Below are positions 1-64,000 of a stretch of DNA of 64,000 nucleotides, in pieces. The notes below the pieces were generated by a model. It was not told the DNA's origin and did not search any database. It worked only from the letters and a program-made list of their open reading frames with translations. Numbering within the stretch: position 1 is the first letter of the stretch; each line of letters starts with the position of its first letter. The position numbers and the translations under genes were made by a program. This stretch comes from Pontibacter ruber (GTDB taxonomy: Bacteria > Bacteroidota > Bacteroidia > Cytophagales > Hymenobacteraceae), in NCBI RefSeq assembly GCF_023630205.1, contig NZ_JALPRR010000002.1:300899-364898 (forward strand), given 5' to 3'.

Positions 1-179
1 GGGTGCTGCGTTCTGTAGCCAATCTTACCCGCCGGGACGGAGAGGAGTTCCTGCAACTGGCACCCCAGATCCCGGTTAAAACAGAGACACAGCTGTTCCT
101 CCTGCGCCAGGCCAACGAGGCGCTGGCCGCCCTGAAGCAGGGCCGGATACAGGGGGCAGCTGTGCTGGTGATGTCGTAA
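1..179 (+). CDS. 3' end of a zinc-binding alcohol dehydrogenase family gene (5'-partial)
   Basis: Frame 3 translates to ...LAPQIPVKTETQLFLLRQANEALAALKQGRIQGAAVLVMS*. This matches the conserved C-terminus of MDR/zinc-ADH enzymes. Stop TAA at 177-179. Confidence 0.6.
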   Translation, partial: VLRSVANLTRRDGEEFLQLAPQIPVKTETQLFLLRQANEALAALKQGRIQGAAVLVMS

Positions 180-195
180 TGGCTTTATTCTTTGG

Positions 196-885
196 TCAGA
201 AGTTGATGGTAAAGGTGGTGGTATCCTGCAGTTTCAGGTTCACAGTTTCCTCATACTTCCTGATATCCTTATCCTGTACAACGCTCCATCTTAAACGTAC
301 CTGCGGATGCTGCGCGTAAATGAACGCGTTGGTAATGGCAGTATCTGCTAAACTATACAAGCGGTTATTGATGATATGAAGCGTTGTGGGCGAGGTAGGG
401 GCTGGGTTTGATTGGTCGGGCTTTGTATTCCATTCGATCTGCAGGAAAGGCTCTTCGGACCTGTTTGTGGCTGTGCTCTTAAAGTTCAGTTTCAGGTACG
501 CCGATTTGCCCAACACGATCGTATCCTGGTTTGTTTTGGCGTAATCGATCAGAGAAGCAAGCGTTATGGGATCGTTGCTCTCCTGGTAGCCAGGCTTGCG
601 GGCGTTTACACGGTAAACCACCATCTTCTGATCGATTGGGGTGGTAAATTTATACCGGCCACTCTGGTCGGTGACGGTGCTGTCCGCGATGGCGCCTTCA
701 AATTTTGCCTTGTCATCGATCAGGATACCTGTGCCGCGGGTAAAAATTATCTTGGTGTTCGGGAGGGGCATACGGGATTCGTAATCCAGCACCACGCCCT
801 CAAAAGTGGCCTTTTCCACTTCGTCTTTCTTACAAGACAAAAGCGATAGAAGGCCCATTAAGTATAAAGGGTAAAGTTTTTTCAT
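196..885 (-). CDS. lipoprotein with a carboxypeptidase-regulatory-like beta-sandwich domain
   Basis: 229-aa ORF with a real ATG. N-terminus MKKLYPLYLMGLLSLLSC carries a lipobox. The segment FEGVVLDYESRMPLPNTKIIFTRG...DQSGRYKF resembles a CarbopepD_reg-like fold. Confidence 0.65.
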   Translation of the reverse strand: MKKLYPLYLMGLLSLLSCKKDEVEKATFEGVVLDYESRMPLPNTKIIFTRGTGILIDDKAKFEGAIADSTVTDQSGRYKFTTPIDQKMVVYRVNARKPGYQESNDPITLASLIDYAKTNQDTIVLGKSAYLKLNFKSTATNRSEEPFLQIEWNTKPDQSNPAPTSPTTLHIINNRLYSLADTAITNAFIYAQHPQVRLRWSVVQDKDIRKYEETVNLKLQDTTTFTINF

Positions 886-1077
886 ATATGTTTAGCTTTA
901 TACTACCTCTACGAAATGCAGGCGTCGAAGTGATATTGAAATGGAGAGTTTAGGTAAAATATTTATGAGGCGAGGTTTTGTGTCCTTTTCAGCACTACGT
1001 GTTTTGCCAACCTATTGCTGAAAAGCGAAAGAGGCGCTGTTGCATACACCTCCTGTTAAATGCCATTACTATTACCA

Positions 1078-1554
1078 TTATTTCAATCTGATAGGTATCC
1101 AGATTTCCTCTTCCGAGTCGGGGCTGCCGTTTTTATACTTTTCGCCAAGTACTTCGAAATGAGGCCGGTTGTCTAACAGGTAATCGGAGTTTGGCAGCCA
1201 GGAAGAATAAATGTAGTCGAAGATTCCGGTGTCGGTGCCGGAGCCTTTGTAGTGGAATACCGCATACAGGCCGGCCGGCAAAGTATACGTTTCCATCTCA
1301 TCAGGTACGGTATTAAAGTTTGTCACCTCAAGCTCCGCCCATTTCTCAAATGGATTGCTTGGGCTAAAACTTTCAAAATACAGAGGGCCATACACATTCA
1401 TCGAGTAGAGCTCCGGCCCCATGCTGTTCTGAATCTCCTTTCTCCGTGGCATAAATCCTTTCCAGAGTTCGCCTGTCCTGTTATCCGTCAAAGACATGGT
1501 TATCTTTTTACCGATAAGTTTCTTTTCAGCTAGTGTTTCGATCCGGGGTTCCAT
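1078..1554 (-). CDS. GyrI-like / AraC effector-binding domain small-molecule binding protein
   Basis: 158 aa. The sequence MEPRIETLAEKKLIGKKITMS...LPAGLYAVFHYKGSG is typical of the GyrI-like family. Confidence 0.65.
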   Translation of the reverse strand: MEPRIETLAEKKLIGKKITMSLTDNRTGELWKGFMPRRKEIQNSMGPELYSMNVYGPLYFESFSPSNPFEKWAELEVTNFNTVPDEMETYTLPAGLYAVFHYKGSGTDTGIFDYIYSSWLPNSDYLLDNRPHFEVLGEKYKNGSPDSEEEIWIPIRLK

Positions 1555-1658
1555 GGTTTTGATGTTTTGGCCGAGGTGGGGCTATATGCGCTAACGTGTT
1601 CGTGTAGCAGAGGCACAGCGTCAGCAATCCTTGCTGCTATACCTTGTTGGGCAATGAA

Positions 1659-2663
1659 TTATTTCTTTACAAGCCATTCCTTCCAGTCCTGTGCCACCCC
1701 ATCCCAACCAAAGTCGTCATAGTTCACCTTTCCACTTTCGTCAAAGCCAAAGAAGTTATGCTCCCTGCCTACATATGGCATGAAAGTGAAGTTCTTCTTT
1801 TTATTTCGAATAGTCTCTAGGTGCATGTAATCAAAAAAAGGCGCAACGATGTCTTTTGTGCCGTAAGCAATCAATACTGGTATTTTCAGCTTGCGCAATG
1901 AATCTATAGGTGGCTTGGAGAAGCTGTAAATGGATTTGAATGTAGTCTCTCCCTGAACCTGATTATTCTCTTGGTCGTTGATCAGTTCTTGCCACAATTC
2001 AAACTGCTTCTCTGTTGCCGTTCCCAATGAGTCGTCTTGTTGCCTCATCTGTGAAATGATGGTCATCATTCTCCCGAAAGGGTTGGTGCTTGCGAAAATG
2101 AGGCGCGTAACGTCCTTTGACAGCTCCGCTAGCTTAGCCGCTACGGCAGCGCCCTCTGAGTGACCAGCAACAACTACTTCTTCTTCACTAATCCACGTTT
2201 GCTTCTGTAAGAATTTTATCACTTCCTTGTTTCTGCTGGCATAGTAGTCTAGATTATCCCGCTTGACGTATTTCTCAGGGAAGTTGTTGGTTTCAGGGTT
2301 CACGTAAGCCATATCTCTCCGCAACTCGCTCGCCTCACGGATAAGCGGCACGTATGGTTTGCTGATGATGGCAAGGTGGTAATCATTCAATAGTATTCCC
2401 GCTTCAAAAGGGAACACCATGTATGGCTTTCCATTCTCCTGAAGCTTGATGAGCGGCTTTGGGAGCGACCCTTGGATGAAGAGGAACAGCGGCTTCTCCA
2501 TTTCTTCTTCACCTCTTTTCGACAGCACCAGAATGTCCACCGTATCCTGCTTGTAAAGAGTTTGCAGGTGTCTGAAGCCGAAGTCCTCTGGTTTCTTAGC
2601 TTGGGCTGCGACATGAAAGCAAAACAGTAATGGAAGGAAAAAGAGCAGTAATGTTTGTTTCAT
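1659..2663 (-). CDS. secreted alpha/beta-hydrolase
   Basis: 334 aa. Signal peptide MKQTLLLFFLPLLFCFHVAAQA. Nucleophile elbow GHSEGA (GxSxG). Confidence 0.7.
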   Translation of the reverse strand: MKQTLLLFFLPLLFCFHVAAQAKKPEDFGFRHLQTLYKQDTVDILVLSKRGEEEMEKPLFLFIQGSLPKPLIKLQENGKPYMVFPFEAGILLNDYHLAIISKPYVPLIREASELRRDMAYVNPETNNFPEKYVKRDNLDYYASRNKEVIKFLQKQTWISEEEVVVAGHSEGAAVAAKLAELSKDVTRLIFASTNPFGRMMTIISQMRQQDDSLGTATEKQFELWQELINDQENNQVQGETTFKSIYSFSKPPIDSLRKLKIPVLIAYGTKDIVAPFFDYMHLETIRNKKKNFTFMPYVGREHNFFGFDESGKVNYDDFGWDGVAQDWKEWLVKK

Positions 2664-2960
2664 TTATCTTGATGATTTTTTGCCCAACTATATAAACGTC
2701 ACTATGACTGTTATCTGCATTATATGCGAAGATGCACCTCTAAAAATAAATATACTATTAAGCTAATGTATAATTATGTTCAGACAAATTAATCTTACTC
2801 CCGAAACTTTAAATTTAGATTTAATATCACCTGCCTGATCTACAAGCCATATGTAATCAACATCTCAGTTACAGATAGCTATACTTTGACTCACCTATAA
2901 CAACTGCTTTTGTACTTCAGAGTACATACTCTATAACCGAACCTGAAAGTATAAAAGCAG

Positions 2961-3689
2961 ATGATGAAGCAGACGGCCAGTTTCCGTTTCTTTGGGGCAC
3001 TGAACGATTTCCTGAGACCTTACCAAAAAGAAGTATGGATAACCTACCACTTCGACGGGACACCGGCGGTAAAGGACGCGATTGAAGCTATCGGCGTGCC
3101 CCACCCGGAAGTGCAAAAGATCCGGATAAACGAGGAAGTTGCTGCCTTTTATACGCGCCTGCACCCGGACGATCGGGTGGAAGTATATCCTGCTGAATCA
3201 GGAAAAAAGCAGCCTGTAAAGCCAGCAGACGCAACGTTTATACTGGATGTGCACCTGGGCAAGCTGGCCAGAGGCATGCGCATGCTGGGCTTCGACACAA
3301 CGTATGAGAACAGCTTCTCCGACAAAACCATTGTAGAAATAGCTGTAACCGAAAACCGCATTGTGCTGACGCGGGATGTTGACCTGCTCAAAAACAAAGC
3401 CATTGAACGTGGCTACTGGCTGCGCTCACAGCATGCAGAGGAGCAGTTAACAGAGGTGATCCGATATTTTGGGCTGGCAGGTAAGTTGCGGCCGTTTGCA
3501 CGTTGCATTGTTTGCAACGGCAGCATCGCGGCAGTGCCCAAGGAGGAAGTATGGGATGTGTTGCCGCCTAAAACAAAACTATACTTTGATGAATTTTTTA
3601 AGTGTACCTCCTGCAGCCGCGTTTACTGGAAAGGGTCGCATTACGAACACATGCTGCAGTTCATAGAGCGCATGGAGCAACAGCAATAA
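2961..3689 (+). CDS. Mut7-C RNase (PIN-like) domain protein with C-terminal zinc ribbon
   Basis: 242 aa. FILDVHLGKLARGMRMLGFDT matches the Mut7-C family core. C-terminal CIVCNGS...CTSCSRVYWKGSH forms a Cys4 ribbon. Confidence 0.65.
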   Translation: MMKQTASFRFFGALNDFLRPYQKEVWITYHFDGTPAVKDAIEAIGVPHPEVQKIRINEEVAAFYTRLHPDDRVEVYPAESGKKQPVKPADATFILDVHLGKLARGMRMLGFDTTYENSFSDKTIVEIAVTENRIVLTRDVDLLKNKAIERGYWLRSQHAEEQLTEVIRYFGLAGKLRPFARCIVCNGSIAAVPKEEVWDVLPPKTKLYFDEFFKCTSCSRVYWKGSHYEHMLQFIERMEQQQ

Positions 3690-3738
3690 GCCCGGGTGTG
3701 CATAATAACGAAACATAGGCAACTGCAACAGTGCGCTT

Positions 3739-4533
3739 CTACGGTGCAAGGTTAAACTGCACCTCATCCACCGTACCTTTAAAGTAGTCGTAATCGCCCT
3801 CTGGTAAGTGCCAGGTTGCTGTCGCATAGCTTGGGTATTTCAGCGCATCGATCTCCTGGTAACAGCTCACCGTAACCGACCAGGGCACTTTCTTATACGC
3901 TGAGCCTTCCAGGGCAAGGTACCTGTCGTTCGTTTCGAAGCGTTCAAAAAGGCCTTCGTTGCTGAAGTAGAAAGTGCCTTCTACGGTTATATTATTGTAG
4001 TGCAGCTGCCCTCGCGCGGCCTGGCCTATAACCGTTTTCCAGGACACATAAGCCTGTAGCGCATAAGCCGGCAAAAATGCACATTCCGATAAAACAGTTA
4101 CCAGGGCAGAAGCGTCCATTTCAGGCCCCGAGTAGTCGGCTACCTGTAGCAGCTTCAGGAGCCGGATCTGCATACTTCCGTGGCCATCTTTATACTTGTC
4201 GTATCCCTCAAAAGGCAGCACTCCCATCATGGCGCTGTGGATGTAAGCCATCCGGACAGGCTCGGGCACCGCGTTGAATTGCTCGTAATCGACATGCATC
4301 CAGTTTTGCTCAGGGCCAGTCCGGAACATCACATCTTTCCATTTTATACTTGCGCTGACATGCCTCTCCCTGCCAAGGTAGCCACAGTAGGTAATGTATT
4401 TCCGGAACGGCTCGGGCAGGTAGGCTATGTGTTCAGGTAAAAGCAGCGATTCTGGTTGGCCGGCATACTTTTCCAGCTCAGCCCTTGTCTCGGCCTGATA
4501 GATTTTCCTGAGCGATCGGAGCGCAATAGCCAT
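3739..4533 (-). CDS. hypothetical protein
   Basis: 264-aa ORF with an ATG start and uniform coding statistics. I did not recognise any family. Confidence 0.5.
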   Translation of the reverse strand: MAIALRSLRKIYQAETRAELEKYAGQPESLLLPEHIAYLPEPFRKYITYCGYLGRERHVSASIKWKDVMFRTGPEQNWMHVDYEQFNAVPEPVRMAYIHSAMMGVLPFEGYDKYKDGHGSMQIRLLKLLQVADYSGPEMDASALVTVLSECAFLPAYALQAYVSWKTVIGQAARGQLHYNNITVEGTFYFSNEGLFERFETNDRYLALEGSAYKKVPWSVTVSCYQEIDALKYPSYATATWHLPEGDYDYFKGTVDEVQFNLAP

Positions 4534-4652
4534 AGCCTGTAACGTGAGGTAAAACTGCTGAAGGGCATCATGCGAGGTCGGAGCCGAGTGGTTACTAATG
4601 TCTTACGTACAGGATAAAAAGATGTGCGGGTTACAGGTTGGAAAGTATGCGT

Positions 4653-5954
4653 TTAAAAAATGAGCGCCATGATAGCAAAGAAATCGATCACCCATAAGGC
4701 AAGGCTGATCTCCTTGCGCTTACCTGTAACCAGCTTCAGGGCCGTCCAGCTCAGAAACCCCCAGATGATACCCTGCGTGATGGAGTAGGTGAAGGGAATC
4801 AGTACCATGGCCAGGAAAGCAGGTATGGCCTCGTCCAGCTCGCTCCAGTTGATCTTGATGACAGGACGCACCATAAACGCACCGACCAGCACCAGGGCAG
4901 GAGCAGTAGCAATAGCCGGTATGATCGAGAGCAGCGGTGCCATAAACAGGAAAGGCAGGAACAGCAAGCCACCCACAACGGCGGTAAGCCCGGTACGGCC
5001 ACCTGCCTCGATACCCACCGCCGACTCTACATAGGCTGTGCCCGGGCTGGAGCCCACCAGACCTGCCAGCGTGGTTGCCACCGCGTCGGTTGTCAGGGCT
5101 TGTTTCACGTTACGGGGTTCGCCGTGCTCATCCATCAGGTTGGCAGCCTCCGCCAAACCTACAAACGTAGATATACTATCAAACATATCGGTGAACACAA
5201 AGGCGAAGATCACCGGCACAATAGACAGTTTCAGTGAGTTAACCAGGTCCAGTTGCAGCAGCAGGCTGAAATCGGGAGCAGAAAAAACACCATTGAAATT
5301 TATCAGCGGGTCCAAGTCCGTAGCCCACCAGCGGCCCAGCGGGTAGGCGGCCAGCGTGGTAAATATGATACCGATCAGCATGCCACCCCGCACATTCTTT
5401 ACCAGCAAAATCGCCGTCAGCAGCAAGCCTGCCAGGAACGTAAGCAGAGCCGGGTTCATGGGGCCTAGGCCAATGATGGTAGCCGGGTTTGCAACGATAA
5501 ACTTGGCGTTGGCAAAGCCGATCAGGGTAATGAAAAGACCTATACCTGCTGCAATGGCAAATCGCAACGGACGCGGGATAGCCCGCAAAATGAGGGTACG
5601 AACGTTAAAAACAGAGAGAATAAGAAACACGATACCTGACCAGAATACTGCCCCGAGCGCCACCTGCCAGCTCACCCCCATGCCCAGCACAGCCGAGTAG
5701 GTGAAAAAAGCATTCAGTCCCATGCCGGGCGCCACCAAGATCGGGTTGCGGGCATACAGCCCCATCATCACGCTGCTGAAGAAGGACACCAGCACCGTGG
5801 CAGTTAAAACGCCCGAGAAAGGCATGCCTGCCTGGCTAAGTATGCTGGGGTTTACTACAATGATATAGGCCGTCGCCAGAAAGGAAGAGATCCCGGCAAT
5901 GATCTCGGTCTGTATCGTGGTTCCGTTTTTCTTCAGCTCGAAGTATGATTCCAT
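4653..5954 (-). CDS. NCS2-family purine permease (AzgA/PbuG-like adenine/guanine/hypoxanthine transporter)
   Basis: 433 aa with multiple transmembrane segments. The N-terminus MESYFELKKNGTTIQTEIIAG and PGMGLNAFFTYSAV are characteristic of AzgA-like permeases. Confidence 0.85.
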   Translation of the reverse strand: MESYFELKKNGTTIQTEIIAGISSFLATAYIIVVNPSILSQAGMPFSGVLTATVLVSFFSSVMMGLYARNPILVAPGMGLNAFFTYSAVLGMGVSWQVALGAVFWSGIVFLILSVFNVRTLILRAIPRPLRFAIAAGIGLFITLIGFANAKFIVANPATIIGLGPMNPALLTFLAGLLLTAILLVKNVRGGMLIGIIFTTLAAYPLGRWWATDLDPLINFNGVFSAPDFSLLLQLDLVNSLKLSIVPVIFAFVFTDMFDSISTFVGLAEAANLMDEHGEPRNVKQALTTDAVATTLAGLVGSSPGTAYVESAVGIEAGGRTGLTAVVGGLLFLPFLFMAPLLSIIPAIATAPALVLVGAFMVRPVIKINWSELDEAIPAFLAMVLIPFTYSITQGIIWGFLSWTALKLVTGKRKEISLALWVIDFFAIMALIF

Positions 5955-6416
5955 CTGGAGTATGTATAGAAAAGTAGAAAAGCCCGCTCATCAGCAGGTT
6001 AAAGGGAAGCATCAAAAGTAAGAAAAATCCGCTATAGTGAAAGCGGCCCCGGCAGCTAATTGCATTAAATGATACCTGGAAAGGACTGCGTTTTTGCATC
6101 ACGTCCTGTAGGTTTTACTCGTCAGTCATACTTTTTTGTACCCTGTTTGAGGGGTTGAATTTTCTTACCACAGCAATTTTTAGCGCATTAAATGTAACTC
6201 TCACAGCTTATCGAGTACAGCTCGTAATTAAATTGTGTTGCACCAATTACCTTCCTACTACAACCCCGTATATATTAATTCCTTAATAGCCCCCTATACA
6301 ACTGAGTTTTTGTAAGTATAAATATCCTGATAGCAGAAATGCTGTTGGGCATTACTCAGGTAAGTAGGCGTGCATGGAATTGAGAAACACAACTGTAAAT
6401 ATCTAACGATGAACCT

Positions 6417-9392
6417 ATGAAACGAAAATTTTTACTCTTTCTTTGCCTGTTTTGGGTACACCTTGTTTTCGCACAGGAAAACATAACCGTAACAGGTAAA
6501 GTAACAGACGCTACAAACGGACAGCCACTGATCGGGGCCGGCGTTCAGGTAAAAGGAACAACCACCGGTGTGCAGGCTGACGCAGAGGGTAATTTTACGC
6601 TGAGTGCTCCTGCAAACGGTACCCTTGTTGTTGATTACCTGGGGTATGAACGGCAAGAAGTTCCCATCAATAACCAGACAACCCTGAATATCCAGTTATC
6701 TCCTTCGGCTACAAAACTGACGGAAGTGGTGGTAACAGGTTATGGTACACAGGAAAAAAGAGACGTAACCGGCTCCATCAGCTCTGTAAAGAGCGAGGAA
6801 CTGACAAGGCAGGCATCCCAGAACCCTGTAAGTTCTATACAAGGCAAAGTGGCAGGTGTACAGATATCGAACACGGGTCAGCCGGGTGCATCCCCAACGG
6901 TACGTATCAGAGGTACGGGCTCTATTTTGGGCAGGGCAGAGCCATTGTACGTTGTAGATGGTACTATCGTGGATAACCTTAGCTTCCTGAACCCGGCAGA
7001 CATCGAATCCATGGAGATCCTGAAGGACGCCTCCAGTGCCTCAATTTATGGGTTGCGCGCAGCTAACGGTGTAATTCTGGTTACTACCAAGCGCGGACGT
7101 ACCGGTGAGCCACGTATAAATTACAATGGCTTTGTAGGCGTGCAGCGGGTAACAAACCAGGTAGAGATGGCCAATGCCAATGAATACGCCGAGCTTATCA
7201 ACCAGAAAGAAGGCACGGAACTGGTAGAACCCAACCAACCTTCTACCGACTGGTACGATGAAATCCTGCGTTCTGCCCTGATCACCAACCACCAGTTAAG
7301 CTTCTCAGGCGGTACCGATCGGCTTTCCTACAGCCTTAGTGGCGGTTACCTGAACCAGGAAGGTATTGTAGATGGTAATAAGTATGAACGCGTTACTGCC
7401 AGGCTGCAGACAGATTTTAATGTTTCAGATCATGTTAAGATAGGCTATAATGGTATATTCTACGATTATAATTCCGATGATGTGCCGACTGGTGTGGTTT
7501 ACCAGGCATACGTGATGCCTCCGGTTATACCTGTTTTCAAGGAAGATGGTAACTATGGCGATCCAATTGATTATGGCTTGGGTACTTTCGGTAACCCACG
7601 TGCCGCCCTGGATTGGTATAACCAGAAATCTGATGGACAGAGCCTGACCGGTAATGCTTTTGGTGAAGTTAAATTCCTTGAGAACTTTACCTTCCGTACC
7701 AGTTTTGGATTGAACTATGCTATAAATGAATTCCGAAACTATGTTGCGGAAGACTCGCTTACCTCTACACAAGTTGCCCGACGAAGTACCTTAACCAGAT
7801 CTAAAAGCAAGGCAACACGCTGGCTCTTCGAAAACACTTTAACTTTTGATAAACAATTCGGGGATCATGAACTGACAGTGTTATTAGGTACCTCTTCTCA
7901 GGAAGATAGAAATGAAACATTGGCAGGATCGGCCAACGATGTGCCATTTGAGTCGGAGGGTTCCTTGTACCTGAACCTGGGTGATCCTGAAACCTTCCTG
8001 ATCACCAACTCAGCAGGTAAGTCTACTTTGTTGTCTTACTTTGGTCGTGTCAACTACAGCTTCCTTAACCGCTATTTGCTCACCGCTACGCTGCGCCGGG
8101 ATGGTTCTTCCAAATTTCCGGAAGACGAGCGCTTCGATTATTTCCCGGCTGTGGGTTTAGGTTGGGTTGTGTCCGATGAGCCCTTTATGGAAGGCCAGCA
8201 AATCTTCGACTATTTCAAGTTGCGCGGCAGCTGGGGCAAGCTGGGTAACAGCGATATCCCGGCTAACATCACTGTAAGAGTACCCGACCTGGACAACCCA
8301 ATTTACATTGCCATATTGGGTGGTATACCTTATCCGGGTGGTACTTACAACCTGGCTGTACCTCCTACACTTTTTTGGGAAGTAGTTAAGGAAACAGATA
8401 TTGGGGCGGAATTTGCTTTCTTCAACAACAAACTGACAGTGGAGGCAGACTGGTATAACAGGGCCACAGAAGACGCAGTTTTCAGCACCCCACTGCTCGG
8501 GTCCCAAGGTACGCTCTCAAGTGAGGTGCTGGGTAACTTTGCTGACTTCCGGAACCGGGGCTTTGAATTTGTAGCTTCCTGGAATTCGGACAATGACACA
8601 GACTTCAGCTATACCATAAGTGGTAACTTCTCAACCAACAACAATGAAGTAACTGCAATTGCAACCGACCTTCCTCAGTTTAGTGGTGGCTTGCCGGTTG
8701 GCCGCATCTTTACAAGCGTTACCCGTGTGGGCGATCCGATTGGCTCTTTTTATGGCTATATCGTAGACGGTATTTTCCAGGATGAGCAGGAGATCGCAGG
8801 GTCGGCACAGGCTGATGTTACGGGTGTAGCGCCTGGTGATTTCCGTTACCGTGACCTTAACGGTGATAACATCATTGATGCAAGAGATAAGACTATCATA
8901 GGTAATCCGAACCCGGGCTTCTACTATGGTCTCAATACCAATTTCCGATATAAGAGCTGGGATTTTCAGTTAGACCTGCAGGGTGTAGGCGATGTGGATA
9001 TATACAATGCGAATAAAGGCGTTCGTTTTGGTAACGAGAACTACACGAAAGATTTTTATGACAACCGCTGGAATGGTCCAGGCACCTCCAACGAGTATCC
9101 GGGTCCTAACCTGAAAGATGCCAATATTCAATCCAATAGCTGGTTTGTGGAAGATGGCAGTTACATACGCATACGTAATATCCAGTTAGGATATGCCTTG
9201 CCGACAGACCTTACAAAACGCTGGAAAATGGAAGGTATCCGTTTCTTCGTTAACGCCCAGAATCCGGTAACCTGGTTTGATTACACTGGCTTTACACCGG
9301 AGGTGGGCGGTCCACCAAACAGTGCCGGCGTAGACCTGAACGTGTATCCGCTTTCTGCTACATACAATTTTGGTGTAGATGTAAACTTCTAG
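6417..9392 (+). CDS. susC: SusC/RagA-family TonB-dependent outer-membrane transporter
   Basis: 991 aa with a signal peptide. Carboxypeptidase-regulatory-like N-domain (ITVTGKVTDATNGQPLIGAGVQVKG), TonB-box-like VVVTGYG and a C-terminal beta-barrel ending in F. Immediately followed by SusD. Confidence 0.9.
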   Translation: MKRKFLLFLCLFWVHLVFAQENITVTGKVTDATNGQPLIGAGVQVKGTTTGVQADAEGNFTLSAPANGTLVVDYLGYERQEVPINNQTTLNIQLSPSATKLTEVVVTGYGTQEKRDVTGSISSVKSEELTRQASQNPVSSIQGKVAGVQISNTGQPGASPTVRIRGTGSILGRAEPLYVVDGTIVDNLSFLNPADIESMEILKDASSASIYGLRAANGVILVTTKRGRTGEPRINYNGFVGVQRVTNQVEMANANEYAELINQKEGTELVEPNQPSTDWYDEILRSALITNHQLSFSGGTDRLSYSLSGGYLNQEGIVDGNKYERVTARLQTDFNVSDHVKIGYNGIFYDYNSDDVPTGVVYQAYVMPPVIPVFKEDGNYGDPIDYGLGTFGNPRAALDWYNQKSDGQSLTGNAFGEVKFLENFTFRTSFGLNYAINEFRNYVAEDSLTSTQVARRSTLTRSKSKATRWLFENTLTFDKQFGDHELTVLLGTSSQEDRNETLAGSANDVPFESEGSLYLNLGDPETFLITNSAGKSTLLSYFGRVNYSFLNRYLLTATLRRDGSSKFPEDERFDYFPAVGLGWVVSDEPFMEGQQIFDYFKLRGSWGKLGNSDIPANITVRVPDLDNPIYIAILGGIPYPGGTYNLAVPPTLFWEVVKETDIGAEFAFFNNKLTVEADWYNRATEDAVFSTPLLGSQGTLSSEVLGNFADFRNRGFEFVASWNSDNDTDFSYTISGNFSTNNNEVTAIATDLPQFSGGLPVGRIFTSVTRVGDPIGSFYGYIVDGIFQDEQEIAGSAQADVTGVAPGDFRYRDLNGDNIIDARDKTIIGNPNPGFYYGLNTNFRYKSWDFQLDLQGVGDVDIYNANKGVRFGNENYTKDFYDNRWNGPGTSNEYPGPNLKDANIQSNSWFVEDGSYIRIRNIQLGYALPTDLTKRWKMEGIRFFVNAQNPVTWFDYTGFTPEVGGPPNSAGVDLNVYPLSATYNFGVDVNF

Positions 9393-9394
9393 AA

Positions 9395-10885
9395 ATGAAA
9401 ACAGGAACAGAACATATGGAAAAGATTTTTAAAAAGGTGAAAAGGAAAGTACCTGTATTAGCCTTTGCTCTTGCACTTGGCGCCCTTTATGCGTGTGACA
9501 AAGATTTTTTGGATGTAGAGCCGCAGGCTGCCACTGAAGAGACCTTTTTTGAGACAGAAGAGGATGCCATCAGATCAGTTAACGCCATTTATGGTAACCT
9601 CCGAGAATGGAAGGTAGCGGCTTTTGCGCACCTGGCACTTACACATGTTGCCTCCGATAATGCTGAAAAAGGTAGCGACCCGGGTGATGCCGCTTTTATG
9701 AATGACTTTGATAACTTCACTGCTTCCCCAACCCAGTTCATTCTTGATGATTACTGGACAGGGCAATACCAGGCAATTAACCTGACCAACCAGGCTATCA
9801 CCAATATTCCGCCTATCCCGATGGACGAGAACCTGAAGAACAGGTTGATAGCAGAAGCTAAGTTCCTGCGGGCGCACCACTACTTTAACCTGGTAAGGGC
9901 TTTCGGCGATGTGCCTTTGATTACCAAAATATCCAAGGAGCCGACGGCTGAAGAACTTAATCCAGGTAGAACTCCGAAAGAGCAGGTGTATGCCCAGATC
10001 ATAACTGACCTGGACTCTGCAGCCATGATCCTGCCTGTAAGGTATGGTGCTGCCGATGTAGGACGTGCTACGAAGGGAGCCGCTCTATCACTGCTGGCCA
10101 AAGTAGAAATGTACCAGAAGAACTGGCAGCAGGTGTTTGATCTTACGCAGCAGGTAATGGGGCTTGGCTATTCGCTTACTCCAAAATATTATGATATTTT
10201 CCGAATTTCCGGGGAAAATAATAGTGAGTCTATTTTCGAAGTGCAGGCTCAAACAATCCCGGGTAACTGTGGTGCCTCTAATTCTCAGTGGGCAGAAACT
10301 CAGGGAGTTCGCGGGCAGTTTGGATGGGGCTTTTTCATCCCAACCACTGACCTGGAAAATGCCTACGAACCTGGCGATGAACGCAAAGACGCAACTATAC
10401 TTTACCGGGGCGAGGTAACACCGGAAGGAGACAAGATCAATGACAACGCCCCTAATCCACGCTACAACCAGAAGGCTTATGTGCCTGCTTCAGTTACACA
10501 GGAATGCGGCTATGCCAAAGATCAGAATATCCGCATTCTGCGTTATGCGGAAGTATTGCTGATGCACGCTGAGGCAGCCAATGAGTTGGGTAATACACAA
10601 GCTGCGTTGGATGCTCTGAACCAGGTGCGAAACCGTGCGGGTTTATCCGATGTAACGGTAACTGACAAAGATGAATTGCGCAACATTATCTGGCATGAGC
10701 GCCGGGTAGAACTGGCACTGGAAAGCGGCGATCGCTTCTTCGACCTGGTGCGCCAGGGCAGGGCTGCTGAGGTGTTCCAGGCACAGGGTAAAAACTTTAT
10801 TGCAGGAAAGCATGAGGTTTTTCCTATACCACAGCGCCAGATCGACCTGAGCGCCGGCAAATTAACCCAAAACCCAGGTTATTAA
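9395..10885 (+). CDS. susD: SusD/RagB-family nutrient-binding outer-membrane lipoprotein
   Basis: 496 aa. Lipoprotein signal LAFALALGALYAC and TPR-like helical SusD features. Lies 3 nt after the susC stop. Confidence 0.9.
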   Translation: MKTGTEHMEKIFKKVKRKVPVLAFALALGALYACDKDFLDVEPQAATEETFFETEEDAIRSVNAIYGNLREWKVAAFAHLALTHVASDNAEKGSDPGDAAFMNDFDNFTASPTQFILDDYWTGQYQAINLTNQAITNIPPIPMDENLKNRLIAEAKFLRAHHYFNLVRAFGDVPLITKISKEPTAEELNPGRTPKEQVYAQIITDLDSAAMILPVRYGAADVGRATKGAALSLLAKVEMYQKNWQQVFDLTQQVMGLGYSLTPKYYDIFRISGENNSESIFEVQAQTIPGNCGASNSQWAETQGVRGQFGWGFFIPTTDLENAYEPGDERKDATILYRGEVTPEGDKINDNAPNPRYNQKAYVPASVTQECGYAKDQNIRILRYAEVLLMHAEAANELGNTQAALDALNQVRNRAGLSDVTVTDKDELRNIIWHERRVELALESGDRFFDLVRQGRAAEVFQAQGKNFIAGKHEVFPIPQRQIDLSAGKLTQNPGY

Positions 10886-10895
10886 TCAATGATAA

Positions 10896-10938
10896 AAGTA
10901 TAGAGCCGCCAATGCGCGGCTCTATACTTTTTATACTT
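10896..10938 (+). terminator. intrinsic terminator hairpin between susD and the first hydrolase
   Basis: Stem aaagtatagagccgc / gcggctctatacttt (15 bp), 6-nt loop, followed by a T-rich tail. The arms carry the AAGTATA motif. Confidence 0.6.
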
Positions 10939-10959
10939 TCTTTAGATTTCACCAACGGC

Positions 10960-12558
10960 ATGCAATACATCTGGCTATGCTTCTTCGTGCTTTTATTTCT
11001 GTCTTGTAATGAGAAAAAGGAAGAACCGGTAAAAAAGCCGGTTGATCCGGTACAGCCTCCTGTTTCGACAGTATCTGATAAAGAACTGCTGGACAAGGTA
11101 CAGGAGGCAACATTCCGTTATTTCTGGGATTTTGCCCATCCGGTTTCCGGCATGGCACGCGAGCGTTCCAGCTCGGGCGATGTGGTTACCAGTGGCGGTA
11201 CAGGCTTTGGCGTGCAGGCGATTGTCGTTGGGGTAAGCAGAGGCTGGATCACAAGGCAGGAAGCGGTTGAGCGTCTGAACAAGCTGTGTGATTTTCTTTC
11301 CAAAGCAGAACGCTTCCACGGCGCCTGGCCCCACTGGCTAAACGGCAGCACGGGAGCGGTTATACCTTTCAGCGCAAAAGATAACGGGGGAGACCTGGTA
11401 GAGACTTCCTACCTCATAAATGGCTTGCTTACTGCCCGCGCATACTTTAACGGAGCCGATGCCCGGGAAACGGAGTTGCGCGATAAGATCACCCAACTAT
11501 GGGAAACAGTAGAATGGAGTTGGTACGCTTCCCGCGGCGACGGCCTCTTGTACTGGCACTGGAGCCGGAGCTTTGGGTGGGAGATGAACATGCCCATACG
11601 TGGCTGGAACGAAGCCCTTATAACCTACATCCTGGCACTTGGCTCACCCACACACCCGATCACTCCCGAAGTATACCAGCGCACCTGGGTTAACCGGAAC
11701 GAAGGTACTTACGAAGGTTACCGGCTCAGCATGGGGCCGGGGTATGGCGGTCCATTGTTCTTTGCTCACTATTCCTTCCTGAGCCTCGACCCGAAACAAA
11801 TGGAAGACCAGTATACCCATTACTGGATGCACAATCTCAAACATACACTCATCAACCGGGCCTGGAGTATTTACAGCGCAACTAAAAGTTATGGCTACTC
11901 GACCGGCAACTGGGGGCTCACCGCCTCCGACGATCCGGAAGGATACAAGGCGCACCAGCCAACCAACGACAACGGTACCATCGCGCCGACGGCTGCCCTG
12001 TCCTCTTTTCCTTATACCCCGTACTACTCCATGCAGGCGCTGCGCCATTTCGAAAGTATGGGCGCACAGCTTTGGGGCACGTATGGCTTTAAGGATGCTT
12101 TTAACAAATCGCGCAACTGGGTGGCAAAAGATTATCTGGCCATTGACCAGGGGCCAATCGTCGCGATGATCGAGAATTACAGGAGCGGCCTGCTGTGGTC
12201 TTTGTTTACCGATCTGCCGGAGGTGCAGGCAGGGCTTGCGAAAGCAGGCATCCGGAAGCCGGTGTACGACACAGGTTTTCCTTTGGCAATACCGGATGTA
12301 AGAACGAGCACAGTCGATCTGCTGAAACACCCGGACAAAGGGGCGTACCAGGTAGAAGTAGCGGTGAAAAATGCCGATCCTTTCGTGCTGACTTTGGAAA
12401 AACCAGACGGAAGTATAGCCGAGACGATCTGGAATAATGAAACCAAAACCAATGGACTACACCAGGTTAATTTTGGTGCCAGCCTGCAGCCCGGAGCGTA
12501 TAAACTACGGCTAAAAGGAGGCACTATCGATAAAGAACTTTCTGTATACCTGCATTAA
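10960..12558 (+). CDS. GH144 (DUF3131)-like (alpha/alpha)6 glycoside hydrolase, putative endo-beta-1,2-glucanase; lipoprotein
   Basis: The ORF-track start at 10912 lies inside the terminator. The in-frame ATG at 10960 gives MQYIWLCFFVLLFLSC, a lipoprotein signal. Conserved block FRYFWDFAHPVSGMARERS...GTGFG...RFHGAWPHWLNG...GGDLVETSYL is shared with two paralogs in this locus. Confidence 0.65.
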   Translation: MQYIWLCFFVLLFLSCNEKKEEPVKKPVDPVQPPVSTVSDKELLDKVQEATFRYFWDFAHPVSGMARERSSSGDVVTSGGTGFGVQAIVVGVSRGWITRQEAVERLNKLCDFLSKAERFHGAWPHWLNGSTGAVIPFSAKDNGGDLVETSYLINGLLTARAYFNGADARETELRDKITQLWETVEWSWYASRGDGLLYWHWSRSFGWEMNMPIRGWNEALITYILALGSPTHPITPEVYQRTWVNRNEGTYEGYRLSMGPGYGGPLFFAHYSFLSLDPKQMEDQYTHYWMHNLKHTLINRAWSIYSATKSYGYSTGNWGLTASDDPEGYKAHQPTNDNGTIAPTAALSSFPYTPYYSMQALRHFESMGAQLWGTYGFKDAFNKSRNWVAKDYLAIDQGPIVAMIENYRSGLLWSLFTDLPEVQAGLAKAGIRKPVYDTGFPLAIPDVRTSTVDLLKHPDKGAYQVEVAVKNADPFVLTLEKPDGSIAETIWNNETKTNGLHQVNFGASLQPGAYKLRLKGGTIDKELSVYLH

Positions 12559-12568
12559 ATCTATACCT

Positions 12569-14002
12569 ATGAAACAACTATACCGCTACTTTACAGGCAG
12601 CTGCAGCTTCAAAAAGTACCTGTTCTTGCCTCTGGGCATGCTGCTGCTTTTTAGCTGCCGGCAAACTGCCGAAACAGGTCAAACTACTCAGACCGAAGAA
12701 ACCGCACAGGCCGCAGATACTGTCGCAACAGCAGCAACCAGCAACCAAAAGCTCAACGACGAAGAACTGCTTAACCTGCTGCAGCAGCAGACCTTCCAGT
12801 ATTTCTGGGAAGGAGCAGAGCCAACTTCGGGTGCGGCCCGTGAGCGCATTCATTTGGATGGTGAGTACCCGGAGAACGACCAGAACGTGGTAACCACAGG
12901 CGCCACCGGCTTTGGCGTGATGGCCATACTTGTCGGTATCGAGCGGGGCTTTATTACCCGTGAAGAAGGAGTGGAGCGGCTCGAGAAGATCGTAAGTTTT
13001 CTGGAAAAGGCCGACCGTTTCCATGGAGCCTGGCCGCACTGGCTGCAGGGCGAAACCGGTAAAGTAAAGCCGTTCAGTCCCAAAGACGATGGCGGCGACC
13101 TGGTAGAAACGTCCTTTCTGGTGCAGGGCTTGTTAACGGTACGGCAATACCTGACAGGGGAAAACGAAGCTGAAAAAGCCCTGGCTAACCGCATCAACAA
13201 ACTATGGCAGGACGTGGAGTGGGACTGGTACCGCAACAAGCAAAATGTACTGTACTGGCACTGGTCGCCAAAGTATGCCTGGCAGATGAACTTTCCGGTA
13301 AAGGGCTATAACGAGTGCCTCATTATGTACGTGCTGGCAGCCTCTTCGCCTACGCACACCATACCGGCTGCCGTATACCACGAAGGCTGGGCTCAAAACG
13401 GGGCAATCAAAGATAACGTGGACATGTATGGCTATAAGATAGGATTGTTTCACCAGGGCCAGAAAGGCAGCGTAGGCCCCTTGTTCTGGGCGCATTACTC
13501 CTACTTAGGCCTCGATCCGCGCGGGCTCAAAGACAAGTATGCCGATTACTGGGAGCACAATAAAAACCACACGCTCATCAACTATGCTTACTGTGTCGAT
13601 AACCCGAAAAACTACAAAGGCTACGGCGAAAATGCCTGGGGGCTTACCTCCAGCTACTCGCCCAGAGGCTATGCCGGCCACTGCCCCAACGAAGACCTGG
13701 GGGTGATCACGCCGACGGCGGCCTTGTCCTCTTTTCCTTACGCACCCGAAGAATCCATGAAAGTGATCCGCCATCTGTATGAAGACTTGGGTGAAAAGGT
13801 TGTCGGGAAGTATGGCCCTTACGATGCTTACAGCGAGCAGGAGAACTGGTTTCCGCAGCGCTACCTGGGCATCGATCAGGGCCCGATCGTGGTGATGGTG
13901 GAAAACCAGCGCAGCGGTTTGTTGTGGGACCTGTTCATGAGTGCACCCGAAGTACAGGCCGGCCTGAAGAAGCTGGGTTTCGAGAGCCCTCACCTGAAGT
14001 AA
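12569..14002 (+). CDS. GH144 (DUF3131)-like glycoside hydrolase paralog 2; lipoprotein
   Basis: 477 aa. Lipobox LLLFSC and the same conserved blocks: FQYFWEGAEPTSGAARERI, RFHGAWPHWLQG, GGDLVETSFL. Confidence 0.65.
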   Translation: MKQLYRYFTGSCSFKKYLFLPLGMLLLFSCRQTAETGQTTQTEETAQAADTVATAATSNQKLNDEELLNLLQQQTFQYFWEGAEPTSGAARERIHLDGEYPENDQNVVTTGATGFGVMAILVGIERGFITREEGVERLEKIVSFLEKADRFHGAWPHWLQGETGKVKPFSPKDDGGDLVETSFLVQGLLTVRQYLTGENEAEKALANRINKLWQDVEWDWYRNKQNVLYWHWSPKYAWQMNFPVKGYNECLIMYVLAASSPTHTIPAAVYHEGWAQNGAIKDNVDMYGYKIGLFHQGQKGSVGPLFWAHYSYLGLDPRGLKDKYADYWEHNKNHTLINYAYCVDNPKNYKGYGENAWGLTSSYSPRGYAGHCPNEDLGVITPTAALSSFPYAPEESMKVIRHLYEDLGEKVVGKYGPYDAYSEQENWFPQRYLGIDQGPIVVMVENQRSGLLWDLFMSAPEVQAGLKKLGFESPHLK

Positions 14003-14044
14003 TCAGGAAAAAAACTTTAAGTTACACTTTCATACTTAGACAAC

Positions 14045-15790
14045 ATGATGAAGCCATCAAATAATAAGATTCTCTTGTTATTGATCCCTGTGATCATGGT
14101 AGTAAGCTGCCTCTCCAGTGTACAGGCGCAGTCGAAAGGACCAACCACCTATTGTAATCCGCTTAACCTGGATTATACTTACATGATCTACAACGCGCAC
14201 CAGGACCTCTCGTATCGTTCCGGCGCTGACCCGGCTGTCGTAGAGTTCCGGGATGAGTATTACATGTTTGTGACCCGCTCCATGGGCTACTGGCACTCGA
14301 CGGACCTGACCAACTGGACCTTTATCAACCCCGAAAAATGGTACTTCCAGGGATCCAATGCGCCCGCAGCTTTCAACTACAAAGATTCGGTACTGTACGT
14401 GGCAGGCGATCCATCCGGATCCATGAGTATACTTTACACCGACAACCCCAAAAAAGGAGACTGGAAAGCTACGCCAGCCATTCTAAACGACCTGCAGGAC
14501 CCGGCCCTGTTTATAGACGATGACGGCAAAACCTACATGTACTGGGGCTCATCCAACGTATTTCCTATCCGGGTAAAGACCCTAGACCGCAGCAAGCGTT
14601 TCCGTCCTTCCGAAAAAACCTGGGAGCTGTTTAAGCTGGATATGAGCAAACACGGCTGGGAGCGCTTCGGTGAAAACCACGCCGACACCGCCCGTGGTTA
14701 CATGGAAGGTGCCTGGATGACCAAGCACAACGGCACATACTACCTACAGTATGCAGCCCCGGGCACGGAGTTCAATGTTTATGCCGATGGCGTGTACACC
14801 AGCGACTCACCATTAGGACCTTTCAAGTATGCGCCCAATAACCCCATATCTTACAAGCCGGGCGGGTTTGCCAATGGTGCGGGGCACGGCAGCACTGTGC
14901 TGGGTCCACAAAACCAGTGGTGGCATTTTGCCTCGGCTTCGGTTTCTGTAAACGTGAACTGGGAGCGCCGCCTGAACATGTTCCCGACCTTTTTCGACAA
15001 GGATGGCCTGATGTACATGAATACCTCCTTTGGTGACTATCCACACTTTGCGCCTTCGGTGCCAGGCAAGATGGGGCAGTTTGCCGGCTGGATGCTGCTC
15101 TCTTACAACAAGCCGGTAAAAGTCTCTTCTACGCTCGAAAAATTTGGAGCCGAAAACATCGTGGATGAAAACATCCGCTCCTTCTGGGTAGCGCAGAAAA
15201 ACGACGACCAGCAGTGGATCGAGATCGACCTGCAAAAGCCGGGCAAAGTATACGCCATCCAGCTGAACTACCACGATTACAAGTCAGATCTTTACGGCAA
15301 AATTCCGGGCCTCAAGCACCAGTATACCATCGAAGGTTCTACAGACGGAAAGAGCTGGAAGATGCTGGTTGATAAAAAGAATAACGACAAAGATGTGCCC
15401 AACGATTATGTAGAGTTGCCAACGCCGGAAACGGTGCGATACGTGCGTTTCAGAAGCTACCATGCGCCAACGCCTAACCTGGCGATCTCCGGTTTGCGCG
15501 TATTTGGTAAAGGCAGTGGTAAAGCACCGGACAGGGTTAAAAGTTTTACTGTAAAGCGCCAGCAGGATAGAAGGGATGCACAGATCAATTGGGCTGCAAT
15601 ACCGGGTGCGCAAGGCTATAACATACGCTGGGGCATCGCCCCCGACAAGCTCTACAGTTCGTGGATGGTGTACGGCGAAAACTCCCTTTACATGAGAAGC
15701 CTGACAGTAGACCAGACCTATTATTTTACGATCGAAGCATTTAACGAGAACGGAGTTTCGAAGCAGGTAAAGGTGGTAAAGGTAAACTAA
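14045..15790 (+). CDS. GH43-like five-bladed beta-propeller glycoside hydrolase with C-terminal F5/8-type-C (discoidin) and Fn3 domains
   Basis: 581 aa with a signal peptide. ADPAVVEFRDEYYMF (catalytic-base blade) and EGAWMTKHNGTYYLQYAAPG (acid) are GH43-like. C-terminal NIVDENIRSFWVAQKNDDQQWIEIDL is discoidin-like, followed by an Fn3-like segment. Confidence 0.55.
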   Translation: MMKPSNNKILLLLIPVIMVVSCLSSVQAQSKGPTTYCNPLNLDYTYMIYNAHQDLSYRSGADPAVVEFRDEYYMFVTRSMGYWHSTDLTNWTFINPEKWYFQGSNAPAAFNYKDSVLYVAGDPSGSMSILYTDNPKKGDWKATPAILNDLQDPALFIDDDGKTYMYWGSSNVFPIRVKTLDRSKRFRPSEKTWELFKLDMSKHGWERFGENHADTARGYMEGAWMTKHNGTYYLQYAAPGTEFNVYADGVYTSDSPLGPFKYAPNNPISYKPGGFANGAGHGSTVLGPQNQWWHFASASVSVNVNWERRLNMFPTFFDKDGLMYMNTSFGDYPHFAPSVPGKMGQFAGWMLLSYNKPVKVSSTLEKFGAENIVDENIRSFWVAQKNDDQQWIEIDLQKPGKVYAIQLNYHDYKSDLYGKIPGLKHQYTIEGSTDGKSWKMLVDKKNNDKDVPNDYVELPTPETVRYVRFRSYHAPTPNLAISGLRVFGKGSGKAPDRVKSFTVKRQQDRRDAQINWAAIPGAQGYNIRWGIAPDKLYSSWMVYGENSLYMRSLTVDQTYYFTIEAFNENGVSKQVKVVKVN

Positions 15791-15844
15791 GCCACCGTTC
15801 AGGACTAACGAAGTATAGGTTGCACTGAAGAAAGCAAACCAAGT

Positions 15845-18028
15845 ATGAAACACGGTATCCTCTTCTTTCTTTTCTTGTTTTGCCAGTTAGTCGTTTTCGG
15901 TCAGGAAACGCCCTACACGCAGGTGTTCTTTGAGAACAGCCTGATGAGCAGGGATCACTACTACTCGACGGCAACCTATACTGCGCCTGGTTGGGTGAAG
16001 AACAGCCAAAACAAACTGCCGGTAAGCGAGGAGGTGTTTTTTACGCCGGGCAATTCGCTGGAGCTCCGGTATGTGTCGGCACCCAAAGGCAGTTGGCAGG
16101 CGCAGGTGCTCTACCACCCTATCCGGGGTATCGATTTCCTGAAGCCTGCTACCATGCTCACCTTTAGGTTGCTTGTCAAGTCTGAAACGGCCGCCCCGGA
16201 GCTGCCTGCCGTGGCCATTGGTAAGCGGGAGGCAAAGGAATTATCCGCTTTCGTACTGCTTCAGAACTTTGTCAAAGAGTATAAAACCAACGCCTGGCTA
16301 ACGGTGCAGGTGCCGCTCAACAGCTTCAAGGATTTGAGCTACAAGGAGAGTAAGGAGATCGATGTGATCGCTTTTCGGCAGCAGGGCAGCGACGGCAAAG
16401 AGCATGTTTTATACTTGGACCAACTGGAACTGACACCTGCTCCGGCCAGTCAGAAAATAACTGCTGCCCCCAAACTTACCGCCGCAACCGGCTATGAGAA
16501 ACATGTAAGTATAGCCTGGGAAAAGATCACCGATCCGGCAGTGCGCTATGTGCAGGTATACCGTTCATCAGACAACAAAAACTTTACACCTGTGGCAATA
16601 GAGTCGCCAGTGTTAAGCCGCTACGACGATTTTGTAGGCACTACAGGCCAAACGTTCCATTACAAGATCAGTTTCCTCGACGACAACTATACTGAAACGG
16701 CTCAGTCTAACATAGTCAATGCCTCCACACGCCCCATGACGGATGAAGAACTGCTGACGATGGTGCAGGAGGCGCACTTCCGTTATTACTGGGACGGTGC
16801 GGAACCAAACAGCGGGCTGGCGCTTGAGAACATTCCCGGGCGCAGAACCATGGTGGCTTCCGGTGCTTCCGGCTTTGGCATGATGGCGTTGCTGGCAGGT
16901 ATAGAACGCAAGTTTATTACGCGGGAGCAGGGCGTGGAGCGGTTTGTACAGATCGTGAACTACCTGGACAAAGCGGAGAAATTCCATGGTGCTTTCTCGC
17001 ATTTTCTGGATGGCAATACGGGTAAGGTGGTACCTTTCTTTGGCCCGAAAGATAATGGTGGCGACCTGGTCGAAACAGCTTTCCTGGCGCAGGGCCTGCT
17101 TGCTGCACGGGCCTACTTCAACGGCAATAACCAGCAGGAAAAACTCATCCGCGATAAGATCACCGGCATCTGGCGCGGCATCGAGTGGAGTTGGTACCGG
17201 CGCGAAAAGAATAACCCGTACCTGCTCTGGCACTGGTCGCCGGACCAGGCCTGGGTGATCAACCACAAGCTCATCGGCTGGAACGAAACCATGATCGTGT
17301 ACCTGCTCGGCATTTCGTCGCCTTCGCATAGCATACCGGCCAACATGTACTACACCGGCTGGGCAAGCCAGGATGCGGAAGCACAGAAATACCGCTCCGA
17401 CTGGGGCCAGACAAAGGAGGGAAGCAAGTATACCAATGGCAACTCTTACTATGGCATTCCGCTAAAAGTGGGCGTCTCCAACGGAGGTCCCTTGTTTTTT
17501 ATCCACTATTCTTACTTAGGGCCGGATCCGAAAAAGATACAGGACAAGTATACCGACTACTTCAGCAACAACCGCAACATTGCCCTTATCAACTACCGTT
17601 ACTGCGTGGAGAACCCGGAAAAGCACCAGGGCTACGGCGAAGGTGCCTGGGGACTTACTGCCAGCGATGGCCCCTGGGAGTATTCAGCCAGCGAGCCGGT
17701 CCCACGGGCGGATGAGGGCAAAATGACACCAACGGGCGCCCTTGCTTCTTTTCCGTACACACCCGAAGAGTCGATGCAGGCACTGAAGAATTATTACCGC
17801 AACTACGGTCATTTTTTGTGGGGAGCCTATGGTTTCCGGGATGCCTATAACCTGAACGAGAACTGGGTGTCGCCGCTGTACATGGGGCTAAACCAGGCAC
17901 CGATCGTGGTCATGATCGAGAACTACCGCAGTGGCCTGCTCTGGAACCTGTTTATGAGCAACAAGGAAGTGCAGGAAGGCTTACGGAAGATAAAGGCTGC
18001 AGGCAGTATCTCCACGAAAAAGAGATAG
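15845..18028 (+). CDS. GH144 (DUF3131)-like glycoside hydrolase paralog 3 with ~300-aa N-terminal extension
   Basis: 727 aa with a signal peptide. C-terminal half has FRYYWDGAEPNSGLALENI, KFHGAFSHFLDG and GGDLVETAFL, matching the other two paralogs. Confidence 0.65.
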   Translation: MKHGILFFLFLFCQLVVFGQETPYTQVFFENSLMSRDHYYSTATYTAPGWVKNSQNKLPVSEEVFFTPGNSLELRYVSAPKGSWQAQVLYHPIRGIDFLKPATMLTFRLLVKSETAAPELPAVAIGKREAKELSAFVLLQNFVKEYKTNAWLTVQVPLNSFKDLSYKESKEIDVIAFRQQGSDGKEHVLYLDQLELTPAPASQKITAAPKLTAATGYEKHVSIAWEKITDPAVRYVQVYRSSDNKNFTPVAIESPVLSRYDDFVGTTGQTFHYKISFLDDNYTETAQSNIVNASTRPMTDEELLTMVQEAHFRYYWDGAEPNSGLALENIPGRRTMVASGASGFGMMALLAGIERKFITREQGVERFVQIVNYLDKAEKFHGAFSHFLDGNTGKVVPFFGPKDNGGDLVETAFLAQGLLAARAYFNGNNQQEKLIRDKITGIWRGIEWSWYRREKNNPYLLWHWSPDQAWVINHKLIGWNETMIVYLLGISSPSHSIPANMYYTGWASQDAEAQKYRSDWGQTKEGSKYTNGNSYYGIPLKVGVSNGGPLFFIHYSYLGPDPKKIQDKYTDYFSNNRNIALINYRYCVENPEKHQGYGEGAWGLTASDGPWEYSASEPVPRADEGKMTPTGALASFPYTPEESMQALKNYYRNYGHFLWGAYGFRDAYNLNENWVSPLYMGLNQAPIVVMIENYRSGLLWNLFMSNKEVQEGLRKIKAAGSISTKKR

Positions 18029-18095
18029 AACAAATATCCAAAGTATAAACGAATTGCAACAGAACCGTATCAGTAACAAAACAAACACAGCGATA

Positions 18096-20435
18096 ATGAA
18101 AACAACATCTACGATACTCATGCTGCTCCTCTGCATGGGTTGCGCACAGACAACTACGCCACCCCAGGAATCAACTACAACACAAACCGAAACAGCACCT
18201 GCTACAACGCCTTCCACGCGTTCCTCAGATCCGGAAATGGACAAGTTTATAGATGACCTGATGGCCAAAATGACGCTGGAAGAAAAGATCGGGCAGTTGA
18301 ACCTGGTGTCGGTAGGCTTTGACGTGACCGGGCCCGTAGTAAGCGAGAACGTTGATGAAAACATCCGCAAAGGAAATGTGGGCGGTGTATTTAACACCTT
18401 CACGCCAATAGCAGTCCGCAAGCTGCAGGACATGGCCATGAACAACACGCGCCTCAAAATTCCGCTGATCTTTGGCTACGATGTCATCCACGGCCACCGT
18501 ACCATTTTCCCGATTCCCTTGGGGCTGGCTTCCAGCTGGGACCTGAATGCCATTGAGCGCAGCGCCCGTATAGCTGCCGAAGAAGCCACTGCCGATGGTT
18601 TGAACTGGGTTTTCTCCCCAATGGTGGATATTGCCCGCGATCCGCGCTGGGGCCGTATTTCGGAAGGTGCTGGCGAAGATCCCTGGCTGGGCTCCAGAGT
18701 TGGGGAAGCAATGGTGCGTGGGTATCAGGGCGAAGACATGAAAGCAAATAATACGGTAATGGCCTGTGTGAAGCACTTTGCGCTTTACGGAGCTGCCGAA
18801 GCCGGCCGCGATTACAACACCGTAGACATGAGCCTGCAGCGTATGTATAACGAATACCTGCCTCCTTATAAAGCCGCCATCGATGCCGGAGCAGGCAGCG
18901 TGATGTCTTCATTCAACGAGATCAACGGCGTACCAGCTACCGGTAACAAATGGCTGATGACTGACCTGCTGCGCAAGCAGTGGGGCTTTGATGGTTTTGT
19001 GGTAACGGATTATACTGCGATTAACGAGATGATACCGCACGGTGTGGGTAACGAGGCCGAAGTAGCCGCCCTGGCACTAAAAGCCGGCGTTGACATGGAC
19101 ATGGTGGGTGAGCTTTTCCTGAAGGAACTCGGGCCTATGGTAAAAAGCGGAAAGGTAACCGAAGAAGAGATCAACACGGCCTGTCGCCGTGTGCTGGAGG
19201 CAAAGTATAAACTGGGGCTTTTCCAGGACCCATACCGTTACATCAACGACGAGCGTGCCAAAAGTACTATGATGAAAAAAGAGTATGTTGATGCCTCGCG
19301 CGACATTGCCCGCAGAAGTATGGTACTGCTCAAGAACGAGAAAAATGCACTGCCCCTGAAGCAGTCCGGTTCTATCGCCCTGATCGGGCCGCTTGCCCGT
19401 AACCAGCGCGACCTGATCGGTAACTGGAGCGGCGCCGGCGACTGGAAAAAAGCCGTATCGGTAGAGCAGGGCATACGCAACGTGGTAGGCAACAAGGTGA
19501 AGATCAACTACGCCAAAGGAGCCAACCTGACAGACGACGCCCAGATGATCCGCAGGCTGAATGCGCACGGAGGCGACCTGGAGTTGGATAAGCGCTCTTC
19601 CGAAGCCATGATTCGCGAAGCGGTGCAGGTTGCACGCAAATCAGACGTGATCGTAGCTGTGGTAGGTGAGTCGCAGGGCATGACCGGGGAGGCAGCCAGC
19701 CGTGCTGATATCACCTTGCCAGGGCAGCAACTGGCCTTGCTCAAAGCCCTGAAAGCAACCGGCAAACCGCTGGTGATCGTGCTGATGAACGGCCGTCCGC
19801 TTGCACTTGCCTGGGAGCATGAAAACGCCAACGCCATACTCGAAACCTGGTTTGCAGGTACCGAAGCCGGAAACGCTATCGCAGATGTACTTTACGGCAA
19901 CTATAACCCGTCAGGCAAGCTGACAGTTACTTTCCCGGTGGAGGTAGGGCAGGTGCCGATCTACTACAATGCCAAGAACACGGGCCGGCCCTACGGCGGA
20001 GACGAACTGGACAAGTATAAATCACGCTACATGGATGTGCCGAATGAACCGCTTTATCCGTTTGGTTATGGCCTGAGCTATACCACGTTCAGCTATTCTA
20101 AGCCGCAACTGAGCGCAACAACGCTGCAGGGAACACAGCCGCTGGAAGTGCGGGTAGACGTGCGAAACACCGGTAACTACGATGGCGAGGAAGTGGTGCA
20201 GCTCTATGTGCAGGATGTGGTAGGCTCGATAACCCGCCCGGTAAAAGAACTGAAAGGTTTCCAGAAGATCGCCCTGAAAAAAGGCGAAAGCAAGACCGTC
20301 ACCTTCCGGATTTCGGCTGATGACCTGAAATTTTATAACAACGAGCTGCAGTATGTGAACGAGCCCGGCGAGTACAGGGTGTATGTAGGCACCAACAGCC
20401 GCGATGTGCAGGCAGCCTCTTTCCGCTTGCAGTAG
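18096..20435 (+). CDS. bglX: GH3 beta-glucosidase (BglX-like), lipoprotein
   Basis: The ORF track starts at a TTG at 18054. The in-frame ATG at 18096 gives MKTTSTILMLLLCMGC, a lipobox. GH3 N-domain (KIPLIFGYDVIHGH, SPMVDIARDPRWGR) plus the C-terminal alpha/beta and FnIII-like domains. Confidence 0.88.
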   Translation: MKTTSTILMLLLCMGCAQTTTPPQESTTTQTETAPATTPSTRSSDPEMDKFIDDLMAKMTLEEKIGQLNLVSVGFDVTGPVVSENVDENIRKGNVGGVFNTFTPIAVRKLQDMAMNNTRLKIPLIFGYDVIHGHRTIFPIPLGLASSWDLNAIERSARIAAEEATADGLNWVFSPMVDIARDPRWGRISEGAGEDPWLGSRVGEAMVRGYQGEDMKANNTVMACVKHFALYGAAEAGRDYNTVDMSLQRMYNEYLPPYKAAIDAGAGSVMSSFNEINGVPATGNKWLMTDLLRKQWGFDGFVVTDYTAINEMIPHGVGNEAEVAALALKAGVDMDMVGELFLKELGPMVKSGKVTEEEINTACRRVLEAKYKLGLFQDPYRYINDERAKSTMMKKEYVDASRDIARRSMVLLKNEKNALPLKQSGSIALIGPLARNQRDLIGNWSGAGDWKKAVSVEQGIRNVVGNKVKINYAKGANLTDDAQMIRRLNAHGGDLELDKRSSEAMIREAVQVARKSDVIVAVVGESQGMTGEAASRADITLPGQQLALLKALKATGKPLVIVLMNGRPLALAWEHENANAILETWFAGTEAGNAIADVLYGNYNPSGKLTVTFPVEVGQVPIYYNAKNTGRPYGGDELDKYKSRYMDVPNEPLYPFGYGLSYTTFSYSKPQLSATTLQGTQPLEVRVDVRNTGNYDGEEVVQLYVQDVVGSITRPVKELKGFQKIALKKGESKTVTFRISADDLKFYNNELQYVNEPGEYRVYVGTNSRDVQAASFRLQ

Positions 20436-20463
20436 CTGGTATGATTTAAATTCAGCCACCCCT

Positions 20464-20513
20464 GCTAACAGCAATTTTGGCTGTTAGCAGGGGTGGCTTC
20501 TTATTAACAGACA
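20464..20513 (+). terminator. strong intrinsic terminator closing the PUL
   Basis: Perfect 18-19 bp stem agccacccctgctaacagc / gctgttagcaggggtggct, 7-nt loop, then TTCTTATT. Confidence 0.8.
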
Positions 20514-20522
20514 TCCTTATCT

Positions 20523-21320
20523 ATGAAGTATAAACACCTAATCACGCTCCTAATACTGGCCTGGTTTGTCACTTTTTCAGCCTCTGCCCAGGATGAACTG
20601 GAGGCTTACGAGCGCCGGCAGTTTGTGCACGGAAACGATACCCTGCCATACCGCATACTTTACCCGGAAAACTATAAACCCGATCAAAAATATCCGCTGA
20701 TCCTGGTGCTGCACGGGGCAGGAGAGCGAGGCCGCAATAACGAGTCGCAGTTGGTGCATGGGGCAAAATTGTTTTTAAAGCCGGAGTACCGGCAGCAATA
20801 CCCAGCCATCGTAGTGTTCCCGCAGTGCCCGCCAGAGGATTACTGGAGCAACGTAAACATCGTGTACAGTGCCGATAGCAGTAGCCGTACCTTCAACTAC
20901 CGTAAGGGTGGCAGTCCAACCCGATCGCTGAAGGCTGTTATGGAGTTGGTAGAAGAACTTGAAAAATTCGGAAGTATAGACAAGCGCCGGATGTACCTGG
21001 GCGGACTTTCGATGGGAGGTATGGGCACCTTTGAATTGCTGCGCCGCAAGCCCGACACGTTTGCAGCTGCCTTCCCGATCTGCGGAGGAGGCCACCCGGC
21101 CGGTGCCCGAAAGTATGCAAAGAAGGTTAGCCTCTGGGTATTTCATGGTGAGGAGGATGGTGTCGTACCTGTGGAGAAATCTACGGTAATGGTAGAAGCC
21201 ATCCGGAAGGCTGGGGGAGATGTGAAGTATACGGTGTACCCTGGCGTTAACCACAACAGCTGGGATTATGCCTTCGCGGAGCCGGAGCTTCTTTCCTGGC
21301 TTTTTTCACACCGGAAGTAA
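20523..21320 (+). CDS. secreted esterase (phospholipase/carboxylesterase or predicted-peptidase family alpha/beta hydrolase)
   Basis: 265 aa with a signal peptide. LILVLHGAGERG, GLSMGGMGT (GxSxG) and a distal HG motif. Confidence 0.7.
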   Translation: MKYKHLITLLILAWFVTFSASAQDELEAYERRQFVHGNDTLPYRILYPENYKPDQKYPLILVLHGAGERGRNNESQLVHGAKLFLKPEYRQQYPAIVVFPQCPPEDYWSNVNIVYSADSSSRTFNYRKGGSPTRSLKAVMELVEELEKFGSIDKRRMYLGGLSMGGMGTFELLRRKPDTFAAAFPICGGGHPAGARKYAKKVSLWVFHGEEDGVVPVEKSTVMVEAIRKAGGDVKYTVYPGVNHNSWDYAFAEPELLSWLFSHRK

Positions 21321-21464
21321 CCTGCGCCCTTTGCTTCCGAAGCTGCTGCTGGCCTTGATTTTTGCTGTCTTTCCGGCCGATGCAACGAGCGTGCGTATAA
21401 CCCTAAGCTGCCATTACGGTATATACCTGTACAGTACAGGCACCCTTACTAAAACTTAAGAACT

Positions 21465-22982
21465 ATGTTTTTTAGAAAGAATCATACAGAAACAGGCCCG
21501 GATGTGGTTTTGATCGGAGCAGGAATTATGAGCGCTACGCTTGGCATGATGTTGAAAGAACTGCAGCCTGAACTTACGATAGAAATTTTTGAGCGACTGG
21601 ATGTAGCAGCAGCCGAAAGCTCCGATGCCTGGAACAACGCCGGGACTGGTCATTCTGCCTTCTGCGAACTGAACTATACCCCCGAGCGGGAAGACGGCAC
21701 GGTGGATACCTCCAAAGCCGTGAAAATTGCGGAGTCCTTTGAAGTGTCCAAACAGTTCTGGGCTTACCTGATTCAGCAGGATCATATCACATTACCCGAG
21801 AATTTTATCCGAAGCATTCCGCACATGAGTTTTGTATGGGGCGATAACAACGTTAATTTCCTGAAGAAGCGACACGAGGCGCTTACCAAATGCCACCTGT
21901 TCAAAGGAATGGAGTATGCCGAGGATCCGGGGCAGTTGAGGGAATGGATGCCGCTCGTGATGGAGGGCCGTGACCCTGCACAGCCGGTAGCTGCCACACG
22001 CATGGAGATCGGTACGGATGTGAACTTCGGAGCACTGACGCGTTGCATGTTCGATCAACTGAAGAAGATGGACGGTGTGACCATCCACTTCAACCACAAT
22101 GTGCGCAAGCTGCGCCGCATGCCGGATGGACGCTGGCGCATAAAAGTGAAAGAAAGAGCAAGCGGCGATAAACGCAAAGTATACACCCGGTTTGTGTTCA
22201 TCGGTGCCGGTGGTGGTTCGCTGCCGCTGCTCATGAAGTCGGATATCCCGGAAGGAAAAGGCTACGGCGGTTTCCCAGTAGGCGGGCAGTGGCTCAAGTG
22301 CGTGAACCCGGCAGTTATTGAGCAGCACCAGGCCAAAGTATACGGAAAAGCTTCTGTCGGCTCACCGCCCATGTCGGTACCGCACCTCGATACCCGCTTT
22401 ATCAACGGCAAGAAAGAACTTCTTTTCGGGCCATATGCCGGTTTCTCAACCCGCTTCCTGAAAAACGGATCGTTGCTGGACCTGCCCCTTTCCATCAGTC
22501 CGACGAACCTGCGCCCGATGGTGGCAGCCGGTATCAAGAACATCCCGCTCACCGAGTACCTCATCAACCAGGTGCGCCAGTCAGAAGAAGACCGCCTGGC
22601 TGCGCTCCGCGATTATTACCCGAATGCAAGGGCCGAAGACTGGCAACTGGAGAATGCGGGACAGCGTGTGCAGGTGATCAAAAAAGACCCGCGGCATGGT
22701 GGGGTGCTGGAGTTTGGTACTGAGATGGTGAGTGCTGCCGACGGCTCGCTGGCCGCATTGCTTGGTGCTTCTCCGGGTGCTTCCACGGTGGTTTCCATTA
22801 TGTTGAGCTTGCTAGAGCGTTGCTTTCCGGATAAGCTGAATTCAGCGGAGTGGCAGGCCAAGATCAAGGAAATGGTGCCTTCCTACGGGCAGTCATTGGG
22901 AGAGGACGGGCAACTGCTGGAAGAGGTAAGGGCCTGGACAAGCGAAGTGCTGGGCCTGCGCCACATCGAAATGCTGCGCTAA
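21465..22982 (+). CDS. mqo: malate:quinone oxidoreductase
   Basis: 505 aa. N-terminal FAD fold [24 protein letters not shown] with Mqo-family conservation throughout. Confidence 0.88.
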
Positions 22983-23002
22983 TGCGCTGAGAAGTACAAC
23001 CA

Positions 23003-23059
23003 AAGTATAAACCCGCTGCACAGACCAGAATTAGGTCAGGTGAAGCGGGTTTATACTTT
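23003..23059. terminator. bidirectional terminator-like hairpin between convergent genes
   Basis: 16-bp perfect arms aaagtataaacccgct / agcgggtttatacttt around a 26-nt spacer. Both arms carry the abundant AAGTATAAA motif. Confidence 0.55.
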
Positions 23060-23112
23060 ACAATGCATGGTGTACTTGCCTGGTTATACTTGCGGATAGA
23101 TGCCGAAGCGCT

Positions 23113-23496
23113 TTACAGCACCAACTGTGCATGCAGTTTCTCGAGTGTGGCTGAGGCGTCCAAACACAGGCCCGGATGTACCGGCGACGTCTGCACCACC
23201 GTGCTGCGGGTGGCCGTAAGCCAGCGGAAACGCTCGGCTATACCTAGCTGTCCGATCGTTCCGCCTTCTTTGCGGCCCGCACAAATTTTCTCAAACGCAC
23301 GAAGTCGTTCCTGTAGCTCTTCCAAGTCTACATCACCAGCAAACGCACGAAGCCGTTCCTCGTTCAAAGCAAAACGGGTCTGCAAAAAGCCAAGGCTCCT
23401 GCAGTAAAGTATAACCCCGACATTCAGAAACTCTTCGCGCTCCACGCGTGGCACCACGCGGATAACGGCGTACTCAAATAAGTGCTTTTCTTGCAT
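23113..23496 (-). CDS. DUF3037 family protein
   Basis: The ORF track starts at a TTG at 23532. The ATG at 23496 gives MQEKHLFEYAVIRVVPRVEREEFLNVGVILYC, the conserved DUF3037 N-terminus. It overlaps the upstream HipA-like gene by 23 nt. Confidence 0.6.
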   Translation of the reverse strand: MQEKHLFEYAVIRVVPRVEREEFLNVGVILYCRSLGFLQTRFALNEERLRAFAGDVDLEELQERLRAFEKICAGRKEGGTIGQLGIAERFRWLTATRSTVVQTSPVHPGLCLDASATLEKLHAQLVL

Positions 23497-24274
23497 ACTG
23501 CGCTTCTTTGACAAAAATTTCTGAATGGGCAATTCGTATTTCTAAAAAATGAGCATAAGCCTGCCGGTGTTCCTCGGCTGTTTCAAAAGGCGACTCAGCA
23601 CCTTTAAGCCACGCGTCCGGGATAACGGACACAATGGATCGGATGAGCTCAGGCGTAAGTATGGCGCGGAATTCGGTATCCACCGTGTCGAGCTCGCCTG
23701 CTTTGGAGAGCAGCACGTGGTCTTTGATCTGGGCAAACGGGCGTTTTGCCTGTTCCTCCCAGTTCTGCCACGAGTGATGAAAGTACAGCGAGGCGCCGTG
23801 GTCGATTAGCCAGAGTTCCTTGTGCCACATCAGCATGTTGGTGTTGCGGGCGGTGCGGTCTACGTTTATCAGCAGCGAATCAAGCCACACGATTTGCGAA
23901 GCAAGCTGTGGGTCGATTGTGGTAACCAGCGCATCGAAGGTAATGGCACCCGAAAGGTAATGCAAGCCTAAATTCATTCCTTCACTGGCCCGAAGCAGGT
24001 CCTGTATCTCCTCGTCAGGTTCGGTGCGGCCAAAGGCTTCGTCGAGGTAACTAAAAACGATTTCCGGAACCCGGAAGCCAAGCGCACGTGCAATTTCGCC
24101 GCCGATGAGCTCTGCAATAAGCGCCTTTACGCCCTGGCCCGCACCCCGAAACTTGAGTACGTACAAAAACTCATCGTCCGCCTCTACAAGTGCAGGAAGC
24201 GAACCGCCCTCACGCAGCGGCGTGACATAGCGGGTAACCTGGACGGATCTGATTTCAGGTGGATTATACTTCAT
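23474..24274 (-). CDS. HipA-like kinase-fold protein
   Basis: 266 aa. The NVDRTARNTNML and LIDHGASLYFHH motifs resemble the HipA/PI3-4K-like catalytic loop (D-x-H/R-x-x-N) and activation segment. This family is conserved as a pair with DUF3037. Confidence 0.6.
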   Translation of the reverse strand: MKYNPPEIRSVQVTRYVTPLREGGSLPALVEADDEFLYVLKFRGAGQGVKALIAELIGGEIARALGFRVPEIVFSYLDEAFGRTEPDEEIQDLLRASEGMNLGLHYLSGAITFDALVTTIDPQLASQIVWLDSLLINVDRTARNTNMLMWHKELWLIDHGASLYFHHSWQNWEEQAKRPFAQIKDHVLLSKAGELDTVDTEFRAILTPELIRSIVSVIPDAWLKGAESPFETAEEHRQAYAHFLEIRIAHSEIFVKEAQYARKALI

Positions 24275-24403
24275 AAGTGCAAAATTCGGAATTTATTTCT
24301 CCAATGCCTAATGAGGAGAACTACCTGATACGTGCAGCAATGGTGGTGGGTAATAGATAGAATTGCTGCAGAACGCATTTCAGGAGGATGTGTAACAGCA
24401 TAC

Positions 24404-24465
24404 TTTATACTTGAAGATCCAATACATAAAGTATAAAGGTCAGTAGAGGGCACTTTTTATACTTT
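24404..24465. repeat. three copies of the 9-mer, two forming a perfect inverted repeat
   Basis: tttatactt gaagatccaatacata aagtataaa ... ttttatacttt, in the divergent intergenic region between the HipA-like and M16 genes. Confidence 0.75.
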
Positions 24466-24570
24466 AATAGTATGATTTAATCAAGTGTAAATTATATTTA
24501 TTATTGTAATCACCGTATAAGGCTCTGAGTTTATGCTCAACCATAGTAAGCAAACTTAAACCCCTGTCTT

Positions 24571-26016
24571 ATGTCTCAAAAACCAACCCGCTTAAAATCT
24601 TTACGTTACCCGCTCCTGGTGTTGGGCCTGGGGGTGGCGCTGGCTTCCTGCAGTCAGAAAACTACTGCCCCGGTAGCTGAAACAACGCCCGCAACCGAAA
24701 CAGCGGAACCCGCCACGCCGGCAACCCCGACCTACAAGGTGCCGGTAGATTATTATACTTTAGACAACGGTCTGAAAGTAGTGCTGTCGCCGGACAAAAC
24801 CTCGCCGATCGCTACCGTGGCCGTGTATTACAACATCGGTTTCCGGATCGAGCCGAAAGACCGTACCGGCTTTGCGCACCTGTTCGAGCACATGATGTTC
24901 CAGGGCTCGGAGAACCTGGGCAAGATGGAGTTCATCCAGCTGGTGCAGAAAAACGGCGGCATCCTGAACGGCAGTACCCGTTTTGATTTTACCAATTATT
25001 TCGAGATCGTACCGGCGCATAAACTCGAGACCATGCTTTGGGCCGAGGCCGACCGCATGAAGGGCCTCAACATCACACAGGAGAACCTGACCAATCAACA
25101 GGGTGTGGTCAAAAACGAGGTAAAAGTGAACGTGCTCAACCAGCCGTACGGCGGTTTCCCGTGGCTCGACATGCCGCAGTATGCCAACAAGAACTGGTAC
25201 AATGCCCACAACTTTTACGGCGACCTGAAAGACCTTGATGCCGCCACGTTGGAGGATGTGAAGTCCTTCTTCAAGACCTATTATGCTCCCAATAACGCTG
25301 CCCTTGTCGTAGTCGGCGATTTTGAACCGGAGCAGGCAAAAACCTGGATCAAGCAGTACTTCGGCAACCTTCCTTCAGCTACATTACCTCCTAAAGCAGA
25401 CCTGACGGAGCCGCGCCAGGAGAAGGAACAGCGCTTTACTAAAGATGATAAACTGGCCAACAAACCGGCGCTTGCTTTTGCATACCACATGCCCGAGCGC
25501 AACTCACCTGAATATTATGCCATGGGCCTGCTCGACCAGATCCTGCTGCAGGGCAACGACAGCCGCTTGTACCAGGCGCTGGTGCAGGACCGGGGCTACA
25601 CCGGCTCGGTAGAGGGTGGCATCAACTACCTGGGCAACATGTTCAATTACAACGGTCCAATGCTCTGGATGGGCAACCTCGTGTACGACAAGAATGTGGC
25701 AACCGACTCCATCGTTTCTGTATTGGATGAAGAGATACAAAAGCTGCAGCAGAATGGCATTACGCAGGAAGTGCTGGACCTGGCAATTGTAAAAATGCGC
25801 TCGTCGCTCTACGATCAGTTAAGCCAGATGTATGGTTTCAGCAAAGCCGACCTGCTGGCCACCTTTGCGCTGTTCGATGATAATCCCGGCCGCATCAACG
25901 AACTCGAATCGGAGTTCAGGAAAGTGACACCGGAAGTGATGCAGCGCACCATCCAGGAGTACCTGCGGCCTACCAACCGCACCGTTTTAGTTGTTAACCC
26001 TCAGGCAAAGATTTAA
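24571..26016 (+). CDS. M16-family zinc metallopeptidase (insulinase/pitrilysin-like), secreted
   Basis: 481 aa with a lipoprotein-like signal. HLFEHMMFQGSE contains the inverted zinc motif HxxEH. Confidence 0.85.
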   Translation: MSQKPTRLKSLRYPLLVLGLGVALASCSQKTTAPVAETTPATETAEPATPATPTYKVPVDYYTLDNGLKVVLSPDKTSPIATVAVYYNIGFRIEPKDRTGFAHLFEHMMFQGSENLGKMEFIQLVQKNGGILNGSTRFDFTNYFEIVPAHKLETMLWAEADRMKGLNITQENLTNQQGVVKNEVKVNVLNQPYGGFPWLDMPQYANKNWYNAHNFYGDLKDLDAATLEDVKSFFKTYYAPNNAALVVVGDFEPEQAKTWIKQYFGNLPSATLPPKADLTEPRQEKEQRFTKDDKLANKPALAFAYHMPERNSPEYYAMGLLDQILLQGNDSRLYQALVQDRGYTGSVEGGINYLGNMFNYNGPMLWMGNLVYDKNVATDSIVSVLDEEIQKLQQNGITQEVLDLAIVKMRSSLYDQLSQMYGFSKADLLATFALFDDNPGRINELESEFRKVTPEVMQRTIQEYLRPTNRTVLVVNPQAKI

Positions 26017-26019
26017 AGT

Positions 26020-27429
26020 ATGGCTACGAACAAAATACTCTCCTTGGCGCTAAGCGCTGTGCTGGCCTTCAGCACGACCATTGCCAGCGCGCAGAAACAA
26101 ACACCTCCGGCAGGTGGGGCACCTAAAGACTTCACGCTGCCGGAAAAACAGGAATTCGAGCTGCCTAATGGCCTTTCAGCTACCATGGTTCCGTTTGGCG
26201 AAATTCCGAAGGTAACCGTGCAGATGGTGGTGCAGGCAGGAAATGTGCACGAAACGGAAAAAGAGAATGGCCTGGCTGATATCGTGGGCCACCTGATGGA
26301 GGAAGGGACTACTACCCGCTCTGCAAAACAAATTGCCGAGGAAGTGGCACGTATGGGCGGTAATCTGAACATCAGCATAGGCCCGAATCAGACAATTATT
26401 TACGGATCAGCGCTAACAGAATATGGCCCGGATCTGGTAAGGCTGATGGCAGATGTGCTGCAGAATCCTTCGTTTCCGGAGTCGGAGCTGGAGCGTATAA
26501 AAAATGATTTTAAACGGCAGATGAACCTGGCCCGTTCGCAGCCAGGCACGCAGGCGCAGACAAAATTCCAAAGCCTGTTGTACCCCAACCATCCTTATGG
26601 CCGCAACCTTCCTACGGATGCCGAGATCAACAGCTTTAGCCTGGAGCAGGTGCGCAACTTTTACCAACAGCAGTTCGGGGCCGACCGCACAGCAGTATAC
26701 GTGGCCGGAAGGTACGAAGCAGGTGCCATGGAAGATGCCCTTAAATCTTCGCTCAGCAACTGGGTGAAAGGACCGGAACCTAACATCCCGATTGCCAAGC
26801 CGGTTACGAAGAGCACTATGGCTGTCATCGATCGGCCAGGCGCACCTCAGTCAACCATCGTGATCGGTTTGCCGGTTGTGGACCCATCGCACCAGGATTA
26901 TATCCCTTTAAGAGTGACCAACTCGCTGTTGGGCGGCTCGTTCGGTTCGCGCATCACCCGCAACATACGTGAGAACAAAGGTTATACTTACTCACCGTCC
27001 AGCTCCCTGTCGGCACGTTACCGCGTTGGCGATTGGTATGAATTTGCAGACGTTACAACCGAGCATACCGGCAATTCGCTCAAAGAGATCGTAAATGAGA
27101 TAAACCGACTGGGCAAGGAGCCACCGGCAGCCGATGAACTGGAAGGTATCAAGAACTATGAGGCAGGCCTGTTCGTGCTGCGCAATTCCACGCCGGACGG
27201 CATCATCAGCCAGCTCAACTTCCTGGACCTGCACGGGTTGCCTGAAACATTCCTGACAAACCAGGTGCAGAACATTCTTGCGGTTACGCCACAGCAGGTG
27301 CAGTCTTTAACCCAGAAGTATATCCGTCCGAAAGATATGACGCTGGTGGTAGTAGGAGATAAAAAGCAGATCGATAAACAGCTGAAGAAGTTTCAGGCAG
27401 ACCTGAAAAAGACAACGGTGCCGCAATAA
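26020..27429 (+). CDS. M16-family peptidase partner subunit (non-catalytic or divergent)
   Basis: 469 aa with a signal peptide. M16 fold (VGHLMEEGTTTRS) but lacks the canonical HxxEH. Starts 4 nt after the preceding M16 gene. Confidence 0.75.
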   Translation: MATNKILSLALSAVLAFSTTIASAQKQTPPAGGAPKDFTLPEKQEFELPNGLSATMVPFGEIPKVTVQMVVQAGNVHETEKENGLADIVGHLMEEGTTTRSAKQIAEEVARMGGNLNISIGPNQTIIYGSALTEYGPDLVRLMADVLQNPSFPESELERIKNDFKRQMNLARSQPGTQAQTKFQSLLYPNHPYGRNLPTDAEINSFSLEQVRNFYQQQFGADRTAVYVAGRYEAGAMEDALKSSLSNWVKGPEPNIPIAKPVTKSTMAVIDRPGAPQSTIVIGLPVVDPSHQDYIPLRVTNSLLGGSFGSRITRNIRENKGYTYSPSSSLSARYRVGDWYEFADVTTEHTGNSLKEIVNEINRLGKEPPAADELEGIKNYEAGLFVLRNSTPDGIISQLNFLDLHGLPETFLTNQVQNILAVTPQQVQSLTQKYIRPKDMTLVVVGDKKQIDKQLKKFQADLKKTTVPQ

Positions 27430-27449
27430 TCAGGGATCAGTTAGCAGTT

Positions 27450-27501
27450 ATCAGTAAACAGTAATCAATCGTTTTAACAAGTATGGTTACTGTTTACTGA
27501 T
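27450..27501. terminator. bidirectional terminator hairpin
   Basis: 15-bp perfect arms atcagtaaacagtaa / ttactgtttactgat with a 22-nt loop, between convergent genes. Confidence 0.55.
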
Positions 27502-27545
27502 TTACACTACCTGTTCAGGAAGTATAAAGTACAGCTAAAACATTG

Positions 27546-28025
27546 CTAACGCTCATTCCCTGCATCTTCAAAAACGACCATTTCCTTCCACAGCCGGTCA
27601 AACTCCACCAGGTAGGCCGTAACAAGGTCGCGCTGGTTGGTAACGAGCAGGTTTTCGTGGTTATAATTGGCGGCGCTGCGGGTCCAGTTGTAGCTGCCGG
27701 TCAGCAGGGCCTCGTTGTCGATGAGGGCGAACTTGTGGTGCATGTGGTTTTGTGTCACGTCTACCCGCGTCTCGATGCCTGCTGCTGCCAGCTCCCGGAT
27801 ATCCGATCCTTTGTCGAAGAGCTTTTCGTTATCGGTCAGGAGCTTTACCTCAATTCCGGATGCATGTGCCTGTTTTATAGCAGCCGTGATGCGGTCGTCG
27901 CTGATGGTAAACACGCAGATCTTGAGCGAGTACTCGGCAGTTGTGATGCTGTCGAGTATGGCGTTGAGGCAGTCGTTGCCCGGGCTGAAGCAGGCACGGT
28001 TGATTTGTTTGTTTAGTTCTTTCAA
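27546..28025 (-). CDS. phospholipase-D-family (HKD) nuclease, Nuc-like
   Basis: 159 aa. HHKFALIDNEALLTGSYNWTRSA contains the HxK(x4)D...N HKD motif of single-domain PLD nucleases. The called start is a TTG with no upstream in-frame ATG. Confidence 0.65.
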   Translation of the reverse strand: MKELNKQINRACFSPGNDCLNAILDSITTAEYSLKICVFTISDDRITAAIKQAHASGIEVKLLTDNEKLFDKGSDIRELAAAGIETRVDVTQNHMHHKFALIDNEALLTGSYNWTRSAANYNHENLLVTNQRDLVTAYLVEFDRLWKEMVVFEDAGNER

Positions 28026-28234
28026 AGGAAGAGAGATTATGTTCAGGGAATATACGCTTACGGTCTATTGCTGCAAGGCCAGTTCCGGACGGGCGCAGTG
28101 CTTTTAAAGGTATTGTGCTGAACCCACTTCCACCCGGAATCCGGCCATACTTACAGCAGTTTTGCCCGTAGAGTACTTACCGACGCTTTAACAGGAAAAC
28201 CGGCACCAGGAGCGGAGGGAAGCAGGCTTACCTA

Positions 28235-29308
28235 TTATACCTTGTAGCAGACCGCGTTGATGTTCATACCGGCACCCACGGAAGCAAACAGGATAATATC
28301 ACCCTGGTTGAGCTCGTGCTTCTCGTCGCGGCCTTTGCGCACAATGTCGTACAGGGTAGGTACGGTGGCAACAGAGCTATTGCCCAGGTAGTGGATGCTC
28401 ATCGGCATAATGTCTTCCGGAATATCGCGTCTGCCATAGAGCTTGTAGAGCGCCTGGATCATACCCTCGTCCATTTTCTCGTTGGCCTGGTGGATGAACA
28501 CTTTTTTTACGTCGCTGATGTCCACGCCGCACTTGTCGAGGCAGGCCTTCATGGCTTCCGGCACGAGTTTGATGGCATACTCGTATACCTTACGGCCTTT
28601 CATTTTGATGTAGCGCACGCGCGGGTCACCGTCCGGCATGTACGACTTGTTCATGTTGATGTAATACGCCTCGTCCACGCTGTGGCTTAAGGCACAACTG
28701 GCCAGTATGCCGCTGCCTCCGTCGGGTATCTCCTGGTATTCCAGTACTGAGGCACCGGCCCCGTCGCTGAAGATCATGCTATCGCGGTCATACAGGTCAA
28801 TTACGCGCGAGAGGGTTTCTGCACCGATTACGAGCGCCTTCCTGGCCATACCGGCTTTAAAGAAAGCATCTGCCTGAATCATGCCCTGCACCCACCCCGG
28901 ACAGCCGAACAGAATATCGTAGGCTACGCAGTGCGGGCTTTTTATTTTGAGATTATGCTTTACGCGGCTTGCCAGAGCAGGTACGGCATCAGATTGTATC
29001 GTTCCCTCGATGACATTGCCAAAGTTATGCGCCACGATGATCATGTCCAGTGTCTCCGGATCGATGCCACTGTCGCGGATGGCTTCTTCGGCTGCCAGCG
29101 TGGCAATATCGGAGGTGGTGAGGTGCGGGGCTACATAGCGGCGTTCGGCAATACCGGTTATCTTCTTAAACTTCTCCACCACCACCTGGGGGCAAACATT
29201 GATCGGGTTGTTGTCTTCGGTGTAAAAATTATGTTCGGTAAAATCCTGGTTGGTTTTGACCTCGGTAGGGATGTAACTGCCTGTTCCTGTAATAACGGTT
29301 TGCCGCAT
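28235..29308 (-). CDS. 3-oxoacyl-ACP synthase III (FabH-like KAS III) with an atypical N-terminal insertion
   Basis: 357 aa. Cys-His-Asn triad in LFGCPGW, FIHQANEKM and YLGNSSVATVP. An extra segment EHNFYTEDNNPINVCPQVVVEKFKK is not present in canonical FabH. Confidence 0.75.
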   Translation of the reverse strand: MRQTVITGTGSYIPTEVKTNQDFTEHNFYTEDNNPINVCPQVVVEKFKKITGIAERRYVAPHLTTSDIATLAAEEAIRDSGIDPETLDMIIVAHNFGNVIEGTIQSDAVPALASRVKHNLKIKSPHCVAYDILFGCPGWVQGMIQADAFFKAGMARKALVIGAETLSRVIDLYDRDSMIFSDGAGASVLEYQEIPDGGSGILASCALSHSVDEAYYINMNKSYMPDGDPRVRYIKMKGRKVYEYAIKLVPEAMKACLDKCGVDISDVKKVFIHQANEKMDEGMIQALYKLYGRRDIPEDIMPMSIHYLGNSSVATVPTLYDIVRKGRDEKHELNQGDIILFASVGAGMNINAVCYKV

Positions 29309-29477
29309 GATGTCTGGGTGCTAAATTGAAAGATAGTAAAGAGCCTGGTGTGAAATCACTTCTTCAACCATCAATATATTGAGTATGAAAATACATATCA
29401 AGTGAAAAGCGTAAGTATATGTTTATACACCAGTTTTATGATATCCCTTGTTAGCACAAGATAATAATGCAGGGCTC

Positions 29478-30128
29478 TCAGGTGGTATAGCTGCCGATCA
29501 CTTTTGCCAGCTCCTGCAAAAACAGGTGAATATGATAGCCATCCGCCAGTGCGTGATGCAGGCCGATGCTGATAGGAAGATATACCTGTTCACCACGCAT
29601 TTCAATTTTTCCATACCCGATCTTCGGCACGCCCGGGTCCTGCCGGTTCGCAGCGGAAGCATGCTCCATCCCTTTAAAAGTAAACCAGGGCAAGGAAGTC
29701 ATGTGCAACAGGTCATTGCCCTGGTAGCCGTTAAACAACTTCCTGCTCTTTTTTACTTCTGCTATAACCTGTGCGCCGTTCCCGCAAAAATCTTCCAGCT
29801 TTTCTATAAAAGGAAAGTGGGTGAAGGCAATCTGCATGTCATCTTTTAGGATGGTCGTAGACATGTCCAGTCCGCTGTAGCGGATCACCTGGCCGTTCTC
29901 AATGCGTAGCAGGAAGTTCCCGGTGTTGCGGGCAGCCTGGGTGGTAGCATGCATATAGCCAAGCGACACCGGCAGGCCCTGCCGCTTACAATAACGGTAA
30001 AGCGGCGTGATGTCTGCTTCGGTATGAACATTAAAAAAAGGCTGTGTGAAGGTGCTGAAAAAGCGATATGTCTCCTCCCGTTCCCAGCCTTCGATAGGTA
30101 TAATTTCTTTGGTGTAGCGTGTCTGCAT
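29478..30128 (-). CDS. chloramphenicol-acetyltransferase (CAT)-family O-acyltransferase
   Basis: The ORF track starts at a TTG at 30227. The ATG at 30128 gives MQTRYTKEIIPIEGWEREETYRFFSTF, a CAT-like N-terminus. Catalytic motif HHALADGYH matches CAT HHAVCDGFH. Confidence 0.72.
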   Translation of the reverse strand: MQTRYTKEIIPIEGWEREETYRFFSTFTQPFFNVHTEADITPLYRYCKRQGLPVSLGYMHATTQAARNTGNFLLRIENGQVIRYSGLDMSTTILKDDMQIAFTHFPFIEKLEDFCGNGAQVIAEVKKSRKLFNGYQGNDLLHMTSLPWFTFKGMEHASAANRQDPGVPKIGYGKIEMRGEQVYLPISIGLHHALADGYHIHLFLQELAKVIGSYTT

Positions 30129-30300
30129 AAGTATAAAAGCAGGTATAACCTGTAGCCAGCCTGTACGTGGCGGCTTTGAGGCGGCAAAGATAGTTGATTG
30201 TTGCAACTTAATTTTTCGCTCAGGCAAGTGTCATATATGCTTTGTTATAGATATTTTATTATATTTAAAGCAGATAATACATTTTGTACCACCTTTGCCT

Positions 30301-30927
30301 ATGAACGAACTTCTACAAGCTGCTATTTCTTCCGTTAACATCATTCCCACCGCCCTTTTGGTCTTTGTGCTGCTGTATTGGGTGGCGGTCATCTTTGGCT
30401 TCCTGGACCTCGATTTCTTTGATGTAGAGGTGGAGACCGGAGTAGATGCGGATGGCGTTTCTTCTGTTTCCTGGCTTAACTCCGTGCTGGCTTTCTTCAA
30501 CCTGGGCAAGGTGCCGTTCATGGTGTTTCTGACTTTTCTGGCGCTTCCGTTCTGGGTAATTTCTATACTTGCCAACTACTACCTGAACAGCAATTACGAG
30601 CTGCTGGGTTTGCTATACTTACTGCCTTCTTTTTTGGCGGCGCTTTTTGTGTCCAGGTTCCTCACCATGCCTTTTATCAGGCTTTTTGCCGCTATGGAAA
30701 AAGAGCACGAACCTGCTGCCAGCATCATTGGCCAGCTGTGTACCGTTACGCTGCCGGCTAACCCTACCGAGCTGGGACAGGCTGCCATTAAGACCTCGGG
30801 TGCTCCGCTTTTGCTGAACGTGAAAACCACCGAAGGCGCTGCCGTGCAGAAAGGCGAGACCGCGCTCGTAGTCGAGTACAATGCTGAAAACAAATTTTAC
30901 CTCATACAACCTTACCAAACCATTTAA
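30301..30927 (+). CDS. YqiJ/NfeD-like inner-membrane protein (DUF1449; TM segments plus C-terminal OB-fold)
   Basis: The ORF track starts at a TTG at 30295; the ATG is at 30301. Three predicted transmembrane segments. The C-terminal beta-rich segment QLCTVTLPAN...APLLLNVKTTEGAAVQKGETALVVEY resembles the NfeD OB-fold. It lies 6 nt upstream of the flotillin gene, as in E. coli yqiJK. Confidence 0.6.
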   Translation: MNELLQAAISSVNIIPTALLVFVLLYWVAVIFGFLDLDFFDVEVETGVDADGVSSVSWLNSVLAFFNLGKVPFMVFLTFLALPFWVISILANYYLNSNYELLGLLYLLPSFLAALFVSRFLTMPFIRLFAAMEKEHEPAASIIGQLCTVTLPANPTELGQAAIKTSGAPLLLNVKTTEGAAVQKGETALVVEYNAENKFYLIQPYQTI

Positions 30928-30932
30928 TTCAC

Positions 30933-33068
30933 ATGCTAGCATCTTTATCCTGGTCTATCGTCATCATCATGGCGGTAGTCGTGATTGGCTTGATTGCCAT
31001 TGTTGTCAAAATGTACCAGAAGGCTATCCAGGGCGAGGCGCTGGTGCGTACCGGTCTGGGCGATACGAAAGTGTCCTTCTCAGGTATCTTCGTGATCCCG
31101 ATCATCCACAAACTGGAGGTCATGGACATCACCCTCAAAACGATTGTGATCTCCAGAACAGGTTCCGAAGGCCTGATCTGTAAGGATAACCTGCGTGCCG
31201 ATATCAAGGTGAACTTCTTTCTGCGCGTAAACAAAACGCCGGAAGACGTGATCCAGGTAGCACAGTCGATTGGCTGTAAGCGTGCATCCGACCACTCGGC
31301 ACTGGAAAGCCTCTTCGATGCCAAATTCTCTGAGGCCCTGAAGACCGTAGGCAAGCATTTCGACTTTGTGGACCTGTACCAGAGCCGCGACGACTTCAAG
31401 CGCCAGATCCTGCAGACCATTGGCACCGACCTGAACGGCTACATCCTCGACGACTGCGCCATCGATTACCTGGAGCAGACGCCTATCCAGAACCTGAATG
31501 AGAACAACATCCTCGACGCCGAAGGTATCAAGAAGATCATCGACCTGACCGCCAAGCAGAAGATACAGGCCAACCTGATCGAGCGCGAGAAGCAGAAGAC
31601 CATCAAGAAGCAGGACGTAGAGGCGCAGGAGACCATCCTGGAGCTTGAGAAGCAATTGGCCGAAAACGAAGAAAAGCAGAAGCGTGAGATTGCTAACATC
31701 AAGTCGCGTGAGTTTGCCGAGATGGAGAAAGTACGTCACGAAGAGCGCCTGAAGGCCGAGAAGGCAAGAATTGCCACGGACGAGGAAGTGAAGATCGCCG
31801 AGCAGAACAAAGATCGCCAGATCCTGGTGGCCGAGCGCAGCAAACAGCGTACCGACGCCATCGAAACAGAGCGCGTAGAGCAGGCAAGGTTACTGGAGGC
31901 TAATGAGAAAGAGCGTATCGTGTCGCTGGCGCAGATCGAGAAGGAGAAAGCCATCGAAGAAGAGCGCAAAAACATACAGGGTATCATCCGTGAGCGCGTG
32001 ACCGTGGAGAAAGCCGTAGTGGAAGAGGAAGAGAAGATCAAGGACACCAAGGCTTTTGCTGAGGCAGAACGAACGAAGGCTGTTGCAATTAAGAATGCGG
32101 AGCGTGAAGCGGAAGAATCACTGGTAAAAGAAATTAAAAGTGCTGAGGCAGCGCGTCAGGCAGCGGAGTTCCGTGCCAAGCAAATGCTGATTGATGCCGA
32201 GGCAGAGCAGGTGTCTTCGAACAACCGGGCGCAGGCCATCAAGACCATGGCAGAGGCTGAGGCAGCACAAGCGGCAGCGATCGGTTTGTCCGAGGCACAG
32301 GTGATGGAGGCCAAAGCCCATGCCCGTCAGAAAGAAGGGGAAGCGGAGGCGCTGGTGATCAAAGCCAAAGCCAACGCACAGGCCGAAGCCGACGAGAAAC
32401 TGGGTATGGTAACCGCCAAAGTGACCAAAGAGAAAGGTATAGCCGAAGCGACTGTGGTAGAGAACATGGCATCAGCCGAGGAGAAGCGTGGTCTGGCAGA
32501 GGCCCGTGTGATCGGAGAGAAGTTCACGGTAGACGCCAAAGGTATAGAGGAGAAAGCGGAAGCCATGCGCAAACTCGATGGCGTGGGCAAAGAGCACGAG
32601 GAGTTCAAGTTGCGCCTGGAGAAAGACAAAGCCATCGAACTGGCCCAGATCAACATCCAGAAGGATATTGCCGGTGCCCAGGCCGAGGTGATCTCCGAGG
32701 CCCTGAAGGCAGCGAAGATCGACATCGTGGGCGGCGAGACCATGTTCTTCGACCAGATCGTGGGCTCCATCACCAAAGGCAAGCAGGTGGACCGACTGGT
32801 AAGCAACAGTGAAGTGCTGAACACCGTGAAGGATACCTTCTTCCAGCCAAATGGCGACGGCCACGTGGATTTCCGCGAGAACCTGCAGCGCTTCGTTAAT
32901 CAGTTCGGTTTGAAAACAGAAGATGTGCGTAACCTGAGCGTATCAGCCCTACTTTTCAAGATGATGCAGAGCGGCACGGATGAAAGCACGCTGAATACCC
33001 TGAAGCAGCTGACCTCTACGGCCACTGCCATGGGGATTGCGGACAAGCCGTTCATTTCCCTGAACTAA
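30933..33068 (+). CDS. flotillin-like SPFH/band-7 protein with long E/A/K-rich coiled coil (YqiK/FloT-like)
   Basis: 711 aa. N-terminal TM segment, then an SPFH domain (VRTGLGDTKVSFSGIFVIPIIHKLEVMDITLKTIV...), then ~350 aa of EA-rich heptad repeats typical of flotillins. Confidence 0.85.
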   Translation: MLASLSWSIVIIMAVVVIGLIAIVVKMYQKAIQGEALVRTGLGDTKVSFSGIFVIPIIHKLEVMDITLKTIVISRTGSEGLICKDNLRADIKVNFFLRVNKTPEDVIQVAQSIGCKRASDHSALESLFDAKFSEALKTVGKHFDFVDLYQSRDDFKRQILQTIGTDLNGYILDDCAIDYLEQTPIQNLNENNILDAEGIKKIIDLTAKQKIQANLIEREKQKTIKKQDVEAQETILELEKQLAENEEKQKREIANIKSREFAEMEKVRHEERLKAEKARIATDEEVKIAEQNKDRQILVAERSKQRTDAIETERVEQARLLEANEKERIVSLAQIEKEKAIEEERKNIQGIIRERVTVEKAVVEEEEKIKDTKAFAEAERTKAVAIKNAEREAEESLVKEIKSAEAARQAAEFRAKQMLIDAEAEQVSSNNRAQAIKTMAEAEAAQAAAIGLSEAQVMEAKAHARQKEGEAEALVIKAKANAQAEADEKLGMVTAKVTKEKGIAEATVVENMASAEEKRGLAEARVIGEKFTVDAKGIEEKAEAMRKLDGVGKEHEEFKLRLEKDKAIELAQINIQKDIAGAQAEVISEALKAAKIDIVGGETMFFDQIVGSITKGKQVDRLVSNSEVLNTVKDTFFQPNGDGHVDFRENLQRFVNQFGLKTEDVRNLSVSALLFKMMQSGTDESTLNTLKQLTSTATAMGIADKPFISLN

Positions 33069-33080
33069 CCTCACCCCAAA

Positions 33081-33112
33081 CCCCTCTCCTAAGAACAGGA
33101 GAGGGGTTTTTT
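33081..33112 (+). terminator. intrinsic terminator after the flotillin gene
   Basis: cccctctcct aagaac aggagagggg followed by TTTTTT. Confidence 0.8.
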
Positions 33113-33272
33113 ATACTTGCGCCAGCCATTAGTACAGAATAAGCTATGGAAACAGTTAAGGTTGGAATAGTGTAGTTGGAAGTGATTTAAAATAATATTT
33201 ACAGTGACTCTAAAGATTTTAGGAATATCGTCACTAGGTAGTTGTAATTGCCAAGATAAAAAAGACTCAGTA

Positions 33273-33815
33273 ATGGATGATATGCTCAAATTTTTTGAAG
33301 ATTTTCAAAACAGAACTATCTACAAAAAACTGACACCGGAGATATTAAAAGATATACCTAATGACCAGTTAGAGCAAACGATTTACGATAACATCTATGA
33401 AATCATTGGATACGACTATGAAAATGAATTCCAAAATGTCCAGAAATTAACAAAAGGACAACAGGCATTTGTATCCACTTGGTTAGTAGAGGTAGAAGTC
33501 AACAATGGAGGGTTCAATCAGTTCTACTTCAATTCCAGCGGACAGTACGCATATATGGCGGTTGATGGATTTGAAACTGTTGGTGCTTTAAAGTTTGCTG
33601 AACTTATGAAAGAAGCAAATAAAATATACGCCTCTATCAAAAGCGATCTCGAAAAATTTGATGATAGCACGCTGGAGAGCTTTAGCGAATCCTACAAAGA
33701 AAACCCTCTAAATAACCTCGATGACCAATTTTATGATCAAGACAAAGCAGAGCCTTTGTGGAAATTTAGAGTGAAGTATATTAGAGAGAATATTGATCAA
33801 TTTATTACGAAGTAA
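33273..33815 (+). CDS. DMP19 / DUF4375-like protein
   Basis: An alternative GTG start at 33204 adds 23 aa. The motif WLVEVEVNNGGFNQFYFNSSGQYAYMAVDGFETVGALKFAEL matches the NNGGF-QF-NS-G signature I associate with the DUF4375/DMP19 family. The gene is about 36% GC, against over 52% for its neighbours. Confidence 0.5.
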   Translation: MDDMLKFFEDFQNRTIYKKLTPEILKDIPNDQLEQTIYDNIYEIIGYDYENEFQNVQKLTKGQQAFVSTWLVEVEVNNGGFNQFYFNSSGQYAYMAVDGFETVGALKFAELMKEANKIYASIKSDLEKFDDSTLESFSESYKENPLNNLDDQFYDQDKAEPLWKFRVKYIRENIDQFITK

Positions 33816-33911
33816 AACTACTGTTGTCAGTTAGGCATAGTTATACCTCGCCAAGTGAGCACATAAGCACACAGACTTTTACCCATCATTAATTCCTAAT
33901 CCTCCACCCAC

Positions 33912-36900
33912 ATGGAAGATACCAATACCGCTACTACCACAGCTGCCGAGAACGTGCAGTTGGAGGGGGGCACTTATGAAATCTTACGGAACCGTCTGCA
34001 GAAGAGCGGGGCAGAACTGCGTACGCAACTGGAGCAGCTAAACCAGGAGCGGAAGAGCGTGTTCGGAGCGATCGAGACGAAGCTGATCACCACCGAGCGC
34101 ATTACCACCGAGAACAACTGCGTGCCTTGGGACATGGTGCCCGTGGGCTATACCTTGCTCTTTGGCTACAACGTATACCTGGGCCTGAAGTCGGAGGTGG
34201 AGCTGTCGGATGTGTTTGGCGTCTATACCTACGAGGGCCACAGCTTCCACCAACAGCCGCTCGATTTGCTGCAGGACAAGACCTTTAAGGACGACTTTCA
34301 GAAGCTCTACAAATACTACAAGAACACCCAGTTCGTCAAGTTTGCGCACATCGGCAACTACCTGTACATGGTGTTCCGGGTGGGCAAGGGCGTCAACGAT
34401 ATAAAGACCTTTAAGTGGTTGCTCAAAGGCGACACGATCACCTACATCGACAACCGCAGCGACCACGAGTATGTGTTCCCCAACCAGCACGATTTCAGCT
34501 GGAAGCGCACCACCCGCGAGGCACAGCGCAAAGGCAAACACCCGCACGTGTCCATCGAGGACAAGGTGTTCGTGGAGACGGTCGGTGGTGACCTCACCAT
34601 CAAGGTAGAGGACAACACCGACTCGGGGCGTGGTATTTACTCGGAAGAGGTGGAGGACAAGGACCAGACGCTCGACGACTCGGAGATTTACTACGCCGTG
34701 GTGGGCAACATCATCGTCCTGAAGATACGTCCCTACCGCGAGAACAACTACCGCTACTTCGTCTACAATGTGAAGCTGCAGGAGGCCCGCCGCATTGACG
34801 CGCTGGAGCACAGTTGTGTGCTGTTGCCGGACGGGCAGGGCATTATCTACGCCTATGGGTATTACCTGCAGACGGGCGAGTTCAAGCAATTTGACAACAA
34901 CCTGCAGGACATGCTGTTTGAGAAGCGCATCACTTCCCCGAACGGCGAGGATTTCCTGTATGTGTTCTACAACAAGGAGTCGGGCATCTACCAGTTGCTG
35001 TCCTATAACCTGATCACGCAGCAAATCGAGACTCCGATTATCTGCCACGGCTACGCCATTTACGAGAACGGCGAGTTGTGCTATTTCCGGGCCGACGAAG
35101 AGGCGCAGAAGCACCATGCCATCCAGATCTGGCAGACGCCTTACATCGGGCCGAACTTTGTGATACCGGTTACGCAGGAGTCCTACCTCTACAAGATCGG
35201 CAACAAGGACATTGTGCGGGCCATGGCCGAGAGCAACGAGGTGCTGTCTCTCTTGCACAAGGACGATTCCTATGCCAACCTATACCTCGACCTGATCAAG
35301 AAAACCACCGATGTACTGGATTCTTACCACTGGCTGAACCGGGCGGAGACCTACAATCTGGCGGGGCCGGTTGCGGCGATCCGGCAGACGGCCACGGCGG
35401 CGGTGGAGGAGTACGAGAAGGTGCTCAGCATTAAGAAAAATACGCAGGCACAGATAGGTCAGGTGCTGGGGCAGGCCGATACGCTGATCCAGACGCTGAA
35501 GCACAAGAAGGCCGAGAGCATCAACGACTATGTGAAGTATCTGGCCGATTTGCGGGGTATACGCGGCGAGGTGATCTCGCTGAAGGAGCTGCGCTATACC
35601 GACCTGCCGACCATTGAAAAATACGAAGCGCAGCTGCAGCAATTTGCGCAGGATACCGCCAACGGAGCCGTAGAATTCCTGTTGCAGCCGAACGCGCTGG
35701 CGCCTTACGAGAAGAAGGTAAAGGAGATCAACACCGCCATTGTAGGTATAGCCAAAGTGGTGGAAGCCGACGCAACCGACAAGGAAATTGCGGCGGTGTC
35801 ATCGGAACTGGAAATGCTGATCGATGTGGTGAGCAACCTCAAGATCGAAGACGCCACCCAGACCACCCGCATCATCGATACGATCTCGGCTATTTACGCC
35901 ACCTTCAACCAGACCAAAGCCACCCTGCGCCGCAAGCGTAAAGAGTTGTTGAGTCAGGAAGGCAAGGCTGAATTCAACTCCCAGATCAAGCTGATCAGCC
36001 AGAGTGTGGTCAACTACCTCGACGTGTCGGACTCGCCGCAGAAGTGCGAAGAGTACCTGGCCAAGCTGATGGTACAGTTGGAGGAACTCGAGGGCCGCTT
36101 CCCAGATTTTGACGAGTTCATTGAGCAGCTCACGGTCAAGCGGGAGGAGATCTACAGCGCTTTTGAATCGAAGAAAGTGCAGCTGCAGGAAGCGCAGAAC
36201 AAGCGTGCCAACAGCCTGCAACAGGCAGCAGACCGCATCCTGAAAGCGGTGCAGAACCGGGCCAGCAAGCTGACTTCGGTGAGCGAGATCAACGGCTACT
36301 TCGCCTCTGATCTGATGATCGAGAAGGTGCGGAGCACGGTGGAGGAGTTGCTCAAGATCGGTGATACGGTAAAAGCCGATACCATCCAGAGTCGCCTCAA
36401 AACCCTGAAGGAAGACGCCGTGCGCCAGCTGAAGGACAAGCAGGAGCTGTTTGTGGACGGCGCCAACATCCTGAAGTTTGGCAAGCACCAGTTCACGGTC
36501 AACACCCAACCGCTGGAGCTGAGCGTAGTGCACCGCGATGACGCCATGTATTATCACCTCACCGGCACCAGTTTTTTCGAGAAGATCACCGATGACCAGT
36601 TTCTGAGCTACCGCCCCGTATGGGAGCAGACGCTGGTATCGGAGAACCATCAGGTATACCGTGCCGAGTATCTGGCTTTTAAAGTGCTGGAAGCAGCGCA
36701 GGATAAAGGTATAGCCACGCAGCAAAACGAGAACAGCCTGCGCTACCTGAGCATCGACGAACTGCACAAGCTCACCGAGGCCGAGCTGACCGACTACATG
36801 AACAAGTTCATGGCCGCGCGCTTCAACGAGGGCTACATGAAAGGCGTGCATGACCACGACGCGGCTCTGATCTTAGGTGCACTGATCCGCTTGATTAAAA

Positions 36901-38879
36901 CGGCCGACTTGCTTCGCTATACCTCCACAGACAGGGCTTGCGCGCAGCTGTACTGGAAGGTGTTCGCACCAGAGTTGAAAAAGAAAGTGCTCCAACATCA
37001 ACTTCAAGGTATAAGCGCCATCCTGCAGGTCTTCCCCGACACGCACGAGTTTGACGACGTAAAAGCAGATCTGCAGCAGGAGCTCTATATTTTCCAGCAA
37101 GAGACCGGGCTGTGCAAAGAAGCCGGTACAGCCGAGGCAGGCGCGTACCTGTTCTACGAATTAACAAGAGGCAACACCTTTGTGATCGACAGCCAGGCTG
37201 ATGTTTTGTACAACGGCTTTAAAAACTTTCTGACAGAGCGGCGTGTGCTGGAGCGTTTTAAGGAATCAGTAAAAGCGCTGCAGGGGAATATGGCGCACCA
37301 ATTCGAGCTGATACAGCACTGGCTGAAGGCCTACATCGCGCAGGCCGGGCAGCACGACAAAACCGAATTTGTGGCCGAGGTGGCGGTACTGTTGCTTACC
37401 GATAGCTATAACACGCAGCAGGTAGTGCACACGGTGCTGAAGGAGAGTCTACAAGGTATGCAGGGCGCACACCAGCAGGTGCAGGGCCAGCAATACCAGC
37501 TGCACTACCACGGCTTCATGCGCCGCCTCCGCAACTATACTTCCAGCACGGCTACGGCCTTTACAGCTTTCACGGAGCTTAAAAAGAACCTGACGCAGCA
37601 GGCCGAGCAACAGCTTCGCCTGAACGAATTCAAGCCGCGGGTGCTGTCTTCGTTTGTGCGCAACAAACTGATCGACCAGGTATACCTGCCGCTGATTGGC
37701 GCCAATCTGGCCAAGCAGATCGGCACGGCAGGGGAGGCCAAACGCACCGACCTGATGGGCATGCTTTTGCTGATCTCACCTCCGGGCTATGGCAAGACCA
37801 CCATCATGGAGTACATCGCCAACCGCCTGGGCATTATTTTCATGAAGATCAACGGTCCCGCTATCGGGCACCAGGTCACGGCGCTGGACCCGAAAGAGGC
37901 ACCTAATGCCGCTGCTCGTGAGGAGCTGGAGAAGCTGAACCTGTCCTTTGAGATGGGCGATAACGTGATGATCTACCTTGACGACATCCAGCACTGTAAT
38001 CCCGAGTTTTTGCAGAAGTTCATCTCCCTTTGCGACGCGCAGCGTAAGATCGAAGGCGTGTACAAAGGCCGCAGCAAGACTTATGATTTCCGTGGCAAAA
38101 AGGTATGTGTAGTAATGGCCGGTAACCCCTATACCGAAACAGGCGAGAAGTTCCGCATTCCGGACATGCTCGCCAACCGCGCCGACATCTACAACCTCGG
38201 CGACATCATCGACGACACCGAAGACGTGTTCAAACTGAGCTACATTGAAAACTCCCTCACCTTCAACACTGTGCTGGCCAAGCTGGCGGCGAAGAGTCAG
38301 AAAGACATTTATGCACTCATCCATCTGGCCGAAACAGGCAACAGCGAAGGGCTGGAGTTTGAGGGCAACCACTCGGCAGCCGAACTCAACGAGTATGTGC
38401 TGGTGCTGAAGAAATTGCTTAAGATCCAGGACGTGATCCTGAAAGTGAACCTGGAGTATATCCGCTCGGCGGCGCAGGCTGACGAGTACCGCACCGAGCC
38501 GGCCTTTAAGCTGCAGGGCTCTTACCGCAACATGAACAAGCTGGCTGAGAAGGTCATGCCAATTATGAACGACCAGGAACTGCAAACGCTCATCCTGTCA
38601 CACTACGAGGCCGAGTCGCAGACGCTCACTTCCGGTGCCGAAGCCAACATGCTCAAATTCAAGCAGCTCATCGGCATCATGACCGAGGCTGAGGCACAGC
38701 GCTGGGAAGACATCAAAGCCACCTTCGTGCGCAACAACAAGCTCAAAGGCTTCGGCGGCAACAACCAGGTAGGGCAGGTACTCACTCAAATGGAAAACAT
38801 ATCCAGCGGACTTGAAGGTATAAAACAGGTGCTAAGCCAATTCAAGCCAAGCAGGCTGGAAGCGGCGGAGGAGATTTAA
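33912..38879 (+). CDS. giant (1655 aa) protein with C-terminal AAA_5 (MoxR/McrB/dynein-type) ATPase domain; function unknown
   Basis: Uninterrupted 4968-nt ORF with a real ATG and a terminator downstream. AAA module motifs: Walker A LISPPGYGKTT (about aa 1285), Walker B VMIYLDDIQH, sensor and arginine region VCVVMAGNPYTETGEKFRIPDMLANRAD. The preceding ~1250 aa are mostly helical or coiled-coil, with a beta-rich segment around aa 250-400. Confidence 0.8.
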   Translation: MEDTNTATTTAAENVQLEGGTYEILRNRLQKSGAELRTQLEQLNQERKSVFGAIETKLITTERITTENNCVPWDMVPVGYTLLFGYNVYLGLKSEVELSDVFGVYTYEGHSFHQQPLDLLQDKTFKDDFQKLYKYYKNTQFVKFAHIGNYLYMVFRVGKGVNDIKTFKWLLKGDTITYIDNRSDHEYVFPNQHDFSWKRTTREAQRKGKHPHVSIEDKVFVETVGGDLTIKVEDNTDSGRGIYSEEVEDKDQTLDDSEIYYAVVGNIIVLKIRPYRENNYRYFVYNVKLQEARRIDALEHSCVLLPDGQGIIYAYGYYLQTGEFKQFDNNLQDMLFEKRITSPNGEDFLYVFYNKESGIYQLLSYNLITQQIETPIICHGYAIYENGELCYFRADEEAQKHHAIQIWQTPYIGPNFVIPVTQESYLYKIGNKDIVRAMAESNEVLSLLHKDDSYANLYLDLIKKTTDVLDSYHWLNRAETYNLAGPVAAIRQTATAAVEEYEKVLSIKKNTQAQIGQVLGQADTLIQTLKHKKAESINDYVKYLADLRGIRGEVISLKELRYTDLPTIEKYEAQLQQFAQDTANGAVEFLLQPNALAPYEKKVKEINTAIVGIAKVVEADATDKEIAAVSSELEMLIDVVSNLKIEDATQTTRIIDTISAIYATFNQTKATLRRKRKELLSQEGKAEFNSQIKLISQSVVNYLDVSDSPQKCEEYLAKLMVQLEELEGRFPDFDEFIEQLTVKREEIYSAFESKKVQLQEAQNKRANSLQQAADRILKAVQNRASKLTSVSEINGYFASDLMIEKVRSTVEELLKIGDTVKADTIQSRLKTLKEDAVRQLKDKQELFVDGANILKFGKHQFTVNTQPLELSVVHRDDAMYYHLTGTSFFEKITDDQFLSYRPVWEQTLVSENHQVYRAEYLAFKVLEAAQDKGIATQQNENSLRYLSIDELHKLTEAELTDYMNKFMAARFNEGYMKGVHDHDAALILGALIRLIKTADLLRYTSTDRACAQLYWKVFAPELKKKVLQHQLQGISAILQVFPDTHEFDDVKADLQQELYIFQQETGLCKEAGTAEAGAYLFYELTRGNTFVIDSQADVLYNGFKNFLTERRVLERFKESVKALQGNMAHQFELIQHWLKAYIAQAGQHDKTEFVAEVAVLLLTDSYNTQQVVHTVLKESLQGMQGAHQQVQGQQYQLHYHGFMRRLRNYTSSTATAFTAFTELKKNLTQQAEQQLRLNEFKPRVLSSFVRNKLIDQVYLPLIGANLAKQIGTAGEAKRTDLMGMLLLISPPGYGKTTIMEYIANRLGIIFMKINGPAIGHQVTALDPKEAPNAAAREELEKLNLSFEMGDNVMIYLDDIQHCNPEFLQKFISLCDAQRKIEGVYKGRSKTYDFRGKKVCVVMAGNPYTETGEKFRIPDMLANRADIYNLGDIIDDTEDVFKLSYIENSLTFNTVLAKLAAKSQKDIYALIHLAETGNSEGLEFEGNHSAAELNEYVLVLKKLLKIQDVILKVNLEYIRSAAQADEYRTEPAFKLQGSYRNMNKLAEKVMPIMNDQELQTLILSHYEAESQTLTSGAEANMLKFKQLIGIMTEAEAQRWEDIKATFVRNNKLKGFGGNNQVGQVLTQMENISSGLEGIKQVLSQFKPSRLEAAEEI

Positions 38880-38964
38880 AGTATAGCTGAAAGTATAAAA
38901 AGCCCCTGCAAGTATAAACCAGCAGGGGCTTTTTATACTTTCGTGATTTTCAGCTTTATACTTA
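38879..38964. repeat. cluster of five copies of the abundant 9-mer AAGTATAAA/TTTATACTT around the terminator of the giant gene
   Basis: aagtatagc, aagtataaa (38891), aagtataaa (38910, in the hairpin loop), tttatactt (38932), tttatactt (38955). Confidence 0.8.
38901..38936 (+). terminator. intrinsic terminator after the giant ATPase gene
   Basis: agcccctgc [aagtataaacca] gcaggggct followed by TTTTT. The loop itself is the abundant 9-mer. Confidence 0.75.
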
Positions 38965-39597
38965 CCTCAGGAATTTAACGGAAAGTAAGATAACATACAT
39001 CCAGGAGGAGTAGAGCAAGGTATAACCAAGGCCGTAGAAAGCAGCCTTTGAGAACCTGCCTCTGCACCTTGGGCTGTTCTTTAGCACCAGCCGTACGGCT
39101 CTGAAGAAGACCCAGTACAGCATAGCCGCTAGCAACAGAACAAAGGCCCAGATCACTGTTTCGAATAAGAACAGGAAGGCAATAAACGCAAGGGTTACTG
39201 CTATCCAGGCAAAAACAGCTGCTGCAAATTCATCTGCGCCATCTCCAAGATCTAAATCAGGTAACATACTTCCTTTACCTCCTGATTTTCCAGCTATATC
39301 AGGTACATCCGCTACGGCCTCCGTGGCCGTATTATTCAGCCATTTTATTTTCCTGGTAAGATCTCCAACATCATCCTTTAACTTTATGCCATAGTAAAGG
39401 CTAGAGGTCAGGAAGCCAAAGAATATAGTACAAAGTATAGAGAGTGAAATGGTAGCGTTATCCAGAATACTTCTGCTGGAGGTAAATCCCGTCAGGTAAA
39501 CTGTAAGGATCGTGCCGGTCATGATCAGTAGGGCGCTGATGAAGATCCATTTAGCAGGTATAAGCTTAATCCCGGGCCTTGGCAGAGTTGGCATCAT
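38962..39597 (-). CDS. hypothetical integral membrane protein
   Basis: The ORF track starts at a TTG; in-frame ATGs at aa 5-6 give MMPTLPRPG. Four predicted transmembrane helices and no recognised family. Confidence 0.5.
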   Translation of the reverse strand: MMPTLPRPGIKLIPAKWIFISALLIMTGTILTVYLTGFTSSRSILDNATISLSILCTIFFGFLTSSLYYGIKLKDDVGDLTRKIKWLNNTATEAVADVPDIAGKSGGKGSMLPDLDLGDGADEFAAAVFAWIAVTLAFIAFLFLFETVIWAFVLLLAAMLYWVFFRAVRLVLKNSPRCRGRFSKAAFYGLGYTLLYSSWMYVILLSVKFLR

Positions 39598-39749
39598 CAG
39601 GCAAATCAAGAGTCAGAAAAGAGGAAATTATGCTGATGAATATACTGAATCTTATATATTATTGAAAGTATAAATGAGATAAAAGTGAAAGAACAAAAAA
39701 GGCTGGATCTTTACCAGAGCCAGCCTTTTATTATCCTTTGTGTTATACT

Positions 39750-40247
39750 TTAAAATCCCGTTTCGTCGGCGCTTGGGCCGTAGCTGCCGGGTATTGGAAT
39801 ATCGAGGAGGCGGAGGTACACGCCCAGTTGGGCACGGTGGTGGATGATCTGCGACAGCGCCATCCGGATCACTTCGGCTTTGGTATAGGTGTTATAGATC
39901 TGGTCGCCATTCCGTAATACCCATGGTTGTTCCAGCTGATCTTCTGTGGCTCGGGCTAATCCGGATTTGCCATCGGCATACGTCCTCTCAAAATAAGCTA
40001 CCAGTTCTTTGGTGTTGGCAATTTTCTCTGGCTGGTAAGGGTTTTGCGCAAAGTCCAGCTCGTCGGTGGTGAGCGCCATACTTACCCAGGAAGGCAGCTC
40101 CGCCACGTGCGTTACCAGGCGGATCATGGTCATACTTTTCTGGTGAGGTTGCCAGTCATACTTGTCGTCAGGTACACGCTCCAGCATTTTACGGGTAGTC
40201 TGGGCTTCCTGCTCCAGCTCTTTTGAGAACATTTCGATTACCGTCAT
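39750..40247 (-). CDS. DinB/YfiT-like (DinB_2) metal-dependent hydrolase-fold protein
   Basis: 165 aa. MTVIEMFSKELEQEAQTTRKMLERVPDDKYDWQPH ... IIHHRAQLGVYLRL shows the His triad spacing typical of DinB_2. Confidence 0.72.
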   Translation of the reverse strand: MTVIEMFSKELEQEAQTTRKMLERVPDDKYDWQPHQKSMTMIRLVTHVAELPSWVSMALTTDELDFAQNPYQPEKIANTKELVAYFERTYADGKSGLARATEDQLEQPWVLRNGDQIYNTYTKAEVIRMALSQIIHHRAQLGVYLRLLDIPIPGSYGPSADETGF

Positions 40248-40389
40248 AGTTTTAAGCTTTAGTTTAAGACAAAGAAACCAGGACCCACTGACAACCCTAT
40301 GGCAGTGTAACTTTGTATGACAAAATTTTTTCAGTGATCTATACTCAGTTTATTTTTTCACCAGAGGAGGTATAGAAATGTATGGCCTC

Positions 40390-40827
40390 TTAAAATGACT
40401 GTCTTTGTGCCTCTGCATCAGCTAAGTTATTTCTGCGGCGCAAAAGTTTGCCTATACTCCTGATCGAAAGCAGGGCAACTATGCCACCAACGGCAATAGT
40501 TTTCACCAGATTCTGCGGATCGTGTATCGAACGGAACCTGGTTTGTCCGTCTTTGATTTCGATGTATCCAACTGGCTTGATGGCCACACCGCCACCGCCT
40601 CCTGTTCCTTCTTCGCCGGCTTTGCTGCCTGTACCTCCACCGAACCCATACATGGCCTTAGCGGCTGGTATAACAGTTACCCCACCTCGCTCCACTGGCT
40701 CACCATAAATAGTGGCAGCATTTGCTGAAATACCTAATCTTTGTGCCAGCTGCTCAATAAAGGAAGCTCTTTTGTTACTTTCCTGCATGTCCATCTTGCC
40801 TGTTTTTTTATATGGTTTTACTTTCAA
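40390..40827 (-). CDS. YtfJ/GerW-family protein
   Basis: 145 aa. IYGEPVERGGVTVIPAAKAMYGFGGGTGS...GGGGGVAIKPVGYIEIKDGQTRF matches the Spore_YtfJ family pattern. Confidence 0.6.
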   Translation of the reverse strand: MKVKPYKKTGKMDMQESNKRASFIEQLAQRLGISANAATIYGEPVERGGVTVIPAAKAMYGFGGGTGSKAGEEGTGGGGGVAIKPVGYIEIKDGQTRFRSIHDPQNLVKTIAVGGIVALLSIRSIGKLLRRRNNLADAEAQRQSF

Positions 40828-41157
40828 ATCATCAACGCTTCTCTACATTTCAGGAGAAAACCTTTTTGATAAGCTCAAAATTTAATTAGTACTATTTAAA
40901 TATTTTGTACGAATAAAGATGTTCAACGTGTACGAAAAGCTACGAAGAGATAGGTATGGGAGGAGAAATCGCTGTCAATCAACTAAAGTAACAAGTGAAA
41001 AGTGGGGGAGGTGCTGTTGTATACTTGCTTTGGTTGTTCCTGCGCGTGGAGTAACCTGAATTTATACTTGATGTAACATGATTAAAGCTAAAGAACGTGC
41101 ACGTATGTTCAGGATGTTTCCCTTCTTTGCAGCAAGTGCTTTATTTATATAAACGAA

Positions 41158-41847
41158 CTAATACTCCACCGGCAGTAGCTTCATATACTCGCTCAACTCG
41201 ACGTGATCAGTCTTTGTAAAGGGCTTGTCTGTACTCCTGATCTTCAGGATACGCGACACCCGGAAGTCGCGGTACTCTTTCCGCAGGTGGCACCAGGCGA
41301 TCAGGTGCCAGTTTAAGGCATAGAAAACAAGGCCGATCGGCTCTACCAGCCGTGCGCTCACTTCCTCTTTGTTGTTCTTGTAAGCAAGCTCCAGCATCAC
41401 TTTCGTAGAAATGGCATTCTGGAGCGTTGCCAGGTAATCGGAGTTCAGTTGAAAGCAAGCGGGAATTTGTAACCGGATGTTGCTTGTGAGCGCCTCCAGC
41501 TTTTCCTTCTGCGAAGTTTTTAAAACGTTCTTTACTTTGGTCAGGGCGTTGGAGTAATGCGTCTGTATGGACTTGTCCGCAAATCCATAAACCATGGCTT
41601 CCATCAGGAGCAGTGCATTTGCCTCTTCCGAGCTAAAGGAAACGGGCGGCAGGAAATACCCCTGCACAATAAAGTAGCCTTTGTGCTGCTCAAAACTCAC
41701 CGGAATGCCCTGCTCTCCCAGCGCTTTCACATCGCGGTACACGGTGCGCACGCTTATCCCGAACTTCTCAGCGATCTGCTCTGCCGTTACATACTTCTTC
41801 GACTGCAGCAAGGCCATAATACCAAACAAGCGGTCAATTCTGTTCAT
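41158..41847 (-). CDS. YafY-family transcriptional regulator (HTH + WYL domain)
   Basis: The probable start is the ATG giving MNRIDRLFGIMALLQSKKYVTAEQIAEKFGISVRTVYRDV, a DeoR-type HTH. C-terminal WHLIAWCHLRKEYRDFRVSRI is a WYL domain. Confidence 0.78.
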   Translation of the reverse strand: MNRIDRLFGIMALLQSKKYVTAEQIAEKFGISVRTVYRDVKALGEQGIPVSFEQHKGYFIVQGYFLPPVSFSSEEANALLLMEAMVYGFADKSIQTHYSNALTKVKNVLKTSQKEKLEALTSNIRLQIPACFQLNSDYLATLQNAISTKVMLELAYKNNKEEVSARLVEPIGLVFYALNWHLIAWCHLRKEYRDFRVSRILKIRSTDKPFTKTDHVELSEYMKLLPVEY

Positions 41848-41945
41848 ACTTTCATCTTTCAGGTAAGAAGGCGGCCATAGCTTTAATACGGGCGCCGACG
41901 GAATCACGAGAGGTAATCGAAAAGATTCCGTCCGAAAGCCGGCTT

Positions 41946-43379
41946 TTATACTGTGTGCTTACTTGCTGGAAGCTCCTCTTCGGTCAGAACCCTGTTTTTT
42001 CGTTTGGTAAACCACCAGTACATCGGGATGCCGGTTAGCATCAGGACCATGCCGATGGCTGCCTCGCGGGGACGTACTGCAATGGTGTTCACGAACAGGG
42101 CGGCGCAGAAAAGAACCATGATGCCCGGTATCACAGGGTAGCCCCATACTTTGTAGGGACGTGGCGCGTCCGGCATTTTTCGCCGCAGCACAAACACGCC
42201 AAAGGTGGTAGCCCCATAGAAAATAAATACCGCAAAAATGATCATGTCCGTAAGCTGATCGAAGGTGCCGGAAAGCACCAGCAGGCACGCCCAAATGCAT
42301 TGGTACAGCAGTGAGCTCGCCGGCGCCTGACGCTCGTTAAGCTCAGCAGCTTTCTGGAAAAACATACCTTCGCGCGCCATGGCAAAGTATGTGCGGGAAC
42401 TGGCAAGTATCGTTGCATTGGTACAGCCCAGCGTCGTTACCAGGATCAGGACCGAAATGAACAGGCTGCCGTAGTACCCCCAGAAGCTTTTAACAGCCTC
42501 TACGGCCGCAATCTTATTACCTGCCTCGTGTACCTGTACCAGTTCAGGTATGGGCAACAAAGACAGGTACGTCATGTTAACCAGGATGTAAATAGCTATA
42601 ACCGTTACGACACCAAAGGCGATACCCCGCGGAATATTGCGATGGGCATCTTTGATCTCACCGCCTAGGTAACCAATCGCAGCCCAGCCCTGGTAAGCCC
42701 AGAAGGCCGAAAGCATGGCTGCGAAAACAGCGCTGAAAGTTACCGGGGTAGAAGTTGAGGTGGTCATAACAAAGCTTTTTGCTATGTTGCCGTGGCTACT
42801 GGCAAGGCCGGAAATAACAATGGTAGCAATACCAGCAAAGACCAGCAGCAGAATAGCCGTGCTCAGCCCTGCCCCTGTTTTAACTCCTTTTGCATTTACC
42901 CAAGTGAGTAAAATAATAAGCAGGATGGCCGTCAGCTTTACGTTAAAATCAGCGAAGGGAAAAAAGACGCCGCCGATGGAAAAATCTGCCAGGGAACTGA
43001 GAACAGGGGGCAGAGGCACGATGCTTTGGAACGATTGCGCAAAAACATAAGCCAGCGATGAAATGGCCGCTGTTTGTATGACCGTGAACAAAGACCAGCC
43101 AAAGATAAAAGCAAAAAAGCGGTTGTAGATGCGCTTGTAGTACGCGTATTCGCCGCCCGTATCGGCCAGCAGGCCCGCGACCTCAGCATTGCACAAAGCC
43201 CCAAATAACGAGATAATGCCTGCCAGCAGCCAGCACAGGAGCACCCATCCGGGCGACTGAAGCTCTGCAGCCATAGGCGCAACTTTCTTGTAAACGCCTG
43301 AACCTATGATGTTCCCGATAACTACCACGATGACGAGGCGTAAACCTAATGACCTGTTGAGTTGGCTGCTTTTACTCAT
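41946..43379 (-). CDS. APC-superfamily amino-acid permease
   Basis: 477 aa with 12 predicted transmembrane segments. The N-terminal GLRLVIVVVIGNIIGSGVY signature is present. Confidence 0.85.
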   Translation of the reverse strand: MSKSSQLNRSLGLRLVIVVVIGNIIGSGVYKKVAPMAAELQSPGWVLLCWLLAGIISLFGALCNAEVAGLLADTGGEYAYYKRIYNRFFAFIFGWSLFTVIQTAAISSLAYVFAQSFQSIVPLPPVLSSLADFSIGGVFFPFADFNVKLTAILLIILLTWVNAKGVKTGAGLSTAILLLVFAGIATIVISGLASSHGNIAKSFVMTTSTSTPVTFSAVFAAMLSAFWAYQGWAAIGYLGGEIKDAHRNIPRGIAFGVVTVIAIYILVNMTYLSLLPIPELVQVHEAGNKIAAVEAVKSFWGYYGSLFISVLILVTTLGCTNATILASSRTYFAMAREGMFFQKAAELNERQAPASSLLYQCIWACLLVLSGTFDQLTDMIIFAVFIFYGATTFGVFVLRRKMPDAPRPYKVWGYPVIPGIMVLFCAALFVNTIAVRPREAAIGMVLMLTGIPMYWWFTKRKNRVLTEEELPASKHTV

Positions 43380-43780
43380 AAAACAATGCGACGGTGGTTA
43401 ATAAATTGATGATGGAGCTGAAAATAGTTGAGAAGATAAAGTTTTATTATTAAAAATCATACACCTACGGTCACTACCTGTTGAGCCAATTTATTTTTGA
43501 CTTGTTTTCTGTTTGCCGCTACCACTTCCTGCAGCTCAGGTACACTGCCTGAATGCCTGTACTATACCTGCCGCATCCGGTGTGCCTCTGCTGCGGGATG
43601 TTGTGCAAAGCATGCTGTTCATCACTCTGTATAGGTCTTACCGGTACTACTCTGTGCTGGTAGGTATATGGTATCCATGTGCCTAAGAGCCTCCGCAAGC
43701 AAACTCCCAATGATTTATACTTCCCTATCAGAAGGTAAGTATAAACTTTGATTCAGAATCAGAGCCAGAAACAAGGGCAG

Positions 43781-46327
43781 TTACAGGGGCCTTTTCTTTG
43801 TGCCACGGGTTGGTGGCGCAGAGAGTGGATCTTCCGGCCAGTGGTGTTTGGGATAACGACCACGGAGATCTTTGCGCACATCAAAATAGCCGGTGCTCCA
43901 GAAACTGCGCAGGTCGCGGGTTACCTGTACCGGGCGCGAAGCCGGGGAAAGCAGGTGCAGAAGCAGCGGTACTTTTCCGCCACCGATTTTTGGGGTATCC
44001 AGCATGCCGAAAACTTCTTGCAAGCGCACGGCAAGTACAGGTGTGGTAGCTTCTGAATAATCCAGTGAAATGCGCGAGCCGCTGGGCACCTGCAGGTGGG
44101 TGGGCGCCAGCCGGTCCATTTCCTGGCGTAGTTCCCACGAAAGATCGCCAAGTATAAGCTCGTTAAAATTTAGCCGGGATACCTGCTCCAGCGAGCGCAA
44201 ACCGGAAAGGTGCGGCCGGAGCCATACTTCTATACTTGCCTCCAGGGCTTCGTCTGAAACATCCGGCCAGCGGTCCGGCTCCAGTTGATGCAGGAAGGCA
44301 AGGCGCTGGCGCGAACGGAGGGCTTCCTCTGACCATGGCAGCCGGTCAATTCCTTTTTCAACCAGCGCCTGTAGCAAAGCATCGGCCACCAATTCCGGGT
44401 CAGGTTTGGCCTGTGCGGCTTCCTCCAGGGTCAGGGCACCAAGCCTTGTGATCTGCCGGGCCACCACACGGCCAGCAGCTGCATCCCAGCGCACATCCTG
44501 CACTTCTTCCAACTGGTCGGCGAAGTGTTCCAGGATCTCATCTTTTGCTACTGGTGCCGCCAGCAGCACGCGGGGCTGATTTCCCAGGTCGAGATGTGCC
44601 ACGCCGTAAAACTCGGCCTCGCCAAACAGCTCTGTCGCTATACTTGCCCTTTGGCCGGTTACCAGGCGCACGCGCCCGGATGCTTCGCGCTGTGCCAGTC
44701 GGTCTGGGTAGGCAAGGGCTGCGAGCAAACCAGCAGCGTCGGGATGTATGTTGCTGCCGGGCTCACGCATTTTCTGGCGGAGGTTCTGGGCCTGTTCGCG
44801 TACCCGACGCAATGCGTTTTCGTCTATAACAAATCCGGGCGTCTGTGGTCGTTTCCCGGCAAGGATCTCCAGGCGAAGCTGCAGGTCAGGCAGAGTATTG
44901 CCCCAGCTCATTTCCACTGGCTTCAGGATGTCTTTTTCAGAAAGCAAGGCTGCCAGTGCGCAGGCAGTAGCGCCGTGCCCTATTTTATGACCTATGACCA
45001 CCAGGTGACCCAGGCGGGGAGGCAGCCCCAACGGAGCGAGCTGCTTGCCGTGATGGGTAGGTTTGCCATTTTTATCCAGTGCCTCCAACCGTTGCAACAG
45101 GTCGCGGGCAAGCGACAGGGCAGGAGCAGGCGGCGTATCCAGCCATTTTAAAGAGGCGGCGTCTTTCACGCCCCAGATAGCCAGTTCCAGCGCAAGTCCG
45201 GTCAGATCTGCCTCACAGATCTCCGGTGCTTGTCGTTCTGGTAGCTGTAACTGGTCGGCTGTAGACCAGAGGCGGTAACAGATACCGGGGCCCAAACGAC
45301 CGGCGCGGCCACGTCGTTGATCGGCGGAAGCTTTCGAAACAGGTATGGTGGCCAGTGTTGTAAGGCCGGTGCGGGGCACAAATTTCGGAACCCGTGCAAA
45401 CCCGCCGTCTACTACAATTTTTACCCCTTCAATGGTTAAGCTGGTTTCGGCTATACTTGTTGCCAGTACTACTTTGCGCCTCCCTTGCGGCGCTGGCTGA
45501 ATGGCAGCAAGCTGTTTGGATAAAGTAAGGTCGCCGTGCAGGAGGTGTAGGTCAGTGGCAGCGGCTAGCCTTCCCTCGAGTTGCTGGGCCACTCTTCGCA
45601 TCTCGCCCATGCCGGGCAGAAAAGCAAGTATATCGCCTTCGGTATGTGCTGCCAGGGCCTGGCGAATCGCTTTAGGCATCAGGTTCGCTAACCTTTCAGC
45701 CGGACGCGTGCCGGCAGCAGCTACTTCTGCCGGTGTCAGGTAATGGGTGTCTACCGGGTACTGGCGGCCTTCGCTGCGGATAACGGGTGCCTCCAGCCAA
45801 CTGCCAACCGCCGCGGCATCCAGGGTGGCGCTCATCACCAGCAGGCGCAGGTCAGGGCGAAGTACCGCCTGTGTGTCCAGCGCCAGGGCCAATCCGAGGT
45901 CTGCCTGCAGGCTGCGCTCGTGAAATTCATCAAAAATAATGGCAGCGATGCCTTCCAGTGTCGGGTCGTCCTGCAGCAGGCGCGTCAGGATGCCTTCGGT
46001 CACTACTTCGATGCGGGTTCTGGCAGAGACCACGTGCTCCATCCGTACCCAATAACCTACCGTTTCTCCTACTTTCTCTCCAAGCAGGTCGGCCATGCGC
46101 TCGGCGGCAGCACGGGTAGCCAGCCTGCGGGGCTCCAGCACCAGTATCTTTCCATCGTTTCGCCAGGCAGCATCCAGCAGTGCCAGCGGCACCAGCGTGG
46201 TTTTACCGGCACCGGGAGGTGCCTCCAGCACGGCACGCGACGATTGTTCTAAAGCGCTGAGTAACCGCGGAAGCGCTTCCTTAACGGGTAGGTCGGGTAA
46301 CGTATAAAGTGTATCAGCAGACTGCAT
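43781..46327 (-). CDS. hrpB: ATP-dependent RNA helicase HrpB (DEAH-box)
   Basis: 848 aa. EAPPGAGKTT Walker A, DEFHERS (DEAH), HrpB-specific C-terminal domain, ending ...KHHWPEDP. Confidence 0.9.
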   Translation of the reverse strand: MQSADTLYTLPDLPVKEALPRLLSALEQSSRAVLEAPPGAGKTTLVPLALLDAAWRNDGKILVLEPRRLATRAAAERMADLLGEKVGETVGYWVRMEHVVSARTRIEVVTEGILTRLLQDDPTLEGIAAIIFDEFHERSLQADLGLALALDTQAVLRPDLRLLVMSATLDAAAVGSWLEAPVIRSEGRQYPVDTHYLTPAEVAAAGTRPAERLANLMPKAIRQALAAHTEGDILAFLPGMGEMRRVAQQLEGRLAAATDLHLLHGDLTLSKQLAAIQPAPQGRRKVVLATSIAETSLTIEGVKIVVDGGFARVPKFVPRTGLTTLATIPVSKASADQRRGRAGRLGPGICYRLWSTADQLQLPERQAPEICEADLTGLALELAIWGVKDAASLKWLDTPPAPALSLARDLLQRLEALDKNGKPTHHGKQLAPLGLPPRLGHLVVIGHKIGHGATACALAALLSEKDILKPVEMSWGNTLPDLQLRLEILAGKRPQTPGFVIDENALRRVREQAQNLRQKMREPGSNIHPDAAGLLAALAYPDRLAQREASGRVRLVTGQRASIATELFGEAEFYGVAHLDLGNQPRVLLAAPVAKDEILEHFADQLEEVQDVRWDAAAGRVVARQITRLGALTLEEAAQAKPDPELVADALLQALVEKGIDRLPWSEEALRSRQRLAFLHQLEPDRWPDVSDEALEASIEVWLRPHLSGLRSLEQVSRLNFNELILGDLSWELRQEMDRLAPTHLQVPSGSRISLDYSEATTPVLAVRLQEVFGMLDTPKIGGGKVPLLLHLLSPASRPVQVTRDLRSFWSTGYFDVRKDLRGRYPKHHWPEDPLSAPPTRGTKKRPL

Positions 46328-46655
46328 GGTGCAAAGGTCTGAAATCTGGCCGACAATTTTACGTGTGAAGGAAATGAGGTATTTGCACAGCTATAGTATG
46401 AAATCAAATGATTTCGGCTAGCAGTTAATGCAAGAACTATACTTCTGTGAGTTGATCAACATCAGCTTTTTTATTTTTTGTAAATTTTTTATTTAAAATA
46501 AACTTGCTGCTAGTCAGTGAGTTGTGGTTGATTATGGGAAAAATAAGGTTGACTGTGCTGAAAAATCATACTTGCTTTTCAGGAATTGTGGCATGGTAAT
46601 TGAAAACTGTTCCAATACAAAACGTATAAGTTTTCTTAACAAAAAAGACATCGTT

Positions 46656-47189
46656 ATGAAGAAGGTAAGTTTATTATTGAGTCTGGTATTATTCGTTGCA
46701 TTTACCTTTAATGCTTCAGCACAGACAGAAGAAAGAAGAGGTTGGAGCCCACAGGCTAAAGGTGCCGTAATTGGTGGCGCTACAGGTGCTGCTGCAGGTG
46801 CTATCATCCACAAACGTAACCGCGTAGTAGGTGGTGTTGTAGGTGGTGTAGTTGGTGGTGCTGCTGGTTATGGTGTTGGTAAAGTTATCGACAACAAACA
46901 AAAGAAAAGACAAGCCGAAGAGGCCGCCCGAGTAGCTGCTGCTAACCGTGCTGCTGAAAGAGCTGCTGCAAGATCGGTTGCCAACAGAAGTACATCCAGC
47001 AGAAATTCTGTAGCCAAAAAATCTGCTGCACCTGCTAAACAGGAAGTTGTTGCTCCAACTGCAATGGCCTACAACAGCTATAACGCGACACAGGATCCGA
47101 TCATGGGCTTAGCCTTGTTGCCAAACGCTGACTATGGTGATCCGACCAAACCTTACTATACATCAGAGTACAGGAGAAAAAGCTGGTAA
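46656..47189 (+). CDS. glycine-zipper (YMGG-like) secreted/membrane-associated protein
   Basis: The ATG at 46656 gives MKKVSLLLSLVLFVAFTFNASAQ, a signal peptide. GGVVGGVVGGVVGGAAGYGVG is a glycine zipper. C-terminus is Ala/Arg-rich. Confidence 0.6.
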   Translation: MKKVSLLLSLVLFVAFTFNASAQTEERRGWSPQAKGAVIGGATGAAAGAIIHKRNRVVGGVVGGVVGGAAGYGVGKVIDNKQKKRQAEEAARVAAANRAAERAAARSVANRSTSSRNSVAKKSAAPAKQEVVAPTAMAYNSYNATQDPIMGLALLPNADYGDPTKPYYTSEYRRKSW

Positions 47190-47210
47190 TCAGAAATTAT
47201 ACTAATACTG

Positions 47211-47241
47211 AAAAACCCAAGCCTCCGGGCTTGGGTTTTTG
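47211..47241 (+). terminator. intrinsic terminator
   Basis: aaaaacccaagcc tccg ggcttgggttttt. Confidence 0.8.
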
Positions 47242-47311
47242 CTAACAAATCCTTTTACAGCAAGTATAAAGCAGATTAATAGGATTTATACACAAACCAA
47301 ACGACTGTATC

Positions 47312-47770
47312 ATGAAAACGATCATTTATATACTCGCATTTGCAGCAATCTTTACATCATGTTCAAAAATAGAGGAGGGTCCGAACATACAGGAGCTAAA
47401 CAAAGAGTTTATTGGGGCCTGGAACAACCGCGACTCCGACAAGGTCATCTCCATGCTGGCAGATGATGTAGATTTCGTGCAGGGCGAGATCCACTTTAAT
47501 GGAAAATCCGAAGTAGCCGATAAGTGGGTAAACGAAACACTCGGCACCATTTCCGACCTGAAAACGAATGTGGTAAGCTCCGGCGTAGACGAAACAATGG
47601 CTTACGAAGCAGGTACTTTCTCAGTAGATGTGCTGCCTTCAGGACCCAATGAGCCCCATGGCGTAGGAGAGGGCAACTTTATCCTGCTCTGGAAAAAAGG
47701 CGAAGATGGAAAATGGAAGTTAAGCTACGCACAGCTGGAAGACATGCCTGTGCAAGCCAAAGGTATGTAA
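47312..47770 (+). CDS. SnoaL-like / DUF4440 (NTF2-fold) lipoprotein
   Basis: 152 aa. Lipobox FTSCSK. EFIGAWNNRDSDKVISMLADDVDFV is typical of SnoaL-like domains. Confidence 0.6.
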   Translation: MKTIIYILAFAAIFTSCSKIEEGPNIQELNKEFIGAWNNRDSDKVISMLADDVDFVQGEIHFNGKSEVADKWVNETLGTISDLKTNVVSSGVDETMAYEAGTFSVDVLPSGPNEPHGVGEGNFILLWKKGEDGKWKLSYAQLEDMPVQAKGM

Positions 47771-47865
47771 GCGAAAGTTTACGCATACTTAGCTTTAAAT
47801 AATAAATAAAAAGCCGCCTTGGTAAAAGCTAGAGCGGCTTTTTTTATTTAAACTGATTGAGGCAG

Positions 47866-48453
47866 CTAAATATCACTTTCAGCTAAGGCAAGCGAGAAAT
47901 CCGGAACCTCCTTTACGGCGCCAGCAGGCAGCTCACGCAGGTAAATAGAGCCAACACGCACCCGGATCAATCGCAGGGTAGGAAAGCCCACAGCTGCGGT
48001 CATTTTCCTGACCTGCCTGTTTTTGCCTTCGGTCAGTGTGATGGATACCCAACTGGTAGGGCCGTGCCGTTCGTCGCGTATTTTGCGGGTGCGTTCAGCA
48101 AAGTCAGGGGAAGTTTCCAGCCGGTGTGCCTTGCAGGTATTGGTTTCATACTTTTCGCCGTAAAGTCCGATCGCCACGCCCTGCTGCAGATGTTCGATCG
48201 CCTCGTCTGTAATAAGCCCGTCTACCTGCGCATAGTACTCTTTTTCCACGTCTTTCCGGCGTACCTGCTCGCTCATTTTTCCGTCGGTTGTGAGCAGCAG
48301 CAAGCCTTCGCTTTTTTCATCCAGGCGGCCGATGGCCATGGTGCCTTCCGGGAACTCGTACAGCTCGCCCAGCAGTTTCTTTTTGCGATGGTTTGTTACA
48401 AACTGACTGATGTAGCCAAAAGGTTTGTGAATGATAAAATGCCGGTGTGCCAT
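47866..48453 (-). CDS. rRNA pseudouridine synthase (RsuA/RluB/E/F family)
   Basis: The ATG is at 48453 (the ORF track begins at a TTG two codons upstream). IGRLDEKSEGLLLLTTDG contains the catalytic Asp. NRQVRKMTAAVGFPTLRLIRVRVG is the family C-terminal motif. Confidence 0.8.
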   Translation of the reverse strand: MAHRHFIIHKPFGYISQFVTNHRKKKLLGELYEFPEGTMAIGRLDEKSEGLLLLTTDGKMSEQVRRKDVEKEYYAQVDGLITDEAIEHLQQGVAIGLYGEKYETNTCKAHRLETSPDFAERTRKIRDERHGPTSWVSITLTEGKNRQVRKMTAAVGFPTLRLIRVRVGSIYLRELPAGAVKEVPDFSLALAESDI

Positions 48454-48560
48454 GTACAAACAAAATAATGTAGTGCAAAAATAGCCACAATTATCCCGTC
48501 GTAAAAATTAAACAGCAAAGCGCCGGCACTCCATTTCAGGTTGGTTATACTTTGCTGCGC

Positions 48561-49148
48561 TTACTTGGTTTGTTGTTCATGCTTCTCGTCAGCTTCCATT
48601 TTCTGTTTTGCCTCTATGCACCACAGCATTTCATGCATAAACCGATGCGCATGTTTATAGGACGCTTCTTTGTTTGTGGGATTGCCTTCTTCGTCGTAGG
48701 CTTCCTGCACTTTGGGTACCGGGAACATGGCAGGGACTACCCAAGCCCGTATCTTCCAGAGCGTGAACTGAAGTGCCCGCATCACCTGGGTGCCGCCAAA
48801 AGGGCCATTTGAAACAGTAACCAGGCCTATTGGCTTCCGGTACCATTCATCATACAGCAGGTCTACAACATTTTTGATGCTGGCTGGGTAGCCGCCGTTA
48901 TACTCCGGCGTAGCGATAATCACACCGTCAGCGTTCCGGATCTTCTCAGCAAATTCCAGCACCTGCTCCGACGGATCTTCCTGGTACTTGAGTCGCTCCT
49001 CAAAAACAGGGAAGTTGTATGCCTTCAGGTCAAGTATCTCCACAGTAGCCAGGTTGTGCGCTGTTATGTACTTTTCAAAAAACAGTGCGACACGGTGGGT
49101 ATTGCGGCCAGTACGCACGCTCGATGAAATAATGGCAATGTGTGGCAT
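48561..49148 (-). CDS. NAD(P)H-dependent FMN reductase-family oxidoreductase (flavodoxin-like fold)
   Basis: 195 aa. MPHIAIISSSVRTGRNTHRVA...ATPEYNGGYPASIKN. Confidence 0.8.
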   Translation of the reverse strand: MPHIAIISSSVRTGRNTHRVALFFEKYITAHNLATVEILDLKAYNFPVFEERLKYQEDPSEQVLEFAEKIRNADGVIIATPEYNGGYPASIKNVVDLLYDEWYRKPIGLVTVSNGPFGGTQVMRALQFTLWKIRAWVVPAMFPVPKVQEAYDEEGNPTNKEASYKHAHRFMHEMLWCIEAKQKMEADEKHEQQTK

Positions 49149-49526
49149 AGGTGTGGTTGTTTGATACGCGTTTAAAGGACTGATTTTCTACCAGGTACAA
49201 CTGCTTTGGTTTAACCCTGTTTTAAAGGTACCTGCTTCCGGCAAAGCGATTATAGCCCTCATTTACGCGAACGGTTCAGCCTTGTTAATACCTCATCAAA
49301 AATGAGTTTAAAGCAAGTGCTGCAAGCTAACTTTTCGGATGTATTGCAACCCAATTATGCTGGTTACACCTGCTGTTGTTTTCTGCTTGAGGCTTGTAAA
49401 GTATAGAGGTGCTGTTATTTAGCTTGATTTTAAATTACCCAGAAAACGACCGGATGGTGTAACAAAGCTTTTGCAAAGGCAAGTATAACCTAACTATGTG
49501 AAGTAGAAACTAAATTGAATGAAATT

Positions 49527-49763
49527 ATGGAAGCAACATGCAATCAATGCACCCACTGGGAGCAGGACAAAAGCAAAGTGCAACTTCAGAGCAACGACTT
49601 TGGGGTATGTGATGAACTAACCGGCCAGCATGCCATGGAGCCTTCTTATGTGCTGCCACTGGTGCATGAAGGACCTCAGGATATGAAGCCAAAGCAATTT
49701 GAAATGATCACGGGCGCCATGTTCGGCTGCAACCATTTCAGCGAGCGCAAACGCTGGGTATAG
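49527..49763 (+). CDS. small Cys-containing hypothetical protein (78 aa)
   Basis: ATG at 49527 (a TTG at 49515 also exists). Contains CNQC ... C ... C. An intrinsic terminator lies downstream. Support is weak, resting on ORF length and the terminator only. Confidence 0.35.
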   Translation: MEATCNQCTHWEQDKSKVQLQSNDFGVCDELTGQHAMEPSYVLPLVHEGPQDMKPKQFEMITGAMFGCNHFSERKRWV

Positions 49764-49833
49764 TATTCTTTCCGGCCTTTAATCAAGAGACAAAAGGCTG
49801 CAGATAAATTTTGAAATAAGATCATGTATATAA

Positions 49834-49875
49834 CAGAAACCCCCTGCTGTTTTACAGCAGGGGGTTTCTGTTTAT
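49834..49875. terminator. bidirectional terminator hairpin between convergent genes
   Basis: 17-bp perfect stem cagaaaccccctgctgt / acagcagggggtttctg with a 3-nt loop. Flanked by an A-run and a T-run. Confidence 0.75.
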
Positions 49876-49902
49876 GCCGATCATCAGCAGTGAGGGTTAT
49901 AC

Positions 49903-50454
49903 TTACTTCTTCTTGGCAGGTACAGTCCAGAAGTAGATCGTAGAGCCGTCTACATTGATTGTCTGATCCGGCTTCCAATCGCCCATATCAAACGAGTGCG
50001 ACACGATGCGGCTGCCGGGTTTAAGCTGCTCGAGCAGGATAGGACGTAATTTCATGTTTACAGTAGGAAGCAAGTATAACGTTACTACGGTCGCTTTGCT
50101 GAAGTCCGTCTCAAACAGATCGCCTTCTACAAACTTTACTTTATCGGTTACATTGGCCTTTTGAGCATTTGCGTTGGCTTCCTTTATCCGCTCCGGGTTG
50201 ATGTCGATGCCCGTACCGGTGGCACCATACTCTTTTGCGGCCGTGATCACAATGCGGCCATCCCCACAACCCAGGTCATATACCACATCATCTTTGGTAA
50301 CCTTCGCCAGTTTCAGCATGGCATCTACCACCACCTGCCGGGTCGGAACATAAGGCACATCCGGCGTGCGGGTAGCAGTTTCCTGTGCGTGAACAAAACC
50401 TGTTGCACAAAGTAGCAGCAGAAGTGAGCCAAGTAAATTTGTGATAGTTCTCAT
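49903..50454 (-). CDS. secreted class I SAM-dependent methyltransferase
   Basis: 183 aa with a signal peptide. VVYDLGCGDGRIVITAAKEY is the SAM-binding motif I. Confidence 0.78.
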   Translation of the reverse strand: MRTITNLLGSLLLLLCATGFVHAQETATRTPDVPYVPTRQVVVDAMLKLAKVTKDDVVYDLGCGDGRIVITAAKEYGATGTGIDINPERIKEANANAQKANVTDKVKFVEGDLFETDFSKATVVTLYLLPTVNMKLRPILLEQLKPGSRIVSHSFDMGDWKPDQTINVDGSTIYFWTVPAKKK

Positions 50455-50546
50455 CCTATAGGTCTTTAGTTATACATTATACGATTCACTTAATTTGGGG
50501 GATTACCAGCAAGGGTGATGGTTCCTGAATAAGTTTGTAACCAGGC

Positions 50547-51953
50547 TTACAATGATTTCGGAACGGCCTCTTTGGCTTTATCGGACCTTGCTGCAATTTT
50601 CCTGTCGATAGCCGGCAGCACCAGCAGCAGTATAACGCCCACGGCCAGCACACCTACGCCTACAAGCGCTCCCAGACCAGTATAAACCAGGCTGGAGTAC
50701 AACAGGTAAGCACTTGATAAACAAAATATCAGGGGCGTGACAGGGTACAACGGAACACGGAACGGCCGCTCTCGGTCGGGCTCCTTTCGGCGTAAAATGA
50801 ACAGGGCAACTCCAACCAGCAAAAAGAAAAACCAGAAAACAGGGGCCGTATACTCGATCATGGTGGCAAAACCATTGCGGGTCAGAAGCCCCAGGCTGAT
50901 AAGCGCAAGTGAGATAAACCCCTGCACGATAAAGGCATTTACTGGCGAAGAGGTCTGCTCGTTCCACTTACCTAGTATGCCGAACAGCGGAAAGTCTCTG
51001 CCCAGGGCATAATTGGTGCGGGCACCCGTGAAGATAGTGGCGTTGGCAGAGGTCAGCGCCGAAACAGCGACCAGCACCCCGATCAGTAGCACGCCCCCCT
51101 CGCCGAAGGTGATTCGCATCAGATCGCCTGCCACGGCATCAGACTGCGCCATGCCGCTCAGCCCAAGCACGTTCAGGTAAGCCAGGTTAATGAGCAGGTA
51201 TATTATTGTAATGAGGATGATGCCCGCGACCAACGCTATCGCCATGCCCTTTCGCCCGGACCTGAGCTCCCCGGAAATGTAAGCTGCTTCGTTCCAGCCG
51301 CCAAAAGTGAGGAGAACAAAAACCATGGCAAGCCCCAGGGAGTTTGTCTGCCCTGAAGTATCAGAAGCTATACTTGATGCGCCGGCCTGTTCCGGCGCAA
51401 AGAAGAAACCAGCACCGGTGATGATCAGAATTCCCAGTACTTCCACCGTTGTAAGCACTTTCTGGGTGCCTGTACCGACTTTAACGCCAACTATGTTGAT
51501 GCCCGTCAGAACGATCACAACCAGAGACGCATAGATGACAGGCGAAAATTCACCCAACGTATAGATCTGCGTCAGGTAATCGCCTATGATGAAGGAGAGC
51601 AGCGCAATAGAGCCTGTCTGGATGACACTCATCCGCGCCCAGGCAAACAGGAAAGCAAGTCGCTTGCCGTAGGCCCGCCTCAGGAAGTAATAATCTCCGC
51701 CGGTGTTTGGAAAAGTAGTGGTAAGTTCAGCGTAAGAAAGCGCACCGATCAGCGAGACAACGCCACCCAACACCCAGGTCAGCAGAAATATGCCGACACT
51801 CCCGCTATTTGCTGCCACCAGCGAAGGTGTCCTGAAAATACCGGCACCGATCACAATGCCTACGATCACGGCAATGGCATCTGTTAGCCCCAAAGCAGGT
51901 TTTGGCTCGGCTTCTGTTCCAATACGCAAATTGCCCTGGGTTTTCTCCTTCAT
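50547..51953 (-). CDS. APC-superfamily amino-acid permease (paralog of 41946..43379)
   Basis: The ORF track starts at a TTG at 52010. The ATG at 51953 gives MKEKTQGN... . 12 predicted transmembrane segments. Confidence 0.82.
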   Translation of the reverse strand: MKEKTQGNLRIGTEAEPKPALGLTDAIAVIVGIVIGAGIFRTPSLVAANSGSVGIFLLTWVLGGVVSLIGALSYAELTTTFPNTGGDYYFLRRAYGKRLAFLFAWARMSVIQTGSIALLSFIIGDYLTQIYTLGEFSPVIYASLVVIVLTGINIVGVKVGTGTQKVLTTVEVLGILIITGAGFFFAPEQAGASSIASDTSGQTNSLGLAMVFVLLTFGGWNEAAYISGELRSGRKGMAIALVAGIILITIIYLLINLAYLNVLGLSGMAQSDAVAGDLMRITFGEGGVLLIGVLVAVSALTSANATIFTGARTNYALGRDFPLFGILGKWNEQTSSPVNAFIVQGFISLALISLGLLTRNGFATMIEYTAPVFWFFFLLVGVALFILRRKEPDRERPFRVPLYPVTPLIFCLSSAYLLYSSLVYTGLGALVGVGVLAVGVILLLVLPAIDRKIAARSDKAKEAVPKSL

Positions 51954-52465
51954 ACTGCGTCGCGTTCCTGTTATCCTCGGTAAAGCTCTACTGATCCATC
52001 TGCAAGGCAAAGTATAAAAGCCCAGCCATTGGGTGATCAGCGGGTAAAAACATAAAGTATTTTACGTCAGGAACAGGGCACGGCACAAGGGGCAGCGGAA
52101 AAGCTAAGTTAAAGAAGCTATTGCTGCTGTAAGGGCACCATAAGTGTTAGTTAATGTATGGCTATGTTTTTTTCTAAATAGTGTAAAACCAAGAACGAGG
52201 TATGTTGCTACTCATAGCAATGGGTTATACTTAACCAGTGAACATAGGATCGGCAGAAGTAGGTATTCTTTCCCGCTTCCGCCCAAAAGGCTTTGATAAA
52301 GTATGACCATCAGTAGCCTGCCAGCTGATATGGAAAAGCATTTTATACTTGTATTACAAGTATATAGAGGACCGGAAACACAGCAAAAATCACTGCTAAA
52401 ATTTTGTATACATATTAGGCCAAAACTCTCTAAATTGTAAGGTCGAAATTCACCTCATACTGCCA

Positions 52466-54676
52466 ATGAAACACTTCACAAAAAGTATTGCTCCGTTACT
52501 GCTTTTCGTTACCATCCTTTTCTCCTGCTCGGTAAATCAGAAAGTTGCCTCATCAAAAGAGGTGGCGAATTGGAAAGAACAGGCTGCGCGCGTTACCATT
52601 ATCCGCGATGATTTTGGCGTGCCGCACGTGTACGGGAAATCTGATGCAGATGCTGTGTTCGGATTGTTGTACGCCCAATGCGAAGACGATTTTAACCGCG
52701 TAGAGCGCAATTACCTGTGGGCGATAGGCCGGCTGGCAGAAGTAGAAGGAGAGGAGATGCTCTATAGCGATTTGCGTGCTAAACTGTACATGAGCAAAGA
52801 GGAAGCTATCCAGAACTATGAAAAGAGCCCGGAATGGCTGAAGGCGCTTTGCCAGGCCTATGCCGATGGCATTAACTATTACCTGCACACGCACCCGGAA
52901 GTAAAGCCGAAGCTGCTTACACGTTTTGAACCCTGGATGCCGATGTATTTTACCGAGGGCTCAATTGGCGGCGACATCGAAAGTATATCTACCGAAAGGA
53001 TCAAGGCTTTTTATGGAAGCAACAAATCGTTGGGCTACAACAACTATAAAACAGGGCTGGTAAAACCAGGTATACTTGACGAACCAAAAGGGTCCAACGG
53101 GTTCTCGATCTCCGGAAAACATACAGCTTCAGGCAATGCTATGCTGCTCATCAACCCGCATACTTCTTTCTTCTTCCGTGGCGAAGTGCATGCCGTGAGC
53201 GAGGAAGGACTGAATGCGTATGGCGCCGTTACCTGGGGGCAGTTTTTCGTGTACCAGGGTTTTAACGAAAAGCTTGGCTGGATGCATACTTCTGCTTATT
53301 CTGATGTAATCGATGAGTTTGAAGAAACCATCGTGAAGCAGGATGGCAAGCTGTTTTACAAGTATGGCGAAGCGCTTCGCCCGGTCTCTACTTCTGAAGT
53401 AACACTGTCGTACAAATCCGGCAACGAAGTAAAGCAGAAGACCTTTGCCACCTACCGCACACACCACGGCCCGATCACGCACCAGAACGGCGACAAGTGG
53501 GTAGCCACCGCCCTGATGTGGAAACCGGTAGAGGCGCTGACGCAGTCGTATATCCGCACCAAGCAGACCAACCTGCAGGAGTTCAACGAGATGATGAAGA
53601 TGCGTACCAACTCCTCGAACGCCACTGTATATGCCGATGCTGATGGCAACATTGCCTACTACCACGGCAACTTTTTCCCGCGCCGCGATACCTCGTTCGA
53701 CTACTCCAAACCCGTTGATGGCAGCAACCCGAAAACCGACTGGAACGGCCTGCATACGCTGGAGGAGACCATTCGCCTGATAAACCCGCCGAATGGCTGG
53801 ATACAAAACTGTAACTCAACGCCGTTTACAAGCGCCGGAGAGTATAGCCCCAAAAAAGAAGATTACCCGGTTTACATGGCACCGGCACCGGAGAACTTCC
53901 GTGGCGTGCACGCTATTCGCCTGCTCAAAAAAGCAAACAACCTGACGCTCGACAAGCTGATCGAACTGGCTTACGACCCCTACCTGCCGGGCTTTGAAAT
54001 GCTGATACCGGGGCTTGTGAAAGCCTACGACAAGCAGAAGCCAAACGACCCGAAACTGAAGGAAGCCATTGACGTGATGCGCAAGTGGGACTATGCAGTG
54101 TCAAAGGAATCAGTGGCGATGTCGCTGGCTCATTTTTATGCTACTAATTTAACCAAGAACGGCAGCGCACCTAAAAACATGGGCCTGATGGAGCGCTTTG
54201 ATTATTATACCAACACAGCCCCAGAGCAGGAACGCCTGGAAATTTTCAGCCAGACGATTGCGCAACTGGAGAAAGACTTTGGCAAGTGGAACACCCCGTG
54301 GGGCGAGATCAACCGCTACCAGCGTCTTAACGGCGATATCAAGCAGGTGTTTGATGACAGCAAGCCGAGTTTGCCAATTGGGATGGCTTCCGGAAACTGG
54401 GGAGCACTAGCCTCTTACGGAGCAAACTCTTACAACACCAAACGCCTTTACGGTACATCGGGCAACAGCTTTGTGGCCGTAGTGGAGTTTGGCGATAAGG
54501 TAAAGGCAAAGAGTATGCTGGCCGGCGGCCAGAGCGGCGACCCGAATTCACCGCACTTCGACGACCAGGCGCAGCGTTACGCCGATGTGAAGTTCAAAGA
54601 TGTAGCCTACTACCGCGAGGATGTAGAGAAGCGCGCAAAAGCAACCTACCACCCGGGCGAGGAAGTGAAAAAGTAA
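52466..54676 (+). CDS. penicillin-acylase-family Ntn-hydrolase (PvdQ/AHL-acylase-like), secreted
   Basis: 736 aa with a signal peptide. The internal GSNGFSISGKHTASG provides the N-terminal Ser nucleophile after autoproteolysis. Family-wide conservation. Confidence 0.82.
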   Translation: MKHFTKSIAPLLLFVTILFSCSVNQKVASSKEVANWKEQAARVTIIRDDFGVPHVYGKSDADAVFGLLYAQCEDDFNRVERNYLWAIGRLAEVEGEEMLYSDLRAKLYMSKEEAIQNYEKSPEWLKALCQAYADGINYYLHTHPEVKPKLLTRFEPWMPMYFTEGSIGGDIESISTERIKAFYGSNKSLGYNNYKTGLVKPGILDEPKGSNGFSISGKHTASGNAMLLINPHTSFFFRGEVHAVSEEGLNAYGAVTWGQFFVYQGFNEKLGWMHTSAYSDVIDEFEETIVKQDGKLFYKYGEALRPVSTSEVTLSYKSGNEVKQKTFATYRTHHGPITHQNGDKWVATALMWKPVEALTQSYIRTKQTNLQEFNEMMKMRTNSSNATVYADADGNIAYYHGNFFPRRDTSFDYSKPVDGSNPKTDWNGLHTLEETIRLINPPNGWIQNCNSTPFTSAGEYSPKKEDYPVYMAPAPENFRGVHAIRLLKKANNLTLDKLIELAYDPYLPGFEMLIPGLVKAYDKQKPNDPKLKEAIDVMRKWDYAVSKESVAMSLAHFYATNLTKNGSAPKNMGLMERFDYYTNTAPEQERLEIFSQTIAQLEKDFGKWNTPWGEINRYQRLNGDIKQVFDDSKPSLPIGMASGNWGALASYGANSYNTKRLYGTSGNSFVAVVEFGDKVKAKSMLAGGQSGDPNSPHFDDQAQRYADVKFKDVAYYREDVEKRAKATYHPGEEVKK

Positions 54677-54693
54677 AGTATAAACAAAGTATA

Positions 54694-54728
54694 AAAAGCG
54701 GCTTAAACTATGGTTTAAGCCGCTTTTC
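54694..54728 (+). terminator. intrinsic terminator
   Basis: aagcggcttaaac tatg gtttaagccgctt followed by TT. Two AAGTATAAA copies lie immediately upstream. Confidence 0.8.
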
Positions 54729-54938
54729 GCTTTACTGATAGATAGTTCTTTGTTGTGGACCCTTCTCGAAAGTTCTACCTGAACTTAACCATAAGAACTA
54801 TGTGATCAAAGTTTATCATCTTTAAGGAAAGGATGTGTTGCATGCCGGAAACAGGAAGTTCTGAAAATAGAGCGTGCGTAACAAAAGCAGCAATAGGAGA
54901 GTTTTACCCTTGTTGTCAATTTTGAAATCTTATTATAA

Positions 54939-55541
54939 ATGGATACTGCTAGCCTTATTGAATGGGGAGGCTTCCTCATTATTGCGATACTGATTTTTGC
55001 TGAGACAGGATTACTGATCGGGTTGGTAGTGCCTGGGGGAGAAACATTGGTTTTCACGGCTGGTCTGCTGGTTAGTACCGATTCATTAAGTGTTCCTGTA
55101 ACCATACTACTGATCTCCCTGATCGTGGCAGGAATCGTGGGGGACACTTCGGGATATTATATCGGCAAGAAATTCGGAAGAAAACTCTATGACAAGAGAG
55201 ATACCTGGTACTTCAAAAAGAAGTATCTGTACTTGGCTGCAGACTACTTTGCTAAGCACCGGAAAGCTGCCATAATCTTTGGTAAATATTTGCCTATTAT
55301 CCGACCCTTCAGCCCTGTGATTTCCGGAACAACGAACATGAAGTTTTCTGTATTTATATTCCTGACTGTCGTGGCAAGTATACTTTATATGAGCACCTAT
55401 GTGCTGGCAGGATATTTTCTTGGGAATCAATTCCCTGAAATAAAAGAGTACCTGGGCTGGATTGTGCCCATCAGTATCGTAGTGGCTCTTATTCCTGTAT
55501 TTAAACAGTTAAGGAAAGCAAAGAGCAATGCACAGGTTTAG
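54939..55541 (+). CDS. DedA/SNARE-associated family membrane protein
   Basis: 200 aa. FAETGLLIGLVVPGGETLVFTAGLL is the DedA signature. Confidence 0.8.
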   Translation: MDTASLIEWGGFLIIAILIFAETGLLIGLVVPGGETLVFTAGLLVSTDSLSVPVTILLISLIVAGIVGDTSGYYIGKKFGRKLYDKRDTWYFKKKYLYLAADYFAKHRKAAIIFGKYLPIIRPFSPVISGTTNMKFSVFIFLTVVASILYMSTYVLAGYFLGNQFPEIKEYLGWIVPISIVVALIPVFKQLRKAKSNAQV

Positions 55542-55678
55542 AGCTTTGGTGAGATCTCTCTTTTCGTATTTAACTGCGGGATCTACTTCCGGGGTATTGC
55601 TGTAATCGCAGCTCTGCCTCCCTCCATACTTACCGCTGTTTCGTACAACCCAAGGTATAGCTCAGAGAAGTATAAAGT

Positions 55679-56485
55679 ATGAAGTTAGGAAAGATAAAAG
55701 TGGCGGCCGTGCAGATGGGCTGCATACTGGGTGACCGGGAAGCCAATTTACGCAAGGCAGAAACGCTGATGGGAGAGGCGATAAAGGCAGGGGCAAAGCT
55801 GGTTGTGTTGCCGGAACTGTTTAATACCGGTTACCGCGTAGAGGAGCGGGACGTGGAGCTGGCAGAAACGATACCCGGCCCTACCGTGGAGTGGATGCAG
55901 GTACTTGCCCGCCGGCACAATTTATACCTGGTGGCGGCCATCCTGGAGCATGGGCTAACGAAAGGCATTGTGTACGATACAGCCGTTATCGTAGGCCCGG
56001 ATGGACTGCTGGGTACGTACCGGAAAACGCACCTGTGGGATGTAGAAAGTATACGCTTCACCAAAGGCGAGGAGTTCCCGGTTTTCCAGACGGAGTTCGG
56101 TACCATCGGTCTTCAGATCTGCTATGAAGTTGGTTTTCCGGAAGGCGCCCGCGTGCTTACCCTGAAAGGTGCCGACATCATTTTATACCCTTCTGCTTTC
56201 GGCAAAGCCCGTGAGTATGCCTGGAAGATTGCCACCCGCTCCCGTGCCCTGGAGAACGGCGCATACGTAATTGCGGCAAACCGTACCGGCACCGAAAAGG
56301 AGGTAACCGAGTTTGGCGGCGGCAGCTGCATTGTAAACCCCTGGGGCGAAGTTATCGACGAGGCCAGCCAGGAAGACGAGGTGATCGTGTCGGAAATAGA
56401 TCTGCAGGAAGTGATCGATCAGCGTCGCCGGCTCCCATACCTCCGGGATATGAACAAGTCGCTTTTCGCCAAGGAGTACCGCTAA
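55679..56485 (+). CDS. carbon-nitrogen hydrolase (nitrilase superfamily)
   Basis: 268 aa. E-K-C triad: LPELF, YRKTHL, ICYEVGFPE. Confidence 0.85.
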   Translation: MKLGKIKVAAVQMGCILGDREANLRKAETLMGEAIKAGAKLVVLPELFNTGYRVEERDVELAETIPGPTVEWMQVLARRHNLYLVAAILEHGLTKGIVYDTAVIVGPDGLLGTYRKTHLWDVESIRFTKGEEFPVFQTEFGTIGLQICYEVGFPEGARVLTLKGADIILYPSAFGKAREYAWKIATRSRALENGAYVIAANRTGTEKEVTEFGGGSCIVNPWGEVIDEASQEDEVIVSEIDLQEVIDQRRRLPYLRDMNKSLFAKEYR

Positions 56486-56602
56486 TTTAACCCTTTCGCC
56501 AGCAGCTGTTTTAAGAACCAGGCTCAGCTACCGTGCGTACCTCCTTTAACATTGCTGCCTGATCTTCAGGCTGATTTTATACAAGTATAAAAATCAAATG
56601 AC

Positions 56603-57493
56603 ATGGCTAAGAAAGAAATTCTCGTTGCGTATGGTATTGATGTAGATGCGGTAGCCGGCTGGCTTGGCTCTTATGGCGGTGAAGATTCCCCGGACGATAT
56701 CTCCCGGGGTTTGTTTGCCGGTGAGATCGGCACGCCACGCCTGCTCAAGCTCTTCGACAAGTATAACATCAAAACCTCCTGGTTCATACCGGGCCATTCC
56801 ATTGAGACTTTTCCGGAACAGACACGCATGGTAGTGGATGCCGGCCATGAAATAGGCGTACACGGCTACTCGCACGAGAACCCGATTGCCATGACAGCAC
56901 AGCAGGAAGAAGACGTGCTGCTCCGATGCATTGACCTGATCACGAAAGTGTCAGGCAGAAGGCCTACCGGCTATGTGGCCCCCTGGTGGGAGTTCTCCAA
57001 CATCACCAACGAGCTGCTGCTCAAGAACGGCATCAAATATGATCACAGCCTGATGCACAACGATTTCCAGCCATACTATGTACGCGTGGGCGACAAATGG
57101 ACCAAGATCGACTACAACCAGCCCGCCTCCTCCTGGATGAAGCCTTTGGAGCGTGGCCATGAAACCGACCTGATCGAGATTCCGGCTAACTGGTACCTGG
57201 ACGACCTTCCTCCGATGATGTTCATCAAGAAGTCGCCAAACAGCCATGGCTTTGTAAACCCGCGCGACATCGAACAGATGTGGAAAGACCAGTTCGACTG
57301 GGTGTACCGCGAGTACGATTATGCCGTGTTCCCGATGACGATACACCCCGATGTGAGTGGCCGCCCGCAGGTGCTGCTCATGCACGAACGACTGATCGAG
57401 TACATCAACAGCCACGAAGGCGTGCGCTGGGTAACCTGCGATGAAATGGCTGATGATTTTGCCCGCCGTTTCCCAAGAAACAAGCAAAGCTAA
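56603..57493 (+). CDS. polysaccharide-deacetylase-family protein (PuuE/chitooligosaccharide-deacetylase-like)
   Basis: 296 aa. [13 protein letters not shown] ... [14 protein letters not shown] ... [14 protein letters not shown] are NodB-fold motifs. Confidence 0.72.
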
Positions 57494-57503
57494 GTAGAAG
57501 CCT

Positions 57504-57833
57504 ATGTGCGTATTATGTACAGGAGCCATCCTGCAGGTGCACTGGACTGATCGGAGAACTGCCGAGGGCGCTGCTGTACCTGGCGAAGACCAGCTGCGGT
57601 TCTATAGAAGAGGGCGCCTGCACCGGGCGGGCCTTGCCAATAAGATCCTGTGCCACTACGGTCTGAAAGTAGAGGATTGGAACGGAAGTAAGTTTGTGCT
57701 GAGCGATAGAAAAGGAAGGCAGGAGATCATAGAAGATCTGGGTGGGCTGTGGCCGGCTGCCGAAAAACTGGTTGGCTACAAACTCAACCCGCTGGATTCT
57801 GTGCTGATCGGGAAATTGAAACATAATGTCTAA
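57504..57833 (+). CDS. hypothetical small protein, translationally coupled to the COG0523 GTPase
   Basis: 109-aa ORF ending in ATGTCTAA, which overlaps the next gene's start. No recognised family. Confidence 0.4.
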   Translation: MCVLCTGAILQVHWTDRRTAEGAAVPGEDQLRFYRRGRLHRAGLANKILCHYGLKVEDWNGSKFVLSDRKGRQEIIEDLGGLWPAAEKLVGYKLNPLDSVLIGKLKHNV

Positions 57834-58842
57834 ACAGAACAAGCTTCCTATAACGGTTGTCACAGGTTTCCTGGGGAGTGGCAAAACTACTTTGTTGCAG
57901 CAGGTACTCCGGCAGCCTGGCATGCAGGACACGGCCGTATTGGTAAACGAGTTCGGCAAAGTAGGCCTGGACCATCACCTGCTGCAGGTGATGGAAGAAA
58001 GCACCATTCTGCTGGGAGGAGGCTGCGTGTGCTGCAGTACCCGCGATGATCTGGTGGAGGGCTTAAGCCAGCTGTTGAACAGGGTAGAGCGGGGAGAGCG
58101 TGCCAGCATACGGAAGGTTGTAATTGAAACGACCGGACTTGCCGATCCGGCGCCGATCGTGTTCACAGTTTTATCGCACCCGGTATTGCAGCACCATTTC
58201 TACATCGAAAACGTGATCGTGACGGTGGATGCCGTGAACGGGCTCTTCCATTTGCACAACCAACCAGAATCTGTGAAACAGGTCCTGGTGGCAGATAAAC
58301 TCATCATTACCAAAACAGATCTTGCTAAGGCCAACGAGGTGGAGCAACTGGTACAGGAGCTGCAGGCCATTAATCCGTCCTCAGAAGTACATACTGCAGT
58401 GTACGGCGCTGCAGACGCAGCTATACTTTTCACTCCTGCAGCAGCATCTGGTAGAAAATCCGAACGTATGGTAGCGGCAAGTATGGCCTCGGGTGCGCAT
58501 ACGCAGGATGTCAGCTCCGTTTCCATCACCTTTGAAAAGCCATTGGACTGGACAGCTTTTGGTCTGTGGCTGAGTATGCTGCTGCACGCCAAAGGCGAAG
58601 ACATCATGCGTGTGAAGGGCCTGCTGGACATCGGCGGACCGGGACCTGTGGTACTGAATGGGGTTCAGCACATCATTCACCCGCCCGATCACCTGGAAGA
58701 ATGGCCAACCGAAGAGCGCATTTCAAGCCTTGTCTTTATCATGCGGCGAGTAGACCCGCAGGACATACTCGCCTCGTTAGAGGCTTTCCAACAGACCTTT
58801 GATGTAGAGCACAACCTGCCCCGCATGGAGGTGCTGCTGTAG
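57826..58842 (+). CDS. COG0523 (CobW/ZigA/YciC-like) metallochaperone GTPase
   Basis: 338 aa. VVTGFLGSGKTTLL is the P-loop. CxCC in LGGGCVCCSTR. Has the C-terminal CobW_C domain. Confidence 0.85.
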   Translation: MSKQNKLPITVVTGFLGSGKTTLLQQVLRQPGMQDTAVLVNEFGKVGLDHHLLQVMEESTILLGGGCVCCSTRDDLVEGLSQLLNRVERGERASIRKVVIETTGLADPAPIVFTVLSHPVLQHHFYIENVIVTVDAVNGLFHLHNQPESVKQVLVADKLIITKTDLAKANEVEQLVQELQAINPSSEVHTAVYGAADAAILFTPAAASGRKSERMVAASMASGAHTQDVSSVSITFEKPLDWTAFGLWLSMLLHAKGEDIMRVKGLLDIGGPGPVVLNGVQHIIHPPDHLEEWPTEERISSLVFIMRRVDPQDILASLEAFQQTFDVEHNLPRMEVLL

Positions 58843-58856
58843 CGCTTTATACTTCC

Positions 58857-59681
58857 TTACAGAAAATACTTTTCGATCGCTACCGCCACGCCATCCTCTA
58901 TACTATTGAGTGTGATCTCATCTGCGACTGCTTTTACTTCTTCGCGGGCGTTACCCACAGCAATGCCTAAGCCTGCCGCACGCAGCATGTCAATGTCGTT
59001 GTAGTTATCCCCGAAGGCCACTACTTCCGAGATATCGATGTTAAACTGATGCCGGAGAACCAGCTCGAGTGCGGTTGCCTTTGAGATTGCTTTAGGCGCA
59101 ATTTCGAGGTAGGTGGATTTGGACCGGTAGATATGGATCTGGTCTGCAAATTGCGCTTCGAGTTTGGTTGCCATTTCAAAGATCTCCTCTTCAGGACCCA
59201 TGCACATAACCTTGTGTGCACCCGTACCCGCCATCTGCCAATTGTCCAGGATGGGGTGAAGTTCTGTTACTTGGGCGGATACTTTGGTCACGCGCTGCTC
59301 TTTTTCAGTCCATTGATCCATTTGGGGAGCATGCCAGTCGTCGTTAGCATACAAACTTACGTGGATGGAGGTGCCATGCGCCAGCGCAACAATAGCAAGG
59401 CAAAGCGTTGCGGGTATCTGGATGGTATTGATGACAGCAGGCGTAATGGAGCCGCTTTCAAAACTGAGCACATAACCCCCGTTAAAACAGATAAGCGGGT
59501 GATGCAAGATATTCAGTTCCTGTTGCAAATGGCGCATTGCACTGGGCATGCGCGACGAGGCAAGTATAACGGGTGTTTGCTTATCCAGATTCCGGATGGC
59601 CTTGATGGTTCTTTCGGATAATTCCCTGCGGCTATCCAGAAGGGTGCCGTCTATATCAGTACAAAGAGCGCGGTAATTCAT
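58857..59681 (-). CDS. Cof-type HAD-IIB hydrolase
   Basis: 274 aa. MNYRALCTDIDGTLL (DxDGT) and the C-terminal GDNYNDIDML. Confidence 0.85.
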   Translation of the reverse strand: MNYRALCTDIDGTLLDSRRELSERTIKAIRNLDKQTPVILASSRMPSAMRHLQQELNILHHPLICFNGGYVLSFESGSITPAVINTIQIPATLCLAIVALAHGTSIHVSLYANDDWHAPQMDQWTEKEQRVTKVSAQVTELHPILDNWQMAGTGAHKVMCMGPEEEIFEMATKLEAQFADQIHIYRSKSTYLEIAPKAISKATALELVLRHQFNIDISEVVAFGDNYNDIDMLRAAGLGIAVGNAREEVKAVADEITLNSIEDGVAVAIEKYFL

Positions 59682-59880
59682 TGATTGTAAAATATTGTGT
59701 ATCAGGAGTGTTTTGCATAATCCTGATTTCTAAAAGTGTAAAGGTACTATAAAATGACTACACGGCTGGCATTGGAGTGAAGTACGTTAAATCATAAGGC
59801 CTCACAAAATAGGAGAGGAGCCGCTTCGAGAAGAGGAAGACATCTTATTAACAAAGCTAAAACACCAGAAACAAAAAAGA

Positions 59881-59927
59881 CTTTGCTCTTCTGCAGGACT
59901 GGTAACCAATCCTGCAGAAGAGCAAAG
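59881..59927 (-). terminator. intrinsic terminator for the inositol-3-phosphate synthase gene
   Basis: 17-bp perfect stem ctttgctcttctgcagg / cctgcagaagagcaaag with a 12-nt loop. A T-run follows on the minus strand (plus-strand aaaaaaga). Confidence 0.8.
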
Positions 59928-59951
59928 CCAGTAAATTCTTATAGCAAAATA

Positions 59952-61277
59952 TTACATTGCCTCCACCAGATCTTGGTTGTAATCAAGTCCAAGGTGCGTG
60001 ATCAGGTCTTCGCCCATCATATGGCGCAACGTGTTCTGCAATTTTATCAGTTGCTTGAAGATGTCGTGCTCAGGGGTGAGGCCCGGCGCTGTCTGCGGAG
60101 ATTTAAAATAGAACGACAACCACTCCTGAATACCGGACATACCCGCTCTTTTAGCCAGATCGCTGAACAAGGCCAGATCGAGTACAATAGGGGCAGCTAA
60201 AATAGAATCACGGCACAGGAAGTTGATCTTGATCTGCATGGAGTAACCCAGCCAGCCAAAGATGTCGATGTTGTCCCAGCTTTCTTTGTTATCGCCATGA
60301 GGCGGATAATAGTTGATCCGTACCTTGTGGTAGAGCTCGCCATACAATTCAGGGTTGATATCGGGCTGAAGGATATCTTCCAGCACGCTTAGCTTGGAGA
60401 CTTCTTTGGTTTTAAAATTGTCCGGATGGTCCAGCACATACCCATCGCGGTTGCCCAGAATGTTGGAAGAAAACCACCCTTTTATTCCCAACGCTCTGGC
60501 AGCCAGCCCCGGCGCCAGAATGGTTTTCATCAGGGTCTGGCCTGTCTTGAAATCTTTCCCTCCAATCGGTGTACCGGTCTGCTTGGCCAGTTCGATCAGC
60601 GCCGGAATATCGCAGGTCAGGTTAGGAGCACCGTTCATGAAAGGCACACCCAGTTTGATGGCTGCATAGGCATAGATCATCGAAGGCGAGATGGCAGGAT
60701 CGTTGTTCAGCAAGCCCTCCTCAAAGCTTTCTATGGTCTCGTGTACCGCAGAAACTTCGATGTATTTTTCTGTAGAGCCGCACCATACCATTACAATTCT
60801 GGAGCAATCATTGGCCTCCTTGAAGTTCTCTATATCATCCATCACGGCCTTGGCCAGCTCGGCTTTTGTAGCAGCCTGCTTCACATGATCGCCGTCCAGG
60901 TTAGAGATGTACGATCGGTCAAACACCGCTTTCATCGGCTTGATGGCTTCAAGCTCCGCCTTTACTGCATGCAGCATCATCGGTTCCAGCACCTTTGCTT
61001 TCATGGCAGCCTCAAACACGTTGTCGCTGTAAACATCCCAGCCGCCAAAAACAATATCGTGCAGGTCGGCAAGCGGTACAAAATCTTTTATTTTAGGATA
61101 GCGGTTCTCCGTTCTTTTTCCTAAGCGGATGTTTCCCATTTGTGTGAGGGAGCCCACCGGCTGGGCCAGGTTCTTTTTTATAGCTTCGACACCGGCTATG
61201 AGCGTAGTGGCGACAGCACCCAGACCTGGTGTTAATATACCAAGCTTTCCTTCTGCTTTTTCTATGGTATTATGCAT
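59952..61277 (-). CDS. ino1: inositol-3-phosphate synthase (myo-inositol-1-phosphate synthase)
   Basis: 441 aa. GILTPGLGAVATTLIAGV is the NAD-binding region. MIPS-family conservation throughout. Confidence 0.85.
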   Translation of the reverse strand: MHNTIEKAEGKLGILTPGLGAVATTLIAGVEAIKKNLAQPVGSLTQMGNIRLGKRTENRYPKIKDFVPLADLHDIVFGGWDVYSDNVFEAAMKAKVLEPMMLHAVKAELEAIKPMKAVFDRSYISNLDGDHVKQAATKAELAKAVMDDIENFKEANDCSRIVMVWCGSTEKYIEVSAVHETIESFEEGLLNNDPAISPSMIYAYAAIKLGVPFMNGAPNLTCDIPALIELAKQTGTPIGGKDFKTGQTLMKTILAPGLAARALGIKGWFSSNILGNRDGYVLDHPDNFKTKEVSKLSVLEDILQPDINPELYGELYHKVRINYYPPHGDNKESWDNIDIFGWLGYSMQIKINFLCRDSILAAPIVLDLALFSDLAKRAGMSGIQEWLSFYFKSPQTAPGLTPEHDIFKQLIKLQNTLRHMMGEDLITHLGLDYNQDLVEAM

Positions 61278-61556
61278 GTGACTTGTGTTTATGAGTAGTA
61301 AATACCAAGTATGTTAGACGGTTGAAATACTGGTTACAGGTAATGCAATGATCAAAGAGGATCTTTAAAGTGCGCTGCATCTTAGCAGGTTCAGTTGTGT
61401 TACTTACCAAAATGGCAGCAAAACACAGTGCTGTTTAAGTTTAACTGCTGATAGCTACGTTGTTATCACTTGTTTGCAGGCCAAAGCATGCGCTCGCTTG
61501 TACAGGTAAATCCGTTGATATGAATACAACTATACTGCAATACTCATTATGTACTG

Positions 61557-62159
61557 TCAAGGTTTTATCTCACCTGTATCATTGATCAAAAGTAACCTGG
61601 CGTTCTCGTCGTAAACATCGATTATACTTACCGAGGCAGGACTTATCTCAATGCGCTGGAACATATCCAGGTGTACTCCTGCATAGTATGCGACAGCTGC
61701 TTTGATAATGTCGGCGTGGCTTACGACGGCTATGGTTTCGTGCGGATGCCTTTCACAGAGTTTGTGCAGCCCTGTAACGATGCGCGTCTGGGCCTCAAGC
61801 ATTAGCTCGCCACCCGGAATGCGGGTATGACTTCTGAATGAATTAAAGCGCTGAAAAAGGGGATCACCGGAGAGCTCTTCGAAGGTACGGTTGGTCCATT
61901 CGCCGAAGTTCAATTCCAGAAAGTCTTCATCAATAGTGGTCGGGATATTCAGCTGCCTTGCAAGAGGCTCGGCGGTTTCGACTGTGCGTTCCAGGGGGCT
62001 GCTGTAAATAGCTTTTACAGGCATGTGGGCGAGCCGCTGTGCTAATTTTTCTGCCTGGGCTTTTCCTTCCTCATTTAAATGCACAGACCCGGTTCGACCG
62101 GAAAAGCGTTTGCCAACAGAATCAGTAGTGGCGTGTCGGATAAGCATAAGTTTAGTCAT
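61557..62159 (-). CDS. histidine-phosphatase (phosphoglycerate-mutase-like) family protein
   Basis: The ATG at 62159 gives MTKLMLIRHATTD, the RHG motif with catalytic His. The ORF track start is 14 codons upstream. Confidence 0.78.
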   Translation of the reverse strand: MTKLMLIRHATTDSVGKRFSGRTGSVHLNEEGKAQAEKLAQRLAHMPVKAIYSSPLERTVETAEPLARQLNIPTTIDEDFLELNFGEWTNRTFEELSGDPLFQRFNSFRSHTRIPGGELMLEAQTRIVTGLHKLCERHPHETIAVVSHADIIKAAVAYYAGVHLDMFQRIEISPASVSIIDVYDENARLLLINDTGEIKP

Positions 62160-62545
62160 GTAGATCGGGCTGTTTAAGTCTGGTTCATGATCATATATCA
62201 AAATTCCAGACAGCGTAATGGTAGTTGAAAATTAACCGTGCCTTTAAACGGAGCATCAGCACAAACCGTTATCGGGTTCCGCCACATTGTACTTTGGTAA
62301 ATACTCTCAGGCAACATGTCTGAAGATCTGGTAAAATTATGCTGCTGCGCTTACTGAATCTGGCAATAGGACAACAATAAGAAACTGGCCGGGAGCTTAA
62401 ATATAAAGTTTAGCTAAATAACCTAAAGCGTATTTATATCGTTGGCATGAACCAGCAGTACGCATGCTTTTGCCTTTCCTCTTCCGGGATTCTCGCCTTC
62501 ATGCATGTAAGGCCACAATAAGAATTAAACTTAATCAGAATTAAA

Positions 62546-63655
62546 TTGGAGCAGCCGAAATACAAGCCTGTTTTAAAGATTGGTGTCCTTACATTTCACC
62601 GCTGTATCAATTTTGGCAGTTACTGGCAGGCGCGTTGCTTGGTGGAAGGCTTGCAGGCGCGCGGGCATGATGCCGTTATACTAGACCACGACTCGAACCG
62701 CGTGAACCTGGCCGAATGGAAATGTGCTTTCCGGCCTGTTCTGCCTACGCCCGTTCCTCCCGCAGACCATTCCCTCTACCGTGAGAAGATTCAAAAGTTC
62801 TTTCGTGTGTTTGATACCTTGCCGCTTTCGCCGCGCTTCCAGGTAGTTGATCCGAAAGAAATGGAAGCCTATGATACGGTGGTTGTGGGCAGCGATGAAG
62901 TATGGAATTTGTCTCACCCGTGGTACGGCGGTTACCCTCTGTTTTATGGGGAGGGCGTACAGGCAAATCACCTGATCTCCTATGCAGCCAGCTTCGGTAA
63001 TTACGATGCATCCTGGGGAATGGAGCAAAGCTGGGCAGAAAGACTCCGCAATTTTGGGATGATCTCCGTGCGGGATGAAAACTCGCAGGCCATCATCCGG
63101 AACGCCTTAGGGTATGAACCCGAAATGGTGCTGGATCCGTGCCTGCAGTTTCCGATAGTGCCGGAAGAAAGAGAGCTGGAAAACTTAGAGGAGCCTTATG
63201 TAGCCGTTTACGGGCACAATTTTTCTGAATTTTTCATTCGTGAAATCCGTAATTGGGCAACAGAGAAAGAGCTTCGGCTGATAAGCATCGGTTACCGGAA
63301 TGATTGGGCCGATGAACAATGGATTGCCGCAGACCCGCATGATTTTGCGCATTTTATGGCCAGGTCTGAAGCTGTGGCAACTAACTTTTTCCATGGCTGT
63401 GTCTTTGCTCTTCGCAATGCGAAGCCGTTTGCCTGTGAAGCGTCGCCCTACAGAAGGCATAAACTACAAGGCCTGATGTCAAAAATTGGCGGCGAGAAAC
63501 ACCTTGTTTCCGAAGACACACCGGCTGCAGTTTACAACATCCTGTTAAGCGAACCATTAGATACTACTATACTTCAGAAGATCAGCCATCTGCGACAAAC
63601 ATCTAATGCGTACCTGGATAAAGCACTGGTTCTTCAACAAATTCAATATGCATGA
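62546..63655 (+). CDS. polysaccharide pyruvyl transferase family protein
   Basis: 369-aa ORF. The only start codon after the upstream stop is a TTG. KIGVLTFHRCINFGSYWQA matches the PS_pyruv_trans N-terminus. The stop overlaps the next gene's start (ATGA). Confidence 0.65.
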   Translation: MEQPKYKPVLKIGVLTFHRCINFGSYWQARCLVEGLQARGHDAVILDHDSNRVNLAEWKCAFRPVLPTPVPPADHSLYREKIQKFFRVFDTLPLSPRFQVVDPKEMEAYDTVVVGSDEVWNLSHPWYGGYPLFYGEGVQANHLISYAASFGNYDASWGMEQSWAERLRNFGMISVRDENSQAIIRNALGYEPEMVLDPCLQFPIVPEERELENLEEPYVAVYGHNFSEFFIREIRNWATEKELRLISIGYRNDWADEQWIAADPHDFAHFMARSEAVATNFFHGCVFALRNAKPFACEASPYRRHKLQGLMSKIGGEKHLVSEDTPAAVYNILLSEPLDTTILQKISHLRQTSNAYLDKALVLQQIQYA

Positions 63656-64000
63656 AAGATTTGCTTAGCCCAAAAGATATTGTCCGCTCCGGATTGTGTA
63701 TAGGTTGTGGGAGTTGTGTAGCGCAGGCAGCCTCGAACGGCACAGCAATGGATTTTGACTGGTACGGACAACTTAAGCCGAAAGGCCCTGAGGAGTGGTA
63801 CAGAAGCGACTCTGAAAGCTTTACCCGAACCTGTCCGTTCTCGCCTGCAGCAAAAAATGAAGACCACCTGGCAGCCGAGCTTTACCCAACAGCCCGGCAG
63901 GCCCACCTGGCAACAGGGCGCTTTGAGACTGCATATGTGGGGCACGTTTCGGAAGAAGATTTCCGTTTGCAGGGAAGCTCGGGAGGCATGGTCACCTGGG
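63652..64000 (+). CDS. coenzyme F420 hydrogenase/dehydrogenase beta-subunit-like (FrhB/FdhB-type) protein, 3'-truncated by the window end
   Basis: MKDLLSPKDIVRSGLCIGCGSCVAQAA... carries a CxxCxxC iron-sulfur motif. This family is commonly paired with pyruvyl transferases in exopolysaccharide loci. Confidence 0.6.
   Translation, partial: MKDLLSPKDIVRSGLCIGCGSCVAQAASNGTAMDFDWYGQLKPKGPEEWYRSDSESFTRTCPFSPAAKNEDHLAAELYPTARQAHLATGRFETAYVGHVSEEDFRLQGSSGGMVTW

Follow-up and report, generated by a model that had tools for sequence, protein, structure and literature searches.

What accounts for a single 9-nt word, AAGTATAAA, that recurs in this Pontibacter chromosome segment at ~80-100 times its chance frequency, on both strands and both within and between genes? 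In the window, i.e., the complete 64-kb stretch analyzed, we counted 36 exact copies of AAGTATAAA or its reverse complement TTTATACTT, of which 21 are on the + strand and 15 on the − strand and, thus, show no strand bias within a single replichore. Based on 100 dinucleotide-preserving shuffles, 0.37 copies are expected on average and three at most. The ~35 copies reported in the preliminary description were close to the actual number; its GC content of ~53% is corrected to a measured 50.5%. For every k from 6 to 12, the top k-mers in the window are AAGTATAAA and its sub-words. Within positions 1-64000, the core AAGTATA occurs 95 times (52 +, 43 −) and AAGTATR 143 times, and beside the AAGTATR population, there are 41 copies of AGGTATA; the density is 0.6 exact and 1.5-2.2 core copies per kb. 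The consensus is sharp: one-off variants of AAGTATAAA occur 0-11 times each in the window vs 36 times for the exact word, position 7 accepts only purines (95 A and 48 G vs 6 C and 5 T), and the flanks of the copies hold no information outside the 9 bases. The copies and the structures in which they participate are as follows (an entry not described otherwise is a single exact 9-mer).

860-868, +: antisense within the opening codons of ORF 196-885(−); its position would be just upstream of the alternative ATG 855-857
1132-1140, −: in ORF 1078-1554(−), sense strand
2947-2955, +: divergent intergenic region; ATG 2961 is 5 nt on
4189-4197, −: in ORF 3739-4533(−); codes for K-Y-K
4343-4351, −: in ORF 3739-4533(−); frame differs from that of the 4189 copy
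6314-6322, +: divergent intergenic region; SusC-like gene 94 nt on
10896-10938: hairpin AAAGTATAGAGCCGC-loop-GCGGCTCTATACTTT with the core word as AT-rich stem base in both arms, followed by an exact copy at 10930-10938 (−)
16408-16416, −: in ORF 15845-18028(+), antisense
18041-18049, +: tandem intergenic region; stop 12 nt before, ATG 18096 46 nt after
19203-19211, +: in ORF 18096-20435(+), K-Y-K frame
20013-20021, +: in ORF 18096-20435(+), K-Y-K frame
20526-20534, +: codons 2-4 (M-K-Y-K) of ORF 20523-21320
23002-23059: hairpin in a convergent intergenic region; 16-bp stem AAAGTATAAACCCGCT / AGCGGGTTTATACTTT, 26-nt loop; exact copies at 23003 (+) and 23050 (−)
23085, −: core copy beyond hairpin 23002-23059
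24404-24464: three exact copies of alternating orientation (24404 −, 24429 +, 24456 −), divergent intergenic region
27520-27528, +: 90 nt past stop 27429
30129-30137, +: abuts the ATG of ORF 29478-30128(−); gene strand reads TTTATACTTATG
30933-38879, +: segment in the AGGTATA dialect with two genes (711 aa; 1655-aa DUF3686 ATPase); 14 copies of AGGTATA vs 1 of AAGTATA
33078-33118, +: terminator-like hairpin, 13-bp stem; its T-rich tail is the word, TTTATACTT at 33110-33118
38879-38963: five core copies, four of them exact (38891 +, 38910 +, 38932 −, 38955 −), convergent intergenic region
38889-38942: hairpin, 21-bp stem GAAAGTATAAAAAGCCCCTGC / GCAGGGGCTTTTTATACTTTC; one copy in the loop
39666-39674, +: upstream of ORF 38962-39597(−), 68 nt from its start
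41061-41069, −: tandem intergenic region; second core copy at 41020
43714-43745: inverted pair TTTATACTT-N14-AAGTATAAA, 35-58 nt past the end of an hrpB-like gene
47262-47270, +: 41 nt before ATG 47312; downstream of hairpin 47211-47240
52010-52018, +: divergent intergenic region; ORF 50547-51953(−) starts 56 nt away
52342-52364: 10-nt inverted repeat TATACTTGTA-T-TACAAGTATA, one arm of which is an exact copy (52342-52350, −)
54676-54727, +: two direct exact copies 11 nt apart, at 54676 (overlapping the stop codon) and 54687, then a hairpin with a 15-bp stem (54694-54727)
55668-55676, +: ATG 55679 is 2 nt on
56583-56591, +: ATG 56603 is 11 nt on
58846-58854, −: two convergent genes are 14 nt apart here, and the copy takes up most of this gap

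Several of the positions given previously had to be shifted by 1-4 nt, to starts at 2947, 24429, 41061, 43714, and 52342, and the copies at 1132, 4189, 4343, 16408, 19203, 20013, and 20526 had been missed. The word is concentrated between genes: based on our ORF model, 25-27 of the 36 exact copies are located within, or border on, the intergenic DNA that makes up 13% of the window, and the earlier claim that two thirds lie in the ~12% that is intergenic therefore holds. The observed/expected ratio is 105 in intergenic and 31 in coding DNA. Within the ORFs of the window, the core occurs 53 times vs 6.8 ± 2.4 times in synonymous-codon shuffles, i.e., an ~8-fold enrichment that extends to all six frames, and a 5-12-fold coding excess over shuffles was also found in eight other loci covering all three dialects (see below). 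ORF-internal copies arise by substitution and leave the reading frame undisturbed. Enrichment in all six frames within genes together with the ~100-fold enrichment between genes points to DNA-level pressure behind the word rather than to a promoter, a regulator, or a mobile element. Because the dialect of the window is 78% A+T, the word would be best tolerated between genes; in the GC-richer AGGTATA dialect, most copies are genic (35/49, 34/38, and 26/33), and the intergenic bias is therefore not intrinsic.

Word density is highest in convergent intergenic regions, and past stop codons, the maximum falls at 0-40 nt for AAGTATA and at 40-80 nt for TATACTT. The hairpins and pairs named in the preliminary description are present (23002-23059 with its 16-bp stem; 38889-38942 with its 21-bp stem and a copy in the loop; 10896-10936; and the inverted pairs 24404/24429 and 43714/43737), as is the palindrome near 52345, in the form of 10-nt inverted arms around a single central base (52344-52364). 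The supposed preference for inverted pairs did not hold up: adjacent core copies ≤60 nt apart form 8 inverted vs 8 direct pairs in the window, and in seven loci of the same dialect together, there are 35 inverted vs 45 direct pairs. The spacers between paired copies are unrelated. The word provides flanks, arms, or loop in ~1/3 of the terminator-like hairpins (5 of the 15 intergenic hairpins in the window contain it, 10 do not), which looks like co-option. Copies close to start codons were found as described: the ATGs at 2961, 18096, 55679, and 56603 follow a copy after 5, 46, 2, and 11 nt, respectively, and the ATG at 30128 directly adjoins one; however, upstream of starts, the distribution is flat in both orientations, and neither distance nor orientation is fixed.

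Across Pontibacter, there is a family of hyperabundant words with the general form A-R-S-T-A-T-A-R, and AAGTATAAA (core AAGTATR) is its local dialect, as judged from the ~64-kb window and ~20-kb samples of other loci rather than whole genomes. The AAGTATA dialect is present in the window and seven other loci (L001, L003, L017, L081, L082, L083, and L085), the AACTATAG(TT) dialect in P. populi and P. burrus at ~3.3 copies per kb, and the AGGTATA dialect in L004, L006, P. roseus, and Pontibacter sp. JH31 (in the latter at two loci 770 kb apart). The dialects group by clade in an Mqo tree. In L003, two dialects are interspersed in one genome. Two sister dialects are palindromic, AACTATAGTT and GGTATACC, and centered on a deformable TATA step, while the palindromic form of the window's own dialect, AAGTATACTT, is not enriched (6 of 326 copies). 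Word sites are conserved between genomes beyond background (10 of 12 sites vs 42% of all 7-mers, p = 0.004). We saw no comparable word in most other sampled Bacteroidota loci, and the best 8-mers reach z scores of ~5-6 in Flavobacterium and Pedobacter loci vs 16-52 in Pontibacter.

The AGGTATA-rich segment at 30933-38879 (~8 kb) stands out by its closeness to an AGGTATA species. Its genes have 94% amino acid identity to Pontibacter sp. JH31 vs 76-87% for the flanking genes, 12 of its 14 AGGTATA copies are at the same positions as in JH31, and one JH31 AGGTATA site is AAGTATA in the window. Judging from these sequence comparisons, the segment is probably recombined-in DNA that kept the dialect of its donor. 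Because a JH31-like segment bears AGGTATA at JH31 positions, dialect tracks DNA ancestry. Elsewhere in the window, too, there is a moderate enrichment of AGGTATA.

Other cases of this pattern are the DNA uptake sequences in Neisseria and Haemophilus and HIP1 in cyanobacteria, and a genomic self-signature of the DUS/USS or HIP1 type is the best fit to our data. By analogy, we consider it most likely (with a probability of roughly 0.4) that AAGTATAAA is a DUS/USS-like word that marks DNA as "own" and is read by a lineage-specific DNA-binding protein, and a function in uptake or recombination is plausible. Specifically, we infer the existence of a protein reader and a role of the word in DNA uptake or recombination. 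According to this model, words strewn along both strands of the chromosome, within genes as well as between them, would be maintained at the DNA level as recognition sites for the protein tagging own DNA; as in DUS/USS, favored uptake and recombination of word-bearing fragments, together with selection, would cause them to accumulate, and the word would shift together with its receptor to generate dialects. Bidirectional terminator hairpins would secondarily have made use of intergenic copies, be it as an A- or T-rich flank, a stem base, or a loop. Because two dialects are mixed in L003 and AGGTATA is enriched in the window outside the import, recognition would have to be relaxed. The earlier suggestion of an uptake-signal-like, orientation-independent word is partly supported: it gains from the six-frame coding enrichment, the flankless sharp consensus, the dialects, the site conservation, and the partial terminator use, and loses the argument from inverted pairing. 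We counted against uptake that a dimeric DNA-binding protein or a methyltransferase would go just as well with the palindromic sister dialects, that close pairs are not preferentially inverted, and that only 1/3 of the hairpins bear the word.

DUS/USS occur in thousands of copies, form eight dialects that follow phylogeny, and are frequent in terminators (PMC3630211, PMC1852404, bioRxiv 10.1101/2025.10.24.684340). The DUS of Neisseriaceae resembles the Pontibacter word in being short (10-12 nt vs 7-9 nt) and comparably dense, in occurring on both strands with a sharp consensus, in genic and intergenic DNA and often in terminator hairpins, and in having clade-specific dialects that follow phylogeny around an invariant core, CTG in DUS and TAT(A) in Pontibacter (PMC3630211). 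Moreover, DNA of another dialect is recognizable inside a genome, as indicated for DUS (PMC7371117) and as seen for the JH31-like segment. In contrast to DUS, the Pontibacter word is from Bacteroidota, is unrelated in sequence and AT-rich, does not favor inverted over direct pairs, and can share one genome with a second dialect (L003). The density of the USS in H. influenzae is of the same order as that of the Pontibacter word. The USS of Pasteurellaceae likewise has a 9-mer core and, as the AGGTATA dialect, a large coding share, and is held by 17-29% of terminators (PMC1852404) vs 5 of 15 hairpins here; the lineage differs, and we detected no flanking AT-rich helical-phase extensions around the Pontibacter word. 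In the literature searched, we found neither a description of this word nor uptake or transformation data for Pontibacter. Among Bacteroidota, natural transformation is on record for a few, namely Riemerella and Porphyromonas, for which no sequence preference is known to have been reported.

The placement of the copies raises the question of whether the word is primarily a gene-expression element, i.e., belongs to intrinsic terminators or acts as a promoter box or as the operator for a global regulator. The peak density in convergent intergenic regions, the copies just past stop codons with inverted ones 40-80 nt downstream, the use by 5 of 15 intergenic hairpins, the several copies 0-11 nt before start codons, and the position of the 24456 copy, which is kept in the closest relative (L083) upstream of an M16 peptidase gene, are consistent with this idea. 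Similar to the Bacteroidetes sigma-A promoter (−7 TAnnTTTG, −33 TTTG), the word is AT-rich, TTTATACTT has a TA step and then a run of T, genes are preceded by some of the copies, and TTTATACTTTTG on a viral contig matches the −7 box. However, G[A/C]AAGTATAAA, the consensus in the window, departs from TAnnTTTG, no −33 or other partner box was found near the copies, 10 of 15 hairpins lack the word, its copies are nearly exact and do not resemble the degenerate sites of operators or promoters, and it is enriched eight-fold in ORFs in all frames and orientations. Moreover, the word changes between congeners, while core transcription signals are conserved phylum-wide. Together with the absence of a preferred distance or orientation relative to starts, this makes such a role quite unlikely, and the "global regulatory or promoter motif" of the preliminary description is not supported. 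Remnants or ends of mobile elements (MITE, REP) or a polar chromosome motif (Chi, KOPS) could explain a species-specific word of high copy number, which in the window is mostly intergenic and at times forms inverted repeats. This highly improbable reading is already contradicted by the bare 9 bases, the substitution origin, and the strand symmetry of the word: REP/BIME and MITE are 20-150-nt units with a conserved interior and their own hairpin, whereas here only 7-9 bases are conserved, paired copies have unrelated spacers, copies lie in frame-intact ORFs, and no Rfam family matched. It is also unlikely that the word is functionless and arose neutrally, as the by-product of a bias in mutation or repair that is specific to the lineage, e.g., very-short-patch-like repair converting near-cognates to the word. 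Such a bias would agree with a genome-wide distribution in the loci sampled, in all frames and on both strands, dialect shifts could follow a changed specificity of the repair enzyme, and the enriched one-off variants are mostly A-to-G transitions (e.g., AGGTATA and AAGTATG). However, no one-off precursor is depleted, variants being present in the window at or above expectation, sites are kept between genomes beyond background, and the 100-fold intergenic enrichment and ordered placement at terminator hairpins suggest that copies are used.

The fit is almost as good for a HIP1-like role, i.e., one in chromosome structure or methylation, which we regard as a possible, tentative alternative to uptake. 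Here, the site would be bound or modified by an abundant chromosomal protein (a nucleoid-associated protein or an orphan methyltransferase) and kept because it serves chromosome structure, repair, or replication, while playing no part in uptake. HIP1 (GCGATCGC) is 15- to 300-fold overrepresented within and between ORFs, its sites are conserved beyond expectation, and no gene-level role was found; selection on HIP1 has been argued from two of these features, namely coding and non-coding hyperabundance and site conservation (PMC5861425). The Pontibacter word has the same properties, with hyperabundance in all frames, and both have lineage variants; furthermore, AACTATAGTT and GGTATACC are palindromic around the TATA step, as expected of a dimeric reader, and AGGTATA copies are mostly genic. 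On the other hand, HIP1 is a GC-rich palindrome read by known methyltransferases, whereas the window word is AT-rich, non-palindromic, and strongly intergenic-biased. Also, a structuring protein with thousands of sites is not expected to switch specificity three times in one genus without drive. HIP1 is now reported to enhance natural transformation (bioRxiv 10.1101/2024.09.10.611283), and therefore, a HIP1-like role partly converges with the uptake reading.

The 9-mer AAGTATAAA or its complement is present 36 times in the window (GC content, 50.5%), with 21 copies on the plus strand and 15 on the minus strand, compared with an average of 0.37 and at most 3 copies in 100 dinucleotide-preserving shuffles. 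At each k from 6 to 12, the top k-mers are this word and its sub-words, and the 7-mer core, AAGTATA (reverse complement, TATACTT), is present 95 times (52 plus and 43 minus). Each single-base variant of the 9-mer has 0-11 copies, and AAGTAT is followed by A 95 times, G 48 times, C 6 times, and T 5 times, pointing to purines only at position 7. In all species with the AAGTATA dialect, enrichment of the main word is accompanied by that of a GC-richer form, AAGTATGG(C), which lies mostly within ORFs; AAGTATG is found at 48 window sites, including AAGTATGG 17 times, and is also co-enriched in three sampled loci from other organisms (L082, L085, and L017). Therefore, position 7 is a purine and not strictly an A. 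We aligned the flanks of the 95 core copies and of 238 copies from the window and three related loci. In both alignments, the information content is ~0 outside positions −1 to +9, arguing that the word is bare and does not belong to a larger repeat unit; among the 238 copies, no further box at a fixed spacing was found. The sharp consensus and the purine-only position 7 look like base-specific recognition rather than unit copying. Because the GC skew is positive over the entire window, we place the window inside one replichore, within which the copies of the 9-mer and of the core have no strand bias.

Using greedy ORF calling, we modeled 49 genes covering 87% of the window, and Pfam matches in 27 of 28 scanned window proteins support this model. 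According to the model, 25-27 of the 36 exact copies are intergenic or at gene edges. For each compartment, the expected count was based on its own composition.

Observed and expected copies of the word in the two compartments of the window
Intergenic DNA, 8.3 kb: 9-mer, 25 observed vs 0.24 expected; core AAGTATA, 37 observed vs 2.1 expected
Coding DNA, 55.7 kb: 9-mer, 9 observed vs 0.29 expected; core AAGTATA, 53 observed vs 3.6 expected

Shuffling of synonymous codons within each gene, which keeps the protein sequence and codon usage, gave 6.8 ± 2.4 core copies in ORFs (maximum, 14), against which the 53 observed copies represent an 8-fold enrichment. The coding copies are spread over the three sense and three antisense frames, and a 5- to 12-fold coding excess is likewise found in eight loci from other species. 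These observations rule out a codon usage or peptide artifact and argue that the pressure acts on DNA as such. The GC-richer AGGTATA dialect described below is located mostly within genes (35/49, 34/38, and 26/33 copies), which argues that the intergenic bias in the window reflects the poor fit of an AT-rich word to coding sequence. Thus, the bias, although strong, is no indication of an intergenic function.

Our evidence base comprises the ~64-kb window and ~20-kb samples, with ORF-based gene models. The malate:quinone oxidoreductase (Mqo) of the window, with its best match (84% identity) in an uncultured Pontibacter, assigns the window to this genus, and the M16 peptidase is 81-85% identical to those of named Pontibacter species; the closest M16 match (91% amino acid identity) is found only on a 2.7-kb soil contig. 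The samples from other species span 20 kb around the Mqo or M16 genes and are mostly non-syntenic with the window. They display the same phenomenon with different words, with comparable densities at unlinked loci from seven other species and at two loci of Pontibacter sp. JH31 that are 770 kb apart.

Dialects of the word in Pontibacter (L-numbers are sampled loci)
AAGTATA(AA): the window, L001, L003, P. chitinilyticus, P. anaerobius, P. mucosus, P. akesuensis, and L083; 1.5 core copies per kb in the window
AACTATAG(TT): P. populi and P. burrus, and interspersed with AAGTATA in L003; 68-77 copies per 21 kb
AGGTATA(G/C): L004, L006, P. roseus, and sp. JH31 (both loci); ~2 copies per kb

The form common to all dialects is A-R-S-TATA-R. 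In a neighbor-joining tree of one gene, Mqo, the dialects group by clade, and we provisionally regard them as congruent with phylogeny. Across Pontibacter loci, the best 8-mer scores z = 16-52, compared with ~5-6 in the Flavobacterium and Pedobacter control loci and ~10 in those of Hymenobacter. In the M16 genes, copies have been gained and lost through point substitution, at differing codons in each species. Upstream of M16, one copy is conserved in the closest relative, and a second copy differs between the two by a single base (AAGTGTAAA vs AAGTATAAG). The AGGTATA-dialect locus L006 also contains, at 14321-14390, a hexamer microsatellite, (GGTATA)n with ~12 units, whose core is shared with the hyperabundant word of that species.

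AGGTATA is enriched in the window too (41 copies); 14 of these copies fall within a pair of genes (30933-33068 and 33912-38879) that together hold a single AAGTATA. The gene at 33912-38879 encodes a DUF3686 ATPase and has the highest GC3 of the window (0.77). Both proteins share 94% identity with their counterparts in JH31, a species with the AGGTATA dialect. For the flanking genes, identity to JH31 is 76-87%, and the DUF3686 proteins of other Pontibacter match that of the window at 78-82%. Nucleotide identity to JH31 falls from 85-93% within the segment to 75-80% in the adjacent DNA. Of the 14 AGGTATA copies, 12 are position-matched in JH31, and one AGGTATA site of JH31 is AAGTATA in the window. 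For the DUF3686 gene, comparison of the window with JH31 shows full conservation at 10 of 12 sites vs 42% of all 7-mers (p = 0.004; one segment). The simplest reading is that the segment stems from an older recombination with an AGGTATA lineage, that the words of the donor have been retained, and that these imported words have been kept above the neutral rate. We infer from these comparisons that dialect tracks DNA ancestry.

The segment overlaps a conserved operon (30301-38879) encoding a YqiJ-like membrane protein, a 711-aa protein with no Pfam match, a DMP19-like protein (DNA-mimic family), and the 1655-aa DUF3686+AAA "DNA repair ATPase". The DMP19-like gene (33273-33815) has a GC content of only 35% and looks like a separate insertion because an unrelated PH_40 gene occupies its slot in JH31. 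A plasmid search with the DUF3686 protein identified no Pontibacter plasmid.

The structures named in the preliminary description (hairpins, inverted pairs, and start-proximal copies) occur in the window, with coordinates slightly off. No preference for inverted pairing was found; among adjacent copies at most 60 nt apart in seven same-dialect loci, 35 pairs are inverted vs 45 direct. After stop codons, AAGTATA peaks at 0-40 nt and TATACTT at 40-80 nt, corresponding to the arrangement AAGTATAAAAAG-stem-loop-stem-CTTTTTATACTT, which occurs at the following positions of the window:

38889-38942: AAGTATAAAAAG-stem-loop-stem-CTTTTTATACTT
23002-23059: the same arrangement
33078-33118: the same arrangement
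54676-54727: the same arrangement

Because 5 of 15 intergenic perfect-stem hairpins carry the word, the association is partial. The DNA uptake sequences (DUS/USS) of Neisseriaceae and Pasteurellaceae are frequent in terminators as close inverted pairs; the post-stop profile of the Pontibacter word fits this placement, but the pair counts show no excess of inverted over direct pairs. In our reading, bidirectional terminators have probably recruited the hairpin copies secondarily from a word that is abundant and AT-rich, as already proposed for USS and DUS (PMC1852404). Two ORFs, at 23474-24274 and 20523-21320, open with ATG-AAG-TAT-A (M-K-Y-...), placing the core directly after the start codon, and this start-adjacent core of the HipA_2-like ORF is conserved in L083.

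A primary role in expression would fit the start-proximal copies, yet we consider it distinctly improbable. In seven loci of the same dialect, the word is spread evenly, in either orientation, over 0-200 nt before 115 gene starts, and in the window the orientation to the nearest start is approximately half and half. This flat, orientation-independent profile, together with the lack of a partner −33 box, the abundance in ORFs, and the differences between congeners, argues against a Bacteroidetes promoter element. No Rfam family was detected in the window at gathering thresholds. That the word is a mobile or polar motif is scarcely credible. A REP/MITE or other mobile unit is at odds with the absence of conserved flanks in the 238 aligned copies and with ORF copies arising by substitution, and a Chi/KOPS-like polar motif with the absence of strand skew (21+/15−) in a single replichore with a positive GC skew. 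We set aside Ssn/NTS-type hairpin repeats because those are ~30-bp structured units (PMC11893778). The word could also be a by-product of repair bias, which we regard as improbable; the VSP-repair signature, a depleted one-off precursor, was not seen in the window, where counts are small.

The combination of hyperabundance, a sharp bare consensus, strand symmetry, occurrence in all frames, dialects, above-background conservation, and partial terminator use matches, in our analysis, one known class, i.e., genome-wide self-signature words. In Neisseria, the uptake-sequence receptor is a ComP-type minor pilin. DUS/USS are the members of this class that are understood by experiment: receptor-imposed uptake bias and recombination lead to their accumulation, their dialects track phylogeny, and approximately half of the copies are in terminators (PMC3630211; PMC1852404; bioRxiv 10.1101/2025.10.24.684340). 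DUS/USS number hundreds to thousands per genome. The Pontibacter word shares with them a copy number far above expectation (36 vs 0.37 in the 64-kb window), occurrence on both strands without replication-strand bias and in coding as well as non-coding DNA, and lineage dialects with a common core (AAGTATA, AACTATAG, and AGGTATA). No competence genes were seen among the 28 window proteins scanned with Pfam. HIP1-like words have a cognate (orphan) DNA methyltransferase and a periodic spacing at 10-90 kb. HIP1, the iterated cyanobacterial word, is conserved and 15- to 300-fold over-represented, and a role in chromosome structure has been proposed for it (PMC5861425); more recently, it was reported to raise the efficiency of natural transformation (bioRxiv 10.1101/2024.09.10.611283). 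A comparable chromosomal role of the Pontibacter word is possible, although on balance unlikely. HIP1 sites are conserved between genomes beyond background, as are the AGGTATA sites (10/12 vs 42%, in one segment). However, HIP1 is a palindromic octamer, whereas AAGTATAAA lacks this symmetry and AAGTATACTT shows no enrichment; palindromes do occur among the sister dialects (AACTATAGTT and GGTATACC). We favor a DUS-like self-recognition role, with a probability of about 40%; repeated dialect shifts in one genus are most easily accounted for by a drive that would couple a putative reader to its thousands of sites.

To our knowledge, sequence-specific uptake of "own" DNA is established in two proteobacterial families only, and HIP1 is the sole other well-studied hyperabundant word, with a function unsettled after 30 years. 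More specifically, we tentatively suggest that Pontibacter (Bacteroidota, Cytophagales) may have its own DUS system with at least three dialects (AAGTATAAA, AACTATAGTT, and AGGTATAG) and a putative receptor, in which dialect would bias uptake or recombination and would leave a legible donor signature in recombined segments, e.g., at 30.9-38.9 kb of the window. If so, this would be the first such system outside Proteobacteria. Comparison with a third, unrelated lineage would help to address the origin of such words (selection vs molecular drive) and the identity of the reader; in Pontibacter, the dialects diversified inside a single genus, track clades, and betray recombined DNA. Covariation of dialect with candidate DNA-binding proteins across sequenced species could identify the reader, and inter-lineage recombination in Pontibacter can readily be detected with the word as a marker. 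If the word promotes uptake, it could serve as a transformation tool for genetically intractable soil and desert Bacteroidota; if it turns out to be no more than a by-product of repair or a site for a nucleoid protein, it would nevertheless provide a clean new case of genome-wide selection on a short word. Full-text searches on the words, on Pontibacter competence, and on hyperabundant words in Bacteroidota returned nothing, and the finding appears to be undescribed within the literature searched.

Other over-represented words were observed in the sampled DNA. In L053 (1-21458; uncultured bacterium MFD02581.bin.1.61; GC content, 54%), the palindrome (C)TGCAAGTACTTGCA(G) has 16 copies in 21 kb and an 8-mer z-score of 93, the highest of all loci; it is often the tip of terminator hairpins, has 6 copies within ORFs, and may be an independent hyperabundant word of another organism. 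Further strongly over-represented words in L061 (Spirosoma profusum), L011 (Telluribacter humicola), L018 (Chitinophaga dinghuensis), and L033 (a Chitinophagaceae MAG) include ACGTAGCG (n = 20; z = 24; mostly in ORFs), the palindrome CGGTACCG (z = 14-19), and AGAAGTTAGAA (n = 11; intergenic, 11/11). Among the viral contigs scanned, none of which was identifiable as a Pontibacter phage, no phage had a host-like genome-wide word density, and paired copies were AT-rich chance matches or local operator-like clusters. In two IMG/VR contigs with a GC content of 35% (L123, 7170-7870; L114, 1270-1960), repeated units TTTATACTTTTGCCCTAAAATAAGAAAAGTATAAATG consist of inverted AAAAGTATAAA arms 16 nt apart, immediately 5' of ATG, and TACTTTTG fits the Bacteroidetes −7 promoter box TAnnTTTG; these repeats look like a phage promoter/operator unrelated to the genome-wide word. 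The viral contigs L208-L291 carry tight arrays of the palindrome AACTATAGTT with 4-8 copies per ~200 nt (e.g., L209, 1430-1606; L225, 6676-6852; L279, 13234-13311) and are otherwise motif-poor; the arrays look like operator or iteron clusters.

What the first reader, a model, noticed from the sequence alone, without database searches (positions are those of the whole stretch)
6417..20513. PUL with three GH144/DUF3131-like paralogs plus GH3 and GH43-like enzymes: predicted beta-1,2-glucan utilization locus lacking a linked regulator
The genes susC-susD are followed by three lipoprotein or secreted (alpha/alpha)6 hydrolases. All three share the FRYFWD...SG.ARE, GTGFG, RFHGAWPHWL and GGDLVETSFL blocks. 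A GH43-like propeller with discoidin and Fn3 domains and a GH3 beta-glucosidase complete the locus, all on one strand and closed by a strong terminator. The characterised endo-beta-1,2-glucanase of Chitinophaga pinensis, the founding member of GH144, is encoded next to a GH3 beta-glucosidase in a SusCD locus, so the predicted substrate is beta-1,2-glucan, for example cyclic glucans of Proteobacteria. Triplication of the GH144-like gene, one copy with a ~300-aa N-terminal extension, suggests sub-specialisation by chain length or by cyclic versus linear substrate. No HTCS, ECF-sigma/anti-sigma, SusR, AraC or LacI regulator lies within or next to the locus. The upstream neighbour is a purine permease. 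The family assignment is from motif memory, not from an HMM search.
Basis: partly seen in the sequence, partly recalled or inferred. Interest (0 to 1): 0.55.

Follow-up and report, generated by a model that had tools for sequence, protein, structure and literature searches.

The report
Beta-1,2-glucan utilization locus, Pontibacter ruber
This is a standard Bacteroidota sugar-harvesting gene cluster for bacterial beta-1,2-glucans; it belongs to a widespread, already catalogued class, and only its conserved GH43-type enzyme, its esterase and its missing regulator are open questions.

Summary
Window 6417-20435 encodes, on one strand, SusC, SusD, three PF10091 (GH144-type) proteins, a GH43 + F5/8-C (+ weak Fn3) protein and a BglX-type GH3. 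A 19-bp hairpin follows.

The family assignment is now tested. Copy b is 70% identical to the founding endo-beta-1,2-glucanase CpSGL. Copy c matches the exo-sophorohydrolase BDI_3064 over its full length, N-terminal domain included. All three copies keep the catalytic and clan residues.

The source is Pontibacter ruber. PULDB already lists "GH144 GH3 GH43_28" as a recurrent PUL class (77-85 loci, none characterised).

- The three copies are old paralog lineages found together in other genera, not a local triplication.
- The secreted esterase just past the hairpin (20523-21320) is a conserved member of such loci.
- Relatives usually carry a BguR-type one-component regulator directly upstream of susC. 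P. ruber lacks both the gene and its operator-like motif.

The GH43-like protein is at least 68% identical in 80 loci from Bacteroidota and Acidobacteriota. It sits next to GH144 genes in 41 of 48 long loci and has no characterised close relative.

Verdict: a new member of a known kind, of modest interest.

The parts
5955..6416 (+). Upstream intergenic region of 462 nt (presumed promoter). It has no BguR gene and no BguR operator-like motif. The octamer CGTATATA at 6267-6274 is conserved in Pontibacter.
   Evidence: tblastn with 16 BguR-like proteins found nothing in the window. The PWM best score was 6.6 bits, against 15-25 bits for true sites. The octamer occurs once in the window, and 162-176 nt upstream of susC in 6 of the 7 other Pontibacter loci; in L006 the susC start is miscalled, so the distance is unreliable.
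6417..9392 (+). SusC-type TonB-dependent outer-membrane transporter (991 aa) with a signal peptide and no STN domain.
   Evidence: TIGR04056, 885.9 bits (cut-off 368); also TIGR04057, CarbopepD_reg_2 and Plug.
9395..10885 (+). SusD-type surface glycan-binding lipoprotein (496 aa).
   Evidence: PF07980 at 8.7e-38 and PF14322 at 7e-25. The lipobox is LYAC followed by DKD.
10894..10931 (+). 16-bp hairpin followed by a U-rich tract, between susD and the first GH144 gene. It is a candidate intra-operon attenuator or RNA-stability element.
   Evidence: Folding gives -25.5 kcal/mol and z -5.2.
10912..12558 (+). GH144 paralog a. It is a lipoprotein whose likely start is 10960, with a ~100-aa C-terminal extension seen only in Pontibacter orthologs. 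Predicted endo-beta-1,2-glucanase and the best candidate for the surface enzyme.
   Evidence: PF10091 at 7.6e-70. 473 bits to 5GZH, 54% identity to CpSGL, with the catalytic residues kept. Clade a. Extension.
12569..14002 (+). GH144 paralog b (477 aa, lipoprotein). It is an ortholog-grade relative of the founding endo-beta-1,2-glucanase CpSGL (Cpin_6279).
   Evidence: PF10091 at 1.7e-82. 715 bits to 5GZK/5GZH and 70% identity. Falls in the same NJ clade as CpSGL.
14045..15790 (+). GH43 five-bladed propeller + F5/8 type C (CBM32-like) + weak Fn3 (581 aa, secreted). Probably CAZy subfamily GH43_28. Specificity unknown.
   Evidence: PF04616 at 96 bits and PF00754. D62, D152 and E221 are invariant. 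AF2 pLDDT 93; Foldseek TM 0.70-0.72 to GH43 structures at about 20% identity. Synteny. PULDB class 'GH144 GH3 GH43_28'.
15845..18028 (+). GH144 paralog c (727 aa, SPI signal peptide). It is the BDI_3064 type with a ~290-aa N-terminal domain. [quoted passage not shown]
   Evidence: 947.7 bits to 5Z06 over residues 21-718. 57% identity overall, 39% in the N-terminal domain. Clade c. BDI_3064 activity.
18054..20435 (+). GH3 BglX-type beta-glucosidase. It is a lipoprotein whose likely start is 18096.
   Evidence: NF011678, 1082 bits (cut-off 666). PF00933, PF01915 and PF14310. 926 bits to 5XXL (BT_3567).
20454..20498 (+). 19-bp GC-rich hairpin between GH3 and the esterase, with a weak U-tract. Unique in the window.
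20523..21320 (+). Secreted alpha/beta-hydrolase carboxylesterase (265 aa). Predicted to remove O-acyl (succinyl or acetyl) groups from the glucan.
   Evidence: Pfam Abhydrolase_2, Peptidase_S9 and DLH. 3DOH esterase at 5.7e-48. Homologs occur in 24 of 80 related loci, in several of them between the GH144 and GH43 genes.

Best explanation
This is a polysaccharide utilization locus of Pontibacter ruber for beta-1,2-glucans, meaning cyclic or linear osmoregulated or periplasmic glucans released by other bacteria.

Proposed flow:
1. SusD and a surface-anchored endo-beta-1,2-glucanase bind and cut the polymer. GH144 copy a is the most likely surface enzyme; it is a lipoprotein with acidic residues after the lipid-modified Cys and a Pontibacter-specific C-terminal beta-sandwich.
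2. SusC imports the oligosaccharides.
3. In the periplasm, the CpSGL-like endo-glucanase (copy b) shortens them. The BDI_3064-like exo enzyme (copy c) releases sophorose from the non-reducing end of chains of DP 4 or more. The BglX-type GH3 converts sophorose and sophorotriose to glucose.
4. The secreted esterase just downstream removes O-acyl substituents such as succinyl or acetyl.
5. The highly conserved GH43 (probably GH43_28) with its CBM32-like domain removes a still unidentified decoration or linkage.

Shown here: gene content, family membership, conserved catalytic residues and synteny. Inferred: cellular location of each enzyme, order of action, and the substrates of the esterase and of the GH43.

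Unlike most relatives, the locus has no adjacent BguR-type regulator. It is therefore either controlled in trans or expressed constitutively.
For: - Family and ortholog evidence.
- Catalytic and clan residues D135, D139, E142, E211, F268 and Y330 (CpSGL numbering) are kept in all three paralogs. The roles of E211, F268 and Y330 are from PMC12102758.
- BDI_3064 releases sophorose from Sop4 and longer chains (PMC11975218).
- BT_3567 prefers beta-1,2-glucooligosaccharides and linear beta-1,2-glucans (PMC11842490).
- Lapebie et al. 2019 list 'GH144 GH3' (202 PULs) and 'GH144 GH3 GH43_28' (77-85 PULs, 28-29 genera, 5 classes) and attribute them to beta-1,2-glucan.
- The order susC-susD-GH144(1-3)-GH43-GH3 recurs in most of the 80 related loci. 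Among the 48 long loci, 41 have GH144 and 40 have GH3. The same enzyme set occurs with a non-SusCD TonB receptor in Acidobacteriota.
- Related loci carry an esterase of one of two types in 22 of 48 long loci. Among all 80 loci, EEP phosphoesterases occur in 7 and GH30 in 5. This matches the known succinyl, acetyl, phosphoglycerol and phosphoethanolamine substituents and the beta-1,6-Glc branches of natural beta-1,2-glucans.
- Signal peptides and lipoboxes.
Against: - No expression or growth data exist, and no enzyme from this locus has been assayed.
- GH43 enzymes are known for arabinofuranosides, xylosides and galactosides, none of which is a known component of beta-1,2-glucans. The real substrate could therefore be a heteroglycan.
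- Sulfatase + FGE genes occur in 18 related loci, including other Pontibacter. They point to a sulfated glycan that has not been described.
- A GH35 in another GH144 PUL turned out to be a beta-1,2-galactosidase rather than a glucan enzyme (PMC11739564).
- The 19-bp hairpin between GH3 and the esterase may separate transcription units.
- Surface versus periplasmic location of copies a and b is inferred only from residues after the lipobox.
Confidence: 0.8

Rival explanations
1. The locus targets a decorated or mixed glycan in which beta-1,2-glucan is only the backbone or one motif, for example an acylated, phosphorylated, sulfated or pentose/galactofuranose-branched polymer. The GH43_28-type enzyme and the esterase would then be essential debranching steps rather than accessories. 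GH43_28 would have a specificity not yet described for GH43.
For: - The GH43-like protein is at least 68% identical across the 80 best genome loci, from Bacteroidota and Acidobacteriota. It sits next to GH144 in 41 of 48 long loci.
- In a 50%-identity library it forms essentially one cluster. The only full-length member is 76% identical, and the next relatives are at or below 50%.
- No close solved or characterised relative exists: Foldseek hits are about 20% identical, and no paper in the library links GH43 to beta-1,2-glucooligosaccharides.
- Esterases, sulfatase/FGE, EEP phosphoesterase and GH30 genes recur in these loci.
- Lapebie et al. propose an unknown sulfated variant of the glycan.
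- There is a precedent for an unexpected activity, a beta-1,2-galactosidase, in a GH144 PUL.
Against: - 202 catalogued PULs have only GH144 + GH3, so the plain glucan is sufficient for many species.
- P. ruber has lost the sulfatase, FGE, SGNH esterase and second GH43 present in its congeners.
- The GH43 occurs without GH144 in 7 of 48 long loci.
- No chemistry for such a decorated glycan is known beyond acyl and phospho substituents.
Confidence: 0.35
2. The GH43 gene is a passenger. It would be an ordinary arabinofuranosidase or xylosidase for plant hemicellulose that happens to sit in this operon, and the esterase would be an unrelated neighbour separated by a terminator.
For: - Pfam GH43 and the nearest structures are xylosidases and arabinofuranosidases.
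- A strong hairpin precedes the esterase.
- In Sphingobacterium sp. SRCM116780 the ortholog stands alone.
Against: - Conserved position between GH144 and GH3 genes across five classes of Bacteroidota, and linkage to GH3 + PF10091 in Acidobacteriota.
- No other hemicellulase is present in the locus.
- Esterase homologs lie inside the operon in 9 related loci: L031, L038, L042, L048, L070, L071, L072, L075 and L082.
Confidence: 0.1
3. The three GH144 copies are functionally redundant endo-glucanases (gene dosage) rather than specialised enzymes.
For: All three keep the same catalytic and clan residues and the same Pfam domain.
Against: - The copies are 47-51% identical to each other and fall in three old clades with different lengths, signal types and extra domains.
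- Copy c matches the exo-acting BDI_3064 over its full length.
- The same a + b + c set is kept in other Pontibacter and in Chitinophagaceae.
Confidence: 0.1

Closest known systems
PULDB/CAZy PUL class 'GH144 GH3 GH43_28' and 'GH144 GH3' (Lapebie et al. 2019, Nat Commun, PMC6499787)
   Same: SusC/SusD with GH144, GH3 and a GH43 (subfamily 28 in PULDB), attributed to beta-1,2-glucan. The class is found in Bacteroidia, Flavobacteriia, Cytophagia, Sphingobacteriia and Chitinophagia. The same gene order occurs in most of the 80 loci fetched here.
   Different: This locus has three GH144 genes, as do only 7 of 48 long related loci. It lacks the LamG-type 'unk' gene after susD, the SGNH esterase, the sulfatase/FGE pair and the regulator that many members carry. 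The subfamily 28 label was not tested here with dbCAN.
CpSGL (Cpin_6279), endo-beta-1,2-glucanase of Chitinophaga pinensis, founding member of GH144 (PDB 5GZH/5GZK)
   Same: Copy b is 70% identical, aligns end to end and sits in the same tree clade. D135, D139, E142, E211, F268 and Y330 are conserved in all three copies.
   Different: Copies a and c are only 54% and 50% identical to CpSGL. Copy a has an extra C-terminal domain and copy c an extra N-terminal domain.
[quoted passage not shown]
   Same: Copy c aligns over residues 21-718 with residues 3-702 of BDI_3064 (947.7 bits) and is 57% identical. It has the same two-part architecture with a ~290-aa N-terminal domain.
   Different: The N-terminal domain is only 39% identical. 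Exo activity is inferred, not shown.
BT_3567 (PDB 5XXL) and other BglX-type GH3 beta-glucosidases
   Same: Three-domain GH3. NF011678 scores 1082 bits, and the match to BT_3567, which prefers beta-1,2-glucooligosaccharides and linear beta-1,2-glucans, scores 926 bits.
   Different: The best solved match is a metagenomic beta-glucosidase (3U48, 1008 bits). Linkage preference cannot be read from the sequence.
BguR-regulated beta-glucan PULs (bioRxiv 10.64898/2026.01.10.698779)
   Same: Relatives of this locus carry a Reg_prop + Y_Y_Y + TM + GerE one-component regulator directly upstream of susC. This holds for 15 of the 19 loci where at least 1.5 kb upstream is visible, including six Pontibacter species. 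The preprint reports the same for GH144 PULs.
   Different: P. ruber has no such gene in 64 kb. It has no operator-like motif upstream of susC. No P. ruber protein appears among the 120 best BguR homologs. P. aquaedesilientis (L005) also lacks the linked gene.

Membership tests
Polysaccharide utilization locus (Sus-like system) | Adjacent susC-like TonB-dependent transporter and susD-like lipoprotein genes | tested here: met
   TIGR04056 scores 885.9 bits (cut-off 368). PF07980 and PF14322 hit the next gene, 2 nt downstream.
Polysaccharide utilization locus (Sus-like system) | Co-oriented, tightly spaced genes for secreted carbohydrate-active enzymes | tested here: met
   Five glycoside hydrolase genes lie on the same strand with gaps of 10-54 nt. 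All have signal peptides or lipoboxes.
Polysaccharide utilization locus (Sus-like system) | Substrate-dependent induction by a dedicated regulator | not testable with these tools
   No regulator gene is in the window. No expression data are available.
GH144 (beta-1,2-glucanase family, clan GH-S) | Sequence membership: PF10091 domain and significant similarity to CpSGL | tested here: met
   PF10091 at 7.6e-70, 1.7e-82 and 2.2e-68. Matches to 5GZH/5GZK at 8e-141, 4e-214 and 3e-127. dbCAN itself was not available.
GH144 (beta-1,2-glucanase family, clan GH-S) | Conserved general-acid Glu (E211 in CpSGL) and clan-defining Phe/Tyr (F268, Y330) | tested here: met
   Copy a has E218/F267/Y329 (numbered from M17). 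Copy b has E249/F306/Y368. Copy c has E481/F551/Y613. The residue roles are from PMC12102758.
GH144 (beta-1,2-glucanase family, clan GH-S) | Hydrolysis of beta-1,2-glucosidic bonds with inversion | not testable with these tools
   Needs recombinant enzyme assays.
BDI_3064-type exo-sophorohydrolase (within GH144) | Full-length architecture: N-terminal ~280-aa domain plus a GH144 barrel | tested here: met
   Copy c residues 21-718 align with 5Z06 residues 3-702 at 947.7 bits and 57% identity. It falls in a separate tree clade of ~720-aa proteins.
BDI_3064-type exo-sophorohydrolase (within GH144) | Release of sophorose from the non-reducing end of Sop4 and longer chains | not testable with these tools
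   The activity is known for BDI_3064 only.
GH3 BglX-type beta-glucosidase | NCBIfam equivalog score above cut-off and the three GH3 domains | tested here: met
   NF011678 scores 1082.1 bits (cut-off 666). PF00933, PF01915 and PF14310 all hit.
GH43 | Pfam GH43 domain above the gathering score, and a five-bladed beta-propeller fold | tested here: met
   PF04616 scores 96.4 bits (cut-off 32.2). The AF2 model has pLDDT 93.2. Foldseek gives TM 0.70-0.72 and probability 1.00 to GH43 structures.
GH43 | Catalytic Asp (base), Asp (pKa modulator) and Glu (acid) | tested here: met
   D62, D152 and E221 are invariant in 20 orthologs. They are at least 90% conserved in 55 diverse homologs. Their assignment to these roles is by motif position (DP..., DP.LF.DDDG, EG.W), not by structural superposition.
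GH43 subfamily 28 | Assignment by the CAZy/dbCAN subfamily model | not tested
   No dbCAN was available. The label is inferred from two facts: GH43_28 is the GH43 subfamily that PULDB records with GH144 + GH3, and orthologs of this protein occupy exactly that position.
BguR-regulated beta-glucan PUL | Gene for a Reg_prop/Y_Y_Y-TM-GerE one-component regulator next to susC | tested here: not met
   tblastn with 16 BguR-like proteins gave no hit better than E 0.12 in the 64-kb window. The upstream gene is a permease on the other strand.
BguR-regulated beta-glucan PUL | Operator-like motif upstream of susC (derived here from 14 BguR-bearing loci: GATGTAGTAnTGTAGAGG) | tested here: not met
   The best score in 5955-6416 is 6.6 bits, against 15.4-24.9 bits for the training sites. 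110 positions in the window reach 5 bits or more. The motif is my own derivation; the published logo is not in the text.

The most novel reading that the evidence does not exclude
The tightly conserved GH43 (probable GH43_28) + CBM32-like enzyme, together with the esterase, marks a debranching or deprotecting step on native beta-1,2-glucans that nobody has characterised. The GH43 would have a specificity new to the family, for example cleaving a beta-1,6-glucosyl or other side group, or the alpha-1,6 closure of cyclic glucans. The true substrate of this very common PUL class would then be a decorated glucan rather than the plain polymer. P. ruber, which has shed the sulfatase, SGNH esterase, second GH43 and BguR regulator of its congeners, would be a minimal natural version in which to test this.
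Probability: 0.3. Interest if true: 0.55.

Novelty: new member of a known kind. Interest (0 to 1): 0.3.

Why it matters
Beta-1,2-glucans are periplasmic and secreted glucans of Proteobacteria, used in osmoregulation, symbiosis and virulence. PULs that degrade them are among the most frequent in Bacteroidota, yet none of the GH144 + GH3 + GH43_28 type had been characterised when the class was catalogued in 2019.

This locus adds no new principle. It does give a compact example that holds both endo types and the exo type of GH144, plus the two uncharacterised conserved partners (the GH43 and the esterase). It also shows that the usual BguR regulator can be lost. The most useful follow-up is biochemical: determine what the GH43 and the esterase do to native glucans.

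Tried and rejected
1. I looked for a BguR-type regulator or its remnant. tblastn of 16 homologs against the window found nothing.
2. An apparent resemblance of window 6304-6321 (TGAGTTTTTGTAAGTA) to the operator-like site of P. chitinilyticus was rejected: it does not appear among the five best PWM scores for the upstream region, the best of which is only 6.6 bits.
3. A Gibbs-sampler motif search timed out. I replaced it with a hand-aligned PWM.
4. A search for a P. ruber BguR homolog elsewhere in the genome found none among the 120 best hits.
5. The first AF2 model of the full GH43 protein, built from a shallow alignment, was poor (pLDDT 58.6) and was not used.
6. The T9SS C-terminal sorting domain idea for the copy-a extension was not supported. 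The only Pfam hits were NOMO_5th and PPC at E about 0.1, far below threshold, and no NCBIfam family matched the protein.
7. Rfam found no RNA family in 4000-24000.
8. The hairpin at 20454-20498 is not a repeated element.
9. Abe et al. 2017, the CpSGL paper, is not held.
10. The Lapebie supplements list no PUL string for the species fetched here, so the GH43_28 label could not be transferred directly.

Full report
**What is there.** The + strand between 6417 and 20435 carries seven tightly packed ORFs, with gaps of 2-54 nt.
- SusC scores 885.9 bits on TIGR04056, well above the cut-off of 368.
- SusD hits PF07980 and PF14322.
- Three proteins of 548, 477 and 727 aa hit PF10091 ('putative glucoamylase', the Pfam model covering GH144) and nothing else.
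- A 581-aa protein has GH43 (PF04616, 96 bits) and F5/8 type C domains.
- A 793-aa protein is a BglX-type GH3 (NF011678, 1082 bits).
- A C-terminal Fn3 in the GH43 protein is only weakly detected.
- A 19-bp hairpin (-41 kcal/mol, z -7.6) follows GH3. A second hairpin of 16 bp with a U-tract lies between susD and the first GH144 gene.
- N-termini indicate lipoproteins for SusD, GH144a (from M17), GH144b and GH3 (from M15). GH144c and the esterase have SPI signals. The GH43 N-terminus fits either an SPI site (VQA-Q) or a lipobox (VVS-C).

**Source.** The GH43 protein is 100% identical to a protein annotated in Pontibacter ruber (Hymenobacteraceae, Cytophagales).

**Family assignment, now tested.**
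- Copy b gives 715 bits against CpSGL (Cpin_6279; 5GZH/5GZK), the founding endo-beta-1,2-glucanase of GH144, and is 70% identical to it.
- Copy c gives 947.7 bits against BDI_3064 (5Z06) over its whole length. It is 57% identical overall and 39% in the N-terminal domain.
- BDI_3064 is an exo enzyme that releases sophorose from beta-1,2-glucooligosaccharides of DP 4 or more (PMC11975218).
- Copy a is 54% identical to CpSGL.
- All three keep E211, F268 and Y330. PMC12102758 gives these as the general acid and the residues defining the SGL clan. All three also keep D135, D139 and E142. The importance of those last three rests partly on my memory of Abe et al. 2017; E142 is named as a candidate base in PMC11842490.
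- The GH3 is close to BT_3567 (5XXL, 926 bits), a beta-glucosidase that prefers beta-1,2-glucooligosaccharides and linear beta-1,2-glucans.

**Not a local triplication.** The copies are 47-51% identical to each other. In a tree of 95 GH144 sequences from related loci they fall in three clades:
- clade a, 16 sequences;
- clade b, 68 sequences, containing CpSGL;
- clade c, 11 sequences of ~720 aa.

The order a-b-c recurs in P. anaerobius, P. chinhatensis and P. mucosus. All three types also co-occur in Chitinophagaceae loci. Among long related loci, 17 have one GH144 gene, 17 have two and 7 have three.

**The locus class is already catalogued.** Lapebie et al. 2019 name GH144 PULs among the abundant PULs of Bacteroidetes and attribute them to beta-1,2-glucans. 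Their supplementary tables list 'GH144 GH3' (202 PULs) and 'GH144 GH3 GH43_28' (77-85 PULs, 28-29 genera, five classes, no characterised example).

I fetched 80 genome loci encoding orthologs of the GH43 protein (68-80% identical) and mapped the window's proteins onto them. The order susC-susD-GH144(1-3)-GH43-GH3 is the rule. Of the 48 long loci, 41 have GH144 and 40 have GH3. In Pyrinomonadaceae (Acidobacteriota) the same GH43 (71-72% identical) lies with a non-SusCD TonB receptor, TPR proteins, a GH3 and a PF10091 protein.

**The boundary should move.** The secreted alpha/beta-hydrolase esterase at 20523-21320, just beyond the hairpin, has homologs in 24 of the 80 loci. In 9 of them (L031, L038, L042, L048, L070, L071, L072, L075, L082) the homolog lies between other enzyme genes of the locus, and in eight of these directly between a GH144 gene and the GH43 gene. 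In other Pontibacter the 3' end reads GH3 - sulfatase - (FGE) - second GH43 - esterase. P. ruber has only GH3 - hairpin - esterase.

Other recurrent accessory genes in relatives:
- a LamG-type lipoprotein after susD (28 loci);
- an SGNH esterase (23 loci);
- a sulfatase (18 loci) and FGE (6 loci);
- an EEP phosphoesterase (7 loci);
- PhyH (7 loci);
- GH30 (5 loci).

Natural beta-1,2-glucans carry succinyl or acetyl, phosphoglycerol and phosphoethanolamine groups, and in OPGs beta-1,6-glucose branches (PMC11842490). That gives the esterases, phosphoesterases and GH30 plausible roles. This step is inference.

**The GH43 protein is the least understood part.**
- Its catalytic triad positions (D62, D152, E221) are invariant.
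- A good AF2 model of the catalytic domain (pLDDT 93.2) is a five-bladed propeller. Its best solved matches are only 19-22% identical (TM 0.70-0.72): beta-xylosidases and arabinofuranosidases.
- In a library clustered at 50% identity, the orthogroup has a single full-length representative (76% identical). The next relatives are at or below 50%.
- I found no paper linking a GH43 to beta-1,2-glucooligosaccharides.
- The subfamily label GH43_28 is inferred from PULDB, not tested.

**Regulation.** Pfam scans of the ORFs of 200 aa or more across the window, and of several shorter ones next to the locus, show none of the PUL regulator types, and SusC lacks an STN domain.

This is a departure from relatives rather than a trait of the class. 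In 15 of the 19 related loci where at least 1.5 kb upstream of susC is visible, including six Pontibacter species, a ~960-aa Reg_prop + Y_Y_Y + TM + GerE protein sits directly upstream. This is the BguR type of membrane-spanning one-component regulator. A 2026 preprint reports it as consistently associated with GH144 PULs.

In BguR-bearing loci I found a conserved motif: ACTACATCATTACCTCTCAT after the regulator gene, and the inverted GATGTAGTAnTGTAGAGG upstream of susC (90-100 nt upstream in the Pontibacter loci). A PWM built from it finds nothing above background upstream of the P. ruber susC. No BguR homolog is in the window, and none labelled P. ruber is among the 120 best database hits. 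P. aquaedesilientis, the closest relative sampled, also lacks the linked gene.

A different short element, CGTATAYA, occurs once in the whole window, 150 nt upstream of susC. It lies 162-176 nt upstream of susC in six of the seven other Pontibacter loci; in L006 the susC start is miscalled. Its meaning is unknown.

**Verdict.** It is a new member of a well-populated, already predicted PUL class whose key enzymes have characterised orthologs, so interest is modest. The open points are the function of the conserved GH43 and esterase partners, and how the locus is controlled without BguR.

Noticed in passing
window 6267-6274: The octamer CGTATATA (pattern CGTATAYA) occurs once in the 64-kb window, 150 nt upstream of susC. 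It lies 162-176 nt upstream of susC in six of the seven other Pontibacter loci (L006 start miscalled), with or without a BguR gene. It may be a promoter or operator element.
   Followed up: partly
window 10894-10931: A 16-bp hairpin with a U-rich tail sits directly after susD and overlaps the first possible start codon of the next gene. It suggests intra-operon attenuation, and that the GH144a gene really starts at 10960.
   Followed up: partly
L006, L008-L011, L015, L023, L030, L041, L046, L049, L076, L079, L081 (regulator-susC intergenic regions): A conserved motif marks BguR-bearing GH144 loci. ACTACATCATTACCTCTCAT lies just after the regulator's stop codon, and its inverted form GATGTAGTAnTGTAGAGG lies upstream of susC (90-100 nt in the Pontibacter loci). 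It is a candidate operator and is absent from the P. ruber window.
   Followed up: partly
window 12262-12555 (C-terminus of GH144 copy a): A ~100-aa C-terminal extension with no Pfam family occurs only in Pontibacter orthologs (540-560 aa, against 452-499 aa elsewhere in clade a). The Pontibacter loci lack the LamG-type lipoprotein gene that follows susD in 28 other loci, so the extension may replace it.
   Followed up: partly
L001, L002, L012, L027, L029 (Pyrinomonadaceae / Acidobacteriota): The GH43 ortholog is 70-72% identical to the Pontibacter protein. It is linked to GH3 and PF10091 genes, with a non-SusCD TonB receptor and TPR proteins. This suggests transfer of the enzyme set between phyla.
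   Followed up: partly
L045 ('Williamsia sp.' MAG) and L080 ('Thalassovita sp.' MAG): These contigs are labelled as actinobacterial and alphaproteobacterial MAGs, yet they carry susC/susD genes beside the GH43 ortholog. They are probably mis-binned Bacteroidota contigs.
   Followed up: no
window 23474-24274 (- strand): A HipA-like kinase (PF20613) also matches the PADLOC candidate defence family PDC-M66A (E 5e-23).
   Followed up: no
window 30295-38879: A cluster of poorly annotated genes: ORFs of 210 and 711 aa with no Pfam hit, a DMP19-like protein, and a 1655-aa DUF3686 + DUF7902 + AAA ATPase. It has only a very weak PADLOC hit (mad8, E 2e-4). It may be a defence or DNA-repair island.
   Followed up: partly
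window 41158-41907 (- strand): A WYL + HTH_11 transcription factor is the only clear DNA-binding regulator found among the ORFs scanned with Pfam. It lies 20 kb from the PUL and there is no reason to link them.
   Followed up: no

Follow-up and report, generated by a model that had tools for sequence, protein, structure and literature searches.

A conserved flotillin, NfeD-like and giant MoxR-class ATPase gene module in Pontibacter ruber

Closest described systems

An operon encoding a CesT/Tir-PspA pair, a YqiJ/YuaF protein, a band-7/flotillin protein and a beta-propeller/coiled-coil/AAA+ ATPase was described by Ravi et al. (mSystems 2024, PMC11237479), together with an "abbreviated" form without PspA and a PLD-containing variant, and these authors propose a role in sub-membrane assembly and dynamics. 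Their description takes up one paragraph, in which the ATPase is not assigned to a clade and neither co-occurrence statistics nor experiments are given. The locus analyzed here lies within a 64-kb stretch of the Pontibacter ruber genome (hereafter the window), and its proteins match the architectures and order of the Dokdonia donghaensis example in that paper (PMC11237479). Relatives of the window locus also carry CesT_Tir_1 and PspA_IM30 genes directly 5', and the PLD/HKD gene mentioned there for Proteobacteria accompanies the Vibrio orthologue. The P. ruber locus differs in having a DMP19 gene and a terminator between flotillin and ATPase and in lacking the CesT/Tir-PspA dyad, and therefore corresponds to the "abbreviated" form. 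An earlier note, made from the sequence alone, could assign the pairing of flotillin/NfeD with a giant ATPase to no described system, but both the operon and its abbreviated form had already been reported (PMC11237479). A literature search for DUF3686, PF12458 or the combination of "DNA repair ATPase" and flotillin found nothing. The P. ruber locus is an ordinary member of an already flagged conserved system, not a new system.

Small multi-TM NfeD-type genes tightly coupled to a following SPFH gene are also found in Escherichia coli yqiJK and Bacillus subtilis yuaF-floT (yuaG), where, as here, the SPFH protein combines an N-terminal anchor with an EA-rich coiled coil. To our knowledge these operons contain no giant ATPase, and the P. 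ruber flotillin differs in forming a separate subfamily with an extra C-terminal tail; flotillins of E. coli plasmids align with it over residues 26-394 only, at ~31% identity. The coupling, here genetic, of an SPFH scaffold to an AAA+ machine on the cytoplasmic membrane face recalls HflK/C-FtsH and prohibitin with the m-AAA protease. Whereas FtsH, a zinc protease of the classical AAA+ clade, is anchored in the membrane, the P. ruber ATPase is soluble, of the MoxR class, without a protease domain, ~2.5x larger, and equipped with a propeller and long helices.

MoxR-class AAA+ proteins act as chaperones that mature or remodel particular protein complexes, and normally work with a VWA partner. 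Unlike members of this family (CbbQ, NorQ and RavA, with midasin and dynein as giant relatives), the P. ruber ATPase has a single AAA+ module C-terminal to a 1270-residue extension, a Walker B with DD rather than DE, and no VWA/MIDAS partner gene at its locus; no such domain was found in the neighbor genes of the window or in annotated orthologous loci. PspA/Vipp1 proteins are bacterial ESCRT-III homologues, and in many relatives of the locus the gene for this membrane-binding polymer is linked to the AAA+ gene, a likeness to ESCRT-III/Vps4 that suggests, by analogy, ATP-driven polymer remodelling. Vps4, however, is small, belongs to the classical AAA+ clade and carries an MIT domain, and the tightest partner of the giant ATPase is flotillin, not PspA. 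Among SPFH proteins elsewhere, one from B. subtilis connects PspA with the membrane (PMC8581546), HflK/C forms cages around the AAA+ protease FtsH (PMC13220708), and Staphylococcus aureus FloA-NfeD stabilizes unfolded proteins independently of ATP (PMC11222466; summarized in PMC13086221).

Domain architecture of the three proteins

All open reading frames reported in the earlier note are present in the window (Table 1). The first, which could alternatively start at a TTG codon at 30295, encodes a protein with three hydrophobic TM regions by hydropathy and a C-terminal 70 aa that, judged from sequence only, is beta-rich and putatively OB-like. This protein matches Pfam YqiJ_N (PF21001) just below the cut-off (E 1.5e-4; 22.3 bits against 23 bits) and has no Pfam match to the NfeD OB-fold domain PF01957, to which its Deinococcus orthologue matches weakly (E 0.0024). 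Its close coupling to the SPFH gene, as expected of a YqiJ/YuaF-type NfeD operon partner, holds as previously described, although the gap measures 5 nt rather than 6, and phmmer places a YqiJ-like orthologue immediately 5' of flotillin in 75/83 loci.

Table 1 Features of the P. ruber locus, in window coordinates
Feature	Coordinates	Strand	Basis or properties
YqiJ/YuaF-type short NfeD-like membrane protein, 208 aa	30301..30927	+	ORF, hydropathy, Pfam, phmmer orthologues
Flotillin-like SPFH protein, 711 aa, WP_250429188.1 (NCBI "flotillin family protein")	30933..33068	+	
Predicted intrinsic terminator or attenuator hairpin, 13-bp stem and T-run	33078..33109	+	Predicted fold dG -23.3, z -5.0
Lineage-specific variable cargo slot, DMP19 gene in P. 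ruber	33121..33871	+	Only flanks conserved among Pontibacter
DMP19-family gene (PF14300, E 2e-25)	33273..33815 (NCBI CDS)	+	GC 34.5%, GC3 0.36
Giant soluble ATPase, 1655 aa, WP_250429190.1 (NCBI "DNA repair ATPase")	33912..38879	+	ORF, Pfam, AF2 model
Beta-propeller, residues ~57-410, core of Pfam DUF3686	34080..35141	+	AF2 model, Foldseek
Helical/coiled-coil region, residues ~411-1170	35142..37421	+	DSSP of AF2 model, Pfam
MoxR-class AAA+ module, residues ~1271-1480	37722..38351	+	Conserved motifs, structure comparison
Predicted bidirectional terminator hairpin, A-run and T-run flanks	38902..38929	.	RNA fold dG -42.9 kcal/mol, z -7.6

The flotillin-like protein has the architecture of its class—an N-terminal anchor, an SPFH domain and a long EA-rich coiled coil. 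A single TM segment, predicted by hydropathy, occupies residues 1-33, followed by SPFH/Band_7 (~36-215), the coiled coil (~216-600; 19% Glu, 18% Ala and 12.5% Lys) and a subfamily-specific C-terminal tail (601-711). The full-length query returned no Pfam match and no PDB sequence match because of the coiled coil, but its N-terminal 220 aa matched Band_7 (PF01145) at E 2.5e-12 (47.6 bits; cut-off 23.6), and the protein is assigned to the SPFH/Band_7 superfamily. Pfam Flot (PF15975) was matched neither by residues 200-400 or 350-560 (E<=0.1) nor by the C-terminal 160 aa (E<=1). The GC3 values of the flotillin and giant ATPase genes (0.705 and 0.769) are the top two among window ORFs of at least 300 aa, bearing out the shared third-position G/C bias remarked on before, and are consistent with long residence in the genome rather than recent acquisition.

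The giant ATPase has no TM segment and no signal peptide by sequence analysis, and is organized as an N-terminal helix, a beta-propeller, a long helical/coiled-coil region, a MoxR-class AAA+ module and a C-terminal helical domain. Pfam returned DUF3686 (PF12458, E 2.2e-192), DUF7902 (PF25472, E 6.6e-28) and AAA (E 7.6e-7), and the protein is assigned to the DUF3686/"DNA repair ATPase" family, whose more than 5,800 members are reduced to 982 representatives by clustering at 50% identity. Profile search and structure prediction, proposed earlier for the N-terminal 1250 aa, yield two domains already in Pfam, which the earlier note had overlooked, together with a propeller and helices in the AF2 model. 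The modeled propeller comprises ~28 strands with pLDDT mostly 85-94, and its Foldseek matches include WD40/DCAF1, tricorn, prolyl oligopeptidase and clathrin terminal-domain propellers; propeller and long helical region combined match IFT-A and clathrin heavy chain weakly. Within the helical region lie DUF7902 (residues 594-678) and a small beta domain (~853-891).

Motifs of the AAA+ module include Walker A (S1289-PPGYGKT-1296), Walker B (D1357-D1358), sensor-1 (N1405) and R1423 (ANRAD), with R1539 (QGSYR) in the lid, beyond the interval given for the module. Walker A, sensor-1 and Arg residues are invariant in the alignment, and Walker B reads YLDD in 41/41 aligned sequences, departing from the canonical hhhhDE pattern; this counts against the remodelling role proposed below, as the module could hydrolyze ATP slowly, like a switch, instead of remodelling processively. 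Structural comparison places the module nearer the MoxR class than other clades, with CbbQ and NorQ as closest relatives, in agreement with the MoxR/dynein-type assignment first made from sequence.

Conservation of the module and a variable slot within it

To evaluate the proposed functional link between flotillin/NfeD and the giant ATPase, we leveraged gene neighborhoods across orthologous loci, and these support it. A same-strand orthologous flotillin lies directly 5' of the ATPase gene in 87/90 evaluable loci; it does so in 82/83 loci with >2.6 kb of upstream DNA, and is seen cut by a contig edge in 5 more. The ATPase gene occurs without an adjacent flotillin in three loci (L060, L021 and L070), which counts against reading the genes as one machine. 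The 90 loci cover Bacteroidota, Gammaproteobacteria, Actinomycetota, Deinococcota and Myxococcota, plus a distant clade at 27% identity, and the synteny extends to this most distant clade and to a Myxococcota MAG. Outside Bacteroidota, flotillin precedes the ATPase gene in all 10 loci from plasmids or chromosomes (Pseudomonas pQBR103, Proteus, Vibrio, Photobacterium, Halomonas, two Streptomyces, Nonomuraea and two Deinococcus).

Co-occurrence on plasmids gives the same picture, as the 13 best flotillin matches among 72,556 plasmid records are exactly the 13 ATPase-carrying records. These 13 flotillins score at least 272 bits with alignments extending to the C-terminus, whereas the remaining 307 plasmid flotillin records score at most 135 bits over residues 26-398 only and occur without the ATPase. 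This flotillin belongs to a dedicated subfamily, found 1:1 with the ATPase in the plasmid collection. Conservation of the genes flanking the module is limited to Pontibacter. The adjacency is not coincidental, and at least five bacterial phyla share the conserved three-gene module.

The 0.85-kb gap, terminator and AT-rich gene between flotillin and ATPase, earlier taken as signs of two units, proved misleading, as they belong to an insertion slot peculiar to this lineage; flotillin and ATPase genes lie -4 to 170 nt apart in other phyla. The first hairpin in Table 1 sits just 3' of the flotillin stop codon, and a terminator-like hairpin is found at the equivalent position in 10/11 closest Pontibacter loci irrespective of cargo, with the ~50 nt containing it 84-95% identical in most of the 11. 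Conservation of the slot among Pontibacter is confined to its flanks (33069 to ~33120 and ~33872 to 33911), and different genes occupy it in other species. Defence-type single genes carried there in Hymenobacteraceae are PD-T4-3 (E 6e-47), PDC-S47/Abi_alpha (E 2e-58), and DUF559 and GIY-YIG nucleases. We classify the slot as an insertion into the module rather than a conserved component, and it looks like a hotspot 3' of a terminator. The strong terminator and inserted gene between flotillin and ATPase leave co-transcription of the two in P. ruber putative. The second terminator is common to the giant ATPase gene and a convergent gene (38962-39609).

Genes 5' of the module provide a link to PspA. 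The YqiJ-like gene is directly preceded by CesT_Tir_1 (E 1e-52 to 1e-56) and PspA_IM30 (E 1e-39 to 1e-45) in 46 Bacteroidota loci, two of them from Pontibacter. PspA occurs at 1/14 non-Bacteroidota loci; pQBR103 carries both CesT_Tir_1 and PspA_IM30 5' of its YqiJ-like gene. The 64-kb window contains no PspA-like ORF, which counts against a PspA-linked machine, and the genes 5' of the P. ruber module, on the opposite strand, encode a CAT-family acetyltransferase and a KAS III-type ketoacyl-ACP synthase. Neighbors elsewhere are YjfI-PspA-rhomboid-DUF2491-DUF350-DUF1190-GSP-synthase in pQBR103, PLD and TelA in Vibrio, LemA and TPM in Proteus, and TerD in Streptomyces. These recurrent neighbors are membrane-stress genes.

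A candidate envelope-stress machine and alternative functions

Starting from the observed gene content, domains, AAA+ clade, synteny, co-occurrence and stress-gene neighbors, we think it rather probable that the three genes encode one cytoplasmic-face membrane machine of the PspA-linked envelope-stress repertoire, its most likely role being that of an envelope-stress or membrane-remodelling machine. The predicted topology comprises a TM-free ATPase, a 1-TM flotillin and a 3-TM YqiJ-like protein. The YqiJ/YuaF-type NfeD protein and the dedicated flotillin would build a membrane-anchored SPFH scaffold or cage, with the soluble ATPase as its energy-consuming partner. The propeller and long helical arms would dock on the flotillin assembly and, if present, on the ESCRT-III-like PspA polymer, while the C-terminal MoxR-class ring would spend ATP to assemble, open or disassemble the lattice, in parallel to Vps4 on ESCRT-III and with an echo of FtsH inside HflK/C cages. 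At the P. ruber locus, the CesT/Tir-PspA pair would have been lost and a foreign DMP19 gene would have landed in the lineage-specific slot. We infer that the proteins interact physically, and likewise what the ATPase acts on, in which direction it remodels and what triggers it physiologically.

An alternative that is unlikely but deserves weight retains the same complex with another target. Here the flotillin/NfeD cage would act as a holdase, keeping damaged or unfolded membrane proteins without using ATP, and the ATPase would be an ATP-dependent chaperone that extracts, refolds or matures clients without remodelling the scaffold, its propeller binding client or adaptor. The MoxR-class chaperones CbbQ and NorQ as nearest structural relatives, the ATP-free stabilization of unfolded proteins by FloA-NfeD (PMC11222466) and the HflK/C cages around FtsH (PMC13220708) favor this alternative, but no conserved client gene, protease or VWA/MIDAS partner appears in the neighborhoods. 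Strict 1:1 pairing with one flotillin subfamily is as compatible with scaffold recognition as with client work, so this reading and the preceding one are not told apart by the data.

The envelope-stress machine can also be given a bolder form, quite unlikely as a whole, in which flotillin, ESCRT-III-like PspA and ATPase would make up a coat-like ATP-driven membrane-remodelling/repair machine and the Hymenobacteraceae operon would also serve as a landing pad for defence cassettes. Expression of these cassettes (PD-T4-3, Abi_alpha, DUF559 and DMP19) may be coupled to the membrane-damage response.

We give little credence to a membrane-associated anti-phage or abortive-infection system, the "defence-type" module suggested in the earlier note. 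Its patchy multi-phylum distribution, megaplasmids included, the single defence-type genes in the Hymenobacteraceae gap and the historical "phage shock" name would suit such a role, but PADLOC-DB 2.0 gave only a weak generic-AAA match for the ATPase (mad8, E 1.9e-4) and none for flotillin or the NfeD-like protein, 50,697 phage records contained no homologue, and the triad has no nuclease, protease, toxin or sensor domain. Moreover, neighbors outside Hymenobacteraceae are stress or ion-homeostasis genes rather than defence islands, the two large genes have the top GC3 values, and the cargo slot is no component of the conserved unit.

That the giant protein is a DNA-repair ATPase functionally unrelated to flotillin is very improbable. 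The idea draws on legacy names (Pfam PF12458 "ATPase involved in DNA repair" and the NCBI name), behind which our literature search found no paper, and on weak RuvB_N P-loop matches below the cut-off (E 3e-5), which cover a generic P-loop at residues 1270-1320, while structure groups the module with MoxR and not RuvB. Pfam, NCBIfam and fold searches found no DNA-binding, DNA-processing or nuclease domain, and the context is flotillin/PspA with no conserved DNA-repair gene nearby. Finally, two independent transcription units that are neighbors in Pontibacter by chance would fit the separate terminators and intervening AT-rich gene of the window, but synteny that spans five named phyla and reaches as far as 27% identity, the 13/13 reciprocal co-occurrence and the unconserved flanks leave next to no room for this, and the neighborhood analysis rules it out.

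"DNA repair ATPase" is a database-wide misnomer, and its correction has annotation value. We know of no energy-consuming partner of bacterial flotillins. The mechanism of these proteins is itself still unsettled (PMC11222466), and a strictly co-inherited giant MoxR-class ATPase offers a testable handle on flotillin function, in a family that occurs in Streptomyces, Proteus, Vibrio, Deinococcus and the well-studied plasmid pQBR103. This ATPase may be to the flotillin scaffold what Vps4 is to ESCRT-III or FtsH to HflK/C.

Linkage of the flotillin-like and giant ATPase genes

All of the ORFs proposed in the earlier note are present in the window, which comes from Pontibacter ruber (Cytophagales, Hymenobacteraceae; see table). 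The start codon of the flotillin-like gene lies 5 nt past the stop of the 208-aa gene, whose product matches Pfam YqiJ_N at a borderline level (E 1.5e-4), and the flotillin-like protein itself is an exact match to WP_250429188.1 (flotillin family protein), with a stretch of ~385 residues rich in Glu, Ala and Lys. Searched at its full 711 aa, this protein returned no Pfam match (E up to 10) and no PDB sequence match; we rejected this blank as evidence against an SPFH assignment, since the N-terminal 220 aa searched alone match Band_7 (E 2.5e-12). A composition or bias filter acting on the EA-rich coiled coil appears to hide the domain, an annotation pitfall for this subfamily. The shared high third-position G/C content remarked on earlier was also recovered, with GC3 of 0.705 in the flotillin gene and 0.769 in the giant gene, the top two values among window ORFs of at least 300 aa.

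Features of the module and its flanks in the window
Feature	Position	Strand	Details
NfeD/YqiJ-like protein	30301-30927	+	ORF, 208 aa; three hydrophobic TM regions, beta-rich C-terminus
Flotillin-like protein	30933-33068	+	ORF, 711 aa; one N-terminal TM
Terminator hairpin	33078-33109	+	13-bp stem; dG -23.3, z -5.0
Variable slot	33121-33871		
DMP19-family gene	33273-33815	+	GC 34.5%
Giant ATPase	33912-38879	+	ORF, 1655 aa
Walker B of ATPase	37980-37985		YLDD (D1357-D1358)
Bidirectional terminator	38902-38929		Very stable; dG -42.9 kcal/mol, z -7.6; common to ATPase gene and convergent ORF
Convergent ORF	38962-39609		215 aa

We compared gene neighbourhoods across 80 Bacteroidota loci encoding ATPase relatives at 57-96% identity (Cytophagales, Bacteroidales, Flavobacteriales and Sphingobacteriales), 10 loci from a plasmid collection (Pseudomonas pQBR103, Proteus, Vibrio, Photobacterium, Halomonas, two Streptomyces, Nonomuraea and two Deinococcus), and four further loci from the most distant clade and a Myxococcota MAG. 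Among the 83 loci in which upstream DNA extends beyond 2.6 kb, 82 have an orthologous flotillin gene (phmmer E 1e-82 to 0) immediately before the ATPase gene and in the same orientation, and at least 75 have a YqiJ-like gene preceding the flotillin gene; five additional ATPase loci show a flotillin gene cut by the contig edge. The ATPase gene lacks an adjacent flotillin gene only in three Bacteroidota MAG loci (L060, L021 and L070), where the upstream genes encode an aldo-keto reductase, a DUF389 protein and a 495-aa ORF without family assignment. In loci from outside Hymenobacteraceae, the distance between the flotillin and ATPase genes is -4 to 170 nt, and flanking genes such as KAS III, CAT and DinB are kept only within Pontibacter.

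The association was also recovered from the flotillin side. A tblastn search with the window flotillin against 72,556 plasmid records gave 320 matches, the best 13 of which (at least 272 bits, aligned to the C-terminus) coincide with the complete set of 13 records carrying the ATPase; flotillins below these 13 score at most 135 bits, come from records in which the ATPase is absent and, in E. coli plasmids, align over residues 26-394 only. This reciprocal 13/13 association therefore marks the window flotillin as belonging to a dedicated subfamily that is inherited together with the ATPase. A mirror-tree correlation of flotillin and ATPase pairwise identities (r = 0.95 overall, 0.29 for pairs below 50% identity) was set aside and not used as evidence because shared phylogeny dominates it. 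Synteny and reciprocal plasmid co-occurrence together support the functional link that the earlier note had drawn between the flotillin/NfeD pair and the ATPase: asked whether ATPase homologues mostly occur without SPFH/NfeD genes, the neighbourhood analysis found the opposite.

Architecture of the giant ATPase

The giant ATPase, an exact match to WP_250429190.1 (DNA repair ATPase), is not an orphan. Databases contain over 5,800 proteins that match it at E <=1e-10; when 50%-identity cluster representatives were searched exhaustively, 982 clusters emerged, whose full-length members measure 1,500-2,000 aa and reach down to 27% identity. Pfam assigns DUF3686 ("ATPase involved in DNA repair") to residues 35-473 (E 2e-192) and DUF7902 to residues 594-678, with weak AAA and AAA_5 matches at residues 1285-1408. 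No DNA-related domain was found in the protein, and the name "DNA repair ATPase" is therefore unsupported here; no TM segment was found either. Two anomalies in the sample concern gene models, an interrupted ATPase ORF in locus L080 (frameshift or assembly error) and a Pontibacter sp. HSC-14F20 entry (P0025) in which one gene annotation is shortened to 1218 aa, the corresponding locus L002 encoding the full length.

AlphaFold2 models built from an alignment of 41 sequences (24-94% identity) were confident, with pLDDT of 82.8 for residues 1-1200 and 85.1 for residues 1180-1655. They place an N-terminal helix, a beta-propeller (residues 57-410, ~28 strands), a region of long helices (~750 residues, with a small beta domain inside) and a C-terminal AAA+ module in that order, and Foldseek matched the propeller to WD40, tricorn, prolyl-oligopeptidase, IFT-A and clathrin propellers. 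Structure comparison places the AAA+ module in the MoxR class; assignment to the classical clade, considered on the basis of the Pfam AAA match and of PDB phmmer matches to p97/SPATA5, was dropped after it.

All 41 sequences share, without exception, the Walker A motif SPPGYGKT, the sensor-1 Asn and the arginines of ANRAD and QGSYR, along with a Walker B that reads YLDD and not hhhhDE. Such a DD Walker B is unusual for a MoxR-class ATPase, and together with the absent VWA partner, likewise atypical for MoxR systems, it may point to slow or regulated hydrolysis.

The interval between the flotillin and ATPase genes

Across Pontibacter, conservation of the gap is confined to its two ends, ~50 nt at the start that include the terminator and 35-40 nt adjoining the ATPase start codon, and in Hymenobacteraceae (L001-L011, L031, L014-L019 and L026-L075) the corresponding slot is variable and spans 0.5-2.4 kb. 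In the window it carries a DMP19-family gene, whose product exactly matches WP_250429189.1 (DMP19 family protein) and which was probably horizontally acquired, given a GC3 of 0.36 against 0.70-0.77 in its neighbours. DMP19 copies in L005-L007 share only 74-77% DNA identity, and no direct repeats flanking the insertion were found. The 0.85-kb spacer, which had prompted caution in the earlier note, is a lineage-specific insertion slot.

Cargo with a Pfam or PADLOC assignment is always on the + strand and differs by species: besides DMP19, we found DUF2321, DUF3800 and DUF3592 proteins, a GIY-YIG and an Abi_alpha protein with matches to the defence gene PD-T4-3 (E 6e-47) and to PDC-S47 (E 2e-58), respectively, and a DUF559 Vsr-like endonuclease in 15 Hymenobacter/Aureivirga loci. 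The Hymenobacteraceae slot resembles a hotspot at which single-gene defence or selfish cassettes integrate.

A simple scan detected a GC-rich hairpin followed by a T-run in the flotillin-ATPase gap of 33 of 86 loci, even where gaps are short (L090, 60 nt) and in some other phyla, for example in pQBR103 (L081, 53 nt) and Photobacterium; L017 and L047 are further cases. This hairpin may act as an attenuator that sets flotillin:ATPase stoichiometry. A sigma-70 promoter scan stayed at chance level, its model not applying to Bacteroidota, and no ATPase promoter was called; Rfam found nothing across window positions 28000-41000. Beyond the ATPase gene, Pfam gave no significant match for the convergent ORF, whose conservation is limited to L006.

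Operon class and candidate mechanism

Neighbours of the module are recurrently envelope-stress or sub-membrane genes. In 46 loci from Bacteroidota, among them those of Pontibacter chinhatensis and Pontibacter sp. MBLB2868, the YqiJ-like gene is immediately preceded by a co-oriented PspA-like gene, and the next ORF upstream is CesT_Tir_1 in both loci checked (L041 and L007) and likewise in pQBR103. Other examples include Vibrio campbellii (L085, 11834-13612), where a PLD gene (PLDc_2, E 2e-30) abuts the ATPase stop codon and is followed by TelA; Proteus mirabilis (L084, 1681-3461), with divergently transcribed LemA and TPM-domain genes upstream; and one Streptomyces locus with TerD nearby. On pQBR103 (L081/L095, Pseudomonas fluorescens SBW25, 84437-97641) the triad belongs to one long co-oriented cluster, YjfI(CesT/Tir)-PspA-rhomboid-DUF2491-DUF350-DUF1190-GSP-synthase-like (glutathionylspermidine synthase)-YqiJ-like-SPFH-giant ATPase, whose rhomboid-to-GSP-synthase-like genes resemble the E. 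coli yjfIJKLMC arrangement. This cluster, on a well-studied and experimentally tractable plasmid, merges both PSP operon classes as outlined in Ravi et al.

The earlier note could not assign the pairing to any described system. Literature searches on DUF3686, PF12458, "DNA repair ATPase" with flotillin, and MoxR with flotillin found no relevant paper, "DNA repair ATPase" with PspA gave unrelated matches only, and no experimental work on the giant ATPase was found in the literature searched. Ravi, Anantharaman, ..., Aravind, Gennaro (mSystems 2024, PMC11237479; bioRxiv 2020) do describe the operon: CesT/Tir-PspA with three further genes, one encoding a 3TM protein typified by YqiJ/YuaF, and with PLD in some Proteobacteria. 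The Dokdonia donghaensis example in their Table S3 has the same gene order as the window. The 64-kb P. ruber window contains no PspA-like ORF, and upstream of the triad lie unrelated genes in the opposite orientation. Since architecture, order, the CesT/Tir-PspA context of relatives and the PLD variant all match that account, the window holds an operon-class member in abbreviated form, and the P. ruber triad is a further member of a computationally described, experimentally untouched class.

All triad components are predicted to face the cytoplasm or to be anchored on the cytoplasmic side of the membrane. The YqiJ-type NfeD protein and the flotillin would build an SPFH scaffold or cage. The soluble ATPase would bind to it by way of its propeller and helical arms, and under envelope stress its MoxR-type AAA+ ring would build, open or take apart the lattice of flotillin (and PspA). 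A close rival, which our data do not separate from such lattice remodelling, is that the ATPase processes clients held by the flotillin cage: S. aureus FloA-NfeD is described in PMC11222466 as an ATP-independent stabiliser of unfolded proteins, and in HflK/C-FtsH there is a precedent for pairing an SPFH cage with an AAA+ protein.

A defence role, also suggested in the earlier note, lacks support: PADLOC gave no convincing match to the triad, only one weak generic AAA hit, a phage-genome search returned no triad homologue, and no effector domain was found in the triad. A DNA-repair role lacks support as well, no DNA-processing domain having been found in the triad. An NCBIfam search of the triad was uninformative or negative. 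The proposed link between flotillin/NfeD and ATPase thus stands, while the undescribed status and defence-like nature attached to it do not.

Relative to the account of the operon in PMC11237479, our analysis adds the near-obligate reciprocal pairing of the ATPase with a dedicated flotillin subfamily, its MoxR-class assignment with a DD Walker B, its equation with Pfam DUF3686/DUF7902 and the misleading "DNA repair" name, and the defence-gene insertion slot in Hymenobacteraceae.
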